Under the pieces are notes generated by a model. It was not told the DNA's origin, made no database searches, and saw nothing but the letters and a program-made list of their open reading frames with translations. Position numbers and translations under genes: made by a program. Of a stretch of 64,000 nt of DNA, positions 1-64,000 are shown piece by piece. Position 1 is the stretch's first letter. The number at the start of each line of letters is the position of its first letter. The stretch spans positions 1 through 64,000 of the IMG/VR virus record IMGVR_UViG_3300044678_002654; one strand, written 5' to 3'. Source of the stretch: a virus.

Positions 1-1
1 C

Positions 2-283
2 GACGGGTACGAGGTCGAGGACGTCGAGCCTGAGACGCTGCTCGCCATGAAGCGCGAGTGCGCCGACTTTCAGGAAGCCAACGACGAGCTCCTGGAACAG
101 TACTACAACCACCACACCCGAGAGTACGCGGGTCATGACTTCTTCCTGACCCGAAATGGTCACGGCGCCGGCTTCTGGGATCGTGGCCTCGGCGATGTGG
201 GGAAGGAGCTCAGTGACGCGGCCCGCGTCTACGGCGACTACGACCTCTACGTCGATGACGACGGCAAGGTGAGGGCCGGCTGA
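2..283 (+). CDS. conserved phage hypothetical protein (5' partial)
   Basis: Frame is open from the window edge. Carries the motif AGHDFFLTRNGHGAGFWDRG, typical of a phage hypothetical family. Confidence 0.7.
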   Translation, partial: DGYEVEDVEPETLLAMKRECADFQEANDELLEQYYNHHTREYAGHDFFLTRNGHGAGFWDRGLGDVGKELSDAARVYGDYDLYVDDDGKVRAG

Positions 284-293
284 TTTTCACGGA

Positions 294-476
294 GTGAACA
301 TGGAAGAACCTCAGTACGACAAGGCCCTCGTAGAGGCAGGGCGCATGTCGTTCGCGATCGATCGCATCAGCGCCGCGCTACAGGCTGGTGACCCGAGGGC
401 GTTCGGGGCTGCGTGTGAGAATCTGCTGCACGCGAAGATCAAGTACGACCAGGAGATGCTGAAGAAGGCTCGCTGA
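294..476 (+). CDS. small hypothetical protein
   Basis: 60-aa ORF (alternative ATG at 300) whose stop abuts the convergent terminase stop. Confidence 0.55.
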   Translation: MNMEEPQYDKALVEAGRMSFAIDRISAALQAGDPRAFGAACENLLHAKIKYDQEMLKKAR

Positions 477-2135
477 TCACCCGGCCGTCAGGTCCCAGTC
501 ACCCGTCGCCATTTTGAGGGCGATGTCGGCGTAGTTCAGCGCGTGCAGGAAGTCATCGGGCTTGGTCGGAGCATGGCGCCAGCGCTTGGTGTCCTTGTTC
601 GGCCCGGTGAGCTCCTCGTACTCGTTGAGGATGTCCTCGAATGGCTGCGCGATCTCCGCGATGTTGTCCGTCTTGAGGTCACGAGGGAACTGGAAGTCGT
701 GGTTGTGCCCGAGGCTCATCATCACGCGGTCGATGGATCGCGTGCGGTTGAGATTCCAGAGCCCGGTCTTCTGGTTGTATTCGACGTACTTGTCGCTATC
801 GACGTACTTGACCTTGAAGATGCGCCGCGCGGAGCCGAACTTCTTGCGGAGCATGTCGGTTGGCATGTTGCCGCCGCCCTCGTCACCGCAGACGTGCGTG
901 CAGTTGGTGTAGAAGCAAAGCGCTGAGTAGATCTCGTTTACTTCGTCGACGGGGTGGGTGCCGGGGAAGATCTTGTAGTAGAGCACACGAGCTTTGCCCA
1001 GCCCCGGCACCCACCCCAAGATGACGAGCACGGTGCGTGAAGTGAGGCCCGACCCACCACCAGACCAATCGATCCCTGCGGCGACCTTGCTGACGCCCTT
1101 CATGTTGGCGGTAGGGTCTGGGCGGAGGGAGATCGCCGGCCCCGTGCACGCTTCACGGAGCTGCTCGATTGTGACGAGGCGCCGGCCCATGGAGTCCGAG
1201 ATGCCAAGGACCTCGTTGCGGAAGATCGAGAGAGGGTGGGGCTTCTTCCCGTTGAGGAGGAGCCAGATCTTCTTCCAACGTTCCAGTGCGCGTTTGTGCC
1301 CGTCCGAGTCAGGAGCCCACGCAGCGGGCACGTCACGCGGCATGATGATGCGCGAGACGTGGAACCCCTTGTACTCAGCCCCGGGGTTCATGTCGATCCA
1401 TTGCCCATTGCGCGGGTTCAGGTACCGACCACAGCCGCTGATCTGACAGATGGGGCCGAACTGCCCCATGGCCTTTTCTGAGCGCACGACGTTGTACTTG
1501 CCGCACGCGTCACACTTGATCACCCACTCCGATTGCGTGGACGCCACCCAGAGGTGCTGGAGTCCGTTCTCCATCGTCTTGGGCGTGCCGCAGTACATCT
1601 CGTACTGCTCATCCATCTCTCGGTAGCACTCCTGGGCCACCGGCTGCACGACGTCGAGGAGCATGTCCTGGACCTCGTCGAACAGCAGTCGGTTGGTCGT
1701 GACGCCGCGCACACGGTCGGCGTTGTCGGAGGCGTAGGAGAAGTAGAGCTTCGCGTGGGTGTGCGCGAACTCACGGGTCAGCACGCGGTTGGACGTGTTC
1801 GCGTCGGTGAAGTACTCCTTGATGATCGGAGAGCCTTCGATGACGGCAGCAACACGGTCGACCGAGAACTTGTGGGTCTGCTCCTGGGTCGGCGCGATGA
1901 AGAACGTCTTGAAGTAGTCGCGCGTGACCGAGTCGATGGTCGCGTACGTCGCGAGCGTCGTTGACTTGCCGATCTGCCGACAGGTCAGGAGTACCGTCTT
2001 GTCGTAGTTCCCGTTGTAGATCGCCTCGAACATCGGGTAGTTGGCGAGCGACAGCGGCTTGCCTTCGATCCGAATGAGGCTCTCCGCGTACTTCGCGCGG
2101 GTCGCGTAGACGGTGTTACCTTGTTGCTTGATCAT
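477..2135 (-). CDS. terL: terminase large subunit (GpA-like)
   Basis: Walker A CRQIGKST, Walker B LLFDEVQD, GTPKT motif, CxxC...CxxxxC zinc site, and a C-terminal RNase H-like nuclease (GIDW...KPDDFLHALNYA). Confidence 0.92.
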   Translation of the reverse strand: MIKQQGNTVYATRAKYAESLIRIEGKPLSLANYPMFEAIYNGNYDKTVLLTCRQIGKSTTLATYATIDSVTRDYFKTFFIAPTQEQTHKFSVDRVAAVIEGSPIIKEYFTDANTSNRVLTREFAHTHAKLYFSYASDNADRVRGVTTNRLLFDEVQDMLLDVVQPVAQECYREMDEQYEMYCGTPKTMENGLQHLWVASTQSEWVIKCDACGKYNVVRSEKAMGQFGPICQISGCGRYLNPRNGQWIDMNPGAEYKGFHVSRIIMPRDVPAAWAPDSDGHKRALERWKKIWLLLNGKKPHPLSIFRNEVLGISDSMGRRLVTIEQLREACTGPAISLRPDPTANMKGVSKVAAGIDWSGGGSGLTSRTVLVILGWVPGLGKARVLYYKIFPGTHPVDEVNEIYSALCFYTNCTHVCGDEGGGNMPTDMLRKKFGSARRIFKVKYVDSDKYVEYNQKTGLWNLNRTRSIDRVMMSLGHNHDFQFPRDLKTDNIAEIAQPFEDILNEYEELTGPNKDTKRWRHAPTKPDDFLHALNYADIALKMATGDWDLTAG

Positions 2136-2799
2136 ACTGAGCGGCTCTCGCGGTCTCGCGGCCTTCGATGTACCTGCGGAGATCCAAGAGCCGTGTGAGC
2201 TGTACGCCCGCAGCGGTTTCGCCAGCGTCGCGCGCTGCTCGGTCCAGGTCTACGAGAGACATCGAAGATGCAGCGTCACGAAGCGCGACAATCTCTGGGT
2301 AGGTCGCCTCGCCATCATCCACGAAGGTCATGCGCTCCATGACGTCGTCGACGAAGGAGAGCTCCTTGGGCGCGACGTGCCAACCGTCGTCGATGAGCAC
2401 GCACGCGACTGCCGGGTCGATCTCGTCAGGGTCAAAGCCGTGGTTCTCCAGATCCACGAGCTTGAGCCCGCTGAGCGCGGAGCATTCGTTGACCGCCCAC
2501 GCAAGCTGTTCCGGTGTCGGGTGTTGTGGGAAACCAGCCTCGACAGGCACGCCGTCGCAGGCGAGTGCGATGGCGAAGAGCACCTCGTAGTTTGAGCACC
2601 ACTCGCGCGTCGTGACCACGGTTTGCGCCGCAAGGAGCTTGCCCATGAGCTCGGTCGTAGGCGTGACACCCCTGCGGCGTAGTTCGATGTGCAGGGTATC
2701 AGGTTCCCAGTCCTGTACCTCAGGCCCGAAGAGGTGGACGAGGGCCTTCCACGCCGCTGATACGGCCGCGTCCGGGTTTCGCAGGACGTCCCGGTCCAT
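2116..2799 (-). CDS. hypothetical protein, terminase-adjacent
   Basis: 227-aa ORF overlapping the terL start, in operon orientation. Confidence 0.7.
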   Translation of the reverse strand: MDRDVLRNPDAAVSAAWKALVHLFGPEVQDWEPDTLHIELRRRGVTPTTELMGKLLAAQTVVTTREWCSNYEVLFAIALACDGVPVEAGFPQHPTPEQLAWAVNECSALSGLKLVDLENHGFDPDEIDPAVACVLIDDGWHVAPKELSFVDDVMERMTFVDDGEATYPEIVALRDAASSMSLVDLDRAARDAGETAAGVQLTRLLDLRRYIEGRETARAAQYDQATR

Positions 2800-2800
2800 G

Positions 2801-3799
2801 TCAGAGCCCTGCGGCGGTCACAGAGCGGGCGAAGGCACGCTTCAGGTCGGCAGGCAGCGTCGCGAGAACCATGGACGCCTGCTTGGCGTCGACGTTGCCT
2901 CCTGGCGCGATGGCGGAGAGGATGTCTGGCCCGAGAGCGTCCGAGTAGAGCGACGCCGGGATGCGGGCGAAGTCATCAGGAGAGAACGCGCGGCCACCCA
3001 TCTCGACCGCTTCGCTCGCGACCTTGGTCGTGTTGTGCACGGTCTGCATCGGGTCGAGGAACTGCTTGTCGTAGGTCTTGTCGAACCCGGCGTCACGATC
3101 CAGCCGCGCGATGGTCGCCGCTACCTTGATGCGCGTCGGCTCGGCGCGGAGAGACGCACCATCGCTCGACACAGCCTCCGCGAGCGAAGCGAACTTGGCG
3201 CGAAGGGCCGGGTCTCGCGTCGCATCGGCGCGCGCACGTAGGTGATCCGAGAGCATGTGCGTGTCACAGGCCGTCTTGCCTGCGAGCTGATAGGACGAAG
3301 GCGTCAACTTCACCGCGTGAAACTCAGCCGCCTTGGCGAGGCGCGCGAACGCTTCGGCGCGCGTCGTCGCAGACAGCTTGGTGATCTGGCCGAGCAGGCG
3401 CATCTCGGCGGTCTTCACCTGTGAAGGCGTCGTGACCGGGTAGAGCCCGGTCTCGGGAAAGATGCACTCCTGTGGGTTGACGCTGGCCACCTTGGTCCTG
3501 GGTGGCGCGCTGATGGCGGGCGGCACTTCGTGCGCGTCGCACGCGTCCGCGATCTTGAGCCGCACACGCTCGGGCACGTCGCTCGCCTCCTTGGCGTAGA
3601 GCGCGGAGAGCGCGGCGTGCTCAGGTGTGTGAACCGGGAAGAGCTGGCGCTCGGGCCACGCGTACGCTCCGGGAGGAAGCGGCGGCGCGGTGTCTTCGAT
3701 CGAGGCTTCCTTGAGGAACTCCGCAGCCTCCGGGTTTTCAACCAGGAGGTGACGAAGGCGCGCGTGCGCCGGATCGTGGAACTGATCGTGCGTGGCCAT
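2801..3799 (-). CDS. putative virion/head-associated protein rich in K-x-A motifs
   Basis: 332 aa with repeated KEAS/KVAS/KTAE/KAAE/KFAS/KVAA. TAGCCT lies 8 nt before the ATG. Confidence 0.7.
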   Translation of the reverse strand: MATHDQFHDPAHARLRHLLVENPEAAEFLKEASIEDTAPPLPPGAYAWPERQLFPVHTPEHAALSALYAKEASDVPERVRLKIADACDAHEVPPAISAPPRTKVASVNPQECIFPETGLYPVTTPSQVKTAEMRLLGQITKLSATTRAEAFARLAKAAEFHAVKLTPSSYQLAGKTACDTHMLSDHLRARADATRDPALRAKFASLAEAVSSDGASLRAEPTRIKVAATIARLDRDAGFDKTYDKQFLDPMQTVHNTTKVASEAVEMGGRAFSPDDFARIPASLYSDALGPDILSAIAPGGNVDAKQASMVLATLPADLKRAFARSVTAAGL

Positions 3800-3810
3800 C
3801 GTACGGAAGG

Positions 3811-4779
3811 CTAGGCTGTCGGGACGAAGGTCGGGCAGACGTCGAGAACACGAGCCAGCGCCGTGTTTTCTGCGCGACGTGCCGTGTCGACACGCATCTG
3901 TGCATCGTTCGCGGTCTGCGAGAGCTCACGGCAGCGTGATTCACAGGCGAGGACCTTCTCTTTTGCGGTCACGAGCTGCGCATTTTTTTGCGCCAGCAGC
4001 GTCTCGTAAGAGATGGCAGACGATCCATTCAGAACGAAGGTCTTGACGTTGGCCGACCCGGTCTCAGTGAGCGTGGTGACGTGGTCTTTGGCCCGTTGAA
4101 GGAAGAGGGTATCGGCGACGAGGAAGTCATACAGGATCCTGTCTGACGCGCAGCCCGTCTCACAGGCGCCGGCCTCCGCCGCCGCGACGTCTCGCGTCGC
4201 CTCCAGCGCAACGCGCGCGTCTCGCGCTGCCTTCCATGCGGCTACGCGTTCAGCCTCGACGCTCCCTGCTGTGACCGGCAGGGAGTAGTCCTGGTAGGGT
4301 GTCGTGAGAAACCCTCCAGTTGCGGTGCGCCATTCTGCGGTGAGGGTCGACAACCGATCGATGAGCTGACGATAAGCAGCGTCTGCGCTTGCGAGCGTGT
4401 CGTAGTAGAGCACGATAGACGACGTGAGGTAGGTCGTACGTCCTTGCCGAACCGCGACTTCACGGTTCGTCGGCGTGGAGAGGAACTCCTCGATGTCGAC
4501 GACACGGGCGAAGGTATCACCGTTGATGGTTGTCACATCGCCAGAGTCGACCTTGACGTACCGAGGCCCGTCGACGATTGCATGCCGAAACTCCAACGGC
4601 TCTGCCACTCGCGCGTAGACGTCTTGCTTCGGGTCGTTGGCGTTGGTCACCGTGACGACGAAGAGCTCCTTGAAAGGGAGGTCTCCCTTGTCGGTGATGA
4701 ACGTTGCGACCTCGAATTTCTGGACACCCCCTGCGAGGGTGACGAGGCGGCGGATCTGTCGCGCGTTGGGGTTGCTCAC
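3811..4779 (-). CDS. hypothetical virion protein with C-terminal coiled coil
   Basis: 322 aa: beta-rich N-terminus, helical Cys-containing C-terminus, in a tightly coupled minus-strand operon. Confidence 0.7.
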   Translation of the reverse strand: MSNPNARQIRRLVTLAGGVQKFEVATFITDKGDLPFKELFVVTVTNANDPKQDVYARVAEPLEFRHAIVDGPRYVKVDSGDVTTINGDTFARVVDIEEFLSTPTNREVAVRQGRTTYLTSSIVLYYDTLASADAAYRQLIDRLSTLTAEWRTATGGFLTTPYQDYSLPVTAGSVEAERVAAWKAARDARVALEATRDVAAAEAGACETGCASDRILYDFLVADTLFLQRAKDHVTTLTETGSANVKTFVLNGSSAISYETLLAQKNAQLVTAKEKVLACESRCRELSQTANDAQMRVDTARRAENTALARVLDVCPTFVPTA

Positions 4780-5135
4780 GGGTACACCGTCACGGCGTTG
4801 TAGCCGAAGTCAGGGGGCTGAGCGGCGTCGTATTGAATACGTGTCGTTGAGAGGCGGCTTTCGATGTGTTCGCCAGCTTCACGCGCCTCAGAGGGCGACT
4901 TGTAGACGAGCCGAACCGATGAGGCACGGTGAAACTCTTGGCCAAGCGCACGCGCGAGCTCAACCGACGGGGGATATGTGAGCAGATCCCGCAGTGAGGC
5001 TACGTGGTCAAACACCTCGCCACGGTACACCAAGAGCTCCGTCGGCATACCTGTGGCGGATACGACTTCAACTTCGACCGCGTAGTCGTCCCCGTCGGAG
5101 GTTTCGGTTCGTCGAACTTCAAGCCTGCTGCTCAT
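4776..5135 (-). CDS. hypothetical protein
   Basis: 119 aa with 4-nt overlaps on both sides. Confidence 0.7.
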   Translation of the reverse strand: MSSRLEVRRTETSDGDDYAVEVEVVSATGMPTELLVYRGEVFDHVASLRDLLTYPPSVELARALGQEFHRASSVRLVYKSPSEAREAGEHIESRLSTTRIQYDAAQPPDFGYNAVTVYP

Positions 5136-6037
5136 GACCCAATGTCCGTGATGACGACGACAGGCCCGCCGCCCGTCGGCAAACCATGAAGAACCGCTTC
5201 GTCTCGCAGAAGCTCAAGCCCTCGCTTTGTGGTGCTGCCGAAGTCCAAAGCGTCTTGGAGGGAAGGCTCCAGCGAACCCCATCGGTTCGTTCGAAACAAC
5301 GGCTCGGCAGGGCGTTCACGCAGTGAAGACCCGCCTGTGCCAGAGATCATCAGCGCAACATCACGGCGTAGCTCCCATGTAAGCCCGTCTCGGCGCTCAG
5401 GGAAATAGCGAAGCTCCCCGCTACCTGCTTCGTCTTGAATTTCCACCCAAGGGAAGCTCCACGTTGCTGAAGGAGCCGCTTCAGGTGAAACGACAGCGAT
5501 AGATGTCACCGCGTTGGTACCGTCGACACTGAGCACTTGGGCGTAGCCGTTGTACCCCGACGTTACCATCCCTTGGAGACGGAACCAGCGCCCCACATCG
5601 TGGCGAGTGAAGGGGTACCCAGCGAGCACTACCTTGCCCCCGGACAGTACGTTGACGCCAACGCCATTGGCGCGTGCTGACACCTGCGCGATGAGGAAGT
5701 CTCTGTCGCTGTACGGAGCAGCAGTTTCAACCCAGTGATCGGTGTCAGCTCCGGTGACACGGAAGATGTCACCAGCCTGTGCGAGGCCGAAGAAGTCGTG
5801 GCCGTTGGCGCTTTTCAGGTCGAGTCGATTCAGCCTGTTCTCGGAGAGCGCAACGAGGTCGTTCATGCTCGCGACACGCTCGAAGAACTCCCGGCCGCCA
5901 ACGTCGCGAACGACGAACGCGGGCTCGAAGATGTCTGGCGACGTCACGTCAGGCGGATCGCGCGCAATGCTCTGCGAGAGCCACCAGCCGTTGCGCCGTG
6001 GGGAGCGTTCTTGACGCAGTCGGATGACATGGGGCAC
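5132..6037 (-). CDS. hypothetical (probable virion) protein
   Basis: 301 aa, beta-rich, GTG start 6 nt after TAGGAT. Confidence 0.7.
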   Translation of the reverse strand: MPHVIRLRQERSPRRNGWWLSQSIARDPPDVTSPDIFEPAFVVRDVGGREFFERVASMNDLVALSENRLNRLDLKSANGHDFFGLAQAGDIFRVTGADTDHWVETAAPYSDRDFLIAQVSARANGVGVNVLSGGKVVLAGYPFTRHDVGRWFRLQGMVTSGYNGYAQVLSVDGTNAVTSIAVVSPEAAPSATWSFPWVEIQDEAGSGELRYFPERRDGLTWELRRDVALMISGTGGSSLRERPAEPLFRTNRWGSLEPSLQDALDFGSTTKRGLELLRDEAVLHGLPTGGGPVVVITDIGS

Positions 6038-6059
6038 GCCCTTATCCTAGAGTCCCTCG
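6038..6059. promoter_or_regulatory. bidirectional leaderless promoter (overlapping -10 hexamers)
   Basis: TAGAGT (+, 6048-6053) is 6 nt before ATG 6060. TAGGAT (-, 6049-6044) is 6 nt before GTG 6037. No Shine-Dalgarno on either side. Confidence 0.6.
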
Positions 6060-6620
6060 ATGAGACGGCGCGCGTTCGTTGGGATTGACTCCTCGCTCCA
6101 GCAGCCAGGGCTTGCGGTGCTGTGGGATAACGGCGAACGCAAGTTCATCGGATCACTTCGTACTGGCTCGTTGAGAGGCGGAGCACGCCTCGCGTCAATC
6201 GAGAAATGGATCGTCGACAACGTCGGCGATGTTCACATCGTCGGGTGCGCAATCGAGGGCCCAAGCCTTGCGAGCACGCACCGCGAGTTTGACCTCGGAG
6301 AAATCTCCGGGGTCTGTAGATGTCTTGCTTCACGTGCTTGGGAGGTAGAGGCGACGATCGTGCCGCCGTCACAGCTCAAGCTCTTCGCGGATGGGAACGG
6401 CCGCGCAGAAGACCTGATTCACGCCGTGAAACGGCACTGGGGTGTTGATGTAGGTACTGACGATAACGCCGCAGACGCATACGCTCTCGCCCGTCTCTCG
6501 CGTGCTCTGGTACACGGACCAGGGCCCCGCCGCTGTGAAGCTGAGGTAGTCCGCGACATCCTGACGCCGAGGGTGAAGACGCCGAAGCTCCGCAAGACCA
6601 CCAACCGTGACAATGTCTGA
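6060..6620 (+). CDS. ruvC: RuvC-like Holliday junction resolvase
   Basis: Acidic catalytic motifs FVGIDSS, AIEGP and DDNAADA, plus PSQLKLFA. Confidence 0.85.
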   Translation: MRRRAFVGIDSSLQQPGLAVLWDNGERKFIGSLRTGSLRGGARLASIEKWIVDNVGDVHIVGCAIEGPSLASTHREFDLGEISGVCRCLASRAWEVEATIVPPSQLKLFADGNGRAEDLIHAVKRHWGVDVGTDDNAADAYALARLSRALVHGPGPRRCEAEVVRDILTPRVKTPKLRKTTNRDNV

Positions 6621-8970
6621 ACACAAAGGATCTCGAATGCCTGATGGTTCTGTGCCCAGCCGGGGCAAGTCGTCGACTGACATCATCCGCTTTCTTCCGC
6701 GCGAACGCTTCCACATGAGTGACGCGTTCATCCGACCGTACATGACACAGGAGCCCGCATGGGGTCCTGTGGGCAAGGTCGTCTACGTCCGCACCTACGC
6801 GCGCGAGCTGCGCGGTGCTGAGCTCGTCGAACACCTGATTCGCGACTTCGGGAAGAGCCCTGCGACGGCTCGTGCTGAGGCGCGCAAGCTCAAGGTCCGA
6901 CGCGAGGAGTTCTGGCAGACTGCGCGCCGCGTCGTGGAGTTCGTCTGGACTGTCTTCAAGCGTGCCGCTCAGGCGAACCACCACGCCTGGGACGAGCGGG
7001 AGGCGCAGGAGAAGTCCGAGGAGATGTACCGCCTCCTCTGGGCGTTCAAGTGGCTCCCCCCCGGTCGCGGCATGCAGTTCGCCGGGACCCCTGTCGTCGA
7101 GAAGAAGGGCGCGGCGGTCCTCAACAACTGCGGGTTCGTCAGCACGGCGACGATCGACGCCGACTTCGCCGACCCCTTCTGCGCCATCATGGACTTCCTC
7201 ATGCTCGGCGTGGGCGTGGGGTCTGACGTACAAGGCGCCGGCAAGGTCGTCATCCACGCGCCCCAGGTGGGTGGGGGCACCTACCGCGTCGAGGACTCAC
7301 GCGAAGGCTGGGTGGACGCCTACCGCACCAAGCTCAACGCCTACGCCGGCAAGTGCCGTATGCCGGACGACTGGGACTTCGACGGCATCCGCCGCGAAGG
7401 CGCCATCCTCAAGACCTTCGGCGGCACGTCGAGCGGCCCTGGGCCTCTCAAGCGCCTGCTTGATGCCGTGGACCGCATCCTCGCCCCGCTCGTGGGGCTT
7501 CCGATCACCAAGACGGCCATCGCAGACATCGTCAACGAGACCGGCGTCTGCGTCGTCGCGGGCAACATCCGGCGCAGCGCAGAGATCCTCCTGGGGGAGT
7601 ACGGGGACGAAGAGTTCGCTGCCCTCAAGGACCCGACCGAGACGCGCCGTCTCAAGGAGAAGATGGCCGAGTTGACGGCTCAGACGCCCGAGGCCGCCAA
7701 GCTCCAGAGGCAGATCGCGAGCTGGAAGAGCGGACAGAAGGGGTTCTCTGCGGCGTCTGAGCGCTTCATCAACCTCCAGAACAAGATCGATCGGGCCAAG
7801 GCGAAGTCCGAGAAGATCATGCGGCGGAACGCAGAGTGGGCGGCGTGTGAGACGGCCTACTGGTCTCATCCACTCTTCACGCATCGATGGGCCTCGAACA
7901 ACACCGTTCTCTGCCGCCCCGCCAATGACTTCACCTCCACCGGGGAGCGCATCGCAGCGAACGGCGAGCCGGGCGTCGGGTTCATGGAGAACATCCGCGC
8001 GTACGGTCGAATGGCGGGCGTGGGGGCAATGTTGCCCCCACGTGAGAGGTGGCTCGATGCGCTGGTGGCGGGTGCGAACCCCTGCATGGAGCAGCCGCTC
8101 GAAGACCGGGAGCTCTGCTGCCTCGGAGAGCTGAACCCCAACGCGCACGAGACGTTGGAGGAGTTTCTCCACACGATCAAGTTCGCGTACATGTACTGCA
8201 AGGCCGTCACCTTGCTCCCTACGAACCACCCGGAGACCAACCGGGTGATGACGCGCAACCGCCGCATCGGGCTCTCGATGATCGGCGTCTTCGAGATGTA
8301 CGAACGGTTCGGGCTCACCGAGTGCATTCGGTGGTGGGACGCGGGCTACAACGAGGTCCGTCGGTGGGACAAGACCTACAGCCAGTGGCTCGGCTGCAAC
8401 GAGTCGATCAAGGTCACGTCCCTCAAGCCGGGCGGGTCGGTCCCTCTCCTCGTCGGCAAGGAGGGCGGCATGAAGGTGCCCTCGGCCGAGTACTACTTCC
8501 GCACGATCCGGGTCGAGCATCGTTCTGCTCTCGCTAAGGAAGCCCGTAGCAAGGGCTACCGTGTCGAGAAGGACCGCTACTCGCCTCGCACCCTGGTGAT
8601 CTACTTCCCCGTCCATGACCCGAACGCGCGTCGCACCGCCAACGACGTCTCGATGTGGGAGCAGCTCGAACTCCTCGCCGCGATCCAGGGGTACTGGAGC
8701 GACAACATGGTGTCGAACACCATCAACTTCAAGGCGCACGAGGCGAAGGACATCCCTCGCGCCATCGCCGCCTTCGCTCACCGCGTCAAGGCGATCTCCT
8801 TCTTGCCCCTCGACGACCACGGGTACCCGCAAGCCCCGTACATCCCGATCTCCAAGGAGGAGTACGAGTACGCTGCCGCGCGGTGTCAGCCGCTCGACCT
8901 CCGCGCTGTCACCCACGAGGTCGACGAGAAGTACTGCACTGGCGAGTCCTGCGAGATCCGACCGAACTGA
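6613..8970 (+). CDS. nrdJ: class II (adenosylcobalamin-dependent) ribonucleotide reductase
   Basis: Motifs YVRTYAR, PPGRG, LNNCGF, VVAGNIRRSA, HRWASNN, NGEPG, catalytic NPCMEQ...LCCLGE, and C-terminal CTGESC. Confidence 0.93.
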   Translation: MSEHKGSRMPDGSVPSRGKSSTDIIRFLPRERFHMSDAFIRPYMTQEPAWGPVGKVVYVRTYARELRGAELVEHLIRDFGKSPATARAEARKLKVRREEFWQTARRVVEFVWTVFKRAAQANHHAWDEREAQEKSEEMYRLLWAFKWLPPGRGMQFAGTPVVEKKGAAVLNNCGFVSTATIDADFADPFCAIMDFLMLGVGVGSDVQGAGKVVIHAPQVGGGTYRVEDSREGWVDAYRTKLNAYAGKCRMPDDWDFDGIRREGAILKTFGGTSSGPGPLKRLLDAVDRILAPLVGLPITKTAIADIVNETGVCVVAGNIRRSAEILLGEYGDEEFAALKDPTETRRLKEKMAELTAQTPEAAKLQRQIASWKSGQKGFSAASERFINLQNKIDRAKAKSEKIMRRNAEWAACETAYWSHPLFTHRWASNNTVLCRPANDFTSTGERIAANGEPGVGFMENIRAYGRMAGVGAMLPPRERWLDALVAGANPCMEQPLEDRELCCLGELNPNAHETLEEFLHTIKFAYMYCKAVTLLPTNHPETNRVMTRNRRIGLSMIGVFEMYERFGLTECIRWWDAGYNEVRRWDKTYSQWLGCNESIKVTSLKPGGSVPLLVGKEGGMKVPSAEYYFRTIRVEHRSALAKEARSKGYRVEKDRYSPRTLVIYFPVHDPNARRTANDVSMWEQLELLAAIQGYWSDNMVSNTINFKAHEAKDIPRAIAAFAHRVKAISFLPLDDHGYPQAPYIPISKEEYEYAAARCQPLDLRAVTHEVDEKYCTGESCEIRPN

Positions 8971-8990
8971 TCTTCACTGCGTGAACAGAC

Positions 8991-9033
8991 AAAGGCCCCG
9001 CCCGGGTGTCATCCCGGGCGGGGCCTTTTGTTT
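8991..9033. terminator. bidirectional intrinsic terminator
   Basis: 16-bp perfect stem AAAGGCCCCGCCCGGG / CCCGGGCGGGGCCTTT with T-rich tail, between convergent genes. Confidence 0.85.
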
Positions 9034-9056
9034 GGCCTACGGATGTACTGTGCCTG

Positions 9057-11792
9057 TCAGGTGTACCCGTACTCCTTGGCGATGTAGGAGAACGAGTAGG
9101 TGCTGTCGGCCTCGGTGATGTTGATAGGAAGCGCCGACTTCTGCACGAAGTAGTGGTTGTTGCGCAACGGCAGGACCACCTGCCCGTAGAACGTGTACGC
9201 CATGGTCGTCTCAGCCTTGAAGGAAATCGACACGGTCGCGAGGATGTTTTCGTCTTGGTCCTTGAAGACGAGAGAGTGAAGGGTGTTCGTCGGTGAATGT
9301 CCCGTCCCAGCAGTCGGCTTGAGCGTGATGGTGTACGAGATCACCACCGCAGCGACGAAGCGCCCCGTGAGCGTGCTGACCGTGAGTTCTGTGCCTGCCG
9401 AAGCCGTGCTCAACCCCGTGAATCCACCGTTCACTACAGACGGGGGATTGACCACCGTCAGCCCGGTGAGCTTCTCTCCGTGGTGGTGGTTGTCGGTGGC
9501 GTCGACAGGCGTCCCTGTCTCAATCCCCTTGAGCTTGGCGTAGTCGCTCGTGTGCAGGAGCGAGAGCGTGGTCTTGGTCGTGTTGAACGGCGCGTACTCG
9601 ATCCTGTCGGGGTAGAAGCGGGCGCGCAGGGTTCCAGCCCCGCTTCCGCCACCGTTGGGCGTGTAGACTTCGAGCATTCGTGCGTCATTGCTGGCTGCGC
9701 CGAACACTGCCCACGGATTCACGGACGTGCCAGGACCGCTGAACTGAAACGCGTGAAAGCGCGTGAAGCGCCAGTCGTTGTCGACGGCGACCACCGAGTA
9801 GAGCGTGACCGCAACGTTGCCGCTCATGCCCGTAAAGTCGGGCGTCGCGCCGTTGCTCTTTCGGAACGTCAGCAGCTTCGAGCCGGTGTTGTAGGCCGAC
9901 ACATAGTACAGGCCGTCGCTCGCGTCGGCGGCCCCTGTGAGGCCGGTGATCTTCGCGTAGATGAGCGGTACGGTCTTCCCCGTCAGCGCGATGTTGACGA
10001 TCGGGAGCTTCGCCGCGACGTTCCCGAAGCGAGTCGAGCTCATGGACGCCACGAGCTGCGTGCTGGAAGAGAAAGCGAACGTCTCGCCCTCGCCCAAGAA
10101 GTCGTTGCTGAGGTCAGCAGGGTTCGCGTAGACGATCGCCTGGAGGGTGAGCGACGAAGCCTCGTGCACCCCCGCAGGAGAAATGTTCATCAGGTCAGGG
10201 GGCGCGTGCAGCTCTCCGAGGGTGAAGATCGCCCCGGTCGCGGGCTGTCCTGCTGCGCCGAACACCTTTGCGAGCGGCGAGGCCCCGACCATGTAGTGGC
10301 CGTTCTCGCTCACTCGTCGGTTGATGGCGGAGAGAGCAGCCAAGAGCTGTTCACGCAGTGAACCTGCGGCGAGGCTCACGACATTCGCGGCGTTCTGCGC
10401 CGTCGTCGTCCCGGTCAGGGCTTCGGCGCCGATGCGTCGGGTGCCGGAGTTGTTCGTGGTCACACGCCCGTAGTACTCGATGAGCTGGTTCAGCGTCGCG
10501 ATGAGCGTCGTGTTACCGACGCGCTTGTACCCGGCCCCTTCGTTGTCGTCGTCGGTCCACGCATGAAAGTACTCGGAGTACTCCACGCCGATGCTTCGAG
10601 CGCCGCTGACGTTGGCCGCGATCGCGGCGAGTCGGTCCCAGATCGTCGTGCTCTCGCCGAGGAACGCCTCCTTCTCCAGCCCGATGCGAGTGCCATCGAC
10701 GAAGATGAACTCGCTGCCGACCATCTTCCCGATGGGGATCGCGCCAGGGATCTTGTGCGGCTCGAAGCCCGTGTTGATCAGGTTGTACCCGACGCTCGGA
10801 GTCGTGTTCTGCACCACGGTACCCGCGCGGTCTGTGGGCAGGTCCCACAGCGACTGCCGCCTGCCACCCTTCGGGACCGAGATCCCGGTCTCCACGGGAC
10901 CAGGGGCGTAGGCAATCGCGAGGCTCTCGCCTTCTCGAAGCTGGTTGTCCGAGACACCGAAGAACGCCGCGAGCTGCGCCGCCGTTACCTGATGCGCCTC
11001 AGCGTCGTAGGCGCCGCGCACGACGCCGCCAGTGAACGCAGTAGGTGCCGCCGACCCGGAAGTCGCAGGGTCACGGCTCGCGCGGAAGAACCGAGCAGGT
11101 CCGTAGGTCTCACCCGTGAAGTTGTTCGCGGGGTTGTTCACGTACGCGATGACCTGATCGATCGTCGTGCTGGACGTGAGCGTCCCGTAGGTGATCGTGA
11201 TCTCCCGCTTGGGAGCGCCTGAGATGGTGGACGTGATCGTACCTGCCGCTGCCGCAGGGTCCGCCACGAGGGCGAGCGTGAAGCCGTTGGCTCCGAGCGT
11301 GATCGCGAGGTTGCCACCACCGCCGTCGTAGTTCTTCCCGTCGGCGTAACCGCGATGCCCGACGTAGTCCGAATTGACCGCGAAGGTGATGTCGTTGGTG
11401 AGGTACACGCCTGCGTAGGGCAGGCCGTTGACGAACACTCGGCCGCCCTTGTGCCGACCACCGCTCACGCGGCCCGGGGTCAGGGCCGGGTAGACCCACA
11501 GGTCGTCCTCGGTGCCCGCGACCATCTGGAGAGAGTGCCTTCCGCTGCCCTCTGCGTGAAACAGGAACTTCGCGTTGGAGCGAAGGACGAGCCCACGGTC
11601 ATAGTCCGCGAGGTACAAGAGCGTCTCAACCGCTTCGCGCACACGCTCCGTGCGCTTGCGCAGATGCTCCGTCGTGCGGTTGAGCACAGGAGCAATGAGC
11701 GTCTCGCTCCCGATCGGTTGTACCGACGCGGCGTCGTCGCGACCGGTGTCAGACGACTGCTTGAACCGGAGAATCTGATCGAAGAAGCTCAT
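9057..11792 (-). CDS. putative tail fibre / distal virion structural protein
   Basis: 911 aa, G/T/S/A-rich beta composition, last gene of the baseplate operon. Confidence 0.65.
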   Translation of the reverse strand: MSFFDQILRFKQSSDTGRDDAASVQPIGSETLIAPVLNRTTEHLRKRTERVREAVETLLYLADYDRGLVLRSNAKFLFHAEGSGRHSLQMVAGTEDDLWVYPALTPGRVSGGRHKGGRVFVNGLPYAGVYLTNDITFAVNSDYVGHRGYADGKNYDGGGGNLAITLGANGFTLALVADPAAAAGTITSTISGAPKREITITYGTLTSSTTIDQVIAYVNNPANNFTGETYGPARFFRASRDPATSGSAAPTAFTGGVVRGAYDAEAHQVTAAQLAAFFGVSDNQLREGESLAIAYAPGPVETGISVPKGGRRQSLWDLPTDRAGTVVQNTTPSVGYNLINTGFEPHKIPGAIPIGKMVGSEFIFVDGTRIGLEKEAFLGESTTIWDRLAAIAANVSGARSIGVEYSEYFHAWTDDDNEGAGYKRVGNTTLIATLNQLIEYYGRVTTNNSGTRRIGAEALTGTTTAQNAANVVSLAAGSLREQLLAALSAINRRVSENGHYMVGASPLAKVFGAAGQPATGAIFTLGELHAPPDLMNISPAGVHEASSLTLQAIVYANPADLSNDFLGEGETFAFSSSTQLVASMSSTRFGNVAAKLPIVNIALTGKTVPLIYAKITGLTGAADASDGLYYVSAYNTGSKLLTFRKSNGATPDFTGMSGNVAVTLYSVVAVDNDWRFTRFHAFQFSGPGTSVNPWAVFGAASNDARMLEVYTPNGGGSGAGTLRARFYPDRIEYAPFNTTKTTLSLLHTSDYAKLKGIETGTPVDATDNHHHGEKLTGLTVVNPPSVVNGGFTGLSTASAGTELTVSTLTGRFVAAVVISYTITLKPTAGTGHSPTNTLHSLVFKDQDENILATVSISFKAETTMAYTFYGQVVLPLRNNHYFVQKSALPINITEADSTYSFSYIAKEYGYT

Positions 11793-12274
11793 ACTGCTGC
11801 CACCGTGAGTCGCCAGCGCACGTCGACAGTGAAGAGCCCGGTGAGCTCGATATCTGGCGTCGTCTGGCGTGCGAAGAGGCTGTTGTTGACGAGGATGATC
11901 CCGAACTCGCGAATGGTCTCGCCCGTGGCGGTGCCGGGGTTGATCGTGGCGCGGACTTCGACTTGCCCAGCGCTACGGATCCTCTGGCTGCCGTTGGCGA
12001 CAGAGATCGACAGAAACGGCGCGTGCATCGAGGTGTCGCCCCGTGTGGGCGGGGTGCCGTTCGAGCCGACCGAGAGCGAGTTGAACGCGTAGTCAGCGGC
12101 CGAGACACCATCCGGCGCCCAAAGAAACAGGGGCGAGTCGATCCCAGCGTAGGTGATCGTGTTTTGGACAGTGATGACCTTCTGTCGCCCCGTCTTGACG
12201 TTGGTGAGGCGCACCGAGAGGTCGCCGCGCATCCGCAACGTGTCTACGATGCGGCGTAGGCGTCGGTTGTTCAT
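11789..12274 (-). CDS. putative tail-collar/fibre-attachment protein
   Basis: Pattern NTITYAG...SVGSNGTPP...TIREFGI...LFAR typical of phage tail-collar proteins. Confidence 0.65.
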   Translation of the reverse strand: MNNRRLRRIVDTLRMRGDLSVRLTNVKTGRQKVITVQNTITYAGIDSPLFLWAPDGVSAADYAFNSLSVGSNGTPPTRGDTSMHAPFLSISVANGSQRIRSAGQVEVRATINPGTATGETIREFGIILVNNSLFARQTTPDIELTGLFTVDVRWRLTVAAV

Positions 12275-12276
12275 CG

Positions 12277-15200
12277 TCAGGTAATCCTAATCGAGAGGGG
12301 TCGGTCGATGATCTGCGGAGAGGCGCTCACGGAGCCGCCGATCGGGTTCTCTCCGCCGACGTTGAGAGACGTCTCAAAGCCCAGGAGGGGGTCGCCAACG
12401 CCGCGCGTCCGCAAGAAACACGTTTTGACCGAGAAGGTCAACGTGCCCGAGTTTCCTTGCGAGATCGTGAGCTCGCCGGTAGCCCGGTTGAACGTGTAGT
12501 CCACCCCTTCAGTGAGACGGCGCGTGTAGCCGCTCGCTGTGTGCGTGGCATTGGTGAAACGAGCGAAGAAGATCAGCCATCTGTACGGTAGTACGAAGCC
12601 TACCGGAGCGGTCGGTGTGATCGTCGTCGTGTACGAGCCGCCTGGGTAAACGACGGAGAAGTTTTCGTCGACGTACGTAAAGGCGTCGTTCACCTGGAGT
12701 ACGTCGTCAGGCGCGCTGATGATGTTGTCGGGTACGCCGAAGCCTTCCGTCATGGTGGCGGTAAGGCCCACGTCGAAGTCTTCACCGAGTGAAAGACGGT
12801 CGACGAGGTCAGTCGATGACTCGATGAATGCGTAGATGTGCGCGGGTCGCGTTTCACGCACGAGCGCGGCGGCCTCATTGATGAGAGACACGTTGCGCGC
12901 CATGCTTGGGTGGACCCTGATGGAGATGGCGTGGCGCCGCAGGAAGCGGTCCATCAGGATGAACGGCACTGTTCGACGGAAGAGCAGATCGGGAAGTCGC
13001 ACCGACAAGCTCACTGGTGCAGGTACGCCGTGCGCTTCCGGCGGGGGAAATCGGTCAAGCCGTACGGTCGTGTTGTCGTTGCGTACTTCTAGGACCTCGT
13101 AGTGCCCTGCGAACCCTGGTGTATCGACGACGATGTATTGTCCAACGTCACGGGCCGTGACGCCGGGACTGGTGTTCACGAGCAGCCATGAGCCCCCGGG
13201 CCAGAATGCGGACCCCGCCCGCTTGATACCGGGCCTGCCCTCGTCGTCGAGACCTACGTAGAGGTCTGGGTCACCACAGTACGGCGCATCAACCGCCCCG
13301 ACCTTGTGCTCGATCAGGAGGGAAGACACGTACCGGCGTGTGGCCTCTCCGACTTCGTCATCAAGGTCGAGCAGCTCAGGGGGAATCGCCACACGATGCC
13401 ACCACGTAGGATCGATGTCTTCGCTCTCAACCACGAAAGCGTCAGTCAGGACCTCGTAGGCAGAGAACGTGTACTTCCCGAGGTTGCCAGCGTCAGCGAC
13501 AGCTTCGGAAGGTGGCACAGAGAATGGCAGCCGGTAGGTACGTCGGGACGTAGTGACTCGTTGCTCGCGGGTACGAGTCATGCGCCACTCCAGGCCGGTT
13601 TCGTCGATGAAGCCCCACGACGCCTCCAGTCGGACAGAGGAAGGGCTCTCCACCGCGATCACGCGATACGTGCCGTTGTTGCGGCTGTTCGTCGCTGTCT
13701 TGATCTCGATGTCGGCTCCGATGTCGTCCTGCTCGAAGGCAAACGTCGAAGACGTGACCGTGAAGCGGCGGGTGACCAGCGCGTGGGTATAGCGCCAAAC
13801 CACACCCGTCTCGTTCGCGGTAGGGGCCGGCGAAATGGTAACCGTTGTCGCCGAAGTCACGCCTGTGATCACAACCTCTCGCGACCCTGTCGGAGAGCTC
13901 AGCGTAATCGTTGAGCCCACGTCAGCGGCGAAGAACCCGCCCGTAACCGAAGTGAACGTCGCCCCTGAGATTGCCAGGACGCCGTCCCGGCCTTCGCGTC
14001 CGTCCGTCACGGCGCCGTAGCCGTCTGCGGTAGACGCATGTACGCCGTCGTCGTAGGCGAGCAGCACCTCCCCGTCTTCGCGCACGACAGGCAGGTCGAA
14101 CATGACGTTGAGCGCAGTCTCAAGGCGAGTCGCGCTTGCGCCGAGAAGATACAGCCGCGCTACACCCTTGAGGAAGGCGCGGTACGCGTCGCTCGTGCGG
14201 CGCCTAAAGCCCAGGAGGTACCCGAAGTTCCGGTAAAGAACGTCACGGTCCACGAGCACGTCACAGCCCCAAAGGGCCATCTCCCTCATGGGGCAAACAA
14301 CGTCAAACGTGAACGGTACGACCTCGTTTGTGTAAGTCTCCTCCGAAATGACGAGGTCCCACTCGTAGGACGCTTGTGCGTCGTGTGCGGGGTCCCAGGC
14401 CGTACGAAAGTACACTCGCCCGGTGTCGTAGTTGACCTCGTAATCAACGCCCTCAACGACGACACCGCCCGCAGGGTATGCGGCGCCGACTGCGTGATAA
14501 CGGGTCGCTTGCACGCGCAGCGTCCCCTCTCGGATGTTGGCGTGGTTCAGCTCGAAGCCCGCAGGGCTCCCGGCGCCAGCAGGCAGCGTCACGAGGTACG
14601 CGATGAGCGGCGAGCTTGCGTCGAAGTCAGCGGGTGCGTCGAGAGTTACTGCGCCGACTCCGACTGAGTTCACGCAGTGAAAGCCTGAATTGCGTGGAGA
14701 GACCGGGTCATAGAACGAGATGTACTTGCCGACCCATCCGGCGTCAGGCGAGGCCACCGTCAGATCGGTCGTCCCTGCGACAGGGGTGACCGTGATCGGA
14801 ACCACGGCAGACGGGCGCTTCATCTTTGTGCCGGTCTGCCGGTAGTCGAACGGTTCACGCACAATACGGGCTGTAGCAGCAGGTACAGCAGCCTCGCTCG
14901 CTGCTGCAAACTCTGGTGGAGCTACATCAAGCAGGACTTTACCTCCTTGCAGCGCGCGCACCGTCGCTACGGCCTTGGAGCCGTTAGCAACGTGGAACTG
15001 GAAACTGTCGCCAGGACGCGCGTCCCCCCAGTCGCCAGACAGAGCTGCCGCGAACGCCACATCCACCGACCTCACGGGGAAGGGCGCGTAACGAACCGCG
15101 TCGAGCGGATTTTCTCGGAAGTGGATGGCGTCGTCCTTGACCTCGTAGTCTCGGGGGCTCTCGACGACGCTCGTCGGAGCGATGACGCGGTTCATCAAGC

Positions 15201-15507
15201 AAGGCACGGCAGCAGTACGCTCTTCGGGGGCGTAGACCCATCGGTCGTCTGCCGGTGAAGCGCCTTCGATGAACAGGAGCCGATCTTCACGGACGTAGAA
15301 GTCACGAAAGTATCTGCGGCTATAAAGCGGCGCATGGTCGAGGCTCACGCCGAGAACAGCATCAAGCAGGTCGAGGTAGAGCTGCCCGTATTGGATCTGC
15401 TGTGCGGAGAATGTCGAACGCAGTCTTCCGCTGTCGCGGAAGAACACCGACCAGAAGTCGGACAGGCCGTGGATGAAGTTCTGGTCTGCCTGCGGAAAGA
15501 CTGGCAT
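12277..15507 (-). CDS. putative baseplate wedge protein
   Basis: 1076 aa following the J-like gene. Carries LYRNFGYLLG...YRAFLKG, C-terminal ETRPAH, and repeated EGVDY-type Ig-like segments. Confidence 0.65.
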   Translation of the reverse strand: MPVFPQADQNFIHGLSDFWSVFFRDSGRLRSTFSAQQIQYGQLYLDLLDAVLGVSLDHAPLYSRRYFRDFYVREDRLLFIEGASPADDRWVYAPEERTAAVPCLMNRVIAPTSVVESPRDYEVKDDAIHFRENPLDAVRYAPFPVRSVDVAFAAALSGDWGDARPGDSFQFHVANGSKAVATVRALQGGKVLLDVAPPEFAAASEAAVPAATARIVREPFDYRQTGTKMKRPSAVVPITVTPVAGTTDLTVASPDAGWVGKYISFYDPVSPRNSGFHCVNSVGVGAVTLDAPADFDASSPLIAYLVTLPAGAGSPAGFELNHANIREGTLRVQATRYHAVGAAYPAGGVVVEGVDYEVNYDTGRVYFRTAWDPAHDAQASYEWDLVISEETYTNEVVPFTFDVVCPMREMALWGCDVLVDRDVLYRNFGYLLGFRRRTSDAYRAFLKGVARLYLLGASATRLETALNVMFDLPVVREDGEVLLAYDDGVHASTADGYGAVTDGREGRDGVLAISGATFTSVTGGFFAADVGSTITLSSPTGSREVVITGVTSATTVTISPAPTANETGVVWRYTHALVTRRFTVTSSTFAFEQDDIGADIEIKTATNSRNNGTYRVIAVESPSSVRLEASWGFIDETGLEWRMTRTREQRVTTSRRTYRLPFSVPPSEAVADAGNLGKYTFSAYEVLTDAFVVESEDIDPTWWHRVAIPPELLDLDDEVGEATRRYVSSLLIEHKVGAVDAPYCGDPDLYVGLDDEGRPGIKRAGSAFWPGGSWLLVNTSPGVTARDVGQYIVVDTPGFAGHYEVLEVRNDNTTVRLDRFPPPEAHGVPAPVSLSVRLPDLLFRRTVPFILMDRFLRRHAISIRVHPSMARNVSLINEAAALVRETRPAHIYAFIESSTDLVDRLSLGEDFDVGLTATMTEGFGVPDNIISAPDDVLQVNDAFTYVDENFSVVYPGGSYTTTITPTAPVGFVLPYRWLIFFARFTNATHTASGYTRRLTEGVDYTFNRATGELTISQGNSGTLTFSVKTCFLRTRGVGDPLLGFETSLNVGGENPIGGSVSASPQIIDRPLSIRIT

Positions 15508-17558
15508 CAGGCCCTCGCGGTGAACCCAATCGCGCCCGGCGCGACGAGGTATCGGATGGTACGATCAGACACGCCGAGGCGCGCGAGCTGGTGCTTTAGC
15601 GCGGTGTGGTAGCCAGTCGCAGGCAGACCCACTTCAACAGGGTTGAGCAGTACAGCCCCGTCGTCGACAGTCGGAAAGATCGTCACCTTGTCGGTGGTCT
15701 CGTAGCGATAGACCTTCCCATCGGGAGCAAGGAGGTCGTAGACAACACGGAATGCGTAAACGGTCGCGAGCCCACCCTCATTGGTGAAGCGAAGCCGGGT
15801 CGTCAAACCCGAGACATCCATCGGGTCCAGGCTGCGGTAGTTCGAGATAAACCGCACGAGGTCCGTCGTGGCGGACGCTGCGTTGAACGTAGGCGTCGTT
15901 GACAGCAGGCGCCCGATCCTGGAAGCCGTTGAGGAGTCAGTCCTCAACGCATAGGGGACCGAGAACCCGACGTACACCGGGTGAAAACTGCGGATGAGAT
16001 AGTCGCCACCAGCAGGAGGATTGTCGCGAGAATCGGCGTAAGCCGCCACGGTGTCGAACCCGGCGATCGTCTCATACTCGATCTCCAGCGTTGAGCCGTT
16101 GAGGTTGAGCCCCGGCCATCCCACCTCAAGGACCGTCACTGCGCGCGTTGACTGTGACTCCCCGGGGTTCAGCACCTCCACGCGGTAGGGCAAAAGCACG
16201 GTGGACGCCGTCGCAGGCAGCAGGGGCGTGTTCTGCCGTACACGGAACGGGACGCGCCCTGTGACAGGATCGGTGTACCCGGCGAGGTCAGACGGAATGG
16301 GGGAGAGGAGCTCTACCTTGGTGATCCTGTAGACAGGGCCACCAGACAGAACAACCTTGTTGTCAGCTTGCAGCGCCCGTGACGTGTCCGCCGTAGTCGT
16401 CGCGACACCACTCGTGGTGACCTTGTTGTTGTAGTCGGGGTAGTTGTTCCCGATTGAGTAGACGATCGAAGGGTCAGCGCCTTCGTCCGTCGGACGGCTG
16501 AAGGGTGTACGCGTCGAGATCTCCACCTCCGTGGACCTCACCGCGTTCACCCGGTGCTGCACGGGAGCTTCAGGGATGCCAGCGCTAATGAAGAGCACGT
16601 CCCCAGGTGTGACTTTCACGGCAGTAAAAGAGACCCCGCCGGGCGGCGACGTGTCACGGAAGACGGAGGTGACGCCGTCGGGCCTCGCGTAGCTCGCGCC
16701 GATCTGCTTGCGCGTCGTGAGCAACCGGGTAGGTGCTCGTACGTAGAGATCCGCGCAGCCGCCGATGTGGAAAGCACCTACAGAAGATGAGACGCGGTCA
16801 CGCGACATCTCTGGGTCGCCCCGCCCGATCGTCAGGGTCTGCTCAACCCCGAAGACCTCGCGAAGCGTTACGGCGTTGGAACGTCCTGACCCGAGAGTGC
16901 GGGCGGCGATTGCGTCACCCGCCGCGTCGATGGCGGAGGCTGTCGACTGAACGTTGTCCCCGCCCGTGAGCGGTGCGTAGTTGGTCGCGCCAAGCAGGTG
17001 CGGGCTGAAGGGGTCGACCGCGTCGAAGGGTCCTTCGGGCTGGTCGTACTCCCGGCCCGAGCGTGCGGCTTTGATGTTGACCGGGAAGCTGTAGTGCAGG
17101 ATTGCCCCGTCAGCGCCGCGCACAACTCTCATGTCGGACGCAGAGACCAGGAGGTCATCGGGATAGTCCGGGTAGTAAACTAGCGCGGTCCCCTTGAAGA
17201 ACCGAGCGTTACGGGGCACACGCTGATCAACACGTCGTGAAAACTCGACGACGGCGATCCCGCGCGAAAACTTCCCCTGGCTCCGCGACACCAGGAGATT
17301 CGCCAGCAGCGCGTCAGCCATGTCGACGACGTCTGCGGTCTCGACTGCGTCACGGAGGTTCAAGAGCGACTGCCTCGCCCGCACCCCGTCGATCATCCGA
17401 CGCAGGAGTGCGACAGGGTAGCTCTGGCCCTTGATCACGACCGCGTGATCAGGGCTGCCCGGTGTCCAATCGACCTCAGGCTCCTGAACCTCCAAGAACG
17501 CTTGGAGAAACCGGACGGACTCTTGGACGTCTCGCTGGAGTAGTTCGTGGTCGGCCAT
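15507..17558 (-). CDS. baseplate J-like protein
   Basis: LLANLLVSRSQGKFSRG, IKAARSGREYD, TGGDN and GGCADLYV motifs; follows a gp25-like gene. Confidence 0.75.
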   Translation of the reverse strand: MADHELLQRDVQESVRFLQAFLEVQEPEVDWTPGSPDHAVVIKGQSYPVALLRRMIDGVRARQSLLNLRDAVETADVVDMADALLANLLVSRSQGKFSRGIAVVEFSRRVDQRVPRNARFFKGTALVYYPDYPDDLLVSASDMRVVRGADGAILHYSFPVNIKAARSGREYDQPEGPFDAVDPFSPHLLGATNYAPLTGGDNVQSTASAIDAAGDAIAARTLGSGRSNAVTLREVFGVEQTLTIGRGDPEMSRDRVSSSVGAFHIGGCADLYVRAPTRLLTTRKQIGASYARPDGVTSVFRDTSPPGGVSFTAVKVTPGDVLFISAGIPEAPVQHRVNAVRSTEVEISTRTPFSRPTDEGADPSIVYSIGNNYPDYNNKVTTSGVATTTADTSRALQADNKVVLSGGPVYRITKVELLSPIPSDLAGYTDPVTGRVPFRVRQNTPLLPATASTVLLPYRVEVLNPGESQSTRAVTVLEVGWPGLNLNGSTLEIEYETIAGFDTVAAYADSRDNPPAGGDYLIRSFHPVYVGFSVPYALRTDSSTASRIGRLLSTTPTFNAASATTDLVRFISNYRSLDPMDVSGLTTRLRFTNEGGLATVYAFRVVYDLLAPDGKVYRYETTDKVTIFPTVDDGAVLLNPVEVGLPATGYHTALKHQLARLGVSDRTIRYLVAPGAIGFTARA

Positions 17559-17560
17559 TG

Positions 17561-17998
17561 TTACCCGGGTGCGTAGGGGATGAGCATTCGAAGCATCTCG
17601 CCTGACTCGACCTGGAGGTCTACCCAGAACTCGAACCGTCCCGGGGAAAGAACCGTGAACTGCATAATCGTCACCGAACGGACGCGCTCATTCAACGCGA
17701 GGTTGGTTCCGGTTTGCAAGACACGAACTTGTTCAGTGGCGTCAGCGACGTGGAGATGGAGCTGCGTCTCCAGCTCATCAGGATCGGAGATGTTTGAGCC
17801 CAGGAGGTGCGGAAATTCAGTACCCGCAGAGAGGTCCAACGGGTCCGACCCCTTGGGGGTCATGAAGATGTGCAGCCATCGGCCGAACGCTTTGTACTTG
17901 CCCTCGACGAGGAGCGACGGCGTGCCGAACGTGAACACGTTGGCAGGCCCCTGTGAAGAGGGGTCGACAAGTTTGAGGTGGAGAGACTTCCGACCCAT
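17561..17998 (-). CDS. baseplate wedge gp25/GpW-like protein
   Basis: 145 aa with FMTPKGSDP...GTEF motif, directly upstream of baseplate J. Confidence 0.7.
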   Translation of the reverse strand: MGRKSLHLKLVDPSSQGPANVFTFGTPSLLVEGKYKAFGRWLHIFMTPKGSDPLDLSAGTEFPHLLGSNISDPDELETQLHLHVADATEQVRVLQTGTNLALNERVRSVTIMQFTVLSPGRFEFWVDLQVESGEMLRMLIPYAPG

Positions 17999-18001
17999 CG
18001 G

Positions 18002-19129
18002 TCAGAAGGGTAGTTGCCGCCCCGATTGCCACCGACCTGTCGCGAAGTCGTACACGAATGGGGCAATGTTGGCTGGCGGCACGAGCGTCTGCACTTGCGC
18101 GGCAGCCTGCACGTGAGCAGCCCCGGCGCTCGCTTCTTGGGTAGCAGCTTGCGCTCTGTGAATCCGCTGCACAAAGAACTCTTGCCGAGTCGCGGCCTGC
18201 ATCGCTGAGCTGCGATCTACGCCTGCGGCTACGGCATATTGTGAGAGGAGCTCACTACGGGCGCCGACGGTGTCAGCTTCCCCCAACGCAAGCTCCGCGA
18301 CCGCGCGAGCCGCACGAGGGCGAGCGCCGGGCGCGTCGAATACCTCGGTCGCGGGGTCAAGGTCTAGTGCGCTGCCCGTTGCATCGACGGAGGCCCAATC
18401 CGAGAGCGTGTGATCAAACGGAGAGACGCCTCTCCACTCGTTTTCGGTGAAGTTGTGCTTGGTGAGCAAAGGGACCGCAGGATCTTCAACCTCGCGCTCG
18501 ATCGTCGAATACGCCGCGCGCAGCTTCGCAAGGAGCACACCAAAGGTGTCCATCTGCTCGCGTGAGTGGGGCAGCTCGACGAGCTCGGTGACAGCGCGTG
18601 CCTCGTAGCTCTCACGCGACGCAGCGCATGCGGATTCTAGTCCGATGACGACAGCGTCTTCGTAAGCGGGGTCGGTCGAATCGTCCAGCACAGCGCCGAT
18701 GTAGAGGTCTCCGCTCCGACCAATGAGAAAATGCCGAGCAGGCCCCCGCTCGCCGAGCATGAGTTCAAGCGCTGAGAGAGTTTTCACTCCCGTCTCAAGT
18801 ACGTCCGTGACAACGTGTGCTCCGTCGTAATCACGCACGCGGTTGACGTCTTCCGGCTCCCTGCTGGTGAGCACACCAGCGTCTGCTTGCAGTCCGTAAA
18901 GCTGCACAACGACGCGGTTGATCACCCGGTCTTCACCGCGTGAAATGTGGGTCGCGTTCGGCGCAACCCGGACGAGCCTTACGCCTTCCATGAAGCCCAC
19001 GGAGGAGACGACGCGAGCACGACCTGCTCCGGGTCTCCCACGGGCGTTCCCGTAGTAGGCGGTGGACCGCGCGTGGTCTGTGGCGATAGCCGTCAGCGCG
19101 GCGGCAAAGTCTTGAGCGCCAGTTGTCAC
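18002..19129 (-). CDS. amidase_2-like fold protein (probably degenerate)
   Basis: RHFLIGRSGDLY, VIGLE and SREQMDTFGVLLAKL resemble N-acetylmuramoyl-L-alanine amidase motifs; the first Zn-ligand His is not seen. Confidence 0.5.
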   Translation of the reverse strand: MTTGAQDFAAALTAIATDHARSTAYYGNARGRPGAGRARVVSSVGFMEGVRLVRVAPNATHISRGEDRVINRVVVQLYGLQADAGVLTSREPEDVNRVRDYDGAHVVTDVLETGVKTLSALELMLGERGPARHFLIGRSGDLYIGAVLDDSTDPAYEDAVVIGLESACAASRESYEARAVTELVELPHSREQMDTFGVLLAKLRAAYSTIEREVEDPAVPLLTKHNFTENEWRGVSPFDHTLSDWASVDATGSALDLDPATEVFDAPGARPRAARAVAELALGEADTVGARSELLSQYAVAAGVDRSSAMQAATRQEFFVQRIHRAQAATQEASAGAAHVQAAAQVQTLVPPANIAPFVYDFATGRWQSGRQLPF

Positions 19130-19845
19130 CGCAGCCGGCTCGCGCGCTGGAGGATCTGCGTGATCATCTGAACTTGGTAGGAGAGCTGACCCTGCGTGAT
19201 GTTGAGCTCGTGCAGGATGTCTGCGCCTTTGCGGATCTTCCGGGTGTCAGGCATGGTTGTCCCGTTGTAACCCGTCCGCATCTCGAAGATCTTCTTCTGT
19301 AGCGGCGTCATGTCGTTGTACGCGAGGTGGATCAGGTCGTCGTCGTTGGCCTGTTGGAAGGTCGGACCTTCCCCCGACTCCATGAACTCCTTGCGCCCAA
19401 CGTTACCCAGAATCTTCTCAATGTGGGGGATCGGAAGCGCAAGATGGTCGGCGAGTTCGGGCATCGTAGGACGCCTGCCAAACTCATCTTCGAGGTCCGC
19501 CTTGGCGCGGTTGATCCGATTGAAGTCAAGACGCTGATGCTCAGGGATTGAGACCGTGCTCTGCCGCTCATAAGCATGCCGGGAGAGCTTTTGAAGCCGC
19601 GCAACGAGGTGCGTTGAGAGTAGAACGCCGCGTGAAGGGTCATACGACTCGAACGCCGCGAGCGCGAGCTTCTTGGCCTCTGAGTCGAGCGCGACCGGGG
19701 AAACGCGCCGCGCGTACTGCTGCGCGTAGTTGCGGATGACCGGCATCATCTGCTTCATCAGCGCTTCGAGGTCGAACTGTGAACGTGACTTGTGCCACTT
19801 CTCCCAGAGGATCAAGTCCTGGTCGCGCGGAAGTGAAGTGTTCAT
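19126..19845 (-). CDS. phage RNA polymerase sigma factor (sigma70 family)
   Basis: Region 2 AFESYDPSRGVLLSTH, region 3 GRRPTMPELADHL, and a C-terminal HTH-like region. Confidence 0.8.
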   Translation of the reverse strand: MNTSLPRDQDLILWEKWHKSRSQFDLEALMKQMMPVIRNYAQQYARRVSPVALDSEAKKLALAAFESYDPSRGVLLSTHLVARLQKLSRHAYERQSTVSIPEHQRLDFNRINRAKADLEDEFGRRPTMPELADHLALPIPHIEKILGNVGRKEFMESGEGPTFQQANDDDLIHLAYNDMTPLQKKIFEMRTGYNGTTMPDTRKIRKGADILHELNITQGQLSYQVQMITQILQRASRLR

Positions 19846-22800
19846 CGTTCGAACCGAATGTTACGGACCCGGTCGGCGTAGGCGAACAAGGACTGCTCCC
19901 AATCGGCGCGCGTCTGGGGATAGTCCTCCGCGACACCGGCCATGTCAGACGCAGGAGACACCGGGGAGTCGGTGTACCCCCGCTCGCTCGGGCTCGGGTT
20001 CGGTCCGGGACCTGGGCGCAGATGACCGATCGTCCGCCAGTAGAGCGCAGAGGGCCTCTCTACGGGCGTGCCTGTCTCTGAACCTGACGTGCTCACGTCA
20101 TTGGAGGCGATGGCGGCGTAGGCGAATGTCGTTACAGGATCACGCAAGATACCCTGCTGTTCGAGCGCGCCGATGGTTTGACCGCCATAGTAGAAGCGGA
20201 TGTACTGCTCCAGCGTGCAGACGGGCCGAGCTGCCCGGTGCATCGCGCTGTGGTACTCTTCAAAGGCGCTGACGTAGTCAGGCAGTGGAGAAAACTCATC
20301 GTTCGGCTCGATGTTGTGGCGCACGCGCGTTGATGTCGTGGACACAACCTGCGGGTTGTAGGGCCGCTGCGCGTTGTCCTGTGCGCCACGGATGAGCGCC
20401 TCCCGCCTGCGCTGAAGCTCCGTTAGCTGCGTCCTTGCTTCCTGCAAGCCCGACGTGTTGCTGCTGCGCATGCCACGCCCGACGTCAACGACGCTGTCGC
20501 TTTCAAGCTCGCGCACGAGAGCTTCCTGCGCGCGGATTGTGGTGTCGAGCTCGCGCACAACCGCAGAGTCAACAGGCTGCGGGGCGTCGGGGTCAACTAC
20601 GGCCCGTCGCGTAATCGTCTCCTCGCTCATCTCGATGGGGACGATGCCTTGCCGCCCTCGGTCCATCCCCACGGCACGCTGAAAGTTGAACGCTGCCGGC
20701 TCTCCGCTCGGCGTGTCCGCGCCGCCGTAGAACAGGCGGCGGTAGTACTCAGTGGCTGGACCTTCGACCTGGATGATCTCACGAATCTCAGGGATGATCT
20801 CGGCGGGCGCAGACGAAACCCGGCGCGCGAAGAGCTCTGCGTCCTGTCGCACATCCGCGAGAAACTCGTAGAAGGTGCGAACAGCGGTGAACGTGAGGCT
20901 CGTCTGCATCGACCCAGGAGGGCCGATCGACGCGGCGTGATTCACTCGGTGAACATACCCCACGACGTGGAACGCTGTGCGCTGCGTGTCGAACACGACC
21001 CCTGGGTAGCCCGCCACGACGTAGGGGTTGAAGCGGAGGTTCACGGCAGAGTTACGCGCGGCGTATCGCTGGTCGAAGTAGGCTTGCTGCGCGTACAGGT
21101 AGAAGGTCTTGGCGAAGGGGTCAGTCTCGCCAGCCAACGCAGCGACGTCTACCTCGGCGCGGAGACCTTGAGGCACGCCTGACGTCGTCGTGCCCGTGAT
21201 GAGGCCAGTCGCAGGAAGCACCGTCTGCGCGCTGTCAGCCGTCGGCCGTTCGATGACACGCGTCGCAGGCGGGCTAGTGGTCTGCGCGTCGGTATTGCCG
21301 GCACCCCCGGGGTCGTCACGATCGTGGACAGGTGACACCTCTCGGCGTTCAGCGCCTGGAGCGGCAGGCACGGGCGCGGTCGCGGGGACCTGTACCTGCA
21401 CGCGCCCCTGCCTCGCGACTTGGCCCACGTCACCAATATACGCGAGTCGTGCGAGCCCGTCGTAGATCTGGCCTCGTTCCTCGTTGTTGCTGATGCCGTC
21501 GTCGAAGAACGAGAGGTTGCTGCCTGATGAGAGCGCTACCTGCCGACACGCTTCGACCTTCTGCATGCCACGAATGAGCGAGTAGTAGGGGTTTCGCCGG
21601 TGGCTCCTCGGCGGGCCAGAAGGAAGGGTCCCACGCTGGCCTGCTTCGTACAGCGCGCGCACCAACGCACCCCACCGTTGTGCGCCGTTGAGCGGCGAGA
21701 GGATGCGGGCGAAGTGCCCAACATGGTGCGCGACGCCTGCGGCGCCCGTCGACCACGCCATCATCATCATGATCAGGGTCCACGGGTCGTCTCCGCCGAC
21801 GGGACGAATGCCCTTGGCCTGTAGCGCAGAAACTACCGAGCGGCGCTTTCCTTCGAGGTTCGATAGGCCGATCGCGAGCTGTGCGTCGAGGTTCCGCCAG
21901 GAGCCCTCCGAAAGCGGCGCGTTGTGTCCGCCGAGCGCTTGACGCACCTTCGGCTTGCTGTGGTGAAGAAACCACGTGTTGGGGGAACTCCGTCCGTGAG
22001 GACACGCCGGAGGATTCGCAGAGGGGTAGGGCAGAGGACCCACTTCTGGCTGCTCGATACCGAGGAGTCCCACGCAGATGAAGTGCGCTTCGAGTGTGTG
22101 CTGCACGTTGGTCCGGGTGTTCTCGTACTGGTCCGCCCCTGAAGAGAATCCGATGAAGAGCTGCGGGGCCACACCGCCTCCAAAGAAGATCGGAGCTTGG
22201 CGGCGGAACTCTGCCCCTTCGGCGCCGTTCCAACGCGTCATATTGCGCGCTCGGTACTCGCTCGCATACGCGTCAGGTCGCCCGTTGCGATAAGAGCGTC
22301 CGCTCGAAGGCCGTGCGGCACCCGCAGGCGGGATGTTGCTCGGTGCGGGTGTACCACCCCCGGTGCCGGGTGTACTACCCCCTGTGACAGGTGGTCTGCC
22401 TGCTGCGGGTGCCGTGTTCGTACCCCCACGGTTGTTCCGCCATTGGATCAACGTCTGAAACCAGCTTGAGAGTTCCATCCGAGCGACCTTGGGGCCCTCG
22501 TAAAACTCGCGCGGCCAGATGAGCAGATTCTTCCCGGTCTCGTGCGACCCAGCCGCTTGGGCCCCGGTCGTTGTTGAAATGCGGTGGTGCATCACCGCGT
22601 TGGCTTCCTCGGGATAGCCGACCGTCAGCGCATGCAGCATCAGCTCGCGGTTCGTGCCGTCAGCGCGGAGAAGGCGCGTCATGACCGAGTCGTTGATGTA
22701 GACGCGGGTGGGCTGGGCCTTGTAGTCCTCCGTCAACGCCCATGAATCGATCATGGAGGGGTAGATGACGTTGCACGCAGGAGGCTGGCCAAAGAGGAAC

Positions 22801-24518
22801 TTCGGCTTGACGCTGTACTGCGCAAGACGCACCGGCGACAGCGGATCCACGCCCTGCAACGCAGGTTGCTGGTTGACGCGGTCCTGCCTCTCACGTTCCG
22901 CTTGCTGTTCGTGCAGACCACGGACACGTGCTTGTTCCGCACGGAATGCTTGGACGCGGGCGCCGACGCGAGTCTGCGTCACCACGGCGATCCCTTGGCT
23001 ACCGTCTTGACCTTGTGCCGGTAGGTCCGCGAGCCCCGCAGGGGTCTGGTTCGTTCGGTAGAGTGTCTCTCGGTAATGGTTGATCATACCGACCGAGAAG
23101 CCGCTCTCGTCCGGCTGAGGAAGCCTGCCGTCCCGTTGAACCGCTCGCGCGATGGCGACGTCGTACGTCGTGATCTCGTGTGTCTCGCTCGCGGCGCGGT
23201 CCTGGTCGGAGAGTAGATTGACAGGGTCACGATCTGCGTGAGGCAACGCGTTGAGCGTCCCACGGTAATGCTCGATCGCCTGCTGCGCCTCCCTTGCCGT
23301 GCTCTGTGTGACCCTCTCCTCTTGTGAGGTCGTACGGCCCCCTGCGCCGTCTCCGACGTCGAAAGTAGACGTTGTCCGCGTGTGTCCGATCTGGTCTTGC
23401 ACCTCGCGAACCGTGGGCTCTCGCCCGAACTCGATCGCCATACGCGCGATACGCTCATCAAGCGCATTGGCCTGCGCAGGCCGCGCAGCTCGACGGTTTT
23501 CGACGCGGGCCGCTTGTCCGGGGTTGCGGATATCGACGAGAGACGTCGCGTTCTCCAGCAGACGCAGGATCTTGCCGTCTTGCTCCGGGTCGAGCGCCAC
23601 CTGGACGCAAGCCGGGTTGGGGATCATCGAGATCTCCATGTGCACAAGGCGCAAGACGTGCTGGAAGAGGTCCCACACAGGCCCTGAGTTCGCGATCGGA
23701 GACGCGGTGTGGCGCTGCATCGCCAAGAGCGCTTGGTCGTTGCGAGCGGCCTCGAAGATCGGAAAGACTCCCCGGCGCTCCGCCAGCGTTTCGCGGTCCT
23801 CGAAGATCGGGAGACGCACCCACCGGTTGTGGAAGTTCGTCTGCCGGATATGCCTCGCGAAGAAGTTCATCATCGGCAGCGCGCGCCGCTCGTTGGGCAC
23901 CTCTTTGCCGATCGTCCCACGGATCACGTTGTAGACGAACTCGAAGGGCGCCTTGATGATCTCCTGCGGATTGGGCGACGCGTTCGTGTTGCGGTTGTTG
24001 GTCGCGTCCGCGTCTGCTTGCGAAACGAGCAGGCCACGATGAAACAGGGATGCCGGATAGGAGAGCCCCTGCGTCACAAAGCCGCTCGCCTGGAGCGAAG
24101 GATCTTGCCCGGCGACCACATCCTCAACAGAGGACATGAAGTAGAAGTAGAGCTGCTGGAAGATGTGAATGTGCGCGATGCAGTCGAAGCTCATCGCCCG
24201 GCCGTTGGGCGTGTTCTGAAACTGCCAGCCCACGATCTCGCCGTCGCACAGGAGGCACCACTTCGGGTGCTCGGGGTCGAACCATTGGTCAAGGTAGAAG
24301 ATCGCGACCTCGACGAGGTCCTCGTTGCCGAGGCGCATGAGCGTCACATCGGGGACGAGCTGGATCTGAAACTGGGGGATGGTCCAGACGCCGTGTGTGA
24401 CGTTGAACCCTTGGATCGGCACCGCGATGCGGTTGATGTAGCAGATCCAAGCCCCGGTATAGGCCGGGTTTGTCGTGAAGACCGAGCCGCTTCGCGCGGC
24501 GGTCGGGTCGTTGGCCAT
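19842..24518 (-). CDS. large baseplate hub-like protein with inserted domains
   Basis: 1558 aa. N-terminal hub-like region, PPACNVIYP and FNPYVVAGYPG motifs, and Pro/Gly linkers flanking an inserted globular domain. Confidence 0.6.
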   Translation of the reverse strand: MANDPTAARSGSVFTTNPAYTGAWICYINRIAVPIQGFNVTHGVWTIPQFQIQLVPDVTLMRLGNEDLVEVAIFYLDQWFDPEHPKWCLLCDGEIVGWQFQNTPNGRAMSFDCIAHIHIFQQLYFYFMSSVEDVVAGQDPSLQASGFVTQGLSYPASLFHRGLLVSQADADATNNRNTNASPNPQEIIKAPFEFVYNVIRGTIGKEVPNERRALPMMNFFARHIRQTNFHNRWVRLPIFEDRETLAERRGVFPIFEAARNDQALLAMQRHTASPIANSGPVWDLFQHVLRLVHMEISMIPNPACVQVALDPEQDGKILRLLENATSLVDIRNPGQAARVENRRAARPAQANALDERIARMAIEFGREPTVREVQDQIGHTRTTSTFDVGDGAGGRTTSQEERVTQSTAREAQQAIEHYRGTLNALPHADRDPVNLLSDQDRAASETHEITTYDVAIARAVQRDGRLPQPDESGFSVGMINHYRETLYRTNQTPAGLADLPAQGQDGSQGIAVVTQTRVGARVQAFRAEQARVRGLHEQQAERERQDRVNQQPALQGVDPLSPVRLAQYSVKPKFLFGQPPACNVIYPSMIDSWALTEDYKAQPTRVYINDSVMTRLLRADGTNRELMLHALTVGYPEEANAVMHHRISTTTGAQAAGSHETGKNLLIWPREFYEGPKVARMELSSWFQTLIQWRNNRGGTNTAPAAGRPPVTGGSTPGTGGGTPAPSNIPPAGAARPSSGRSYRNGRPDAYASEYRARNMTRWNGAEGAEFRRQAPIFFGGGVAPQLFIGFSSGADQYENTRTNVQHTLEAHFICVGLLGIEQPEVGPLPYPSANPPACPHGRSSPNTWFLHHSKPKVRQALGGHNAPLSEGSWRNLDAQLAIGLSNLEGKRRSVVSALQAKGIRPVGGDDPWTLIMMMMAWSTGAAGVAHHVGHFARILSPLNGAQRWGALVRALYEAGQRGTLPSGPPRSHRRNPYYSLIRGMQKVEACRQVALSSGSNLSFFDDGISNNEERGQIYDGLARLAYIGDVGQVARQGRVQVQVPATAPVPAAPGAERREVSPVHDRDDPGGAGNTDAQTTSPPATRVIERPTADSAQTVLPATGLITGTTTSGVPQGLRAEVDVAALAGETDPFAKTFYLYAQQAYFDQRYAARNSAVNLRFNPYVVAGYPGVVFDTQRTAFHVVGYVHRVNHAASIGPPGSMQTSLTFTAVRTFYEFLADVRQDAELFARRVSSAPAEIIPEIREIIQVEGPATEYYRRLFYGGADTPSGEPAAFNFQRAVGMDRGRQGIVPIEMSEETITRRAVVDPDAPQPVDSAVVRELDTTIRAQEALVRELESDSVVDVGRGMRSSNTSGLQEARTQLTELQRRREALIRGAQDNAQRPYNPQVVSTTSTRVRHNIEPNDEFSPLPDYVSAFEEYHSAMHRAARPVCTLEQYIRFYYGGQTIGALEQQGILRDPVTTFAYAAIASNDVSTSGSETGTPVERPSALYWRTIGHLRPGPGPNPSPSERGYTDSPVSPASDMAGVAEDYPQTRADWEQSLFAYADRVRNIRFER

Positions 24519-24527
24519 CCCCGAAGG

Positions 24528-25304
24528 TTACACTGACAGCGCCTCAACCGCGAGCAGCAGCGCGAGGCACACGGCGCCGACACGCTCTTGTGGGTACATA
24601 GCGTCATGAGACCGTGCGACGACCTCAACCGTTTCGGGCGCGACGCTGAGCGCCAGGAGTTCTTCTTGCGCACGCGGCCAAAGGAAGGCGAATCCGGTTA
24701 CGACTGCGTCGACTTCGTCTACAGCGGCGACCTCAGTCGGGAGAAGGACATCGATCGCTTCGTGCACCGTGGCCTGCTGCGCAGGGAGCAACGACACGAG
24801 TTGGCAGCGTTTCACGCGGTGAACAAGGGCCACTTGGAAAGACCCGTTCCCTTGCCCGAACGCACCGAGGAGCGACCGGCGATAGATCTCAAGGGAGTGG
24901 CATGACGCTGGAAAAGAGGCATCTACGCGCATGTCACGCAAAGATTGATCACGTAGTGAGCTCGCCGGCAGCATCGAGAAGAAGCGCGTCTCGTATACCG
25001 TTTCAGGCGTTACGGTACCAGTGCTCACGACCCTGACGACAATAGGCGTACCAGGGGAAAAGTGCCGCCGACGACGAAGCGTGACAACGATGAGCGTGTT
25101 CGACGTCGTGGCGGTGCCGCGCACCTCTGGCGGGTGAAACACGTGGAAACCGCTGTCGTACTCGAACCCGAGAACACCGTCGATGTAGATGTTGACGCGT
25201 GAGAGATTCTCCGCAGTAGCTTGCACGGTCACGGTCACAGGCGCGTCAACGGCGATGCCGACGCTGTCGGGGCTTGGGCTACGCAGGGCTGTAGATAGGC
25301 TCAC
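24528..25304 (-). CDS. hypothetical virion protein (N-terminal Ig-like domain)
   Basis: 258 aa in the tail operon. Confidence 0.6.
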   Translation of the reverse strand: MSLSTALRSPSPDSVGIAVDAPVTVTVQATAENLSRVNIYIDGVLGFEYDSGFHVFHPPEVRGTATTSNTLIVVTLRRRRHFSPGTPIVVRVVSTGTVTPETVYETRFFSMLPASSLRDQSLRDMRVDASFPASCHSLEIYRRSLLGAFGQGNGSFQVALVHRVKRCQLVSLLPAQQATVHEAIDVLLPTEVAAVDEVDAVVTGFAFLWPRAQEELLALSVAPETVEVVARSHDAMYPQERVGAVCLALLLAVEALSV

Positions 25305-26296
25305 GTATGTGCTCCACTGCGGCGAGGTGTTGCAGCCGGGCGATTGACGGTTTCAGGTCGCGCGTTCACGCGAACAGATGCGGGTACGGTAGCAGGTGTT
25401 GCCGCAGGCGTCGGAGCGGGGTTGACGATGGGCTCAGGTGATGCCGTCGGTGGTGAAGACACAGTGCGTGGATCGACTGGCGCCGGCACTGCCGAGAGCT
25501 CGGCGTTCACAGGCGTGGTAGCAGTGACAGCCGTCGTCGTGCGCTCACGAGCCGCCGTCCGAGCAGGGCCAGCGGCGTTCGGGTCGTCCGAGAAGTCCGA
25601 GGCGGGAACCGTTGGCTTCCAGTTCTGCTCGTAGTGGATGATGCGGATCTCCCGCACGAGGAGCTGGAAGCTGAAATCGACCTTGTTTTGTAGCTCGGAG
25701 CTGTGCCCGAGCTGAATGTTCACCATCGCCCCTTGCACGATGTAGGCGCCATACCGCAGGGCTACGACCTTCTGCCGTTTGGCGACCTGCGCGAGGCGCA
25801 GGATGTGGACGTACAGGCGGTAGAAGTTCGTCGCCTGATCGTCCTGTCGCGTGTTGAGGAGCAGGCCCGAGTAAGGGAAGACAGGCGGCTCCTGGTCGAA
25901 GGAGTAGACGACGTAGTTCCCCTCAAGGGTTGGCGCGACCTGATAGTTCTCGCGCAGGACATGCACGGCGCTCTGAAGGAAGAAGTCGACGTAGCCGGTG
26001 CTCGCGTTCGAGCGCTGTTCTCGCTGCCCCGCGTCACCAGACGGCGCAGGTTCAGCGACGGATAGCGCCCTGAGCCCTGTCACCTGAGGAGCGAGTCGCT
26101 CTTGGACAAAGGAGTCACCGATCGAGCGCAAGAACGTGTCGCGTTCGCCTGGGTCGACTCGCATGAAGATCTTGGCGAGAGTATCCCGATGGTTCTCGTC
26201 ACGACGGAGACCTTCATTGATCGCGTACAAGGGCGTCGCGCCCTTGATGTCGTCGTTGAACTGTCCGCGCAGTCCTACCTCTGTAGAGCGGCTCAC
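25301..26296 (-). CDS. putative tail tube initiator/baseplate protein
   Basis: 331 aa downstream of the tape measure. Tube-like beta pattern (FFLQSA..., YSGLLLN, FSFQLLV) with a Pro/Thr/Ala tail. Confidence 0.55.
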   Translation of the reverse strand: MSRSTEVGLRGQFNDDIKGATPLYAINEGLRRDENHRDTLAKIFMRVDPGERDTFLRSIGDSFVQERLAPQVTGLRALSVAEPAPSGDAGQREQRSNASTGYVDFFLQSAVHVLRENYQVAPTLEGNYVVYSFDQEPPVFPYSGLLLNTRQDDQATNFYRLYVHILRLAQVAKRQKVVALRYGAYIVQGAMVNIQLGHSSELQNKVDFSFQLLVREIRIIHYEQNWKPTVPASDFSDDPNAAGPARTAARERTTTAVTATTPVNAELSAVPAPVDPRTVSSPPTASPEPIVNPAPTPAATPATVPASVRVNARPETVNRPAATPRRSGAHT

Positions 26297-26478
26297 TTCT
26301 CCTCCTCGACCATGACGAGAGGCCCAAGCTCACCCGTCACGAGGCGTGCGAGCTGAAAGGTAGAAGGCATCGTCACTGAAGGCGTCCTTGCCTTGAGGAA
26401 GTTCGAGATCACGTTGTGCACGGTCTCACCGACAAGCTCGACCCCGTTCGGGAGCGCTACACGTTGCTTGACGCTCAT
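26293..26478 (-). CDS. small hypothetical protein
   Basis: 61 aa, translationally coupled on both sides. Confidence 0.55.
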   Translation of the reverse strand: MSVKQRVALPNGVELVGETVHNVISNFLKARTPSVTMPSTFQLARLVTGELGPLVMVEEEK

Positions 26479-29400
26479 CAGCCGCCTCCCATCAGGTTCT
26501 GCATGCTGTTCCCTTCGACCACGCTGGCGAGCTGCCTCGTGACGTCACGTAGATTACGTGTGACCTCGGCGAGCTGGTCCATCTGTCCGCCGACGCCCAT
26601 ACCTCGCGCCTCGTTCTGCGTGTCATTGATGGCGCTTTCACTGCGTGAAGCGTCACGGTCTGACCCGGTGCCGCGCGCCATCTCGCGCCGCGCGAAGTCT
26701 TCCTTGTCATCGAAGACCGACTGGTCGAGCGAGAAGAGGCGGCCGTACCAAGTGCTGTTGTACCTGCGCTCAGCGCTCTCCCCGGTTCGACCTCGTCGCT
26801 CGGCCGCTCCGGCGAGCTGGCTCAATGCCGAACGGTCTCCCCGATTCGCGGCCTCGATGAGGCGTCTCTGCGACCCGCTAGCCTGAGAAAGCAGGTCTTG
26901 ATTACCGGCGATGCGCGCGATGTTCTGTTGCAGCCGGCTCGGGTCCTGCTCGGTCACCCCTTCGTAAAGGTGAGCGTTGAATCCTCCTTCTTGCGCGAGA
27001 GACTCTGCGCCGAGGCCAAGACGATGCTGATAGCGTCGTGAGATGCTCCCGGTGTCAACTGCGGTCTGATCGTCAAGAAGTTGCGCCCCGCTCACGTTGC
27101 GGCGGAGCATGTCTGCGCCTGCGCGCTGTGTCGCGTTGTCGTTGCGCTGCGCGTTGTTCGTGATCTGCATCTGCGCTCGAAACGCGTTCTTCTCTTCTTC
27201 CGAGAGGTTCCCGTTGCGGAAGAGCGTCTCCTGAACCTCGCGGATGCGCCGGTTGGCGAGCTCCCCCTGTTCGCCTCCACCTGTCGACTGGCGCTGCGCC
27301 TGGAGCGCCCTGATGACCGTGAGCGCGTTCCGGCTGCGCGTCTGCGTCTCTCCGCGCCCGACGCCTTCAGAAGTGTCAGAGAGCGTGTCCATGGCGCGTC
27401 GGCGGTAGACATCGTTTGCGCCGTCACCGAGTAGCCTGCCATAGACCCTGCGCTCGTCTGCTTCGACGTCAGACCCGCCGCCCGTGCGCAAGCGTTGCCC
27501 GATCTGGATCGCGTCGTTCATGCGAGCGAGGCCGCGTTCGTCCATGTAGGCACGGGCGTCGAGCGAAGCCGCCTGGGTGAGCTGGCTGCTGTGCTCGTCA
27601 AAGTACTGATCAGCCCGGCCACGATCCCAACCCTGCTCGGCCGCAGAGCGGGTGAACGCCGCACGGATCTGAGCCTGCGACATGATCCTGCCGCCCGTGA
27701 CGTTGCCGGAATCAGCGATGCCATACGTGAAATGACGAACGCCAGCCCGCACGGCCATGTTCGCGGCGCCACCGACGACGGTACCGCCGAGACCTGATTG
27801 CGCCTCTGAGGCTGCATTGCCGAGGTGCATGCCAAACCCAGTGAGCATCCTCTCGTCCACGCCGTCACGACCAACGGCGCCTCGCGCGGCCATCACCTCG
27901 TCATTGGACGAATAGAGGAGCCGTTGCCCGGTGCGGCCAAGCCGCTGCATGTTGCGGATCTCCTCCGCTCTCGTAGCGTCGCTGCCGAAGGTCGCGCTGA
28001 TCGCCGAGCCAGCGCCCGCGAGGAGACCGGCCGCACCGCTGGCTTGATAGATCGCGCGATCGGCTTGGAATCGCGAACCCCAAGAGAGGCTCGATTCACC
28101 GCGTGAAACGGGGTTGCGCAGTAGCGAATCGACGTTGTCACGCGTGTAGTTTTCGTAGCGTTCCCGCGACTGAACTGACCCGAGCGAACCTCCCGCATAC
28201 GGGCTTCCGTGAACAAGGGAGTCGTAGCCCTGTCGAAGACCTTCGCGCGCGTTTCGATAGCCTTGGCGTCCTGCGCCGAAAACTGCGCTCTCGCTGGCGA
28301 TATCATCCCCGATGCCAGGACGGAGCGCCTCGATGTTGCGAAGCTCAACGGCTCGGCGCTCACGACGAAGCGACTCGACTTGGTCGTGCTGTCGGTCGTA
28401 GTAGTCGCCAGACCCAAGCTCTTGCGCCCTCGCAAGAGATTGCGTGCGATCTAGGCCCATCGCCTGCCCGGCCATGATGAAGCCCGCCGCGCCTCGGTGG
28501 CCCATCCGGTTGGCGAACCCCATGATCTGGCGGTCCTCCATTCCGCGCCTCGCGAACGGTCCTTGCGCCTCCATCGCACGACCGATGGTGTCCTGGAGGA
28601 GCGGCTGTGCCCCAATGGCAAGCCCCAGACCCTCGATACCCATGGAGCCGGTCATGCCCGACAGCGCGCCGACACCATGGCCGGGCATGTCGAAGACGTT
28701 CGCGCTGCCTCCGATAAGCCCACGCATGCGCCCGAGGTCCAGGCCGCCGCGACCGTTCATCATGCCCGGCGCGAGCATCGGCATCTGGAGGAACGACGCC
28801 GAAAACATGTTCGAGAGGTTCGAGAGCCCCTCGTGGCCCCCCATCATCGACATCATCTGCGGGGAGACCGCCCCCGTGAGCTGTGCGCTACGCGCGAGGG
28901 CGTAGTTCCCCATGCCGGCCTGATAGCCGAGACCCTGTGAAAGCCCCATCGCGCCGTAGGTCTGTGACCCAAGCGCTCCGCCCACGGCCGACATCTGCTC
29001 GAAGGAGGTACCCGCCATGCGAGCCCACGCGCGACCGTTGCCCACCGCGCGCATGGTCTCAGAGAGGTTGAGACCGGAAGACTGCATGCGCCCCATCGTC
29101 TCGATGGCGCGCTGGACGTCAGGCTCGTTGGCGAGCTCCATGAAGACCGAGAGGCTCTTGGAGAGGTCGCGAACACGAGAGACGATCTGATCAGGGCTCT
29201 GTGCGCCGTTGAGCAGCCCCTCGCGCCCTCCGAGCTGCGAGATCTTCATCACGTCAGATCGGTTGAACTTCTCCTGTGTGTCAGCCTGGAATCGGCTGGA
29301 CCCTGAGAGGTCTTCGAGCATACGCGCCGTACGCAGCGACGCCATGTGCGAGAGGCCGCTGCCCGACTGATGTCCGAACTCCCCGCCGTTGACGAAGCCT

Positions 29401-30116
29401 CGTGAGCTGTGCTCGATGCCCGCGCCGTAGGCACGCAGGTTTACGGCAGGAGCCATCACGTGGTCCATGACCGCGTTCTGGCCCCAGAGCCCGCCACCAA
29501 GGAACTCGGTCGCAGCGGCGCCTGCGGCTGCTCCGATTCCGCCCATTCCGAAGCGTCGACCGATGAGGCCGCCTACGGCACCGCCGATTGCGTCAGCGCC
29601 GAGGCGTCCGAAGAGTCCAGCCGTGCTTGTCGCACCACGGAAGACCCTGTCCTGCGTGGCCTGCTCCTGCCCTTGGAGCGCCTGAAATGGCGTCTCAAAG
29701 TAGGACGGCGCGGGCGACGGGCCGAAGAACGGTGACATCCTCCCCTGTGGTCCCGCATAAGCCGGAGGCGGCTGTGGCACGGCGGGGCCATAGAGGCGCG
29801 GCGTCGACGGGAACATCGACCCGAGGCCCATCGGCGCGTACGGGTTGTACGGCGCCGACTGCATCCCAGGCATCATGACCCCTGTGGGGCCTTGGGTCAT
29901 GATCGGGCTGTTGGTGAATGTCTGCCACTGCTGCGTCGGAAAAACGCCAGCGCCGAACCCCCCTTGGCCGCCAAAGGCCATGTTCGAGCTGATCTGCCCA
30001 GGGAAGATCAGCGGATTGGACGGGGGCGTGTAGCTCACCCCCGACAAACCCGGTGACGGGCCGATCTGTGGGAGGACTCCAGCGGCGTCCTGCATCGGGT
30101 TGAATGGGGGAGGCAT
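26478..30116 (-). CDS. tape measure-like protein
   Basis: 1212 aa, G/A/M/R-rich and helical with glycine-zipper segments; follows a chaperone gene pair. Confidence 0.7.
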   Translation of the reverse strand: MPPPFNPMQDAAGVLPQIGPSPGLSGVSYTPPSNPLIFPGQISSNMAFGGQGGFGAGVFPTQQWQTFTNSPIMTQGPTGVMMPGMQSAPYNPYAPMGLGSMFPSTPRLYGPAVPQPPPAYAGPQGRMSPFFGPSPAPSYFETPFQALQGQEQATQDRVFRGATSTAGLFGRLGADAIGGAVGGLIGRRFGMGGIGAAAGAAATEFLGGGLWGQNAVMDHVMAPAVNLRAYGAGIEHSSRGFVNGGEFGHQSGSGLSHMASLRTARMLEDLSGSSRFQADTQEKFNRSDVMKISQLGGREGLLNGAQSPDQIVSRVRDLSKSLSVFMELANEPDVQRAIETMGRMQSSGLNLSETMRAVGNGRAWARMAGTSFEQMSAVGGALGSQTYGAMGLSQGLGYQAGMGNYALARSAQLTGAVSPQMMSMMGGHEGLSNLSNMFSASFLQMPMLAPGMMNGRGGLDLGRMRGLIGGSANVFDMPGHGVGALSGMTGSMGIEGLGLAIGAQPLLQDTIGRAMEAQGPFARRGMEDRQIMGFANRMGHRGAAGFIMAGQAMGLDRTQSLARAQELGSGDYYDRQHDQVESLRRERRAVELRNIEALRPGIGDDIASESAVFGAGRQGYRNAREGLRQGYDSLVHGSPYAGGSLGSVQSRERYENYTRDNVDSLLRNPVSRGESSLSWGSRFQADRAIYQASGAAGLLAGAGSAISATFGSDATRAEEIRNMQRLGRTGQRLLYSSNDEVMAARGAVGRDGVDERMLTGFGMHLGNAASEAQSGLGGTVVGGAANMAVRAGVRHFTYGIADSGNVTGGRIMSQAQIRAAFTRSAAEQGWDRGRADQYFDEHSSQLTQAASLDARAYMDERGLARMNDAIQIGQRLRTGGGSDVEADERRVYGRLLGDGANDVYRRRAMDTLSDTSEGVGRGETQTRSRNALTVIRALQAQRQSTGGGEQGELANRRIREVQETLFRNGNLSEEEKNAFRAQMQITNNAQRNDNATQRAGADMLRRNVSGAQLLDDQTAVDTGSISRRYQHRLGLGAESLAQEGGFNAHLYEGVTEQDPSRLQQNIARIAGNQDLLSQASGSQRRLIEAANRGDRSALSQLAGAAERRGRTGESAERRYNSTWYGRLFSLDQSVFDDKEDFARREMARGTGSDRDASRSESAINDTQNEARGMGVGGQMDQLAEVTRNLRDVTRQLASVVEGNSMQNLMGGG

Positions 30117-30130
30117 TGAAACGAAGTCTA

Positions 30131-30481
30131 CTACGTCGGCGGCGTGTACGTGAGCGCGGACATCTTCGCGTCAAGGCTCGCGTCAAGGAGGTTCCTCCGC
30201 TGATCGGCCGCTGCTTTGCGAGCGAGCCGATTTTGCACCGCGAGTTGCACGTCAGGGCGGTAGAAGTCCTGATGAACTTCGGCCTCGTAGAGCGCGAGCA
30301 TGCGCTCAACCTCTGAGAGCGCAGCGGGGTACGTCTGCGCAGGCTTCTCAGAGACGATCACCCGAGCCACCGCCATCAACGTGTGCACGAGGAGCGACGC
30401 GTGTTGCACGCGCTGGTTACGCTCTCGTACGAAAGACTCCTGGAGGACCATGTCTTCAAACGACCCCGGAGGGTGCAACAC
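30131..30481 (-). CDS. tail assembly chaperone, frameshift extension (T-like)
   Basis: No clear ATG or SD. The frame stays open upstream across the stop of the previous gene, in the -1 frame. Confidence 0.6.
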   Translation of the reverse strand: MLHPPGSFEDMVLQESFVRERNQRVQHASLLVHTLMAVARVIVSEKPAQTYPAALSEVERMLALYEAEVHQDFYRPDVQLAVQNRLARKAAADQRRNLLDASLDAKMSALTYTPPT

Positions 30482-30528
30482 GACGCCCCGGGCGAGGGCA
30501 GTCGCGGCGTTGATCCCTGCCGGGGCTG

Positions 30529-31191
30529 CTAGAAAGACCCTACGGCCCCGTTGGAAAGGGCTGCGTGGCTGATCGTCTTGAAGTGCGCGAAGACCCGCTG
30601 GACGTGCGGGAGCACTTCCTCAGGGATCGTGCCCACGAAGGCGAGGCGCTTGGCGTGCAGATCGTCGACGACCTTCGGGTCAGGCCCGCGAGGCGGGAAC
30701 TCGAAGGTGATGTTCTCTTCCCCGTTGTCGAAGGCGGCGAGCGACCCGGCGAGGTCGTTCTGGTTCTGCACGATGTCAACCGTGTCGTTCATGACCTGCG
30801 ACGGGAGCTGCTCAATCGCCCGAAGGACGCGCCGACGGTGGTCAGGACCTGCCGTGCGGAAGGTCACCGTCACGAGGCCACCCCAGAGCTTGTAGCTCTT
30901 GGCGTAGTAGCCCTTGCGAATGATCGCGAGCTGGATCGCTCGCGCGTCCTCCAGGCTAAGGTTGCACTGCTGAAGGATGCGGTGCCACTGCTCATCGGGG
31001 GTGAGCTTGGCCCACGCCTCTGGCGTGATGCCCTCCACAGGCGGCTTCGGGAGAGGCGCCGCCTCAGTCGGCTTCACGTCCTCCGCAGGTCGCTGCTTGT
31101 TCTCGGTTGTCTTGTCGCTGCCGACCAACCGCGCCGCGAGCTCGTCCGCGTCGTCGAGGTCGCCCGCCGTGATCAGGGGTCTGTTGCTCAT
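30529..31191 (-). CDS. tail assembly chaperone (G-like)
   Basis: Start MSNRPLIT at 31191 with a GGAGGAG SD; 220 aa ending GGG TCT TTC TAG. Confidence 0.65.
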   Translation of the reverse strand: MSNRPLITAGDLDDADELAARLVGSDKTTENKQRPAEDVKPTEAAPLPKPPVEGITPEAWAKLTPDEQWHRILQQCNLSLEDARAIQLAIIRKGYYAKSYKLWGGLVTVTFRTAGPDHRRRVLRAIEQLPSQVMNDTVDIVQNQNDLAGSLAAFDNGEENITFEFPPRGPDPKVVDDLHAKRLAFVGTIPEEVLPHVQRVFAHFKTISHAALSNGAVGSF

Positions 31192-31296
31192 GTGTAGAAA
31201 GACTCCTCCGCTTCTGGTAGAAGCTAATACGCGCAACGAGTGTAGGAGGCAACGGACTTGTTGTTGCCGCACGTTCACGCAGTGAAAGGGAGTTTG

Positions 31297-33375
31297 ATGT
31301 CCTCCACGATTGTCTGGCTCGAAGAGCCCGGGCGCGGCCTCGTCAAGAGCGCCCGCCCTGGCCAGATCCGAATGGCCACCTACGTCGCCAAGGTGGCCGA
31401 AGAGAAGGGTGTCGCGATCATTCAGGCCGGCACCGGTACCGGCAAGAGCCTCGGGGCGCTCGTCCCGGTGGTGGCCTCCGACAAGGTCAAGAGGGTCATC
31501 TACTCGACCGGCAAGAAGACCCTTCAGGCGCAGGTCATGCACGACTTGCACGATGTCTGCGAGAAGGTCCGCCCCCGTCTTTTTGGCAAGCGGCTCGGGA
31601 AGGGCAACTACGTCTGTCAGTTGCGCCTGACCGAATTTCTCGCGGGCGGTAACACGCGCTTCGACGCCGAGCAGATCGAGAGGTTCGCGGCGTGGGTAGG
31701 GTCGACGCCTTATGACGAGATCGCCGAGTTCGGCGAGCCGGTCCCCTTCGACTACGCGATCCGTGTCAATGAGTGCTTGAAGCACCAGTGCCCGCAGCGC
31801 AAGGAGTGCGGATTTCTCACGTCCATCGCGGACGCCCGCAACGCAGAGGTTCTGGTGGTCAATCACGCGCTGCTCGCGTTCGACCTCTCCACGGGTGGCG
31901 GCAAGATCCTCGGCCCGTACGACATGGTCATCATCGACGAAGCTCACCAAGCGCCGGAGGCGTTTCGGAGCGCCTACACGCTCCGGTGGCACCCCGCGCA
32001 AGCACGCTTCATCGAGAACGGCATGCGCGTCGACGCCCGGCTTCACTTCCCTTCAGATCTGCATGCGATCTACGAAGAGACTGGCTCGCGGCTCGACGAC
32101 ACGCGCCCCGGTCGTACGCAGATCCTCGGTACGCCGCTCGAAGACCTCTTCCGAGAGACGCACGAGCGAGTCGAAGACATCAAGGCGCAGTTCATCGACT
32201 TCGGTCTCTGGTCCGACGGCGCTGAAGAGAGTGACGATGAGGGCGAGGAGGAGCGCGAGCTTTCTCCTGAAGAAGCGCGTGAACGCGCCCGAGTCCGTGC
32301 GACGGCCGCCAACGTGGCTCGCCTGGAAAAGCTCTGCAAGGTTCTCCTCTCGGACCCGCAGACGCAGTACGATCCTGTGACGCTCGACGCGCTCCCGAGG
32401 GCGGCCGAGGGGATCGAGTACCTCACCTACGTCTCGCGCGCCTTTGGAAAGGACGATGGCAGCGAGCTCAACGTTACGCCCATCGAAATCGGTCCGTTGG
32501 TCGCCCCGGCGCTGCGGAAAGTCGGTCGTGTCGTTCTGACGAGCGCGACCATCGCTACGGGGAAGAACCTCGATTCCTGCTTCGAGTACACCCTGCGGGA
32601 GTTCGGCCTCTCGGAGCGCGATCTCGTCGCCAAGGACATCGTCTCGTCTCCCTTCGACTACAAGCAATGCTCGGTGCTCTACGTGGACCGGGAGGCGCCC
32701 CTCAAGCCGGACACCTATTCCTCCAACAAGACCGACGCGAAGATCGCGATGGGCGAGTGGTACGAGGACATGGGCGCACGGATGCACGAGTTGCTCGAAG
32801 CCTCTCGTGGTGGAGCCTTCATCCTCTGCGCTTCGCGGGAAGACCTCGAAGGCTTCGCGGATGCGCTGCGCCAGTACGAGGGCGCAGCCTACCGGGTCGG
32901 CGTTCAGGAGAAGTCAGACGACGGCGCAGTCAAGTGGTTCAAGGAGGACCGCACCTCGGTGCTCATCGGGCTCAAGGCGCTCTGGGAGGGCGTCGATGTC
33001 CCGGGCATGGGCCTGCGCATGATCATCGTCCCCCGCCTGCCTTTCCCGAATCGCGGGGACACGCTCCTCACTGCTCGCAAGGAGCGGTACGAGAAGCATC
33101 TTCGCCGGCAAGGCATGGACGACACCAAGATCGGCTACCAGACCTTCACGGCGTTCGACGTGAACATCGCCGCCCGCGAGCTCGCGCAGGGGTTCGGTCG
33201 TCTCATTCGCCGGCAGGGCGACATGGGCATCGGCGTGTGCCTGGACCCCCGTCTCGTCACCAAGGCGTACGGCGGCATCCTGCGCTCCTCGATCCCGTTG
33301 CCTCTTCAAGACAAGCAGGACAAGGCTCGAATCCTGAACCTCGCGCGAACGTTCGCGCGAGGCGCACTTGGCTGA
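31297..33375 (+). CDS. dinG: DinG/YoaA family ATP-dependent helicase (Fe-S type)
   Basis: RPGQ Q-motif, AGTGTGKS, four Cys for an Fe-S cluster, IIDEAHQ, TSAT, WEGVDVPG and QGFGRLIR. Confidence 0.9.
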   Translation: MSSTIVWLEEPGRGLVKSARPGQIRMATYVAKVAEEKGVAIIQAGTGTGKSLGALVPVVASDKVKRVIYSTGKKTLQAQVMHDLHDVCEKVRPRLFGKRLGKGNYVCQLRLTEFLAGGNTRFDAEQIERFAAWVGSTPYDEIAEFGEPVPFDYAIRVNECLKHQCPQRKECGFLTSIADARNAEVLVVNHALLAFDLSTGGGKILGPYDMVIIDEAHQAPEAFRSAYTLRWHPAQARFIENGMRVDARLHFPSDLHAIYEETGSRLDDTRPGRTQILGTPLEDLFRETHERVEDIKAQFIDFGLWSDGAEESDDEGEEERELSPEEARERARVRATAANVARLEKLCKVLLSDPQTQYDPVTLDALPRAAEGIEYLTYVSRAFGKDDGSELNVTPIEIGPLVAPALRKVGRVVLTSATIATGKNLDSCFEYTLREFGLSERDLVAKDIVSSPFDYKQCSVLYVDREAPLKPDTYSSNKTDAKIAMGEWYEDMGARMHELLEASRGGAFILCASREDLEGFADALRQYEGAAYRVGVQEKSDDGAVKWFKEDRTSVLIGLKALWEGVDVPGMGLRMIIVPRLPFPNRGDTLLTARKERYEKHLRRQGMDDTKIGYQTFTAFDVNIAARELAQGFGRLIRRQGDMGIGVCLDPRLVTKAYGGILRSSIPLPLQDKQDKARILNLARTFARGALG

Positions 33376-33442
33376 ATCACTTCACCGCGTGAAAACACGC
33401 GTCACTTGCTACTGAGGGTCTTAGCCCGTACGTTTCACCCCG

Positions 33443-33913
33443 ATGCTTCCTTCTTCTTTCGCCGACGTCCCCCCGCGAGTCGACACTGCCACTTGCACGG
33501 TCTGCCGGGAGCGCTTCGCCCCCGGTGACCGGGCGGCAGACGTGAAGATCGTGGCGGGCATCGGCAGGCATCCCCATCACGGTCGCCCCACTGCTTTCGT
33601 CAACGAAGACGAGTACAACGAGCGAGCGCACGTAGACTGCCGTAACCGGCAGCTCGCGAGCCCAAGGATCTTCATGCCGCCTCCCACTTCCTCTGTCGGT
33701 CAGCCTGACGTTCGGGACAGCGATGCGCGCTGCCCTGTCTGCGGCAACGCCTTCCGACGCGGTGATCGCATCGTCAGCGTGACGGTCGTGATCGGTGTCG
33801 AAAAAGACCCGGAGACCAAGCGACCTGCTGCCAAGTGCTACACGGAGCAGGAGCACGTTCACTTCAACTGCCGCGACCCGCAGCTCGTGACAGGCGTCCT
33901 GGTGATCTCATGA
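33443..33913 (+). CDS. duplicated zinc-finger protein
   Basis: Two internal repeats of CxxC...FxxGDR...HxxC. Confidence 0.7.
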   Translation: MLPSSFADVPPRVDTATCTVCRERFAPGDRAADVKIVAGIGRHPHHGRPTAFVNEDEYNERAHVDCRNRQLASPRIFMPPPTSSVGQPDVRDSDARCPVCGNAFRRGDRIVSVTVVIGVEKDPETKRPAAKCYTEQEHVHFNCRDPQLVTGVLVIS

Positions 33914-34404
33914 GGGGCGTCTCGAAGAACCCGCTCGCCGACGACCTCGACGACCGACCCAAAGAGGTCGAGAAAGACAAGGGGTTCATCCCTGAGTTTG
34001 CGCTGCCTGTCACGGTGCAACGGCGCACCGCGATCTTCGAGGGACGTGGCTACAACATCCACGTCGCCGTGAAGCGCCCAGACCCGGAGCTCGGCCTGGA
34101 GACAATCGCCCGCGCCATCCTCGGTGAAGCGATCCTTCAGTCCCTACCGGCCAATCGACGCGGCGATGTTTTCGCAGAGCTCGAACATCAGAGCATCTAT
34201 CGCACTGAGCCAGCAGGGCCGAAGGTGACCCTCGCCCTCGGCGATCTCACGCTCTACGCCGCCGCGAGCTCGTCTGACCTCGCGCTCGCGCAGAAGATGG
34301 CGGTGGACCGGTTGGCGCTGGCGCTCTCAACTCTTCGGCTCAAGTTCTCTGGTGCGAAGGCGGCCTTCGACAAGTACGAAGTGTCCATGTCGCGCAGGGC
34401 TTAG
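33910..34404 (+). CDS. hypothetical protein
   Basis: ATGA overlap with the previous gene. Confidence 0.65.
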   Translation: MRGVSKNPLADDLDDRPKEVEKDKGFIPEFALPVTVQRRTAIFEGRGYNIHVAVKRPDPELGLETIARAILGEAILQSLPANRRGDVFAELEHQSIYRTEPAGPKVTLALGDLTLYAAASSSDLALAQKMAVDRLALALSTLRLKFSGAKAAFDKYEVSMSRRA

Positions 34405-34413
34405 GATCAGGCC

Positions 34414-34653
34414 ATGGATTTCCCCTGCAAAGAGTGCGTTCACTTCGACCAGCAGCACAAGAACGTCAACGGGGTGCAGCAGCCCGCGTGGTACGGGCAC
34501 TGTGCGCGGCTCTCCGTCTACCCCCACCAGGAGCTCGAAGGCCAGACCTTCCCTCCGGGTGCTCGTCGCGCGGAGCGTGGCCAGCTCGGCAAGATGGTCA
34601 TCGTCGAGCCTGACGTGCGGAAGCCCAACTGCAACGAGGGTGTTCACAAGTGA
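34414..34653 (+). CDS. small Cys-rich hypothetical protein
   Basis: CKECVHF...GHC...C; TAGGAT 6 nt before the ATG. Confidence 0.6.
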   Translation: MDFPCKECVHFDQQHKNVNGVQQPAWYGHCARLSVYPHQELEGQTFPPGARRAERGQLGKMVIVEPDVRKPNCNEGVHK

Positions 34654-35021
34654 GCGAAAGCCTCCGCGTCACTCGACGCAGCGACCAATCCCTCGAAAAG
34701 GCGTACAAGCACCTGGAGAAGAGTCCTGTGTCGGCTACGTCGGAGGCGCCGCTTCCTGAGGATGTCGTTGCCCATGAGGCCAAGAGGGACCCCTGGGCCT
34801 GGGGCGTATGGGCCTCGATCCGCTTCACGGGCTTCCTCAAGATGCTCAACAAGCAGAACGCGGCCGTAACGGTGCACCAGCTCATGTTCGCGTTGGAGCT
34901 GACGGCGCTCAACTGGTTCAACGCCGAGGGCCTTCCGTTGACGCCTGACGAGCTCAAACGGACCAAGGCTGCTGCGCGCGAGTACTATCTTCGCGGCATC
35001 CGCGAAGGCGCCAAGCCCTGA
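34650..35021 (+). CDS. hypothetical protein
   Basis: 123 aa, GTGA overlap. Confidence 0.65.
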   Translation: MSESLRVTRRSDQSLEKAYKHLEKSPVSATSEAPLPEDVVAHEAKRDPWAWGVWASIRFTGFLKMLNKQNAAVTVHQLMFALELTALNWFNAEGLPLTPDELKRTKAAAREYYLRGIREGAKP

Positions 35022-35022
35022 G

Positions 35023-35307
35023 ATGCACCACGCGGACTACAGCTTCCTCCTGGCGCGCGCGAAGCTCGTTGAGGGCTACGCCGAACGCGCGCGGCTGCAA
35101 GGCGAGGAATACCACCCCTGTGTGCGCTTCACACCGCTCTCAACGGGTGGGCACGCGCGCATGCTGATCGTGGACGGACGCCTGCGCCTCAAGGTAAAGG
35201 GGTGCGACGGCGAGGCTGAAGCGAAGAGCATCTTCGGTGACGCCTTCGAGGTGGACGGCGACGAGTACGTCGGCGCCGTCCCTACGAAAACATTCTTCAC
35301 CGGGTGA
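35023..35307 (+). CDS. hypothetical protein
   Basis: 94 aa; its stop codon lies inside a palindrome copy. Confidence 0.6.
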   Translation: MHHADYSFLLARAKLVEGYAERARLQGEEYHPCVRFTPLSTGGHARMLIVDGRLRLKVKGCDGEAEAKSIFGDAFEVDGDEYVGAVPTKTFFTG

Positions 35308-35311
35308 AACA

Positions 35312-35920
35312 GTGACAGTACGCGGAGTGGTGTTCGTCAGCAAGACGGGCCGCACAAAGCCTTGCTACGTGGAAGACGAGGACATTCACACGATCAGTGA
35401 GTCCGAGAACCCGTACGTCGACGCGGTCAAGATCGCGGCGAAGCTCTTGAACAAGCCTCGTCTCAAGAACTTCAACCCCTTCTTGCACATCAAGGTCGAC
35501 GGCCTCGCCCTGCACGATGACAAGGTCTACACGAGGGTGCGTTGGCCGACGCCCGCCTTCTTCTGGCGGGCCATCGACCGCCACAAGGCGATGACCTCGG
35601 CCGAACTCGTCACCGACCTCCACCATGACTACCTCGTGCTCCGTAGCGCGATGAACTGTTGGTTGGACGACGCGAAGAAGGTCCACCTCGTCATGACCGA
35701 TGAGCGCCGGGACGCCCTACAGGACATCGTCGGCGCGGTCCTACCGCTGCTCTCGGAGGTTGGGGCGTCAGATGCAGACCGTGAGATAATCTACAAGGAC
35801 GCGGCTCTCTGTCTGTGGATGAGCGTGCAGAAGAATCTGCCGCTTGATGAGGCGCGGACGCGGTCGCTCGACCGAGTGCTCTCGCTGCTGGACGACACGC
35901 TGGTCAGTCCAGGAGCTTGA
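35312..35920 (+). CDS. hypothetical protein
   Basis: About 200 aa; start uncertain (GTG 35312 chosen). Confidence 0.6.
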   Translation: MTVRGVVFVSKTGRTKPCYVEDEDIHTISESENPYVDAVKIAAKLLNKPRLKNFNPFLHIKVDGLALHDDKVYTRVRWPTPAFFWRAIDRHKAMTSAELVTDLHHDYLVLRSAMNCWLDDAKKVHLVMTDERRDALQDIVGAVLPLLSEVGASDADREIIYKDAALCLWMSVQKNLPLDEARTRSLDRVLSLLDDTLVSPGA

Positions 35921-36287
35921 CCTCGCCCTTCTCGTCGGTCTTCGACTCGATGAGCGACATGAGGTCTCCCCGCAGCTTCTCGTCCTGAAGGACGCGCTTC
36001 ACGGCCGGCGAGACAGGCAGGGCGGCCCAGACCTCGTCCGGGAGCTTGCCCGCACGACGCTGCGCGAGGCGCTGCAACAGCAGCAGGTTCTTCGAGATGT
36101 CCAGGCCGTTGGTCTTGGCGAACTCGACGAGGTACGCGAGCTTGGGGCGCTGCTGCGCCCACGCGTGCCACTGCGCCGGGGTCCGCTTGCGGAACGCGAG
36201 GGAGATGACGGCGCTCAGCGCCGGCCAGAAGACCCAGGCGAGGAGCACCTCGTGATGCGTGAGGAAGAATTGAAGTAGGGCGTTCAT
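35904..36287 (-). CDS. membrane protein (possible holin)
   Basis: One N-terminal TM segment (VLLAWVFWPALSAVISLAF) and a charged C-terminus; TACCCT 6 nt before the ATG. Confidence 0.55.
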   Translation of the reverse strand: MNALLQFFLTHHEVLLAWVFWPALSAVISLAFRKRTPAQWHAWAQQRPKLAYLVEFAKTNGLDISKNLLLLQRLAQRRAGKLPDEVWAALPVSPAVKRVLQDEKLRGDLMSLIESKTDEKGEVKLLD

Positions 36288-36342
36288 GCCTGAAGGGTAG
36301 GTTCACTCCGTGAAACTGATCCCAAAAGCGGAGGTGCGTTCG

Positions 36343-36361
36343 GGTATAAGAACATGTCCAG
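36343..36361 (+). promoter_or_regulatory. repeated promoter-like motif GGTATAAGAACRTGTCCAG (copy 1)
   Basis: 18/19 identical to 46448-46466; intergenic, upstream of a plus-strand unit. Confidence 0.65.
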
Positions 36362-36395
36362 GTCCTGTGCCTCGGACGAAAGGAGGACCAACCAC

Positions 36396-36473
36396 ATGGT
36401 CTTCAAGATCAGCCCTGCATTGGTCGCTTTTCTCGTTCTGGTATGGCTCTGGATCAACAAGAAGGTGAACTAA
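36396..36473 (+). CDS. 25-aa hydrophobic peptide MVFKISPALVAFLVLVWLWINKKVN
   Basis: Strong AGGAGG SD at 36381; its TAA overlaps the next ATG. Not in the ORF track. Confidence 0.6.
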   Translation: MVFKISPALVAFLVLVWLWINKKVN

Positions 36474-37051
36474 TGAAGTACTCACAGATCATCAGCGCCG
36501 CCTCCGCGATCGTCTCCAATCTCGCCGCCAATCCCCCGCAGAAGTTCTCCGGCCTCGTCGCGTCCATCAACCGCGAGCTCGACCTGCTCGGGGTCGCCTT
36601 CGAAGGGCGACGATACGTCTGCGCGGCCATCGCGCAGGAGGCCCGCTCGCGCGCACTCGGCGTCGCGCCACCAGCGTCGAAGGTTCTCCGCAAGGTGGCG
36701 GCCTACGCCTACGACGCCCACGACGAGTGGGCCGCTGCCGGGTTCTTCCTGTGTGGGTCCGCCCGCAGGGCGACGCAGGAGGAGCTGGACATGAGGCGAA
36801 TGCGCGAGAACATGATCGCCGACTACGTCGAGGGTGCGATCCAGGTCGTCGGCGCCATGCGTGACGTGGTGAGCGTCAGCGTCAACGTCGCCCCGGCGAT
36901 CGTCAACGCACAGGTCATCGTGCCGGCGGAGGCGGTCAAGCGCCGCGTCGATGCCAAGGCCGCCACGCTGGAGGCGCCGACCAAGCCCGACGACGCGCCC
37001 GCCGCGTCCACCGCGTCTCCCCTCCCCGCCTCCACGCCCGCCACAGCCTGA
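36473..37051 (+). CDS. hypothetical protein, Ala-rich
   Basis: 192 aa from ATG 36473, strong codon bias. Confidence 0.65.
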   Translation: MKYSQIISAASAIVSNLAANPPQKFSGLVASINRELDLLGVAFEGRRYVCAAIAQEARSRALGVAPPASKVLRKVAAYAYDAHDEWAAAGFFLCGSARRATQEELDMRRMRENMIADYVEGAIQVVGAMRDVVSVSVNVAPAIVNAQVIVPAEAVKRRVDAKAATLEAPTKPDDAPAASTASPLPASTPATA

Positions 37052-37080
37052 CCCACGCCTCCACCGCACAACCTGACGCA

Positions 37081-37121
37081 CAGCCAATCCGCCCCACCGG
37101 GCGGGGTCGCTGTTCGTTTTT
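37081..37121 (+). terminator. putative intrinsic terminator
   Basis: CCGCCC-CACC-GGGCGG hairpin followed by GTTCGTTTTT. Confidence 0.45.
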
Positions 37122-37138
37122 CCCTCCGAGGAACAACC

Positions 37139-37387
37139 ATGAGTGAGCCCATCGACGAAGCAAAGCTGATCCGAGCCGCCTGCAACGCCATCAACTCGGA
37201 TGGCAAGAGCACCCAGGAGCAGGCCATCCTGGACCTCAAGGCCGAGGTCGCCAAGGCCGACCCGGAGACGGTCAAGTCTGTGCTCAACGAGGTGACGATC
37301 GAGGAGGCCGTCGCCGCAGGCAAGACCGCTCTCGACGCCGGCAAGACCCTCTACGAGCTGGCCAAGAAGCTCGGGTGGATCAAGTGA
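37139..37387 (+). CDS. small hypothetical protein
   Basis: 82 aa with a GAGGA SD. Confidence 0.7.
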   Translation: MSEPIDEAKLIRAACNAINSDGKSTQEQAILDLKAEVAKADPETVKSVLNEVTIEEAVAAGKTALDAGKTLYELAKKLGWIK

Positions 37388-37617
37388 CCACCCGCGACGT
37401 AGAGGACATGAACGAGGCCGGCGCCGACCGCATCGAAGCGATCCCGCCTGAGCACAGCGGACTCGATCGAGACGAGCACGCCCTCGGCCTGCTCATCGAC
37501 CTGCGCCACTACTGCGATCGCCACGGTCTTTGTTTTGGCGACATTGACGGCAAGGCTCATGACATCTACACGAACGAGATCGCAGGCCGTCGTGCGTGCA
37601 AAAGCGGGAAGAAGTAA
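37384..37617 (+). CDS. small hypothetical protein (paralog of 62240-62503)
   Basis: LLIDLRHYCDRHGLCF motif. Confidence 0.6.
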   Translation: MTTRDVEDMNEAGADRIEAIPPEHSGLDRDEHALGLLIDLRHYCDRHGLCFGDIDGKAHDIYTNEIAGRRACKSGKK

Positions 37618-37808
37618 TGGACGAGTTCGACCAGGGAGAGCTCATCGTCAGTCGTCTTGACGGGAGAGGTCTCGACGAGCTTCAGCAGCGTCGCCTGATG
37701 GCCGCGTTCATCTGTGACCGTGGGCTCGCCGAACAGTTCGTCATGTGGCTCGACGACAACACGAAGCGCTGCCCGCCCGAGGCCCCGCCGCGCAGGAGTT
37801 GGCGATGA
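37617..37808 (+). CDS. small hypothetical protein
   Basis: TAATG coupling with the previous gene. Confidence 0.55.
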   Translation: MDEFDQGELIVSRLDGRGLDELQQRRLMAAFICDRGLAEQFVMWLDDNTKRCPPEAPPRRSWR

Positions 37809-37886
37809 GAGAAGGAGCCCCGATGAAGACCAGCCTCGCAGAAGGCAGGGGTACCGGGCGGTCAAGCTCTTGAACCGCGAACTGGC

Positions 37887-38327
37887 CTAGCGCCGCGCGT
37901 TGACCGCCGCCGTCGCCGCGAGCGCTTCCTGCATCTCCGGGGTGGCGGCGCCACCGGTGCCGTTGCCCTGGAGGCCGCGCAGGAACTCGTGCAGACGCTG
38001 GACGCCGTCACGCGCCGCCGACACGCGCTCCTCGGCGTTGGTCGCGGTGATCGTGTCGGCGGTGGCCTCGGCCACGCGCACCCCGCGCGAGATCGACGAG
38101 ACGATCGAGTTGAACTGGGCGCTGGCCTCGTCGGAGACCGTGCCCGGGTTCATGGCCTTCCACAGACCGAAGGCGGCGTTCGACGCCGTGACGGCGGTGT
38201 TGATGCCGCGCACGAGGTGGGCGAAGGCCGCTGCCGGATCACGGCGGATGGCCTCGCCGAGGGAGGCGAAGGCGGCGCAGCCCGGCGTGGTGACGAGGAG
38301 AGCGAAGATGAGGAGAAGGCGCTTCAT
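37887..38327 (-). CDS. putative lipoprotein
   Basis: Signal peptide MKRLLLIFALLVTTPG-C with lipobox-like Cys, AGGAG SD, ATGA overlap. Confidence 0.65.
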   Translation of the reverse strand: MKRLLLIFALLVTTPGCAAFASLGEAIRRDPAAAFAHLVRGINTAVTASNAAFGLWKAMNPGTVSDEASAQFNSIVSSISRGVRVAEATADTITATNAEERVSAARDGVQRLHEFLRGLQGNGTGGAATPEMQEALAATAAVNARR

Positions 38328-39022
38328 ACGGAGACTCCTGGGCGAGCGTCCCGCCTCGACGCGAGGCGTTGGGCTTTCCGCCACGCCGGATACTCTACGC
38401 CATAGACGCTACGGCGTGAAACCGTACCACCCTCGATGCGCGTGATGCTCGCGTAGCCGCCAGAGGTGATCTCGAACGACGATTTCACTGCGTGAAGGAA
38501 GTCGAAGGGGCCGTCCGCGCCGTCCAGGAAGTACTCGGGGTAGACGAAGTCGGCGACGCGGACCCCGTGGATGTCGTAGCCGATGCCTTGCACGGGATCG
38601 CACACCTCGCGCGCCCACAGCTCTGTGACGTTGTCCTGGAGCGTGCGGCGCACTTCGAGGTTCACCCACGGGTCGACGAGCATCTCGATCGTCTCGTGCG
38701 ACGCGATCTCCGAGACGCTCCCGCCATGCAAGCGAATGGGGTCAACGAAGACGTACCCAGTCGGAACCGCGCGCTCGGTCTCATGGACGTGGCGCCCCAA
38801 GAACCCGTAGTCATTCAGGTCGCGCGGACGATCGTAGAAGTAGACCCTCCATGTATCCAGCGGGAGCTTGGCGTCGGGCGCGACTGAAAACACGTTCGCG
38901 AAGGTATTCCACATGGGCGCAACGTGCTCTCGCACCTGGATGTTGATGGCCGCCGCGATGCGCGACATCTCAACCGGTGTGAGGAGGGCCCCCTTGTTCA
39001 CGAGCGCGACATTGACGATCAC
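38324..39022 (-). CDS. putative zinc metallopeptidase-like protein
   Basis: SHETIEMLVDP (HExxE) plus EVCDPV and VADFVYP motifs; start uncertain. Confidence 0.6.
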   Translation of the reverse strand: MIVNVALVNKGALLTPVEMSRIAAAINIQVREHVAPMWNTFANVFSVAPDAKLPLDTWRVYFYDRPRDLNDYGFLGRHVHETERAVPTGYVFVDPIRLHGGSVSEIASHETIEMLVDPWVNLEVRRTLQDNVTELWAREVCDPVQGIGYDIHGVRVADFVYPEYFLDGADGPFDFLHAVKSSFEITSGGYASITRIEGGTVSRRSVYGVEYPAWRKAQRLASRRDARPGVSV

Positions 39023-39031
39023 GAAGGAAGT

Positions 39032-39469
39032 ATGAGCAGACACACAAAGCAAGAGCCTTTTTGTCTCACAACGGATCAGTCGCGAGACATTCAGGCTGCG
39101 TACAACAGAGTCAACCGCAGGCACGAAGACCTGCTAAGCGGGCTCGGGATGTTGGTGTATCAAGTAGAGCGCCCCGATCGTGACTACAAGGAGCTGATGC
39201 GCTGGGAGGCGGAGGTACGACTACGTGAAGCCGCTGCACGGGAGCACACTCAGGCATTCCAAGCGCAGATCCTCGCGCTCGTCGAAAAGGACTTCTGCGA
39301 CCGCGTCGACGCACTCACCGTCACGAGCGAGCAGCAAGCCTCGTTGAGCGCATTCTCACGCAAGCTCGACTACCCGGGCCTGACGTGGAAAGGCTGGCGT
39401 AAAGTCGTGCCCCTCACCTACGAGATCCTGGCCGAGCTCGAACAGATCTTCTTCCCAAAGGAGCCGTAG
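39032..39469 (+). CDS. hypothetical protein
   Basis: AAGGA SD, helical, 145 aa. Confidence 0.6.
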   Translation: MSRHTKQEPFCLTTDQSRDIQAAYNRVNRRHEDLLSGLGMLVYQVERPDRDYKELMRWEAEVRLREAAAREHTQAFQAQILALVEKDFCDRVDALTVTSEQQASLSAFSRKLDYPGLTWKGWRKVVPLTYEILAELEQIFFPKEP

Positions 39470-39796
39470 ATGTACCTCGCTCGACGCGAAGCGTTGGATG
39501 GAAACACCTACGCCACGGCCAAGTCTGAGTACGGCGCCCACGCGCACATCCTGCGATGGGCGCTGGAAGATGTGAAGGAGTTGCACCGCAATAACAGAGA
39601 GGCCCTCGTGTGCTGTTACAACGCGCTCGTCAGCTCCGGTGTCGGCGGCTTCATCGACACATGGAACGGCTGGAGCTCCATCTACTACGCCGTCACGCCC
39701 CTCGACAACCCTTCAGACCCGTCGATCGCAGACTTCTCCATCCCACTCGTGGACACTATCGACAAGCTCATCAATAAGTGCGACAAGACACCATGA
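39470..39796 (+). CDS. hypothetical protein
   Basis: 108 aa, coupled to neighbours. Confidence 0.6.
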   Translation: MYLARREALDGNTYATAKSEYGAHAHILRWALEDVKELHRNNREALVCCYNALVSSGVGGFIDTWNGWSSIYYAVTPLDNPSDPSIADFSIPLVDTIDKLINKCDKTP

Positions 39797-41250
39797 ACCT
39801 CTCCGAATGGCAACGGGCCATCATCGACTTCGTCCAAGACGATGACGCGGGCCACGGGATCGTCAGCGCCTACGCCGGCAGCGGCAAGACCTTCGTCCTG
39901 GAGCGCGTCGCCGAGGCGATCGACGATGAGGAGTCAATGTTCTTCGGGGCCTTCAACACCCCCATCGCGTTGGAGCTCAACAAGCGCATTCACCGCGCCA
40001 ACACCGACATCCGTACGCTCCACTCGCTCGGCTACCTGACGCTCAAGCGCCACTGGGGCAAGGACGTCAACCTCGCGCAAGATGGTGTGGACTATCTCGG
40101 GAACACCATTGAGGCGACTCTTCCCAAGAAGATCGATCCTGACATCGCGAGCGACGTCCGCAAGCTCGTCGAAAAGAGCATGGCCTTCGTCGCGGACGAC
40201 AACCCGGCGATGGCTGACGAGCGCATCACCGACCTCATGTACCGCTTTCAGTGCGCGCCCGCTGATGAGCGGACGATGCCTGCCGAGCAGTACGTCGCCT
40301 GGGCCCGCAAGGTGCTCGTCAAGCTGCGCGAAAAGTCCAACACCATCTGCTTCGGTCAGATGGTGTACGTCCCGGCGTTCTTCAAGTGGTCCACCGGGCA
40401 CTTCCGACGCGTCGCCATCGATGAGACCCAGGACATGAACCGAGGGCAGCTCATCGTCGCCAAGAACGCCCTGCACCAGGACGGTAGGTTCCTCGCAGTG
40501 GGTGACCGCTGGCAGGCGATCTACGCGTGGAACGGCGCGGACTCCGGCTCCATGGACAAGATCAAGAAGACCTTCAAGGCGAAGGAGATGAAGCTGCCGA
40601 TCAGCTACCGTGCGCCGGAAGCTGTGGCGGCGCGAGTCCGCGACTTCATCCCTGACTTTCACGCGAGGCCCGGCGCTCCGCAAGGACTCGTGAAGACCGT
40701 CGATTCGGCCTTCATGACCGCCAACTGGAAGCCGACCGACTTCTACCTCTCGCGCAAGAACGCGCCGCTGCCCAAGGCGTGTCTCGCCGCGCTCAAGAGC
40801 GGTGTCCCTGCCTACATCCGTGGCGGCAAGGACATGACCAAGGGCTTCTACGAGCTCATCCGCAAGTCTCGCAAGAACCACATCGGAGAGTTCATCCGTT
40901 GGATCAAGGAGTACGCTGAAAGGCGCTGCGCGGTCCTGATCATCGCCAAGCAGGAGAAGAGCGCGGATGAGCTCGCGGACACTGTCAGCGCGCTCGTGGA
41001 GCTCTCAGAGGGGTGCGACTCAACGAACCAGTTGCGCGCGCGACTGGACAGCCTTTTCTCTGAGTCCGAAACAACCGGCAAGCTCATGGTGAGCTCGGTG
41101 CACAAGGCCAAGGGGCTGGAGACGCCGGAGGGCGCGGCGGTGTGGCTCGACGAGGCTTCCTTCCGGTCCGGGGACGAAGAGGACCGCATCCGCTACGTCG
41201 CCGAGACGCGAACGCGGGACAAGCTCTATCTCGTGAAGGACAACAAGTGA
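39793..41250 (+). CDS. UvrD/Rep-like superfamily 1 helicase
   Basis: AYAGSGKT, AFN, RTLHSLG, IDETQD, VGDRWQAIY, SYR, SVHKAKGLE and YVAETR motifs. Confidence 0.9.
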   Translation: MNLSEWQRAIIDFVQDDDAGHGIVSAYAGSGKTFVLERVAEAIDDEESMFFGAFNTPIALELNKRIHRANTDIRTLHSLGYLTLKRHWGKDVNLAQDGVDYLGNTIEATLPKKIDPDIASDVRKLVEKSMAFVADDNPAMADERITDLMYRFQCAPADERTMPAEQYVAWARKVLVKLREKSNTICFGQMVYVPAFFKWSTGHFRRVAIDETQDMNRGQLIVAKNALHQDGRFLAVGDRWQAIYAWNGADSGSMDKIKKTFKAKEMKLPISYRAPEAVAARVRDFIPDFHARPGAPQGLVKTVDSAFMTANWKPTDFYLSRKNAPLPKACLAALKSGVPAYIRGGKDMTKGFYELIRKSRKNHIGEFIRWIKEYAERRCAVLIIAKQEKSADELADTVSALVELSEGCDSTNQLRARLDSLFSESETTGKLMVSSVHKAKGLETPEGAAVWLDEASFRSGDEEDRIRYVAETRTRDKLYLVKDNK

Positions 41251-42029
41251 ACATCACCGTAGAACAGTACCCCTATCGCATCGTCTTCACCGATGACACG
41301 CGTGAGGGTGCTGATGATTGCATGCACTTCTATCTCGCCAAGATCAGCGAAGATGGCGATGAGTGGGAGACGATCGACGCAGGCGCCTACTGCACTCAGG
41401 TGAGCGCGCGGCTCCCGAAGAAGGAGCTGGAGTACGCCGCCCGTCTCCTGCTGCGTCGTTTCATCTCTGGTCTGGGGTCAGGGCTCGATCTCAAGCGTTC
41501 AGCGGAGCGACTGACATGGATCGGCACGGACCACGTGCAGCGCAGCCTGCGTAACGACCTCATCGACGAGCTCATGCACAAGTACAACTGGGCCGACGAA
41601 GACATCGCCGAGCACCTGCTCGACTTCGTCGCCAATCGCGGTTTGCTGCGGTCGCTGCGCAACTACCTCGACGACGTTGGGCAGGAGCAACAGCAGCAAA
41701 GCGTGTGGGGCGATACCCCGCTTCCTCGCGCCGTCCTCCCTGTTCCGTGCGGCGGAGAGCAGTACTACGAGGTGCATCTCCGCCGGCGCGTGCAGCAGAC
41801 CGCGACGCTGTACGTGCTGGCCCCGACGCGCGCGCCCTGCGTCGAAATCGGTGACATCGTCTGGAAGAACGAAGCCGGCGACGCCGGGTGGCAGGACAAC
41901 CTCGAAGCTGGCGCGGAAGCTGACGAGCACATCGTCGTGCCCGCCTCCTCGGAGGTCGTCCGATCGGTCGCAGACGTCTACGGGCGAATCTGCGAGGACG
42001 GCCACTTTGAGCGAGTTTTCACGGAGTGA
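41247..42029 (+). CDS. hypothetical protein
   Basis: 260 aa; ends FTE* inside a palindrome copy. Confidence 0.65.
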   Translation: MNITVEQYPYRIVFTDDTREGADDCMHFYLAKISEDGDEWETIDAGAYCTQVSARLPKKELEYAARLLLRRFISGLGSGLDLKRSAERLTWIGTDHVQRSLRNDLIDELMHKYNWADEDIAEHLLDFVANRGLLRSLRNYLDDVGQEQQQQSVWGDTPLPRAVLPVPCGGEQYYEVHLRRRVQQTATLYVLAPTRAPCVEIGDIVWKNEAGDAGWQDNLEAGAEADEHIVVPASSEVVRSVADVYGRICEDGHFERVFTE

Positions 42030-42034
42030 AGGGT

Positions 42035-42232
42035 ATGAACAGCAGCAAAGAATTTCAGGCGGGCGTCAAAGTGGCGGGGGGAGGCGTGCTCACCGGCTCA
42101 AGCAGACGTTGCCAATTGGAGGGGTGTCTCGGCGTGAGGCTCTACGTCCGATGGGATGACGGCAAGCTCACCATGCCCTGTACGAAGGGGATGACCTACG
42201 ACGACGTAGCTGGAAGCTGGAAGATCCGCTAA
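42035..42232 (+). CDS. small hypothetical protein
   Basis: CQLEGCLGVRLYVRWDDGKLTMPCTKGM motif. Confidence 0.65.
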   Translation: MNSSKEFQAGVKVAGGGVLTGSSRRCQLEGCLGVRLYVRWDDGKLTMPCTKGMTYDDVAGSWKIR

Positions 42233-42828
42233 TGATCCTCCGTTACCGCCTGCAAAAGACCGGCGAGAAGGTGATCGACGCCGTCTTCTTCAAGGGCGAC
42301 CACGACTTCTCGCGCGACGAGGAGCCGGGCGTGCGCTACACGCTCGAACTGACCGACCTGGACGCCCTGGACAACCCGGACAGGGAGCAGGTCGCCTTCC
42401 TGATCCTCAAGCAGTGGTACCCGCACGTCGTTGCGACGCGTGACCTCGACGGGTACATGCGCGGGGAAGGGCAGAAGAAGTACGAGGCGGCTGTCTATTC
42501 GATGGCAGACAGCATTGTCTCGTACGCCATGGAACTCCTCATGGAGAATCGGCGCTTCACGGACTTCGAACGAGAAGGAGTGATTCAACGTTTCAATGAA
42601 GAGATCGATGTCGCCTTCGGTCGACTCGACCCCCTCGTCGTCCTTCAACACACGGACAACGAAGACGCCCTCACGATGCACGGCATGGATCTCAGCAAGG
42701 AGAACCCTGTGCAAGACCTCGCCTACTGGGCCTTCTACGAAGACGTGATGGACGAGGTTCTGTCTCGAATCGATCTCAACAAGCCCGACCTCGGCCTCGC
42801 TGACCAACATGCTGTGGATGGTGACTAA
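42232..42828 (+). CDS. acidic hypothetical protein (C-terminus weakly Ocr-like)
   Basis: 198 aa, D/E-rich; VLQHTDNEDA...LAYWAFYEDV. Confidence 0.6.
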   Translation: MILRYRLQKTGEKVIDAVFFKGDHDFSRDEEPGVRYTLELTDLDALDNPDREQVAFLILKQWYPHVVATRDLDGYMRGEGQKKYEAAVYSMADSIVSYAMELLMENRRFTDFEREGVIQRFNEEIDVAFGRLDPLVVLQHTDNEDALTMHGMDLSKENPVQDLAYWAFYEDVMDEVLSRIDLNKPDLGLADQHAVDGD

Positions 42829-43272
42829 ATGACGACCGAGAAGAAGCAGAAGCCCAAGCGCGTGTCCGCCAAGGAGAAGGAGCAGAAGGAGTTCCTTCTC
42901 AAGCTCCGAGAGCACGTGCTGTCGAACAACGTTCGCGTGCTCCACACGAACATCCGGCATGTCAGTCGGTCAGGCATGCAACGAAAGATCGACGTGGTCT
43001 CCCTCCGTCCGAGCGGTGACCCCTCCGAACCCGTGAGCAAGTCCTGGCTCTCCTACTGGGCCGCCAAGGCGCTCGGTTGGAGGTTCTGCCCGAAGTACGA
43101 TGCGGTCGTCGTCGACGGCTGCGGCATGGACATGGGCTTCCACCTCGTTTACACGCTCAGCTACCTCATCTTCAAGGACGTGCCGCGCGAGAAGTGGCCT
43201 GCGGACCTCCCGCTGCGCAACAGCGAGGTGGAGAACGAGCCCGGCTACGTGCTCCAGCAGAAGTGGATCTGA
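42829..43272 (+). CDS. conserved phage hypothetical protein
   Basis: VSRSGMQR...GCGMDMGFHLVYTL motif. Confidence 0.7.
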   Translation: MTTEKKQKPKRVSAKEKEQKEFLLKLREHVLSNNVRVLHTNIRHVSRSGMQRKIDVVSLRPSGDPSEPVSKSWLSYWAAKALGWRFCPKYDAVVVDGCGMDMGFHLVYTLSYLIFKDVPREKWPADLPLRNSEVENEPGYVLQQKWI

Positions 43273-43278
43273 ACACCC

Positions 43279-43497
43279 ATGGACCCCAACGCCAACCTCG
43301 TCGCGCAGCTTCGGCTCGCGGAGGAAATCATCAGGTTCGTGGCCACCGCTCCCGAGGTGCTTGAGGGGGCGGAGGAGACTCAACGGCTACAAGAGATCGA
43401 GCACAGGGCATACGAACTCGCGGAGCTCGTTCAAGCCCTCGACACCTGGATTCGCAGCAGCGGATTTCTCCCCTATCCCTGGACGGCGAAGACCTGA
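43279..43497 (+). CDS. small hypothetical protein
   Basis: MDPNANL...LAELVQALDTWI..GFLP.PW motif. Confidence 0.65.
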   Translation: MDPNANLVAQLRLAEEIIRFVATAPEVLEGAEETQRLQEIEHRAYELAELVQALDTWIRSSGFLPYPWTAKT

Positions 43498-44105
43498 TGA
43501 CACACAAGAAGAAGTACCCATACACCGACCCTGAGACAGGCTTCGTACACGTCACGCCGTGGGTGACGCTCGATTTCTACTGGGACAAACTCGTCAAAGA
43601 GGTCCAAAACGAGGAGTGGGAACCGGACCCTGACAACGAGGACATGGAGTTCCGCGCCGTCCATCTCGGTTCGATCTTCTCTGTCTCTCCCAGCGGTAAG
43701 GTCTACACGCCCTTCGCGTGCAGCAACCTGAATGCTTGCCCTGTTTGCGACGGAACCGGCAAGGTCAAGAGCCGTTACAGCCGTCGCGTCACGCGCCGCG
43801 CTCAGAACCGAGCAAAACGGCAACGGCGCATCTGGGTGACTCGGTACAAGCCGGGCTGGCTTCAATGGCCCGCGCACATCATCGCCAAGGCGGAAGCGCT
43901 CAACAGATACATGGAGCGGTTCTCTACGAGCTGCCCCCGGTGCGCGGGAAGCGGATCTCATGAGGCACAAGACGACGAGGACTTCTTCGAAGCGCTTGAG
44001 AACAAACTCAGCGAGTATGACCTCAGCGTCATGCACATCGATGACGAGGTCTTCGCTGCCGAATACCGATCGGTAGACGCCACCGAAGAAGAAGACGTAG
44101 CCTAG
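43497..44105 (+). CDS. protein with DnaJ-type zinc finger
   Basis: CPVCDGTG and CPRCAGSG. Confidence 0.65.
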   Translation: MTHKKKYPYTDPETGFVHVTPWVTLDFYWDKLVKEVQNEEWEPDPDNEDMEFRAVHLGSIFSVSPSGKVYTPFACSNLNACPVCDGTGKVKSRYSRRVTRRAQNRAKRQRRIWVTRYKPGWLQWPAHIIAKAEALNRYMERFSTSCPRCAGSGSHEAQDDEDFFEALENKLSEYDLSVMHIDDEVFAAEYRSVDATEEEDVA

Positions 44106-44112
44106 TGCTTCG

Positions 44113-44556
44113 ATGTCCCTGAACGACCGCACCCTCGCCGAGCTCGCACAGGCGCGCTTTGACCTTTCACCGCGTGAATCCAAGGCGCTCAGTGAAGGGC
44201 ATCGACGCGCCGTCGAGCTCGCTGGTGAGCACCTCCCAGATCTCGTCGCCGGGTTTCGACAGTACGCACAAGAGCTGCTCCGCGACGAGCTCCAGCGGAT
44301 CTCAGTGCAGCACTTCGGTGTTGACTGGGAACCGCTCCTCGAATACGGCGCCTGGGACGCCATCGTCTCGGGCGCGCAGCGCCTCACCGAGTTCCAGGTG
44401 CGTAGGCTCACACGTCTCTCGCAGCAGGCCGGGGGGTGGTACCATTACCCTACGCAGGCGGCGGGGCCGGTGTTCGTAAGCCTGGAAATCTGGGCAGACC
44501 TCTACGACAAGCACGTCGCGTACCAATCGCAAATTCGGCGCGATACGACGCGCTGA
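44113..44556 (+). CDS. hypothetical protein
   Basis: 147-aa ORF in a plus-strand run. Confidence 0.6.
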   Translation: MSLNDRTLAELAQARFDLSPRESKALSEGHRRAVELAGEHLPDLVAGFRQYAQELLRDELQRISVQHFGVDWEPLLEYGAWDAIVSGAQRLTEFQVRRLTRLSQQAGGWYHYPTQAAGPVFVSLEIWADLYDKHVAYQSQIRRDTTR

Positions 44557-44575
44557 CAAAATCGACACCCCCTGG

Positions 44576-44605
44576 TTGACCTACGTAGCTAGCTCAGTCT
44601 AGCGT
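44576..44605 (+). promoter_or_regulatory. sigma70-like promoter
   Basis: TTGACC-N18-TAGCGT, 8 nt before ATG 44614. Confidence 0.55.
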
Positions 44606-44613
44606 CGTTGACC

Positions 44614-45075
44614 ATGCTGCCAAACGGGGTGTCTGAAGTGACAGTCGCGTCGAGAGACGCTGGGTGGTTCGCGACGAACCGAACGTATCCTGTAGTCGTG
44701 TCGATCGACGCGCAACAGGACACCGCCACGATCGGAGACGTCGTGTTTCGGCTCTACAAGGCCGAGAACAACGGCTACCACGTCAGTCGGCGCGAGGGTG
44801 GTAGGACGAGCGTCCTCGGCACGGTGGACGTGCTGGGTCTGCGCCGTTCCACATCCAACGCTTCACGGCGTGATCTCCAAGCGATTCGAGCGGCGATCTA
44901 CAACGTCGACTACCCTGCTCCGATCGCGTACGCGATCAAGAACGGGACACGGAAGACCTTCGCGCACCCCCAGTGCATCCCCCAATACCGCAAGACAGCC
45001 AACGACAGAGTGACGGCGCTCACGCAGCTCAAGTGCGCCAAGCGCTGTGTCGTCTGCAAGGACGGGATCGAATGA
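44614..45075 (+). CDS. hypothetical protein, C-terminal Cys motif
   Basis: 153 aa; HPQC...CVVC. Confidence 0.6.
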   Translation: MLPNGVSEVTVASRDAGWFATNRTYPVVVSIDAQQDTATIGDVVFRLYKAENNGYHVSRREGGRTSVLGTVDVLGLRRSTSNASRRDLQAIRAAIYNVDYPAPIAYAIKNGTRKTFAHPQCIPQYRKTANDRVTALTQLKCAKRCVVCKDGIE

Positions 45076-45287
45076 GTCAAGCAATCGAAGGCGGCACCTA
45101 CCGCCATTTCAAGGGCGGCACCTACAGGGTGAGGTGCCTCGCCACAGACGCAGATGACGGCCGAGCCGTCGTGGTCTACGAGAACCTCTCAAGCCGCGAG
45201 GTCTACGTGAGAGGCCGCGAACATTTCGAAGACCGTGTGTGGGACAGCGGTGTGCCTACTGACCGTTTCACGCAGATCGAGGTCTGA
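45072..45287 (+). CDS. DUF1653-like protein
   Basis: GTYRHFKGGTYRV...VVYE...YVR...F...RF signature. Confidence 0.8.
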   Translation: MSQAIEGGTYRHFKGGTYRVRCLATDADDGRAVVVYENLSSREVYVRGREHFEDRVWDSGVPTDRFTQIEV

Positions 45288-45289
45288 CC

Positions 45290-45880
45290 ATGGCGTGCCG
45301 TTCCTGTGGGGGACAGACCCTCAACCTGAGCGATGAAGAGGTCGGCGGCGCAATCGGACGCGGGGTCTGTGAGTGCTGGACGACAGGGCGGTGCACGGTC
45401 TGCGTCCAAGGCCCCGTCGTTCAAGAGGTGTACGACGCAGGCCACGACGACCGCGACGACCCCGACATGCGATGTCGCGCGCACCGGCACGTCGACATCG
45501 CCGAAGACATCGTGTTCCAGCCGCGCACGATCGCGCCCGAGGCGCCGATGCTGGAGCATCTGGTCTTCGAGCTCCGACGCGACCCGCGCACGTACCTGTG
45601 CAACGGCTGCGGCAAGAACTACAAGAGCAAAGACACCAAGGTCATCAGAGGGCAAAGAGGCTGGCAATTGTGCTGCCCTCGGTGTGAGAGCACTGAGTGC
45701 ACCGTGAAGCCTGCCGAAATGCAGAAGCACAAGGACCTCGGCTCCGAGATCGTTCACAGGGATCCCCCGTACTGGCCGGTGCAGCGTGGCATCATCGCGG
45801 TGCCTGCATCGGTCACCTCGCTCCGTAAGCGGCTCGTCCGACGATCGAGCCGCGCGGTGCGCGAAGACTTCACTGAGTGA
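45290..45880 (+). CDS. Cys-rich zinc-binding hypothetical protein
   Basis: Multiple CxxC pairs; ends FTE* inside a palindrome copy. Confidence 0.6.
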   Translation: MACRSCGGQTLNLSDEEVGGAIGRGVCECWTTGRCTVCVQGPVVQEVYDAGHDDRDDPDMRCRAHRHVDIAEDIVFQPRTIAPEAPMLEHLVFELRRDPRTYLCNGCGKNYKSKDTKVIRGQRGWQLCCPRCESTECTVKPAEMQKHKDLGSEIVHRDPPYWPVQRGIIAVPASVTSLRKRLVRRSSRAVREDFTE

Positions 45881-45886
45881 AGAGCA

Positions 45887-46240
45887 ATGCAGAAGACAGG
45901 CGAAAAGGTTAGCGGCGGTCGGTGGTGTGGGTTTCGCCTGGGCGACGAGTGGAAGCTACGTCTCGCGGCTGGCGCGTACGGCATCTACTACGGAGACGAC
46001 GATGACGCGGTGTACTACGCACGCATTACGGGAGTCGTCGACGACGACTCTACGTACCTCGTGTGCCGCGTCTACTCGATTGACGCGCCCGACGGAGAAG
46101 AGATGGAAGTTCATCGCGGGCGCTTTGCGTACCCGTTGAACCAGAACCAGTTCGCGGTCGCCATGTACAGGGGATGGCCAGACCACCCGCGACGAGTACA
46201 GGCGATCCTCGGCAACACAGGCAAGGTGGGCAATGCCTGA
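45887..46240 (+). CDS. hypothetical protein
   Basis: 117 aa. Confidence 0.6.
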   Translation: MQKTGEKVSGGRWCGFRLGDEWKLRLAAGAYGIYYGDDDDAVYYARITGVVDDDSTYLVCRVYSIDAPDGEEMEVHRGRFAYPLNQNQFAVAMYRGWPDHPRRVQAILGNTGKVGNA

Positions 46241-46454
46241 ATGTCGGCACGTGAAGTTCAAGTTCTGGTGCTACCTCCCTGAGCGCAAGGAGTTCCCCAA
46301 GCGGGCCATCCGCGTTTACAAGTGCCCCTGCGGCGCGCTGCTCGACGACGCAACGGCCGATCGGAGGCTTCAGCCTCACGTCTCAGAGCCAGGAGAAGAG
46401 AGCTACCTGCCGCCGCACAGGCGAACCGAAAATCAAGGGCTCACCTTGGTATAA
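46233..46454 (+). CDS. small Cys-containing hypothetical protein
   Basis: 73 aa; CRH...CPCG. Confidence 0.5.
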   Translation: MPECRHVKFKFWCYLPERKEFPKRAIRVYKCPCGALLDDATADRRLQPHVSEPGEESYLPPHRRTENQGLTLV

Positions 46455-46466
46455 GAACGTGTCCAG
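46448..46466 (+). promoter_or_regulatory. repeated promoter-like motif GGTATAAGAACRTGTCCAG (copy 2)
   Basis: 18/19 identical to 36343-36361. Confidence 0.65.
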
Positions 46467-46521
46467 AGATCTGTGCGCGAATCTCCGCGCACCAATCTCC
46501 TCCCCGAAAGGCACGTTCAAC

Positions 46522-46722
46522 ATGAGCAACCGCATCGGCCTCCCCGTCGACTCCGTCTCCTACGACCGCCACGTTGTGACCCGCTCGCGGGTCATCACCT
46601 CCGACCCGCGAACGGGTCGGTTGGTCGAGCGCATCGAGCTGAAGGTCGGCTCGGCCCGCAGCTTCGCCGCCGATCTCAGAGGGGACCACACGGGCGCCGT
46701 CGCCCACCGCATTCACTGCTGA
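46522..46722 (+). CDS. 66-aa basic hypothetical protein (monocistronic)
   Basis: GAAAGG SD; flanked by the repeated promoter and a terminator. Confidence 0.65.
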   Translation: MSNRIGLPVDSVSYDRHVVTRSRVITSDPRTGRLVERIELKVGSARSFAADLRGDHTGAVAHRIHC

Positions 46723-46727
46723 CCCCC

Positions 46728-46769
46728 CGACGCCCCGGCTGCAAAGTCGGGGCGTCGCGCGTCTTTTTT
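46728..46769 (+). terminator. intrinsic terminator
   Basis: CGACGCCCCGGCT-GCAA-AGTCGGGGCGTCG stem with a GNRA loop, then a T6 tract. Confidence 0.8.
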
Positions 46770-46783
46770 CTGCCAGGAGAACA

Positions 46784-47098
46784 ATGCCTGAAATCAAGTG
46801 GCGAAAGGTCTCGTCATCAACGCGCTGGAACCCCCGGGATAAGGGGGACGAGCTCATCGGAATCTACAAGGGGTCTCGTGTCGGCGACGGGGCCTACGGA
46901 GTCTACACCGCACACTTCGTGCTCACCGAGCACGGCATGAAGACGCTCACGGGCTGCGTCATCGACCAGCTCTTCGCCTCCATCCCTGAGCACACCGACA
47001 AGTCAGTGAAGGTCGTGTTCATGGGGCGCAAGGAGTTCAACGGCGCCGATGGTGACACGCGCGAGATGAAGCTCTTCGAACTCTTCGTGGAGGAATGA
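46784..47098 (+). CDS. hypothetical protein (possible OB-fold ssDNA-binding)
   Basis: AGGAG SD; WNP..GDELIGIY...VKVVFMG.K pattern. Confidence 0.6.
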   Translation: MPEIKWRKVSSSTRWNPRDKGDELIGIYKGSRVGDGAYGVYTAHFVLTEHGMKTLTGCVIDQLFASIPEHTDKSVKVVFMGRKEFNGADGDTREMKLFELFVEE

Positions 47099-47373
47099 TG
47101 AAGAACTTTGACGCGATCTACAGGATGTGGGACGCGCTCTACACCCCTAATCTGCCGTGCCAAGTGCGCTGCACAAAGGTGCTCAACGCGGACAAGACGG
47201 CCACGTACGTCGTGATCGTGGACAGCCCCGGAGAGGACAATCCTTCACGCCGTTTCATCGCGACGGAGTCGTCCCTGGACATCGCCCTGTCTGAGGTCAT
47301 CGGCCAGATGACGACGGAAGCAGCGCGCGTTCGCGACCTTCTCATCGACCTCGTCCGGGAGTTTGGAGGATGA
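47095..47373 (+). CDS. hypothetical protein
   Basis: 92 aa, coupled. Confidence 0.6.
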   Translation: MMKNFDAIYRMWDALYTPNLPCQVRCTKVLNADKTATYVVIVDSPGEDNPSRRFIATESSLDIALSEVIGQMTTEAARVRDLLIDLVREFGG

Positions 47374-48047
47374 AGATGCGAGACATTCAGCTACTGACCT
47401 ACACCGAGATGAACGACGCGGAGCGCGCAGCCTTCGGCGCGCAATGGCGCCAGGGTCACGCAGCCTTTCTCTTGCAGGAGACCGACAAAGTCGTACCCGC
47501 CAAGTTCATCGACTACGACTACGACCAGTACCTCGGCCAGGAGGGGTACTCGTGGGAGGACGAACGACGCATGATGAGCCGAGACAGGCTCTACGTGACG
47601 GCGAAGGATGCCCTGGAGCATCGGGACGACCTGCGGGCGGTGGACATCGTCGTGGACTTCGACGCTGGGCTGTCGGTGCTCGTTCAAGAGGCAGGTGTGC
47701 ACTACTACATCGCGCCCATCGAGAAGCCGGAGGAGCGGACGTTCAACGTCTTCGACATGAAGGCGTACGTTCATCACGTTCGGGGCTGGCTGGCGGGAGA
47801 CAGGCGGGCCAAGACGAAGCCGGCGTGGGAGCACACGTGCGACGGCTGCGTCTTCAAGGGGACGTTCCTCTCGGGCAAGGGCGCCACTGACCTCTACGAC
47901 TGCGGGGACTCGATCGTTGCGCGGTTCGGCAACGCCGATGACGAGTACAGCTCAACGCTCAAGGAGATCGCGCTGCGTGAAGGTGCCGAGGGATCTCACA
48001 AGAGCCTGATGCGCAACGCGATGTGGTTGATTCAAGGGAGACTCTGA
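47370..48047 (+). CDS. hypothetical protein
   Basis: 225 aa with a C-terminal HTCDGCVF...DLYDC...ARFGN...EYSS module. Confidence 0.65.
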   Translation: MKMRDIQLLTYTEMNDAERAAFGAQWRQGHAAFLLQETDKVVPAKFIDYDYDQYLGQEGYSWEDERRMMSRDRLYVTAKDALEHRDDLRAVDIVVDFDAGLSVLVQEAGVHYYIAPIEKPEERTFNVFDMKAYVHHVRGWLAGDRRAKTKPAWEHTCDGCVFKGTFLSGKGATDLYDCGDSIVARFGNADDEYSSTLKEIALREGAEGSHKSLMRNAMWLIQGRL

Positions 48048-48385
48048 TGCCTGCCATCTTGCTGCGTCAGCCCGCAGCAGACCCCTATGACACGCAGGTA
48101 CGCCTCTACGATGACATACGAACTACACGCCTCGCCGTGGTCGAAGAAATCATGGCGCTTCCGCTACCGAGCGATGAACGGTTGCGCGCGTTCTTCGACG
48201 CGGTAGCAAAGAACTTCGGCGATGCAATCGAAGCGTGGAACGTTTTGCAGCCAGAGCTGTTCGGGGAAAGTGGTGTCTACTTCTACATCACGCCGGAGCA
48301 GACTCGTCCTGCTCCAAAGATGCGTCAAGCGCAACTTCGAGAGCGTGCGCGTGAAGCTCTTCGGAAGTTGAACGCGAAGGGCTGA
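48047..48385 (+). CDS. hypothetical protein
   Basis: 112 aa, TGATG coupling. Confidence 0.55.
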   Translation: MPAILLRQPAADPYDTQVRLYDDIRTTRLAVVEEIMALPLPSDERLRAFFDAVAKNFGDAIEAWNVLQPELFGESGVYFYITPEQTRPAPKMRQAQLRERAREALRKLNAKG

Positions 48386-49094
48386 ACCGCCCGAGGTCCA
48401 TCTCCGGTTTCACTGCGTGAACGACGGCCACGAACAGGTCGCTGCCCCACGACACGCCTTCGACACCGAGCAGCTTCTCGGCGGCGGCTTCGCTCTTCGG
48501 CCCGAAGTCCCCGTCGGTCTTCACTCCGAGGAGGTGCTGCGTGTAGATCTTCGCGCACTTCTCCGAGATCTGGCGGTGTGAGGCAATGGACCGGTCAGGC
48601 CGCGCCTTGGTGTTCTCGCCCTTGTAGCCGGCCTCGATGAGGTCGTCGAACCAGGGCTCATCCGCCCAGAACTGCTCGCCGCAGAGCTTGTAGCGATGGC
48701 CGTCAGGCGCGTTGCGGGGCACAAAGCGCGCGAGCCACTGCGTGAAGAAGTCGCGCGCAGAGCCGAACACGCGGTAGTAGCACCACGGGGGATCGCCGCT
48801 GGTCTTGTTCCCCTTGGCGCGAAACCAGGGGACACCCGGGCCAGCAGCCCTCTTGGTGATCTTCCAGCCGCCGAGGTTGTTGCCCTTGCGGTGCTTGCCC
48901 CATCCCGTCTCCACGACCGTGTTGGCCACGATCTCGAAGCGCTTGACGAGGTCGAGCCCTTCGAGGTCAGGCATCGCCTCGATGCACATGACGACGAAGT
49001 CTCCCGGTTCGATGGGGGGCGGGTTGGTACGCAGTTCAACGCCGAGATCGAGCCAGAACGGGGGGTTCTCGGGCGGCAGGTTCCACTTCTCCAT
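48288..49094 (-). CDS. putative endolysin (glucosaminidase/FlgJ-like muramidase plus peptidoglycan-binding motif)
   Basis: VETGWG...NNLGGWK...YRVFGS...LIEAGY, with C-terminal QHLLGVKTDGDFGPKS. Confidence 0.75.
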   Translation of the reverse strand: MEKWNLPPENPPFWLDLGVELRTNPPPIEPGDFVVMCIEAMPDLEGLDLVKRFEIVANTVVETGWGKHRKGNNLGGWKITKRAAGPGVPWFRAKGNKTSGDPPWCYYRVFGSARDFFTQWLARFVPRNAPDGHRYKLCGEQFWADEPWFDDLIEAGYKGENTKARPDRSIASHRQISEKCAKIYTQHLLGVKTDGDFGPKSEAAAEKLLGVEGVSWGSDLFVAVVHAVKPEMDLGRFSPSRSTSEELHAHALEVALDASLEQDESAPA

Positions 49095-49203
49095 GGTGAG
49101 ATGCTAATGCACGACACGGAGACCTGACAACCATTGCCGCCCGCGCGACGCCTGCTGCTCAGTGGGTGTCGCGCGGGCGGCGGTGAACTATCTTTTGGTT
49201 GCG

Positions 49204-49845
49204 ATGTCCGACCTTGCTCGTATCTTCGGTGTGAAGCTGGCCTTCACCCCACTCCCCACCGCGCTCTTTGGTGCGGGCCTCGGTGCCGGCATCGGCTATG
49301 TCTACGGCGAGCACTCTGACGACCCGGCCAACTCCCCAGAGCAACACATTGGGCGGGGACTCCGTTATGGCCTCGGAGGGGCTGCTCTAGGTGGCCTTGG
49401 GGGGCTCGGAGTCTCGAAAGCCGTGGAGCATCTTGCCCCTGCCCTTTTTGCCTCTGCCAAGGCAGGACCTTTCCCGAACGTTGACATGACCAGGGAGAGC
49501 AAATTCCTCAACAAGGAAGAGGTGCTCCACACCAACGCCGACCCGGAGTTTGAGCGGTGGTTCAAGGACCCATGGGCTCCCGCCAAGGCGCTCGGGCAGA
49601 AGCTCTACCAAGGCGTCTACATGAATCCCGCCGTGCGATTCGGCTCAGGGCTCGCCGTTGGTTCAGGAGCTGCTCGAACCTTCGCCGACTACTTCGACGA
49701 TATGAGGTTCAAGCAGTACGCCGCGCAGAAGGCGCAAGCGATGAATCCTGACATCCCGAACGCCGGACGGCTGGAAGCGCACCTCGTCGACCGACACATG
49801 GGACCCTACCGCAGTTCGCTCGATGGTGCGCAGGGCGCTGAATGA
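49204..49845 (+). CDS. glycine-zipper protein (putative virion/ejection protein)
   Basis: N-terminal GVKLA; GAGLGAGIG and GGAALGGLGGLG. Confidence 0.65.
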   Translation: MSDLARIFGVKLAFTPLPTALFGAGLGAGIGYVYGEHSDDPANSPEQHIGRGLRYGLGGAALGGLGGLGVSKAVEHLAPALFASAKAGPFPNVDMTRESKFLNKEEVLHTNADPEFERWFKDPWAPAKALGQKLYQGVYMNPAVRFGSGLAVGSGAARTFADYFDDMRFKQYAAQKAQAMNPDIPNAGRLEAHLVDRHMGPYRSSLDGAQGAE

Positions 49846-51389
49846 TTCACGGGGTGAAACTTGCCGAGCTCCTCACGGAGCTTCAGCCGCAGCAGCAGCG
49901 CCTCGTCGACAAGCTGCGCGCCTCGGGCGGCCTGCTCGCGCTCCACGGCGTCGGAGCTGGCAAGAGCCTCGGATCCATCGCCGCCAAGGAAAACCTCGGC
50001 GTCCCCGCTGAGTTCATCGTCCCTGCGCCCCTCCAGGAGAACATCAAGAAGGAGTTCGTCAAGCACACCGGGGAGATGCCCGACGATGCGCGCGTCCGCT
50101 CCTACGAGAAGGCTGTGCGGTCTGGTGACCTGAACCTCGACGGCCTCGTGGTCTTCGACGAAGCACAGAAGGGGCGTAACCCCGGCACCGGAGCGTCTGA
50201 GCTTCTGAGCAAGGCGCGAGCGGCCAAGTACCGTCTGCTCCTCACGGGGACCGGCGTTTACAACCAGCCCCAGGACATCGCGCCCCTCATCAACTCGGCG
50301 GCAGGAACAGAACGCCTCCCACAAAACGGCTCAAAGTTCAAGAGTCTCTTCGTCGGTGAGAAGGAGCTCAAGCCGGGATGGTTTGATCGGCTTCGCGGCC
50401 TCGAACCGGTGAAGGTGCCTGTACTGAAGAACAAGCAGAAGCTCATCGACGCCGCCACTGGCTACGTCGACGTGCATCAGTCTGGCACAGGCCCTGACTT
50501 CCCTGGGCGCGAGGACGTCGAGCACCACGTGCCGATGTCACCGAGGCAGCTTGAGCTCTACAAGTACCTCGAAGGCCAGATGCCATGGTACCTGCGCGCG
50601 AAGATCCACGCGGGCCTGCCGATGACCAAGCAGGAAGCGCAAGAGCTCAACGCGTTCCAAGGCGCACTGCGACAGGTCTCCAACACCCCGCGCCCCTTCA
50701 TCGAGAAGATGGAGGATGATGAGGAGCTCGCGCTCGCGCCGAAGATCCAGCGGATGGTCGACAACCTTCAAGCCGCTCGAAAGGCCGACCCCAACTTCCG
50801 CGCCTACGTCTACTCGAACTACCTCGGCGGGGGCCTGCACCCGTACGCGAGGGCGCTCGCCAAGGCGGGCATTCCGCACAACCTGTTCACGGGCGAGACC
50901 AACCCCAAGGACCGCGCGCGGATCATTCAGGAGTACAACGAAGGCCAGTCACCGGTCCTCCTCGCATCTGGAGCCGGCAGCGAGGGCCTGGACCTCAAGG
51001 GGACAAAGCTCGTTCAGCTCATGGAGCCCCACTGGAACAACGCGCGGCTCGAACAGGCCATCGGGCGCGGCATCCGGTACAAGTCTCACGCGCACCTCCC
51101 CGACGCAGAGCGCAAGGTGCGGGTGGAGAAGTACTACTCCGTGTTCCCTGACACGCTCGCCACGAAGCTACGCCTCAAGGACAAGGACCGCGCCGTCGAG
51201 CAGTACATGCGCGAGATGAGCGACGTGAAGGGGCAGCTCGCGCGGCAGATCATGGCCGCGATGCAAGAGGCGAGCGACAAGGGCACGAGCCAGATGGCGG
51301 CGATCGCCAAGGCGCGCGCAGCGGCGGAAGAGCAGACGAGCAAGAACGCCGAGTGGCTCGGGGCGCTCGCCGACTACCCTACGGAATGA
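49842..51389 (+). CDS. SNF2-like superfamily 2 helicase
   Basis: HGVGAGKS, VFDEAQ, LLTGT, GSEGLDLKG and EPHWN...EQAIGRGIR. Confidence 0.88.
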   Translation: MIHGVKLAELLTELQPQQQRLVDKLRASGGLLALHGVGAGKSLGSIAAKENLGVPAEFIVPAPLQENIKKEFVKHTGEMPDDARVRSYEKAVRSGDLNLDGLVVFDEAQKGRNPGTGASELLSKARAAKYRLLLTGTGVYNQPQDIAPLINSAAGTERLPQNGSKFKSLFVGEKELKPGWFDRLRGLEPVKVPVLKNKQKLIDAATGYVDVHQSGTGPDFPGREDVEHHVPMSPRQLELYKYLEGQMPWYLRAKIHAGLPMTKQEAQELNAFQGALRQVSNTPRPFIEKMEDDEELALAPKIQRMVDNLQAARKADPNFRAYVYSNYLGGGLHPYARALAKAGIPHNLFTGETNPKDRARIIQEYNEGQSPVLLASGAGSEGLDLKGTKLVQLMEPHWNNARLEQAIGRGIRYKSHAHLPDAERKVRVEKYYSVFPDTLATKLRLKDKDRAVEQYMREMSDVKGQLARQIMAAMQEASDKGTSQMAAIAKARAAAEEQTSKNAEWLGALADYPTE

Positions 51390-51390
51390 C

Positions 51391-51555
51391 GTGAGACAAG
51401 GTCATCGGCCTTCGAGGAGTGAGACCCACCGACGTACGCGCAAGCCGATCGTCGACAAAGAGTCGACGCCCCGTAGGCCGGCCCCTGCGTCACCACGGCT
51501 CCCGCTCCTCTTCCTCGAAGTGACCCCGCTGCCTGACGACTTCTTCACGGAGTGA
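51391..51555 (+). CDS. possible 54-aa small protein
   Basis: GTG start, fills the gap, ends FFTE* inside a palindrome copy. Confidence 0.35.
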   Translation: MRQGHRPSRSETHRRTRKPIVDKESTPRRPAPASPRLPLLFLEVTPLPDDFFTE

Positions 51556-51557
51556 AA

Positions 51558-52202
51558 ATGCAAAACCTCAACGTCGCGTTTCTTCTCACAAAAACCTCGG
51601 CTACTACGACCAAGCAGGCCGCCCCTCTCGACCTCAAGCGCCTCCCCCAAGGTACACAGTACCCGACGCCGTACGAGCTCAAGTGGAAGTCTCCCGGTGG
51701 GCACGGACTTCAGCACGCCGTGAAGCCGGAGATCGTCGATCACGGGCAGCAGACAGGCGGTGACGCATACTACCAGCAGCTCGTCGAGGCGATGAACAAC
51801 GCGAGCCAGCAGGCGGACGCACGGGCGCCGAACGACATCGCGATCGACCAGAAGCTGCAACGCATCGGGGGCGGGGCCACCGGAGCGATGCTCGGAGGCA
51901 TGGGCGGGCTGTTGCTCGGCGGCCTCGGCTACGACTCTCCTGGCATCGGAGCGGCCCTCGGTGGTACGGCGGGCGGATTGCTCGGCTACTACCTCACGAA
52001 GGGCACGCCGAAGAGCCACATGGACTACAACGTCGCCGAAGACCTCGGCGGCACGATCCCGAACCTCTACGCGCGTACGCCGAAGGATGACGAGCTCGAC
52101 GACATCCGGCAGATGCGGCAGGAGTTGGAAGAGCTGAACGCCCGAGACTGGAACCGGGACTTCAACGACCGCGACATGTTCGGGCGTCGGTACGACCCCT
52201 GA
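51558..52202 (+). CDS. glycine-zipper protein
   Basis: N-terminal KTSA/KQAA; GGATGAMLGGMGGLLLG and GAALGGTAGGLLG. Confidence 0.65.
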   Translation: MQNLNVAFLLTKTSATTTKQAAPLDLKRLPQGTQYPTPYELKWKSPGGHGLQHAVKPEIVDHGQQTGGDAYYQQLVEAMNNASQQADARAPNDIAIDQKLQRIGGGATGAMLGGMGGLLLGGLGYDSPGIGAALGGTAGGLLGYYLTKGTPKSHMDYNVAEDLGGTIPNLYARTPKDDELDDIRQMRQELEELNARDWNRDFNDRDMFGRRYDP

Positions 52203-52228
52203 CACGCCTTTCTGCCTAGACTCTGTTC

Positions 52229-53278
52229 ATGCCGCTCCCTTCTCTTGGTGGCCTCACCAACGCCTACCGCGCGCTCCCGGGCAGCGCCCGTCGCACGCTC
52301 GTCCACACAGGCATCGGAACCGCTGCGGGCGCCGCCCTCGGCGGCCTCACCGCGCAGGAGGGCCAGCGTGGGCGCGGCGCGCTCACGGGTGGGCTCATCG
52401 GCGGCACGGCGGCGGGCGGCGCGTCCTACCTCGCCAACCGTTCGGCGGGAAAAGCCATCACGGGCCTGCGGGGGCAGAACGCTGGCCTGTCGGACAACGT
52501 CTCAAAGCTCGAAAGCAGCGTCGCGAGCCTCGGGCAAGAGAACGCGCACATCTCAAGCCAGTACGAGAAGGTCCTGGGCAAGTACGACGCGGCAGCGAGC
52601 GCCCGTGACGCGCTTCAGAAGAACTACGAGAACGCGCAGAACGAGATCAACGCTGCTCGCGCCGTGATCAACGGGGGCATGGTCAACCCCGCTGCCCGCT
52701 CGCACGGGCAGCAGTTTGGTACCCCTGGGTCCGGGGCTGTGGCTTCACGTCCTGCGCCCACCGGCGACGGCAGTATGCGCTTCACCCAGCCGGCTCGCGA
52801 CACGATCCCTGACGCGGTGCGCCCGAGCGGCATGTACCCGGCGACGCAGGTCAACCCCATGGCCCCAGTGCACCAGAACACGGCGACGATCCAGACGCCC
52901 GTGACACCTGTGACAAGGCAGCAGTCGGGTGTGTTCCCCGTTCAGCAGCAGAAGGTCGGCGAGGCTTTCCCTTTCCCACTGGACCCCTCTCAGGGGGCCA
53001 TGCTCGGCGGTCTCGGTGGTCTGGTCACGGGCGGTGGGCTCGCGGCCCTTGACCCCGAGACCCGCAACGCGCGCGCCATCCTGCGCAACTCGGCAATCGG
53101 CGGCACGGTCGGCGCCCTCGGCGGCTACGGGCTGACGCTCGGCGGTCTCAACGGCGGTTACAGCGCGGGGCATCACGAGGGGCGCATGAAGGGTTACAAC
53201 GACGGCGCCGAGGATCTCGGCGTTGCCAGTCGCGAGGCGGTAGACGCGCTACTTCGAAACCTCAGACGCTTCGACTGA
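52229..53278 (+). CDS. glycine-zipper plus coiled-coil protein
   Basis: Two glycine-zipper pairs flanking a coiled coil and Pro-rich linker; TAGACT 6 nt before the ATG. Confidence 0.65.
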   Translation: MPLPSLGGLTNAYRALPGSARRTLVHTGIGTAAGAALGGLTAQEGQRGRGALTGGLIGGTAAGGASYLANRSAGKAITGLRGQNAGLSDNVSKLESSVASLGQENAHISSQYEKVLGKYDAAASARDALQKNYENAQNEINAARAVINGGMVNPAARSHGQQFGTPGSGAVASRPAPTGDGSMRFTQPARDTIPDAVRPSGMYPATQVNPMAPVHQNTATIQTPVTPVTRQQSGVFPVQQQKVGEAFPFPLDPSQGAMLGGLGGLVTGGGLAALDPETRNARAILRNSAIGGTVGALGGYGLTLGGLNGGYSAGHHEGRMKGYNDGAEDLGVASREAVDALLRNLRRFD

Positions 53279-53626
53279 ACCCCGCTTGGCTCGCATCTCC
53301 CGTGCGATCTTCGCCGCGTGGGCGAGGCGCTCCGGCAGGTCTCGGGTGTCTGGTGAGTCCATCCCGAGAAGGCACATCACGCAGAAGAACGCGTGACAGA
53401 GGTGCGGCAGCGTCGACTCAGGGTCGTACTTCTCTCCGCCGCGCCACGCCTCGACATGCCGCAGCAGGGCGCTGTAGTACCGAGCGCCCCAGTCGTCGAC
53501 CTCGCGCCAGTTCTCTTCCTTGTACTTGATCGCACCGTAGGTGAGCACGGCCGCTAGCCACGCGTTCGCCGCGCGGTCGATCAGGTGATAGCGCAGCTTT
53601 TCCGAGTCAAACTTCATTCCTGCCAT
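53249..53626 (-). CDS. dATP/dGTP diphosphohydrolase domain protein (DUF5664-like)
   Basis: GMKFDSEKLRYHLI...VLTYGAIKY...NW...YSALLRH...DPES.LPHL.HA. Confidence 0.85.
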   Translation of the reverse strand: MAGMKFDSEKLRYHLIDRAANAWLAAVLTYGAIKYKEENWREVDDWGARYYSALLRHVEAWRGGEKYDPESTLPHLCHAFFCVMCLLGMDSPDTRDLPERLAHAAKIAREMRAKRGSVEASEVSK

Positions 53627-53658
53627 GAATGCTCCTCGCTATCTGGTATAAGGGAATA

Positions 53659-53706
53659 GAGACGAGTGTGGTACTCAAGGACGCGGTTCAACTCCGCGTC
53701 GTCTTT
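53659..53706 (+). ncRNA. candidate tRNA-like mini-RNA (acceptor stem plus T arm, no anticodon arm)
   Basis: GAGACGA/TCGTCTT stem stacked on CGCGG-TTCAACT-CCGCG; begins 6 nt after GGTATAAG. Confidence 0.35.
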
Positions 53707-53708
53707 GC

Positions 53709-54038
53709 CTACCAAGCATCTGCTGGCAAAAGGTACCCCCGATCGATCACGCCTTGAAGCTCTTCCACGTCGCACGAGCCGCCCATCTTGTTGAGCGTAC
53801 CGTAGGCGTGGAGGAGGTCTTCGGCGTCGGCGAGGCTCATTTGTTTTCCACGGAAGCGGACGTGCGCCTCCAGGCGGAAGCGCTCGATACGCCGTCGCGC
53901 AGCGCTGACGTTGGCGTCGTAGTTGAGGTAGACGTTTTGAAAGCTCGGAGTCCCGAGCGCGTCCACCGTTGCCTTGTCACGCGCGGCGCTGAGCCGTTCC
54001 AACTCGTTGATGAGGTCCTTACCGTTCACTTGTTTCAC
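53709..54038 (-). CDS. hypothetical protein
   Basis: 109 aa; GTG start inside a palindrome copy. Confidence 0.55.
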   Translation of the reverse strand: MKQVNGKDLINELERLSAARDKATVDALGTPSFQNVYLNYDANVSAARRRIERFRLEAHVRFRGKQMSLADAEDLLHAYGTLNKMGGSCDVEELQGVIDRGYLLPADAW

Positions 54039-54064
54039 CCCGTGAAAGTTTGTAGCTTACCTGT

Positions 54065-54403
54065 ATGAGTGACGAGACCACCACCAAGCAGCGGGAGCGC
54101 CGCGACACCGCGACGCGCACCAAGGACACCTTCGGCGACATCCAGGAGGGGTTCGGCGACATCCAGCAAGCCCTCTCCCGTCGCGACATCTCGTGGATCA
54201 CGCCGGCCGTGGCCGAGTCCTTTCGGGCACACCTCCGTCGCTTCACCAACGCGATCACGATGATCGACAACACCCTCGACGAGATCGCGCCTGCTGGGCT
54301 TCGCGGGCTCTCGATTCGTGTGGGCGGCGAGATCCCTTCCGCCCCGAGCGGCATGCTCGCTGAGGCCCTGGCCGCCGAGGAGATCAGCCCCGACAAGGAC
54401 TGA
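54065..54403 (+). CDS. hypothetical protein
   Basis: 112 aa; TAGCTT 6 nt before the ATG. Confidence 0.6.
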   Translation: MSDETTTKQRERRDTATRTKDTFGDIQEGFGDIQQALSRRDISWITPAVAESFRAHLRRFTNAITMIDNTLDEIAPAGLRGLSIRVGGEIPSAPSGMLAEALAAEEISPDKD

Positions 54404-54483
54404 GCGCCTCCCCGCAGCAGAGCCTCTTCGTACCCGCCCGCTGGTGATGTTCTCCAGCGGGCGTTCTGCATTCAGGAGAAGAC

Positions 54484-54999
54484 ATGGAAGAAAACAAGCC
54501 TTCAAGCAAGACGACCGACGACGCCATGGACATGCTCGGCAACTTCAAGGGCTACTACGCAGCCCTGGCGCGGTTCATCGCCGTGCAGATCGCGCTCATG
54601 CGCGGCCCTTGGTACGACTACGTCAAGGGCAACGAGAAGCTCAACCTCGCGCCCGGCGAGGTCCACAGCTACGCCGTGCGCCTCGCGCTGGAGGCGAGCG
54701 GCCGGATGGAGGGCTACGAGGGCAAGTACCACTTCCTCGGGCTCACCTTCCGTGACAGGGTGTTCGAGAGCGCCGGCAAGAGCTTCTCCTACTCCCACGC
54801 GGGAGAGGAGCGTTCGGTGCACCAGCGCACCGTGACGGTCTGGAAGATCAAGCCGGGCTCCGGGGCTGGGGCGACCCTGGAGCCCATGATGCCGGCCGAC
54901 ATCGCGACCAAGATCGAGCGCGCCAAGAACCGGGAGGCGGAGGTCCGTGCGATGCGGGAGAAGGCGCTCGCCGAAAAGGGGTGCGATGAACGTCCCTGA
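54484..54999 (+). CDS. hypothetical protein
   Basis: 171 aa with an AGGAG SD. Confidence 0.7.
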   Translation: MEENKPSSKTTDDAMDMLGNFKGYYAALARFIAVQIALMRGPWYDYVKGNEKLNLAPGEVHSYAVRLALEASGRMEGYEGKYHFLGLTFRDRVFESAGKSFSYSHAGEERSVHQRTVTVWKIKPGSGAGATLEPMMPADIATKIERAKNREAEVRAMREKALAEKGCDERP

Positions 55000-55843
55000 G
55001 GTCTTCAAGACGGCTAGGGGGACGCGATACCTCAAGGACCCTGGCGTCGTCCACATGACGGAGACGCGGTTCACAGACCGCGCGTTCTTCCGCGAGTTCC
55101 TCGAAGGATTCGGCCAGGGCTTCGAGCTCTACGCCGATGATCTCGATGACGCCATCGAGAGCGGGGCCGCATCCGACGGCGAGCTCGCGATGCAGGTCGC
55201 GGGGCAGATCTGCTACCTCTCGTTCGGCGAGAAGCGCACCCCCTTCGAGGAGAACGCCGACTACGTCGTCAAGATCATGGACGCCGCACACGGCTCCGTG
55301 ATGCACCACTCGGGCTTCGGCTTCATCATCTACGGCGCCGACCGCGCCTTCACCCACGAGCTCGTGCGTCACGGCGCCGGCATCGGCGTCTCGCAGGTCT
55401 CACAGCGGTACGTCGGGCCGGAGACGCTTCGATTCGTCATGCCCTTCGAGGACCAGCAAGATCCTGAGCTCTGCGAGAAGTTCGAGGCGCACATCGACGC
55501 GGCGCGCGTGGCGTATTCCGACCGGATCGAAGATCTCAGACGAGTCATGCCACGCACCGCGACCGAAACGAACACGGAGTGGCGCAAGCGCATCCAGTCA
55601 TCGGCGCGCAGCGTCCTGCCAAACGACGCCGAGGCGCCCCTCTTCTGGAGCGCGAACTTCCGCGCGCTCACGCACGTCTTCAGCATGCGCTGTTCGAAGC
55701 ACGCCGACGTACGAATCCGCCGGCCGATGCTCGAAGTCCTGTCCGTTGCGCAGAACGTCGCCCCGAACGTCTTCGGCCACTTCCAGCGCTTCCGTCTGCC
55801 CGATGGCACCTGGGAAGCGGTGAGCAAGTACCTCAAGCCCTGA
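54986..55843 (+). CDS. thyX: flavin-dependent thymidylate synthase
   Basis: HGSVMHH, THELVRH...SQVSQRY, ARSVLPN, NFRAL...MR and HADVRIR. Confidence 0.9.
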   Translation: MNVPEVFKTARGTRYLKDPGVVHMTETRFTDRAFFREFLEGFGQGFELYADDLDDAIESGAASDGELAMQVAGQICYLSFGEKRTPFEENADYVVKIMDAAHGSVMHHSGFGFIIYGADRAFTHELVRHGAGIGVSQVSQRYVGPETLRFVMPFEDQQDPELCEKFEAHIDAARVAYSDRIEDLRRVMPRTATETNTEWRKRIQSSARSVLPNDAEAPLFWSANFRALTHVFSMRCSKHADVRIRRPMLEVLSVAQNVAPNVFGHFQRFRLPDGTWEAVSKYLKP

Positions 55844-55859
55844 CCGGGCGTTTCACTCG

Positions 55860-56192
55860 GTGAACTACGCACCACCGGACGAGGTGCGCGCCAACGCGGC
55901 GCGCGGCCTCGTTCTCGTAAGCGAAGGCCGTGGCGGCAAAGGGCTCAAGCCAGCGACGGTGCGACAGGCGCGGCGCATCGCGGACGGCAGGGGCCTTGAC
56001 TACGACGAAGCAAAGGTGAACCTCGCGTGGTTCGCCAGATTCGGCGCCTACACCGCCGCAGTAGCTGCGCGCCGACGTGACCCCCAATGCCCAGCCGCCG
56101 TCTCGTGGCTCCTGCACGGCGGCGACGAAGGATGGGAATGGGTCCGCGAGATCGTCGAGATCGACTTTCCACTCCCGCAACGAGGTCCTTGA
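55860..56192 (+). CDS. conserved phage hypothetical protein
   Basis: ANAARGL...WFAR...VSWLLHGGDEGWEW motif. Confidence 0.65.
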   Translation: MNYAPPDEVRANAARGLVLVSEGRGGKGLKPATVRQARRIADGRGLDYDEAKVNLAWFARFGAYTAAVAARRRDPQCPAAVSWLLHGGDEGWEWVREIVEIDFPLPQRGP

Positions 56193-56509
56193 TGGATGAA
56201 CACTGGTCTGGGCTCACACCTCCCGACGCTGCGACTTGTGCGTGGGGTGCACGCGCGATCTACCAAGGGCGGGGCGCTCCCCTGCTCGACTTCCTGCCCG
56301 ACCACCAGAGTTACCGAGGCGCGAAGATCACGAAGAAAGTCTTCAAGGCACTGGTCTCCGAACTTCGTCGCGCGGTCGCTCTGGTGCACCCCGACCCGAC
56401 CACCGACCACACCTACGAAGTCGAGCACCCGAAGCACCCGGGGTGGAGAATCCGCTTCAACCCACGTGCCAGCCACGGGTACATGTACTGTCTGATCTGG
56501 AGAATCTGA
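56192..56509 (+). CDS. hypothetical protein
   Basis: AWGARAI...ASHGYMYC motif; coupled. Confidence 0.65.
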   Translation: MDEHWSGLTPPDAATCAWGARAIYQGRGAPLLDFLPDHQSYRGAKITKKVFKALVSELRRAVALVHPDPTTDHTYEVEHPKHPGWRIRFNPRASHGYMYCLIWRI

Positions 56510-56829
56510 TGCCCAAAGCGGACAACTTCATGGTGCAAGCCGAAAATGCCGAGCGTATGCACCGACAGATGCTTCGCGCGTTCTCGCTGCCGGTCTTCAA
56601 GGAGAACGCCGTTCTCCTGCTCCACTTCCCCGAGCAGGAGCTGAAGGACTGCGTGAGCGTCAAGATCTGTCGCGTCATGCGCGTGGAGACCGGCCACGCC
56701 CTCTTGGACCTGGGTGACGACAAGCGGGTCTGGATGAGCAAGGAGGACGCCGCTTGCCGCAACTGGGCGGCGTACGACTTCTCGGAGGATCGAGGCTTCA
56801 GCTCCCAATCGGTCCCGAAGTCCCAATGA
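56509..56829 (+). CDS. hypothetical protein
   Basis: 106 aa, TGATG coupling. Confidence 0.6.
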   Translation: MPKADNFMVQAENAERMHRQMLRAFSLPVFKENAVLLLHFPEQELKDCVSVKICRVMRVETGHALLDLGDDKRVWMSKEDAACRNWAAYDFSEDRGFSSQSVPKSQ

Positions 56830-57011
56830 TGTACACGAAGTCGGAGCTGCGCGAACTGCCCACGCTCGCGCAAGGGCAGTGCTGCGACCTCAAGGCGGAA
56901 GAGAATGGCCGTCGGTACTGGATCTGCCGCATGGGCGGAGGCGTCACCGTTGAGAAGCTCATCAAGGGGCGTTGGACGATTGTTGCTGGCGCCTGTACTC
57001 AAGGAGAGTGA
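56826..57011 (+). CDS. small hypothetical protein
   Basis: LPTLAQGQCCDLK...RYWICR motif. Confidence 0.6.
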   Translation: MMYTKSELRELPTLAQGQCCDLKAEENGRRYWICRMGGGVTVEKLIKGRWTIVAGACTQGE

Positions 57012-57017
57012 AAACAG

Positions 57018-57683
57018 ATGGACCGAATCCCGAAGCCTTTTGAGGTCTACGCCTCCGGCAACAAGCTCGTCTTGATCTACCTCGACGAGGCCCCCGAGAA
57101 CCCGCGCGAGAATTGCGACAACGCCAGCACGATGTGGTGCTGGCACCGTCGCTACAACCTCGGCGACAAGGACAGCGACAAGCCCCGCCACGAAGACTTC
57201 GATGGGTGGGAGGCGATCGCCGAGTACATCCGCGAGAACCACTGCATCCTCGCCATGAAGCCGCTCTACCTGATGGACCACAGCGGCATCTCGATCTCCA
57301 CAGGAGAGTTCGCCTGCCGCTGGGATTCAGGACCGGTCGGGTTCATCTTCGTGACCGAAGACCACCATCTTCGCATGATGAACGATGCAGCCGACAAGGC
57401 GACGCGCGTCGCCTGGGCCGAGAAGGTAATCAGGGGGGACGTCGAGGTCTACGACGACTACCTCACTGGGGCCGTCTTTCGCAGGGAAGTGCTTGACCTC
57501 ACGGCCTTGAACGACACTGATCGCGACAACTGTGGCACGTACTACGGGTACGACCACAAGAAGAGCGGGCTTCTTGCCGACACCGGCTGCGAGGACGCCG
57601 TCGAAATCCGGCTCGATGAGGCGCTGCGGCGTATCAAGGAAGCCGCCGACGAGGCTGGGGTGGAGTTCTATGGCTGGCGCTGA
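57018..57683 (+). CDS. conserved phage hypothetical protein
   Basis: NPRE...HRRYNLGD...PLYLMDHSGISIS...WDSGPVGFI...YDDYLTG. Confidence 0.75.
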   Translation: MDRIPKPFEVYASGNKLVLIYLDEAPENPRENCDNASTMWCWHRRYNLGDKDSDKPRHEDFDGWEAIAEYIRENHCILAMKPLYLMDHSGISISTGEFACRWDSGPVGFIFVTEDHHLRMMNDAADKATRVAWAEKVIRGDVEVYDDYLTGAVFRREVLDLTALNDTDRDNCGTYYGYDHKKSGLLADTGCEDAVEIRLDEALRRIKEAADEAGVEFYGWR

Positions 57684-57876
57684 ACCCCTGCCGACCGTCC
57701 TGGTCGCGCTGGACAAGTACGACTTCATGATCCTGCTGCAAGCTCTCGCGCTCGTGCAGGAAAAGCACCCGAACTTCTGGTCGAGCGATGAAGCCGCCGA
57801 CCTTGCGAGCATCCGTACGAGAATCTCGGACGCCGCCAAGTCTCTGCCTCCTGCCACAGAAGGGGCCGCACAATGA
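57670..57876 (+). CDS. small hypothetical protein
   Basis: GGAG SD, 68 aa. Confidence 0.5.
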   Translation: MAGAEPLPTVLVALDKYDFMILLQALALVQEKHPNFWSSDEAADLASIRTRISDAAKSLPPATEGAAQ

Positions 57877-58739
57877 CCTACAACGATCTGGCCAAGAAGC
57901 TCGGCGAGAACACCGACAAGAAGATCGCGCACGCCACGACCGTGCGATGGGGCACAAACGACGGTGTCATCAGCACCCCGGATGGCAAGCAGCACGAAGA
58001 CCAGCGCAAGGTCTTGATCGTACGCTTTCACGCCACGGACATCCTGTACCTCTACCCAGACGGTTCCGTGCGTGTCTACGCCGGGGGATGGCGTACCCAC
58101 ATGACGCGAGAACGTGTTCGGGAGTTCGGGAAGATCCGAATCCAGTCTCATGAAGGGCTGTGGTTCATCGACAAGGGTGGGCACCGCAAAACTGTTCTCA
58201 CGCCGTTCTACGACGGCATGCTCTTCGACGCGAGTGGCCTCATCTCTCTCCCTCGCGAGGAGACCTACGCCTCCGTGATGAAGCGCAAGCACGCCCTTGA
58301 CCGAGCCGTGCGCCGGTACATCAAGGACTTCAACGCCGCGCTCAAGAAGCAGGTCGACGAGAACGGCGAGATGCTAAAGCCCGACGGGGGGAACTGCTGG
58401 TACTGCTACTTGTTCGGTGACCCCAATGTGGACCATGTACTGCGCCACATGGAAGCTGGCTACTTCGTGCCCTCGCTCCTCTTCAACGCGATGGTCGAGC
58501 GGCGCAGCGGCACCTCGTGGCAGTCAGGAAGGCCCTCCAAGGAGGAGGCCAACAAGAGCGCCGGCCTGGACTGGTTCCTCGCAGAGAGCGACTTCAAGCA
58601 CCGCGACGCGCCCACGTCTTGGTTTGTTGACCGCGCGCTTCGTGCCTACCTCTCCAAGCGCAAGTGGCGGCTGCTGGAGATCTTCGATCCGGTGGCGTTC
58701 AAGAAGGCGTACAAGGATGAGCACACTGAAGAAGCGTGA
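57873..58739 (+). CDS. hypothetical protein
   Basis: 288 aa; VRFHATDI...GGWRT...FYDGM and GNCWYC. Confidence 0.7.
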   Translation: MTYNDLAKKLGENTDKKIAHATTVRWGTNDGVISTPDGKQHEDQRKVLIVRFHATDILYLYPDGSVRVYAGGWRTHMTRERVREFGKIRIQSHEGLWFIDKGGHRKTVLTPFYDGMLFDASGLISLPREETYASVMKRKHALDRAVRRYIKDFNAALKKQVDENGEMLKPDGGNCWYCYLFGDPNVDHVLRHMEAGYFVPSLLFNAMVERRSGTSWQSGRPSKEEANKSAGLDWFLAESDFKHRDAPTSWFVDRALRAYLSKRKWRLLEIFDPVAFKKAYKDEHTEEA

Positions 58740-58908
58740 GACGTTCAAGTCGCGGGGGCGTAGCTTCAAGAACCGCACGGGGAGCCCATTCGAGTTCACC
58801 GACGACAAGCCCCTCGACGGTCTCGATGACCCGATGTACCGGATCTGCTTCTCGGACGGTGTGATCATCTACGCATACAAAAATGAGGTGTACGAGACCG
58901 TAGAGTAG
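58717..58908 (+). CDS. small hypothetical protein
   Basis: PMYRICFSDG...AY..EV motif. Confidence 0.55.
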   Translation: MSTLKKRETFKSRGRSFKNRTGSPFEFTDDKPLDGLDDPMYRICFSDGVIIYAYKNEVYETVE

Positions 58909-58942
58909 CGACGGCTGCGCTACTTCCTTATCCTCCGCCCCT

Positions 58943-59224
58943 ATGCAGGTAACATGGGTTCGCGGTGGGCGTACGCGGGATGAGGTCTTCGACTTCGATG
59001 ACATCGACGACCTCGCTGATGTGATGGACGCAGAGTTCGGGTTCGAGGACGAGGACACGTTCCTCGACGCGGCCACGGAGGGGTCTGACGAGACGGTCTA
59101 CGTCTACCTCGACGAGGACAAGCTGATCCAGTGGACGCTGTCCCGAGGCACTGCGGCCAAGCGGCTTCAGCAGTTCGGCGAAGAAGACGAGAACGACGAG
59201 GAGGACGAAGATTTCACGGGGTGA
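58943..59224 (+). CDS. very acidic small protein
   Basis: 93 aa, roughly one third D/E; ends FTG* inside a palindrome copy. Confidence 0.65.
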   Translation: MQVTWVRGGRTRDEVFDFDDIDDLADVMDAEFGFEDEDTFLDAATEGSDETVYVYLDEDKLIQWTLSRGTAAKRLQQFGEEDENDEEDEDFTG

Positions 59225-59260
59225 AGTCAGCGCTCCCTTCGTCCTGATGCGGAGGACACT

Positions 59261-60253
59261 GTGGGAGAGCAAGTAACCAGCATCGACACGGGGGCTCCCC
59301 TGTGGATCGAAGACGAGTGCGCCCCTGACGCCGAGAGCCTCTCGGAGGCGTGGGCCCGCCTCTTCGCGGAGCCCTTTGAGAAGCGACGCGCGCTGAAGAT
59401 CGCTGACGAGGGTGACGCGATCTCCTATGAGATGCCCGGCGGCTACGTCGCCGTCGAGACGGGCTACCGGCAAGACGTCATCTTCGCACCTCGACGGCGC
59501 GTTCCTGCCGGCTGCGTGCAGACGTTGATGCTCAACCCCGGCAAGAACCCGGTGTTGTTCGACATGCCGGCGAACGAGGTCATCGACCTCAGGTGCATCA
59601 AAACAGAGGTTCACCATCACGGGATGTTCGGGCTCAACAAAGGTGAGCGCCACTACGCCGCGAAGCGTGACGCCTACGAACTTGTTCGGGGAACCTTGTA
59701 CGTCATGGGCCCATACGGACAGAGCCTCCCGGACTGTCGCGCGCACGAGCTCATGAAGCAGTACAGCTACACCCCGCGCGAGCAACTGGAGTGGGCGCTT
59801 CGTCAATTCGCGGAGAAGGCGTTTGACGTGGACATCGCCCGCCTCGTGCAGTACCTCGCGAGTGAGGCGTACGGCCTCTACGGCGAGTGCTCAGCGTGCC
59901 ACAAAGCGCAGTACCACCGGCGATGCGAGACTGAGATCTCGCGCGAGTACGGGTTCGACCTCGGGAGCTATGACGTCGATGTCTGCCTGAACTGTGGCGA
60001 CAGGCTCACGAACTCAGCCGCCGTCATCGCACAAGAGGAAAGGAGCGTTCTCCGAGCGCTGCGGATCAAGCCGGTTACGGGCAAGATGCTGATCGCTGCC
60101 CGTAGGGTCCTTTGCATCAAGCGCGCGCACCTCGCCGACCTGCTCAAGATCAAGATCGATGACATCGTCGACTGGGAAGAGCGCGACGAGCTCGGCAAGG
60201 CGCCGGTCGAGTGGTTCATCGATCGCCTCGCGAAGACGGGCGTGTGGGGATGA
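59261..60253 (+). CDS. protein with C-terminal zinc ribbon plus XRE HTH (MqsA-like)
   Basis: CSAC...CLNCGD followed by TGKMLIAARRVL...LADLL...IVDWEE. Confidence 0.65.
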   Translation: MGEQVTSIDTGAPLWIEDECAPDAESLSEAWARLFAEPFEKRRALKIADEGDAISYEMPGGYVAVETGYRQDVIFAPRRRVPAGCVQTLMLNPGKNPVLFDMPANEVIDLRCIKTEVHHHGMFGLNKGERHYAAKRDAYELVRGTLYVMGPYGQSLPDCRAHELMKQYSYTPREQLEWALRQFAEKAFDVDIARLVQYLASEAYGLYGECSACHKAQYHRRCETEISREYGFDLGSYDVDVCLNCGDRLTNSAAVIAQEERSVLRALRIKPVTGKMLIAARRVLCIKRAHLADLLKIKIDDIVDWEERDELGKAPVEWFIDRLAKTGVWG

Positions 60254-60468
60254 CGAACGAAGAAGCGACTGAAGTATTCAACGCCGGGCAAGAGCTATTA
60301 CGTGCCTTACACGGGCACCTCTTCACCCGAGGGCTTGAGGCGTTCGACCGGTGCCTCGCCGATCTGTACAGCCACGCCGGACTACCTCACAAACTCTGCG
60401 ACGGCTGCGACGCCGACGCCCCAGAGCAGATCTTGAAGGGCGGTCTGTGCCCCCGTTGCTGTGACTGA
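60250..60468 (+). CDS. small zinc-finger protein
   Basis: CDGC...CPRC. Confidence 0.55.
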   Translation: MTNEEATEVFNAGQELLRALHGHLFTRGLEAFDRCLADLYSHAGLPHKLCDGCDADAPEQILKGGLCPRCCD

Positions 60469-60501
60469 CTTTCACGCGGTGAACGTCGTAGGCTCTTTCT
60501 T

Positions 60502-61215
60502 ATGAGTCTCGCCGCACAGAATCTCCGTTACGCGTATCACATCGCCGACACGATTCACCGCAGGTATCTCTGGCTCGAACGTGACGACCTGCGCGCGGAG
60601 GCGGCCTACGGCTTTGTGCTGGCGGAGCGCACGTATGACCCTGAGCGGGGAGTGCTGTTCACGACGTACGCCCACCCCTGGGCCAAGAACTACGTGCTCC
60701 GCTTCATCGCGCGAAACAGCCGCGCGGTAAAGCTGGGCAACCCAGAACTTTTCTGGACCATCCGGCGCGTGCGCCAAGGGCGGTCCAGCGCGAAGGACGA
60801 GCGGCTGCTGAGCAGAAAGAAGATCGGCGAAGTCGCCGAGCTTCTCCAGTACAACAGCGCCCGGGATCGATCTATGTCCACTCCGGTCGACGGAGAAGAT
60901 GAGAGCTACACGCTCCTCGACACCCTCTTCGACCCGGCAGACACCGAACGCGTCCACAAGCTCGACGGGGAGGACTTCGTCGCAGACGTCGTTGCCGGCA
61001 TCGGCGAGCTACGCCCCATCTACATGGCGATCCTGCACGAGATCATTCTCGCGCAAGACCCCGCACCGCTACAGACGATCGGCGAGCGCTTTGGCGTATC
61101 GAGACAGCGCGTCCAGCAGATCCAGGTGAAGCTGGTCAAGAAGCTCGCGGCCTACGTACAAGGAACAGAATGCCCGACGAAAAGTTCATCACCGAAGTCA
61201 CCGAAGATGAAGTAA
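60502..61215 (+). CDS. phage RNA polymerase sigma factor (sigma70 family)
   Basis: DDLRAEAAYG...YDPERGVLFTTYA (region 2) and LQTIGERFGVSRQRVQQIQ (region 4). Confidence 0.85.
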   Translation: MSLAAQNLRYAYHIADTIHRRYLWLERDDLRAEAAYGFVLAERTYDPERGVLFTTYAHPWAKNYVLRFIARNSRAVKLGNPELFWTIRRVRQGRSSAKDERLLSRKKIGEVAELLQYNSARDRSMSTPVDGEDESYTLLDTLFDPADTERVHKLDGEDFVADVVAGIGELRPIYMAILHEIILAQDPAPLQTIGERFGVSRQRVQQIQVKLVKKLAAYVQGTECPTKSSSPKSPKMK

Positions 61216-61649
61216 ACCTGCTCCAGCTACTGTCGAACGAACTCTCCCTGGGAGTGATCGACGGCTACTGGAACAGGCACTGCGATGTCCTGGCCAAGCT
61301 GCTCAACAACATGAGGAAGCCCTGCGAGCCGAGCACGCAGCCGAGCACGCCGTGGCCAATCGTGAAGTTCCACCGAGCAGCGCGGGAGATGGCGCTCAGC
61401 CTTCGGAGCGTCTACAAGGGGCTCGGCATCGACGCCCCTGAAAACGTGCGCGGACCCCTGGAGGCGGTCCTCGCAACCGACCTGAATGCTGTCACCTTCG
61501 AGGACCGCGACGAGCTGGAAGCGACGATCGAGACTCTCAAGGCGCGGGTTGAAGAGCTCGAAGCCGCGATGGCCAGCACAGCAGAGGACTGCGAGAACTC
61601 CGCGACGTACCTGAAGGGCATGCTCTCGCGGAATCATCCCAGGTTCTGA
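61170..61649 (+). CDS. hypothetical protein with coiled coil
   Basis: 159 aa, AAGGA SD. Confidence 0.6.
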   Translation: MPDEKFITEVTEDEVNLLQLLSNELSLGVIDGYWNRHCDVLAKLLNNMRKPCEPSTQPSTPWPIVKFHRAAREMALSLRSVYKGLGIDAPENVRGPLEAVLATDLNAVTFEDRDELEATIETLKARVEELEAAMASTAEDCENSATYLKGMLSRNHPRF

Positions 61650-61661
61650 AAGGACACAACC

Positions 61662-62006
61662 ATGTTCAGATCGGTCGAACAACGCAATCTCGTTGCGCAG
61701 ACGCTCTTCGGCGCCTTCGGCGCGGCCAACTGGTGGACAGCCGATGGGCCGACGCCCAGAGCCTTGACCCTCATGCAGGAGCGAGACGCCAACACATCGG
61801 CGATGGTGCTGGCGGACCTCGCCTTCGGCATGATCGACTACCGACACCCTGCCTTGACGATCGGAGGGTACATGACCCTCGATGAAGTGAACCGCGCGCT
61901 CGTTGGTAGTCTCTTGAACGCGATGGGGCAACGACAGAGCGCGGAGTACGTCGACATCTGGCTCTCGGCCTACGAGCACTATCGCGCGCAAACGCAGCGC
62001 CGCTGA
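61662..62006 (+). CDS. hypothetical protein
   Basis: 114 aa, AAGGA SD. Confidence 0.65.
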   Translation: MFRSVEQRNLVAQTLFGAFGAANWWTADGPTPRALTLMQERDANTSAMVLADLAFGMIDYRHPALTIGGYMTLDEVNRALVGSLLNAMGQRQSAEYVDIWLSAYEHYRAQTQRR

Positions 62007-62027
62007 CTCTCGCAAAGGATCAACACT

Positions 62028-62240
62028 GTGAAGAAGTACACCACCGAGTCTCTCGCCGCTGCTCTCGGCATCTCACGCGACGACGCCTACTCCCTCCAGG
62101 TCTACCTCCGCCACGTCGGCGCCCTGGTCGAAAACGGGGAGGTCATCAAGAAGGACGGGACCAAGGGCAAGGGAGCCACCGTCTTCGTGGTCGACGCCGC
62201 GAAGATGGCAGACGTGTGTGAGAAGCTGAAGAGCCTCTGA
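62028..62240 (+). CDS. small putative winged-HTH protein
   Basis: YTTESLAAALGISRDDAY...GKGATVF. Confidence 0.6.
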   Translation: MKKYTTESLAAALGISRDDAYSLQVYLRHVGALVENGEVIKKDGTKGKGATVFVVDAAKMADVCEKLKSL

Positions 62241-62503
62241 TGGCAGCAAACCGCGAGTGGAAGGTTCAAGCAGGGACGCAGCATCCCGATGAGCCGGGGC
62301 ATCTCTGCGAAGGAACCCTGCGTAGGTACGCAGAGAAGGCTGACGAGTCCGTTGGCCCTTACATGGAGGAGGACTACGAGCAGGCCATCGTGGACCTCTT
62401 GTCCGACCTGATGCACCTCGCGGACCGTGAAGGGGAGGACTTCGAGTCACTCCTCGAAACTGCGCGAGGGCATTACCGAGCAGAGATCGACGGGGAGCTG
62501 TAA
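62240..62503 (+). CDS. small hypothetical protein (paralog of 37384-37617)
   Basis: DLLSDLMHLADREGEDF...ARGHY motif. Confidence 0.65.
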   Translation: MAANREWKVQAGTQHPDEPGHLCEGTLRRYAEKADESVGPYMEEDYEQAIVDLLSDLMHLADREGEDFESLLETARGHYRAEIDGEL

Positions 62504-62506
62504 CCC

Positions 62507-62653
62507 ATGCACAAGCCGAAGCCTTACGCCCCTGATCTGTTCTACCCGAGGAACCGCGCCGAGCGCCGTAAGGCTCGACGGGACGGATACCCTGTTCGGC
62601 CCCCGTGGTCCTTCCCCATGGTTGTCTTAGGTCTGCCCGAGAAGAGCCTATGA
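62507..62653 (+). CDS. 48-aa basic peptide
   Basis: MHKPKPY...NRAERRKARR...; ATGA overlap with the next gene. Not in the ORF track. Confidence 0.45.
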   Translation: MHKPKPYAPDLFYPRNRAERRKARRDGYPVRPPWSFPMVVLGLPEKSL

Positions 62654-62907
62654 GCGGACACGTCTACCGTATCTACGACTTCGACGCCCCCAAGAAAGAC
62701 GACAGTCTGGGGACTCTTTCACTCGGTGAAGTTGAGGACGCCCTCGACCACTTCGTCTGCAACGCATCGAACGAGAGCTGGGAGGCCGCCCTTCGCGCGG
62801 GGGACGACATCTACCTCTACGTCGACGGTGGCGTCGTCCACTGGGGCACCTCCAGGGCGCAGGTTCAAGAGTCATACGAGACCGGTCAAGATGACGTCGT
62901 CGACTGA
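62650..62907 (+). CDS. small hypothetical protein
   Basis: 85 aa, acidic. Confidence 0.55.
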   Translation: MSGHVYRIYDFDAPKKDDSLGTLSLGEVEDALDHFVCNASNESWEAALRAGDDIYLYVDGGVVHWGTSRAQVQESYETGQDDVVD

Positions 62908-62960
62908 GACATGTTCGACGACGCGTTCGACGACCCTGACTCATTCCACTAGGAGAACGA

Positions 62961-63821
62961 ATGAAGATCAAAAAGAGCGAGTCAGAGGTCATCTCCGTCT
63001 TTCAAGACATCAGCCCTGCGCTGGCCGAAGAGTACCTCGCGAAGAACACGCACAACCGCCCTGTCAACAAGGAGCACGTCAAGGCGCTGGCGAAGGCCAT
63101 GCGCGAAGGGCGTTGGCAGGTCACGCATCAGGGCATCGCCTTCAGCGAGGACCTCGTGCTCCTCGACGGGCAGCACCGACTGCTCGCGATCATCGAATCG
63201 GGCGTGACCGTTCGCATGCAGGTCACCATGGGCATGGCCAAGAACGCCCTCTTCGGCATCGACCAGAACAAGGTTCGCACCGTCGCGCAGAACCTCGGGC
63301 TCATGGGTCACACCTACTCCAAGATCGTGACCGCGTGGTCCAACGTGGTCAAGAGCCTCCTCACAGGCGGCAGCGAGCGCACGTGGACCACGGAGGACGT
63401 GAAGCAGATCTACGCGGAGAACTATGAGTCCATCGACCGGGCCACGGTGATCCATGCGACCCCCATCCGCAACGGCCCGGTGGGCGCTGCATACCTGATC
63501 GCGTCGCCCGCCCACCGAGACAAGGTTCACGAGTTCTTCGTGAAGTTCCTGGGCGGAGAAGGTCTCGTGAGCGGCGACCCCGCCTATGCGGCGCACAAGT
63601 ACTACTTCTGCTCCCCCAAGCGCGCGAGCGACGCCCGGTGGGAGGTGTCGGCGAAGCTGCTGCGCTGCGCGCAAGCGGCTGTCGAGAACGAGCGCCTTGA
63701 GTGGAGCCACGTGTTCGTGACCGAGGGCGCGCTGAGCTACTTCGAGGAGTTTCACCCGGCGAAGAGCGTGTTCGGGAAGCTCTACGCGGAGCGACGGATC
63801 ATCGGGAAGTCTGCGAAGTGA
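62961..63821 (+). CDS. ParB/Srx-fold (DGQHR-type) N-terminal domain protein
   Basis: NRPVNKEHV..LAKAM..G.W...QGIAF....LLDGQHRLLAII; AGGAG SD. Confidence 0.75.
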   Translation: MKIKKSESEVISVFQDISPALAEEYLAKNTHNRPVNKEHVKALAKAMREGRWQVTHQGIAFSEDLVLLDGQHRLLAIIESGVTVRMQVTMGMAKNALFGIDQNKVRTVAQNLGLMGHTYSKIVTAWSNVVKSLLTGGSERTWTTEDVKQIYAENYESIDRATVIHATPIRNGPVGAAYLIASPAHRDKVHEFFVKFLGGEGLVSGDPAYAAHKYYFCSPKRASDARWEVSAKLLRCAQAAVENERLEWSHVFVTEGALSYFEEFHPAKSVFGKLYAERRIIGKSAK

Positions 63822-63838
63822 GGGAGACAGCAATTCTG

Positions 63839-64000
63839 ATGGCAGACACAGACGTAGAAATGCTGCGCACAGTGAACGCGACCGGGCTGCGCCGCGTCAT
63901 CGAGGCGCTGGAGCGTCTGGAGGACAAGCGGTTGGACGCCGCGATGCTCTGGAACAAGAAGGACAACTGCGGTTGTCTGTTGGGCGCTATCTATCCGAAG
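63839..64000 (+). CDS. hypothetical protein (3' partial)
   Basis: ATG after GGGAG, open to the window edge. Confidence 0.5.
   Translation, partial: MADTDVEMLRTVNATGLRRVIEALERLEDKRLDAAMLWNKKDNCGCLLGAIYPK

Follow-up and report, generated by a model that had tools for sequence, protein, structure and literature searches.

Dispersed sites read by a single protein are known from several phages and other replicons. In enterobacteria, MatP reads matS, whose 13 bp form a 5-3-5 palindrome; the linear plasmid-prophage N15 carries sites for the ParB-type protein SopB as dispersed centromere repeats; one protein reads the dispersed 13-bp stoperators of Cluster A mycobacteriophages for global control; and plasmid RK2 has about a dozen OB operators for KorB, which has a ParA partner, IncC. 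The Cluster O mycobacteriophages (Corndog and its relatives) carry 17-bp dyad repeats, more than 30 per genome, with 34 in Corndog, found throughout the genome in both intergenic and intragenic positions (PMC4351075), and 31 in Ryadel (PMC6439249). The passages of the Cluster O paper that deal with these repeats leave their function unassigned, propose a dimeric binder and draw no link to ParB (PMC4351075). Among ParB-family proteins, KorB recognises OB as a short palindrome with the core TTTAGCGGCTAAA, and its CTP-bound clamp slides, reaching promoters up to 1.5 kb from the operator (PMC11790492), while the palindromic sites of Noc (NBS) are scattered round the chromosome of Bacillus subtilis (PMC4331003, PMC8429893) and differ from parS at two bases (PMC7333895).

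Here we describe a large, uncultured lake-water phage in which one short palindrome, TTCAC-N3-GTGAA, recurs about once per 2,300 bases, genes included. The window, the 64,000-nucleotide stretch of DNA that was analysed, has 29 perfect copies, and the IMG/VR contig of 88 kb that holds it (G000) has 38; 100 dinucleotide shuffles gave a mean of 0.03 copies and a maximum of 1, against the 29 in the window. On rechecking, all 29 coordinates and sequences listed in the earlier note were recovered (Table 1). The spacer rule proposed there (centre always C or G, first base never A, last never T) describes the window correctly, but its centre-base component fails outside it at two sites, with spacers GAG and CTC. 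In four clade-A genomes, with 87 sites between them, the centre is C or G in 83, A follows TTCAC in none of 174 half-sites, and the arm sequence itself, not just its pairing, is invariant, with zero compensatory changes. Dyad symmetry, invariant arms and a free spacer fit the dimeric protein already suggested as a putative reader. One-mismatch copies are few, with only three extra in the window and only five in the whole contig. This split of 38 perfect against 5 imperfect copies is sharper than in most operator sets, as might be expected if the sites were targets of a sequence-specific enzyme, either a nickase or endonuclease that opens the genome at intervals so that it can be replicated, recombined or packaged, or an enzyme modifying self-DNA; among the proteins that the clade conserves are a RuvC-like resolvase and PD-(D/E)XK nucleases, and the core CACNNNGTG equals the DraIII restriction site. 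We nevertheless consider this very improbable. Nicking a palindromic site would cut both strands, phage genomes normally show depletion rather than enrichment of restriction targets, and DNA methyltransferases of families PF01555, PF00145 and PF02086 were not found in G000, G001, G006, G007 or G021; moreover, CACNNNGTG occurs 30 times outside the motif against about 29.5 expected (hand calculation from base frequencies), and is therefore neither avoided nor enriched there.

The sites are also evenly spaced, as had been claimed. Neighbouring sites are 1006 to 4263 bp apart in the window and, for the 38 sites of the contig, 568 to 4866 bp apart, with a mean of 2327 bp and a coefficient of variation (CV) of 0.40; the statement that every gap exceeds 1 kb thus holds within the window but not beyond it. 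None of 200,000 uniform placements reached a CV as low, in window or contig; sets of 38 gene boundaries, drawn 50,000 times, never reached 0.40 either, and the evenness recurs in independent genomes (CV 0.50 in G001 and 0.43 in G006, each matched in none of 20,000 simulations).

Comparison with the described arrays shows both likeness and difference. The Cluster O repeats likewise have invariant inverted-repeat arms separated by 3 variable bp, in phages that are not obviously temperate and encode a protein with a ParB-like domain, but their arms are 7 bp long (TGTTCGG) rather than 5 bp, and they are described as denser toward one genome end, with no even spacing mentioned in that description (PMC4351075). 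The two groups are unrelated by terminase; no Mycobacterium phage appeared among the 49 tblastn matches. Stoperators resemble our sites in being 13 bp long, dispersed each few kb and used by one global-control protein (PMC4351075); they are, however, asymmetric, oriented with transcription and serve a prophage repressor, whereas the sites here are perfect palindromes in a phage in which no integrase was found. The 13-bp 5-3-5 palindrome of matS has the same geometry but other arms and is restricted to the terminus region, and none of the scanned G000 proteins matched the MatP family. N15 has SopB sites scattered over a phage genome, but just a handful of them, with a full partition system. Calling such a system undescribed is justified only in part: the literature already has dyad repeats with a 3-bp spacer dispersed over Cluster O genomes (PMC4351075), and RK2 provides a ParB-family clamp whose palindromic operators are dispersed (PMC11790492).

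With genes called by our own rough ORF caller, long genes contain half of the sites, and the genes that harbour them lie on both strands. Intragenic copies number 20, against a mean of 0.65 and a maximum of 3 in 300 synonymous shuffles; ten are in codon phase 1 and ten in phase 2, phase 0 occurring only at gene ends because it would create a TGA stop. About ten sites have GGAG in the spacer and lie 1-5 nt upstream of a start codon. Hairpin promoters are used by the virion RNA polymerase of phage N4, and since 5+3+5 is the geometry of a minimal hairpin and the phages studied here bring an RNA polymerase of their own, the motif might be imagined as a hairpin (5-bp stem, 3-nt loop) in single-stranded DNA or RNA, serving as an N4-like promoter, an RNA processing signal or a translation signal. 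This reading is scarcely credible, given that half of the sites are buried in long genes, that no conserved flank within 20 bp gives them direction, that arm sequence is fixed without compensation, and that the predicted hairpin is weak, three of four sites falling at -2.4 to -3.0 kcal/mol, inside the shuffle range.

Table 1. Perfect TTCAC-N3-GTGAA sites in the window, with their gene context and the state of the motif in related contigs
Site	Position	Context	Relatives
1	286..298	TTCACGGAGTGAA; gene junction; GGAG 8 nt upstream of ATG at 300	
2	3309..3321	within ORF 2801-3799(-)	orthologous codon keeps motif in G004, G002, G003
3	5315..5327	within ORF 5132-6037(-)	absent in G004 and G002
4	6418..6430	within RuvC-like gene 6060-6620(+)	kept in G004, G002
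5	8973..8985	3 bp past stop of class II ribonucleotide reductase gene 6607-8970	
6	10350..10362	within ORF 9057-11792(-)	absent in G004
7	12781..12793	within ORF 12277-15507(-)	kept in G004
8	14669..14681	within ORF 12277-15507(-)	kept in G004
9	18932..18944	within ORF 18002-19129(-)	kept in G004
10	20941..20953	within 1558-aa ORF 19842-24518(-)	
11	24811..24823	within ORF 24528-25304(-)	
12	26637..26649	within 1212-aa ORF 26478-30116(-)	
13	28095..28107	within 1212-aa ORF 26478-30116(-)	
14	31274..31286	5' end of DinG-like helicase ORF 31258-33375(+)	
15	33381..33393	6 bp past stop of DinG-like helicase ORF	
16	35296..35308	close to 5' end of ORF 35237-35920(+)	
17	36302..36314	intergenic; divergent ORFs 35904-36287(-) and 36443-37051(+)	
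18	38484..38496	intergenic or junction, ahead of ORF 38492-38887(+)	
19	42018..42030	gene junction; GGAG ribosome-binding site supplied by spacer GGA	
20	44166..44178	close to 5' end of ORF 44113-44556(+)	
21	45869..45881	junction; motif TGA is stop of ORF 45290-45880; next ATG 45887	
22	48409..48421	within ORF 48288-49094(-)	
23	49846..49858	junction of ORF 49162-49845 and SNF2 helicase gene 49842-51389	
24	51544..51556	junction; GGAG-TGAA-a-ATG	
25	54034..54046	between divergent ORFs 53709-54038(-) and 54065-54403(+)	
26	55852..55864	junction downstream of ThyX gene 54947-55843	
27	59213..59225	junction; motif TGA is stop of ORF 58943-59224	
28	60471..60483	intergenic, 19 bp upstream of sigma-70-like gene 60502-61215	
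29	62718..62730	within ORF 62605-62907(+)	

The same palindrome is present in four related contigs of 58.5 to 67% GC (14 sites in G002, 16 in G003, 10 in G004 and 23 in G021), while a deeper sister clade of 180-kb genomes has evenly spaced TTTAC-N3-GTAAA in its place. Scanned with TTAC-N3-GTAA (mostly TTTAC..GTAAA), the sister clade gave 43 sites in G001 against 1.6 expected, 36 in G006, 11 strict sites in G005 and 5-6 in G008, and a weak grid of 14 sites against 2.35 expected in G007. In diverged orthologous genes, whose proteins are 38-54% identical, all ten arm bases are kept at 8 of 10 sites (5/7 from G000 to G004, 2/2 from G003 to G021, 1/1 from G000 to G003), against a background of 2.9% (64/2201 and 105/3648 windows). 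The arms remain perfect where spacer, flanks and encoded protein have changed, which places selection on the DNA, as the earlier note had argued. The array is real and evenly spaced, its ten arm bases are under purifying selection, and a deep phage clade has inherited it, with a change of one arm base in the sister clade. The two clades differ in GC (58-67% against 51-58%) and may differ in host, which could explain the motif change if a host protein, such as the host's own ParB, a nucleoid protein or a global regulator, read the sites and were used or titrated by the phage; the arms do resemble chromosomal parS. We think this very unlikely, for the motif is constant in clade A over 58.5 to 67% GC and the phages carry a ParB of their own, and a profile search of genome contigs with the ParB alignment found no relative.

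The TTCAC arms are the inner bases of the parS half-site, but split by 3 bp; the contiguous parS-type TTCACGTGAA has no occurrence in the contig, nor do the sites conserve the outer TG that parS has. The resemblance proved a good lead, since a canonical ParB/Noc-type protein, with ParB_N and HTH_ParB domains, is encoded by every grid-carrying relative whose sequence covers the region. Profile searches placed HTH_ParB above cut-off in G001, G006, G003, G007, G008 and G009 and ParB_N in G001, G005 and G006, with 90-92 bits for TIGR00180 in G001 and G006; the clade-A ParB falls below cut-off for ParB_N (12.7 bits) and scores 56.1 for TIGR00180 (cut-off 58.45). The C-terminal dimerisation domain usual in ParB, PF23552, was not detected in the phage ParBs. 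Their best sequence matches in the PDB are Spo0J (1vz0), Noc (7ol9/7nfu), ParB (6t1f) and KorB (8qa8, E = 1.8e-7 for the G006 protein); their best partial NCBIfam match is the Noc model, at 61-109 bits against a cut-off of 315, and they are therefore not Noc. None of 11 more distant relatives (terminase identity <=31%) has HTH_ParB, and their 20-kb loci contain no grid; G011 was checked over its full length. As a test of prediction, G021 was fetched through ParB similarity alone (52% identity) and has its 23 perfect sites, albeit within the same clade; G009 has the ParB, yet no grid in its 15.6 kb. This co-occurrence is confined to a single clade and therefore represents roughly one evolutionary event. 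In G000 itself ParB_N had no match, and tblastn of six ParBs against this contig gave only E values above 0.08. Synteny with G003 and G021 would place parB of this phage 12-14 kb past the contig's left end, and the link to ParB is therefore one that we infer for this phage from its relatives. A ParB/DGQHR protein at 62961-63821 was not supported as the site reader.

Among recognised sequence-specific DNA binders, these genomes share only ParB; the single XRE protein of G006 is not conserved among relatives, and no HTH family besides sigma factors was found among 123 G000 proteins. Most of the proteins in these phages, however, lack a family match (11 Pfam families among 103 G000 proteins, 34 among 150 in G006), and another dimeric binder without a profile match, such as a small ribbon-helix-helix or HTH protein, could read the sites and serve as an architectural protein, a roadblock or a global repressor, much as the reader proposed for the Cluster O repeats, with ParB a bystander. 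Half-site centres 8 bp apart would suit compact dimers, and the grid clade has several conserved uncharacterised proteins of its own, one of them (2116-2799) adjoining the terminase; for Cluster O, the passages concerned propose a dimeric binder and doubt that the ParB-like gp90 serves genome stability (PMC4351075). We regard this as rather unlikely, since no such protein was found, the other recognised HTH of G006 is not conserved, the arms match the inner bases of parS and ParB accompanies the grid in every genome examined.

Our preferred contention, held with somewhat better than even confidence, is that the palindromes are genome-wide putative binding and loading sites of a phage-encoded, partner-less protein of ParB/Noc/KorB type. 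The reader would combine a ParB N-terminal CTPase-type domain with a ParB helix-turn-helix; a dimer would read both TTCAC arms, close as a nucleotide-gated clamp and then slide 1-2 kb, such that sites each 2-5 kb would keep the whole chromosome of ~170-200 kb covered. The reach of the KorB-CTP clamp matches the 2.3-kb grid. Selection for coverage would produce even spacing if a new perfect 10-base site were kept only in an overlong gap and redundant, close-set sites decayed; we know of no report of even spacing in the known multi-site ParB systems. KorB is comparable as a ParB-family protein with sites dispersed over a mobile replicon, but it has KorA as a clamp lock, and this phage, which is probably lytic, differs from RK2 in its arms and 3-bp spacer, its statistically even spacing, its 38 sites on half a genome and its want of a ParA. 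Noc offers the parallel of an orphan ParB paralogue without ParA function, although it is a cellular protein that anchors DNA at the membrane, and NBS is a contiguous 16-mer.

As to what such coverage would serve, plasmid-type segregation is unlikely, and the least likely role, because no ParA, ParA-binding motif or integrase was found in the grid-carrying relatives searched. The phages of this clade encode a multisubunit RNA polymerase and sigma-like factors of their own, and the most likely use of the array, although this is the weakest step of our proposal, would be KorB-like long-range control or the marking of phage DNA.

A pattern search reproduced exactly all 29 of the window positions that the earlier note had reported for the palindrome TTCAC-N3-GTGAA, and the observation of a grid, in its sites, their number and their coordinates, is confirmed. 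Against these 29 perfect copies, dinucleotide shuffles of the window (n=100) gave a mean of 0.03 and a maximum of 1, an enrichment of about a thousand-fold over chance, and tolerating one mismatch adds only three sites in the window. The full IMG/VR virus record (G000; 88,342 bp, of which the window is the first 64 kb; CheckV completeness 51%) contains 38 sites and no copy of a reversed control pattern. Its mismatch spectrum, with 38 perfect sites, five with one mismatch and 34 with two, indicates that the ten arm bases are very tightly held, and identical arms at spacings other than 3 bp occur in zero or one copy each. Across 87 sites in four genomes that share the motif (clade A), the base following TTCAC is A in 0 of 174 half-sites, 83 of 87 sites have C or G at the spacer centre, and a T precedes the arm in 82 of 174 half-sites; the spacer is therefore constrained, and the requirement for a central C or G proposed earlier is broken twice outside the window. 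The sites might alternatively be the target of an enzyme, such as a restriction-modification system, yet they are strongly enriched and not depleted, there is no match to the methyltransferase families PF01555, PF00145 and PF02086 in G000 or in the relatives G001, G006, G007 and G021, and CACNNNGTG outside the motif occurs at its expected level (30 copies against about 29.5, calculated by hand from base frequencies). A further possibility, that the sites act as a hairpin, is countered by the weakness of the predicted fold.

The spacing of the sites is more even than chance, as was found when gap variance was compared with random placement along the lines the earlier note had suggested: none of 200,000 uniform placements reached the low coefficient of variation (CV) observed. 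Gaps across the whole contig average 2327 bp (minimum 568, maximum 4866, CV 0.40) and those within the window run from 1006 to 4263 bp (CV 0.36), so that the claim that every gap exceeds 1 kb holds for the window and fails for the full contig. Nor is even spacing a by-product of location at gene ends, since 38 gene boundaries drawn at random never matched the observed CV in 50,000 draws (mean CV 1.14, lowest 0.58).

Our own rough gene calls place 18 of the 38 sites at junctions or between genes and the other 20 inside genes; junctions are therefore favoured, given that genes fill 91% of the contig. At junctions, the sequence TTC-ACG-GAG-TGA closes the upstream gene and its GGAG serves the next start, 1-5 nt on, while in the left arm, where long minus-strand structural genes are tightly packed, sites are written into coding sequence. 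The motif would make a stop codon in codon phase 0, and the intragenic sites are all in phase 1 (ten, reading H-x-V-K/N) or phase 2 (ten, reading S-x-x-E). When codons were shuffled among synonyms, intragenic sites averaged 0.65 and never exceeded 3, compared with the 20 observed, which bears out the earlier contention that selection acts on the DNA itself.

The source of the window is an uncultured large phage, with the closest cultured terminase (Salmonella phage Arash) only 30.8% identical; the terminase has 49 matches among cultured phages, all below 60% identity, and a megablast of window positions 19000-31000 against cultured phages returned no match. Further genes recognised include a class II ribonucleotide reductase, DinG-like, UvrD-like and SNF2 helicases, ThyX, and sigma-70-like proteins, the second of which matches region 3; no tRNAs or Rfam families were found in the window. 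The 103 G000 proteins scanned also include a macro-domain protein and a long pentapeptide-repeat protein (E = 6e-52), of a family that includes DNA mimics acting on gyrase. A MazZ-like hydrolase gene (PF18909) is present in G000 only, of five records searched; a genome containing 2-aminoadenine (Z-base) is nonetheless unsupported, as the contig lacks a PurZ-type adenylosuccinate synthetase. The RuvC-like resolvase gene is kept in both grid-bearing clades and was not found in the complete 144-kb relative G011, and the grid site within it is retained in G004 and G002, both of clade A.

Four lake-water metagenome runs, each from a different study, contain near-identical DNA; one of them may be the source, and a Logan contig of the source run continues beyond the left end of G000. 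Over positions 1-20000 the contigs of these strains show 14 listed differences, all between 58 and 2900 and none in sites, which is too little divergence for a test of site conservation. Another strain, L006, has a 97% identical terminase, after whose stop about 270 bp of unrelated sequence is directly inserted (L006:2044-2374 against window 140-480); its contig diverges past that stop and ends before site 1, and so is uninformative on the grid.

More distant relatives do provide such a test. A profile scan with an alignment of two terminases returned 31 loci, of which three with terminases 68-69% identical carry the clade-A motif, with 14, 16 and 10 sites per whole record in 36, 40 and 31 kb (G002, G003 and G004; G002 and G003 overlap and come from a single phage). 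G021 (43.8 kb, 58.5% GC), with a terminase fragment 77% identical to that of G000, has 23 perfect sites. For seven of the 20 intragenic G000 sites, G004 offers an orthologous window without gaps, and in five of the seven all ten arm bases are kept, despite only 38-54% identity between the proteins there and despite different spacers and flanks; retention is 2/2 from G003 to G021 and 1/1 from G000 to G003. By comparison, all ten positions are retained in 64/2201 and 105/3648 background windows of these genes, or 2.9%, and the expectation that related phages would carry and conserve the sites is thus borne out.

Relatives with terminases 38-43% identical (clade B) lack this motif and carry instead TTAC-N3-GTAA, mostly as TTTAC..GTAAA. 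The complete 179-kb G001 has 43 copies (1.6 expected), and the core of the motif, TACG-N1-CGTA, occurs there 32 times; the complete 180-kb G006 has 36 copies, G005 has 11 by the strict pattern, the 35 kb of G008 hold 5-6, and G007 shows a weak 14 against 2.35 expected. L007, a 139,676-bp record with a terminase 43% identical, was checked for the clade-A motif alone and lacks it. No hybrid sites (pattern TTYAC..GTRAA) were seen, and at eight orthologous places in G001 and G006 none shares a site between clades. The clade-B grids are likewise under-dispersed (CV 0.50 in G001 and 0.43 in G006, each 0/20,000 simulations); among the short contigs, 127-259 of 20,000 simulations were as even, and the spacing in G008 is not significant. 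Where terminase identity is 31% or lower, the 20-kb loci of the relatives show no such palindrome, nor is there one in G011.

We consider it very probable that the array is a conserved protein-binding grid, read by some dimeric protein. By tblastn, G000 and G001 have in common only the structural and packaging arm, the RuvC-like gene and the DGQHR-type ParB/Srx-like protein P0001 (window 62961-63821). P0001 was rejected as the reader: it has no Pfam match, its best match is phrog_5931, its ParB-like matches are weak, the DGQHR model scores 12.4 bits against a cut-off of 58.85, and its family profile finds nothing relevant in the PDB. The family is widespread, a 5+3+5 grid is seen at none of the 80 IMG/VR loci that have a member of it, and the protein is missing from G006, G007, G008, G003, G004 and G021. 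An unrelated phage contig with a DGQHR-type protein carries seven GCCAACCTTGGC copies within 370 bp (L077:7943-8315), spaced by multiples of 15 bp, a local tandem repeat and not a grid. An XRE-type HTH protein of G006 was also discarded, since it is not conserved.

The best explanation is that an orphan ParB of the lineage, recognised from its sequence in the relatives, probably reads the grid, although our confidence here is only a little better than even. The proteins of six relatives exceed the curated cut-off of PF17762, the ParB HTH domain (22.6 bits), at 54.9 bits in G001, 44.3 in G006, 41.3 in G003, 60.4 in G007, 61.1 in G008 and 41.8 in G009, a further relative. PF02195, the N-terminal, CTPase-fold domain, is above its cut-off in G006 (57.9), G005 (40.2) and G001 (30.3), and below it at 12.7 bits in clade-A G003; with the TIGR00180 model, G001 and G006 reach 90-92 bits, while G003, at 56.1, falls below the cut-off of 58.45. 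The phage ParBs retain the ENxxR box and an arginine-rich box (GERRWRAA in G006, DGRRRY in G001, and AGRRR invariant in 10 clade-A ParBs), and the closest solved structures by sequence are Spo0J, Noc, Caulobacter ParB and KorB. The C-terminal dimerisation domain PF23552 has no match in three phage ParBs, which have a different, conserved C-terminus in its place; in a precomputed list, ten phage ParBs (P0123-P0132) carry PF17762 only, whereas bacterial ParB matches carry PF23552. The phage ParBs form a small separate subfamily of ten close members, beyond which come bacterial chromosomal ParBs. There is no match to ParA (PF13614, PF01656) in G000, G001, G006, G007 or G003, and the ParA-binding motif [LFI]G[KR]G[LFI] is absent from three phage ParBs, which indicates that they are orphans, like Noc.

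Coordinates of features of the window and its relatives
Feature	Location	Strand	Remarks
Large terminase	window 477-2135		
RuvC-like Holliday junction resolvase	window 6060-6620	+	phrog_159, E = 4e-22
MazZ-like dATP/dGTP diphosphohydrolase, N-terminal domain PF18909	window 53249-53626	-	96 bits
Sigma-70-like protein, regions 2 and 4	window 60502-61215	+	grid site 19 bp upstream
ParB	G001 69754-70677		ParB_N + HTH_ParB
ParB	G006 52535-53482		ParB_N + HTH_ParB
ParB	G003 20827-22173		clade A; HTH_ParB
Sites flanking parB	G003 L132:815-827, L132:2179-2191		
Sites flanking parB	G021 12336, 12577, 14076		
Sigma-like gene adjoining parB	G003 L132:2245-3132	-	
Fused RNA polymerase subunit, 1657 aa	G003 L131:10597-15567	-	beta-type (Rpb2 domains 3, 6) + beta-prime-type (Rpb1 domains 1, 2)
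Second RNA polymerase protein, 765 aa	G003 L131:6830-9124	-	Rpb1 domain 5

The distribution of this ParB is consistent with such a role. HTH_ParB is absent from all 11 of the more distant, grid-less relatives examined and, when the link was put to the test by searching IMG/VR with nothing but the ParB alignment, the one new contig returned, G021 (ParB 52% identical), carried the grid; another scan with a ParB alignment returned G002 and G003 only. The co-occurrence is confined to one clade, however, and so amounts to roughly one event; G009 (15.6 kb) has a ParB with no grid seen, and the grid of G007 is thin. The gene is absent from the 88-kb contig G000, but in G003 and G021 it lies 12-14 kb left of the terminase, and the corresponding place is beyond the end of the G000 contig. 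In both clade-A contigs with parB, grid sites closely flank the gene on either side (in G003, one precedes the likely start by 159 bp and another follows the stop by 6 bp), while the nearest sites to clade-B parB are 1-2 kb off. A phage-encoded binder of unrecognised type could read the sites instead; other recognised sequence-specific binders among 150 small G006 proteins come to one XRE protein and sigma factors only. The reader could also be a host protein, and a profile search of genome contigs with the ParB alignment found no relative, and hence gave no host or prophage lead.

In proposing how an orphan ParB might use the grid, we suggest that a dimer would read both arms, which correspond to the inner five bases of the parS half-site (published form TGTTTCACGTGAAACA), and would then close as a clamp and slide. 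With sites every 2.3 kb, every base of a clade-A genome would be within about 1.2 kb of a loading site. Selection for coverage could account both for the missing long gaps and for the missing close pairs: perfect ten-base sites are not made by chance (0.03 expected), and each would have to be paid for and kept only where needed. The function we think more likely than segregation is genome-wide control, or marking, of phage DNA in the manner of KorB, because the region missing from G000 carries, in G003, RNA polymerase, replication genes and a sigma-like gene adjoining parB. The earlier interpretation is partly supported: selection on the DNA and even spacing stand, while a segregation role is disfavoured. 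Both phage multisubunit RNA polymerase proteins are 43-55% identical across the two clades and occur also in grid-less G011, and the G003 region further contains a family A DNA polymerase, a primase-like protein and nucleases. Condensation, membrane tethering and packaging selectivity are possible roles for a coat.

More tentatively, and as a proposal we rate as less likely than not, the grid could serve as a lattice of loading sites for a nucleotide-gated ParB clamp, removed from segregation and coating the entire lytic phage chromosome. Clamps entering from sites every 2-5 kb might serve as a mobile cofactor for the phage multisubunit RNA polymerase and sigma-like factors, by analogy a phage-wide version of KorB/KorA silencing or of late-gene activation by the T4 sliding clamp; alternatively, a ParB-DNA condensate might separate phage from host DNA for protection and packaging. 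On the clamp proposal, even spacing would be a direct read-out of clamp sliding range, shorter in clade A than in clade B.

The structural features of the grid have partial analogues elsewhere. Canonical parS is a contiguous 16-bp palindrome, TGTTNCACGTGNAACA, whereas the arms here are always split by 3 bp; the match is confined to the inner TTCAC, the outer TG shows no conservation, and the unspaced TTCACGTGAA has no copy in G000. The closest characterised case for the proposed sliding clamp is KorB, which PMC11790492 describes as sliding from its operator and acting up to 1.5 kb away. As in the KorB/OB network, short palindromes are dispersed over the replicon, although here the ParB-family protein is seen in relatives only; in KorB/OB and in Noc/NBS, ParB-family proteins act from many scattered palindromes. 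Cluster O mycobacteriophages are described in PMC4351075 as having 34 copies of TGTTCGG-N3-CCGAACA, in which the arms are invariant and the 3-bp spacer varies and whose role is unexplained; they also encode a protein with a ParB-like domain, which the authors did not link with the repeats. The two arrays are alike in their invariant inverted arms, in a 3-bp spacer that varies and in a copy number above 30 spread over the genome, but the arms here are of 5 rather than 7 bp and differ in sequence, and the phages are not related; the resemblance is one of kind rather than of homology. Mycobacteriophage stoperators are asymmetric, oriented with transcription and belong to temperate phages, whereas these sites are perfect palindromes and no integrase was found in the five records searched (G000, G001, G006, G007 and G003).

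We found no published mention of the motif strings, and a literature search on evenly spaced palindromes in phage genomes gave nothing relevant. A search on ParB encoded by phages gave only a survey of ParB-CTPases (PMC12704722), whose phage passages cover domain fusions and make no mention of site arrays. The phenomenon is known in two halves, as the Cluster O repeat arrays and as ParB-family proteins on dispersed palindromes. We saw no published account of the motif itself, of a large lytic phage with sites spaced along its whole genome with statistical evenness, or of a deep clade in which such a grid goes with a canonical orphan ParB.

The grid provides a cheap sequence signature for spotting this phage lineage in metagenomes, and the one-base difference between the motifs of the two clades, with their diverged ParBs, offers a ready-made system for studying a switch in specificity. 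If the ParB reading is true, the 13-mer and its protein would make an orthogonal tag for DNA labelling, and there would be a candidate reader for the Cluster O dyad-repeat arrays, unexplained since 2015. ParB clamps would then not be only centromere proteins; a large lytic phage lineage would tile its viral chromosome with ParB, and the sliding range of a CTP clamp would be written in the genome as spacing, at about 2.3 kb in clade A and 4-5 kb in clade B.
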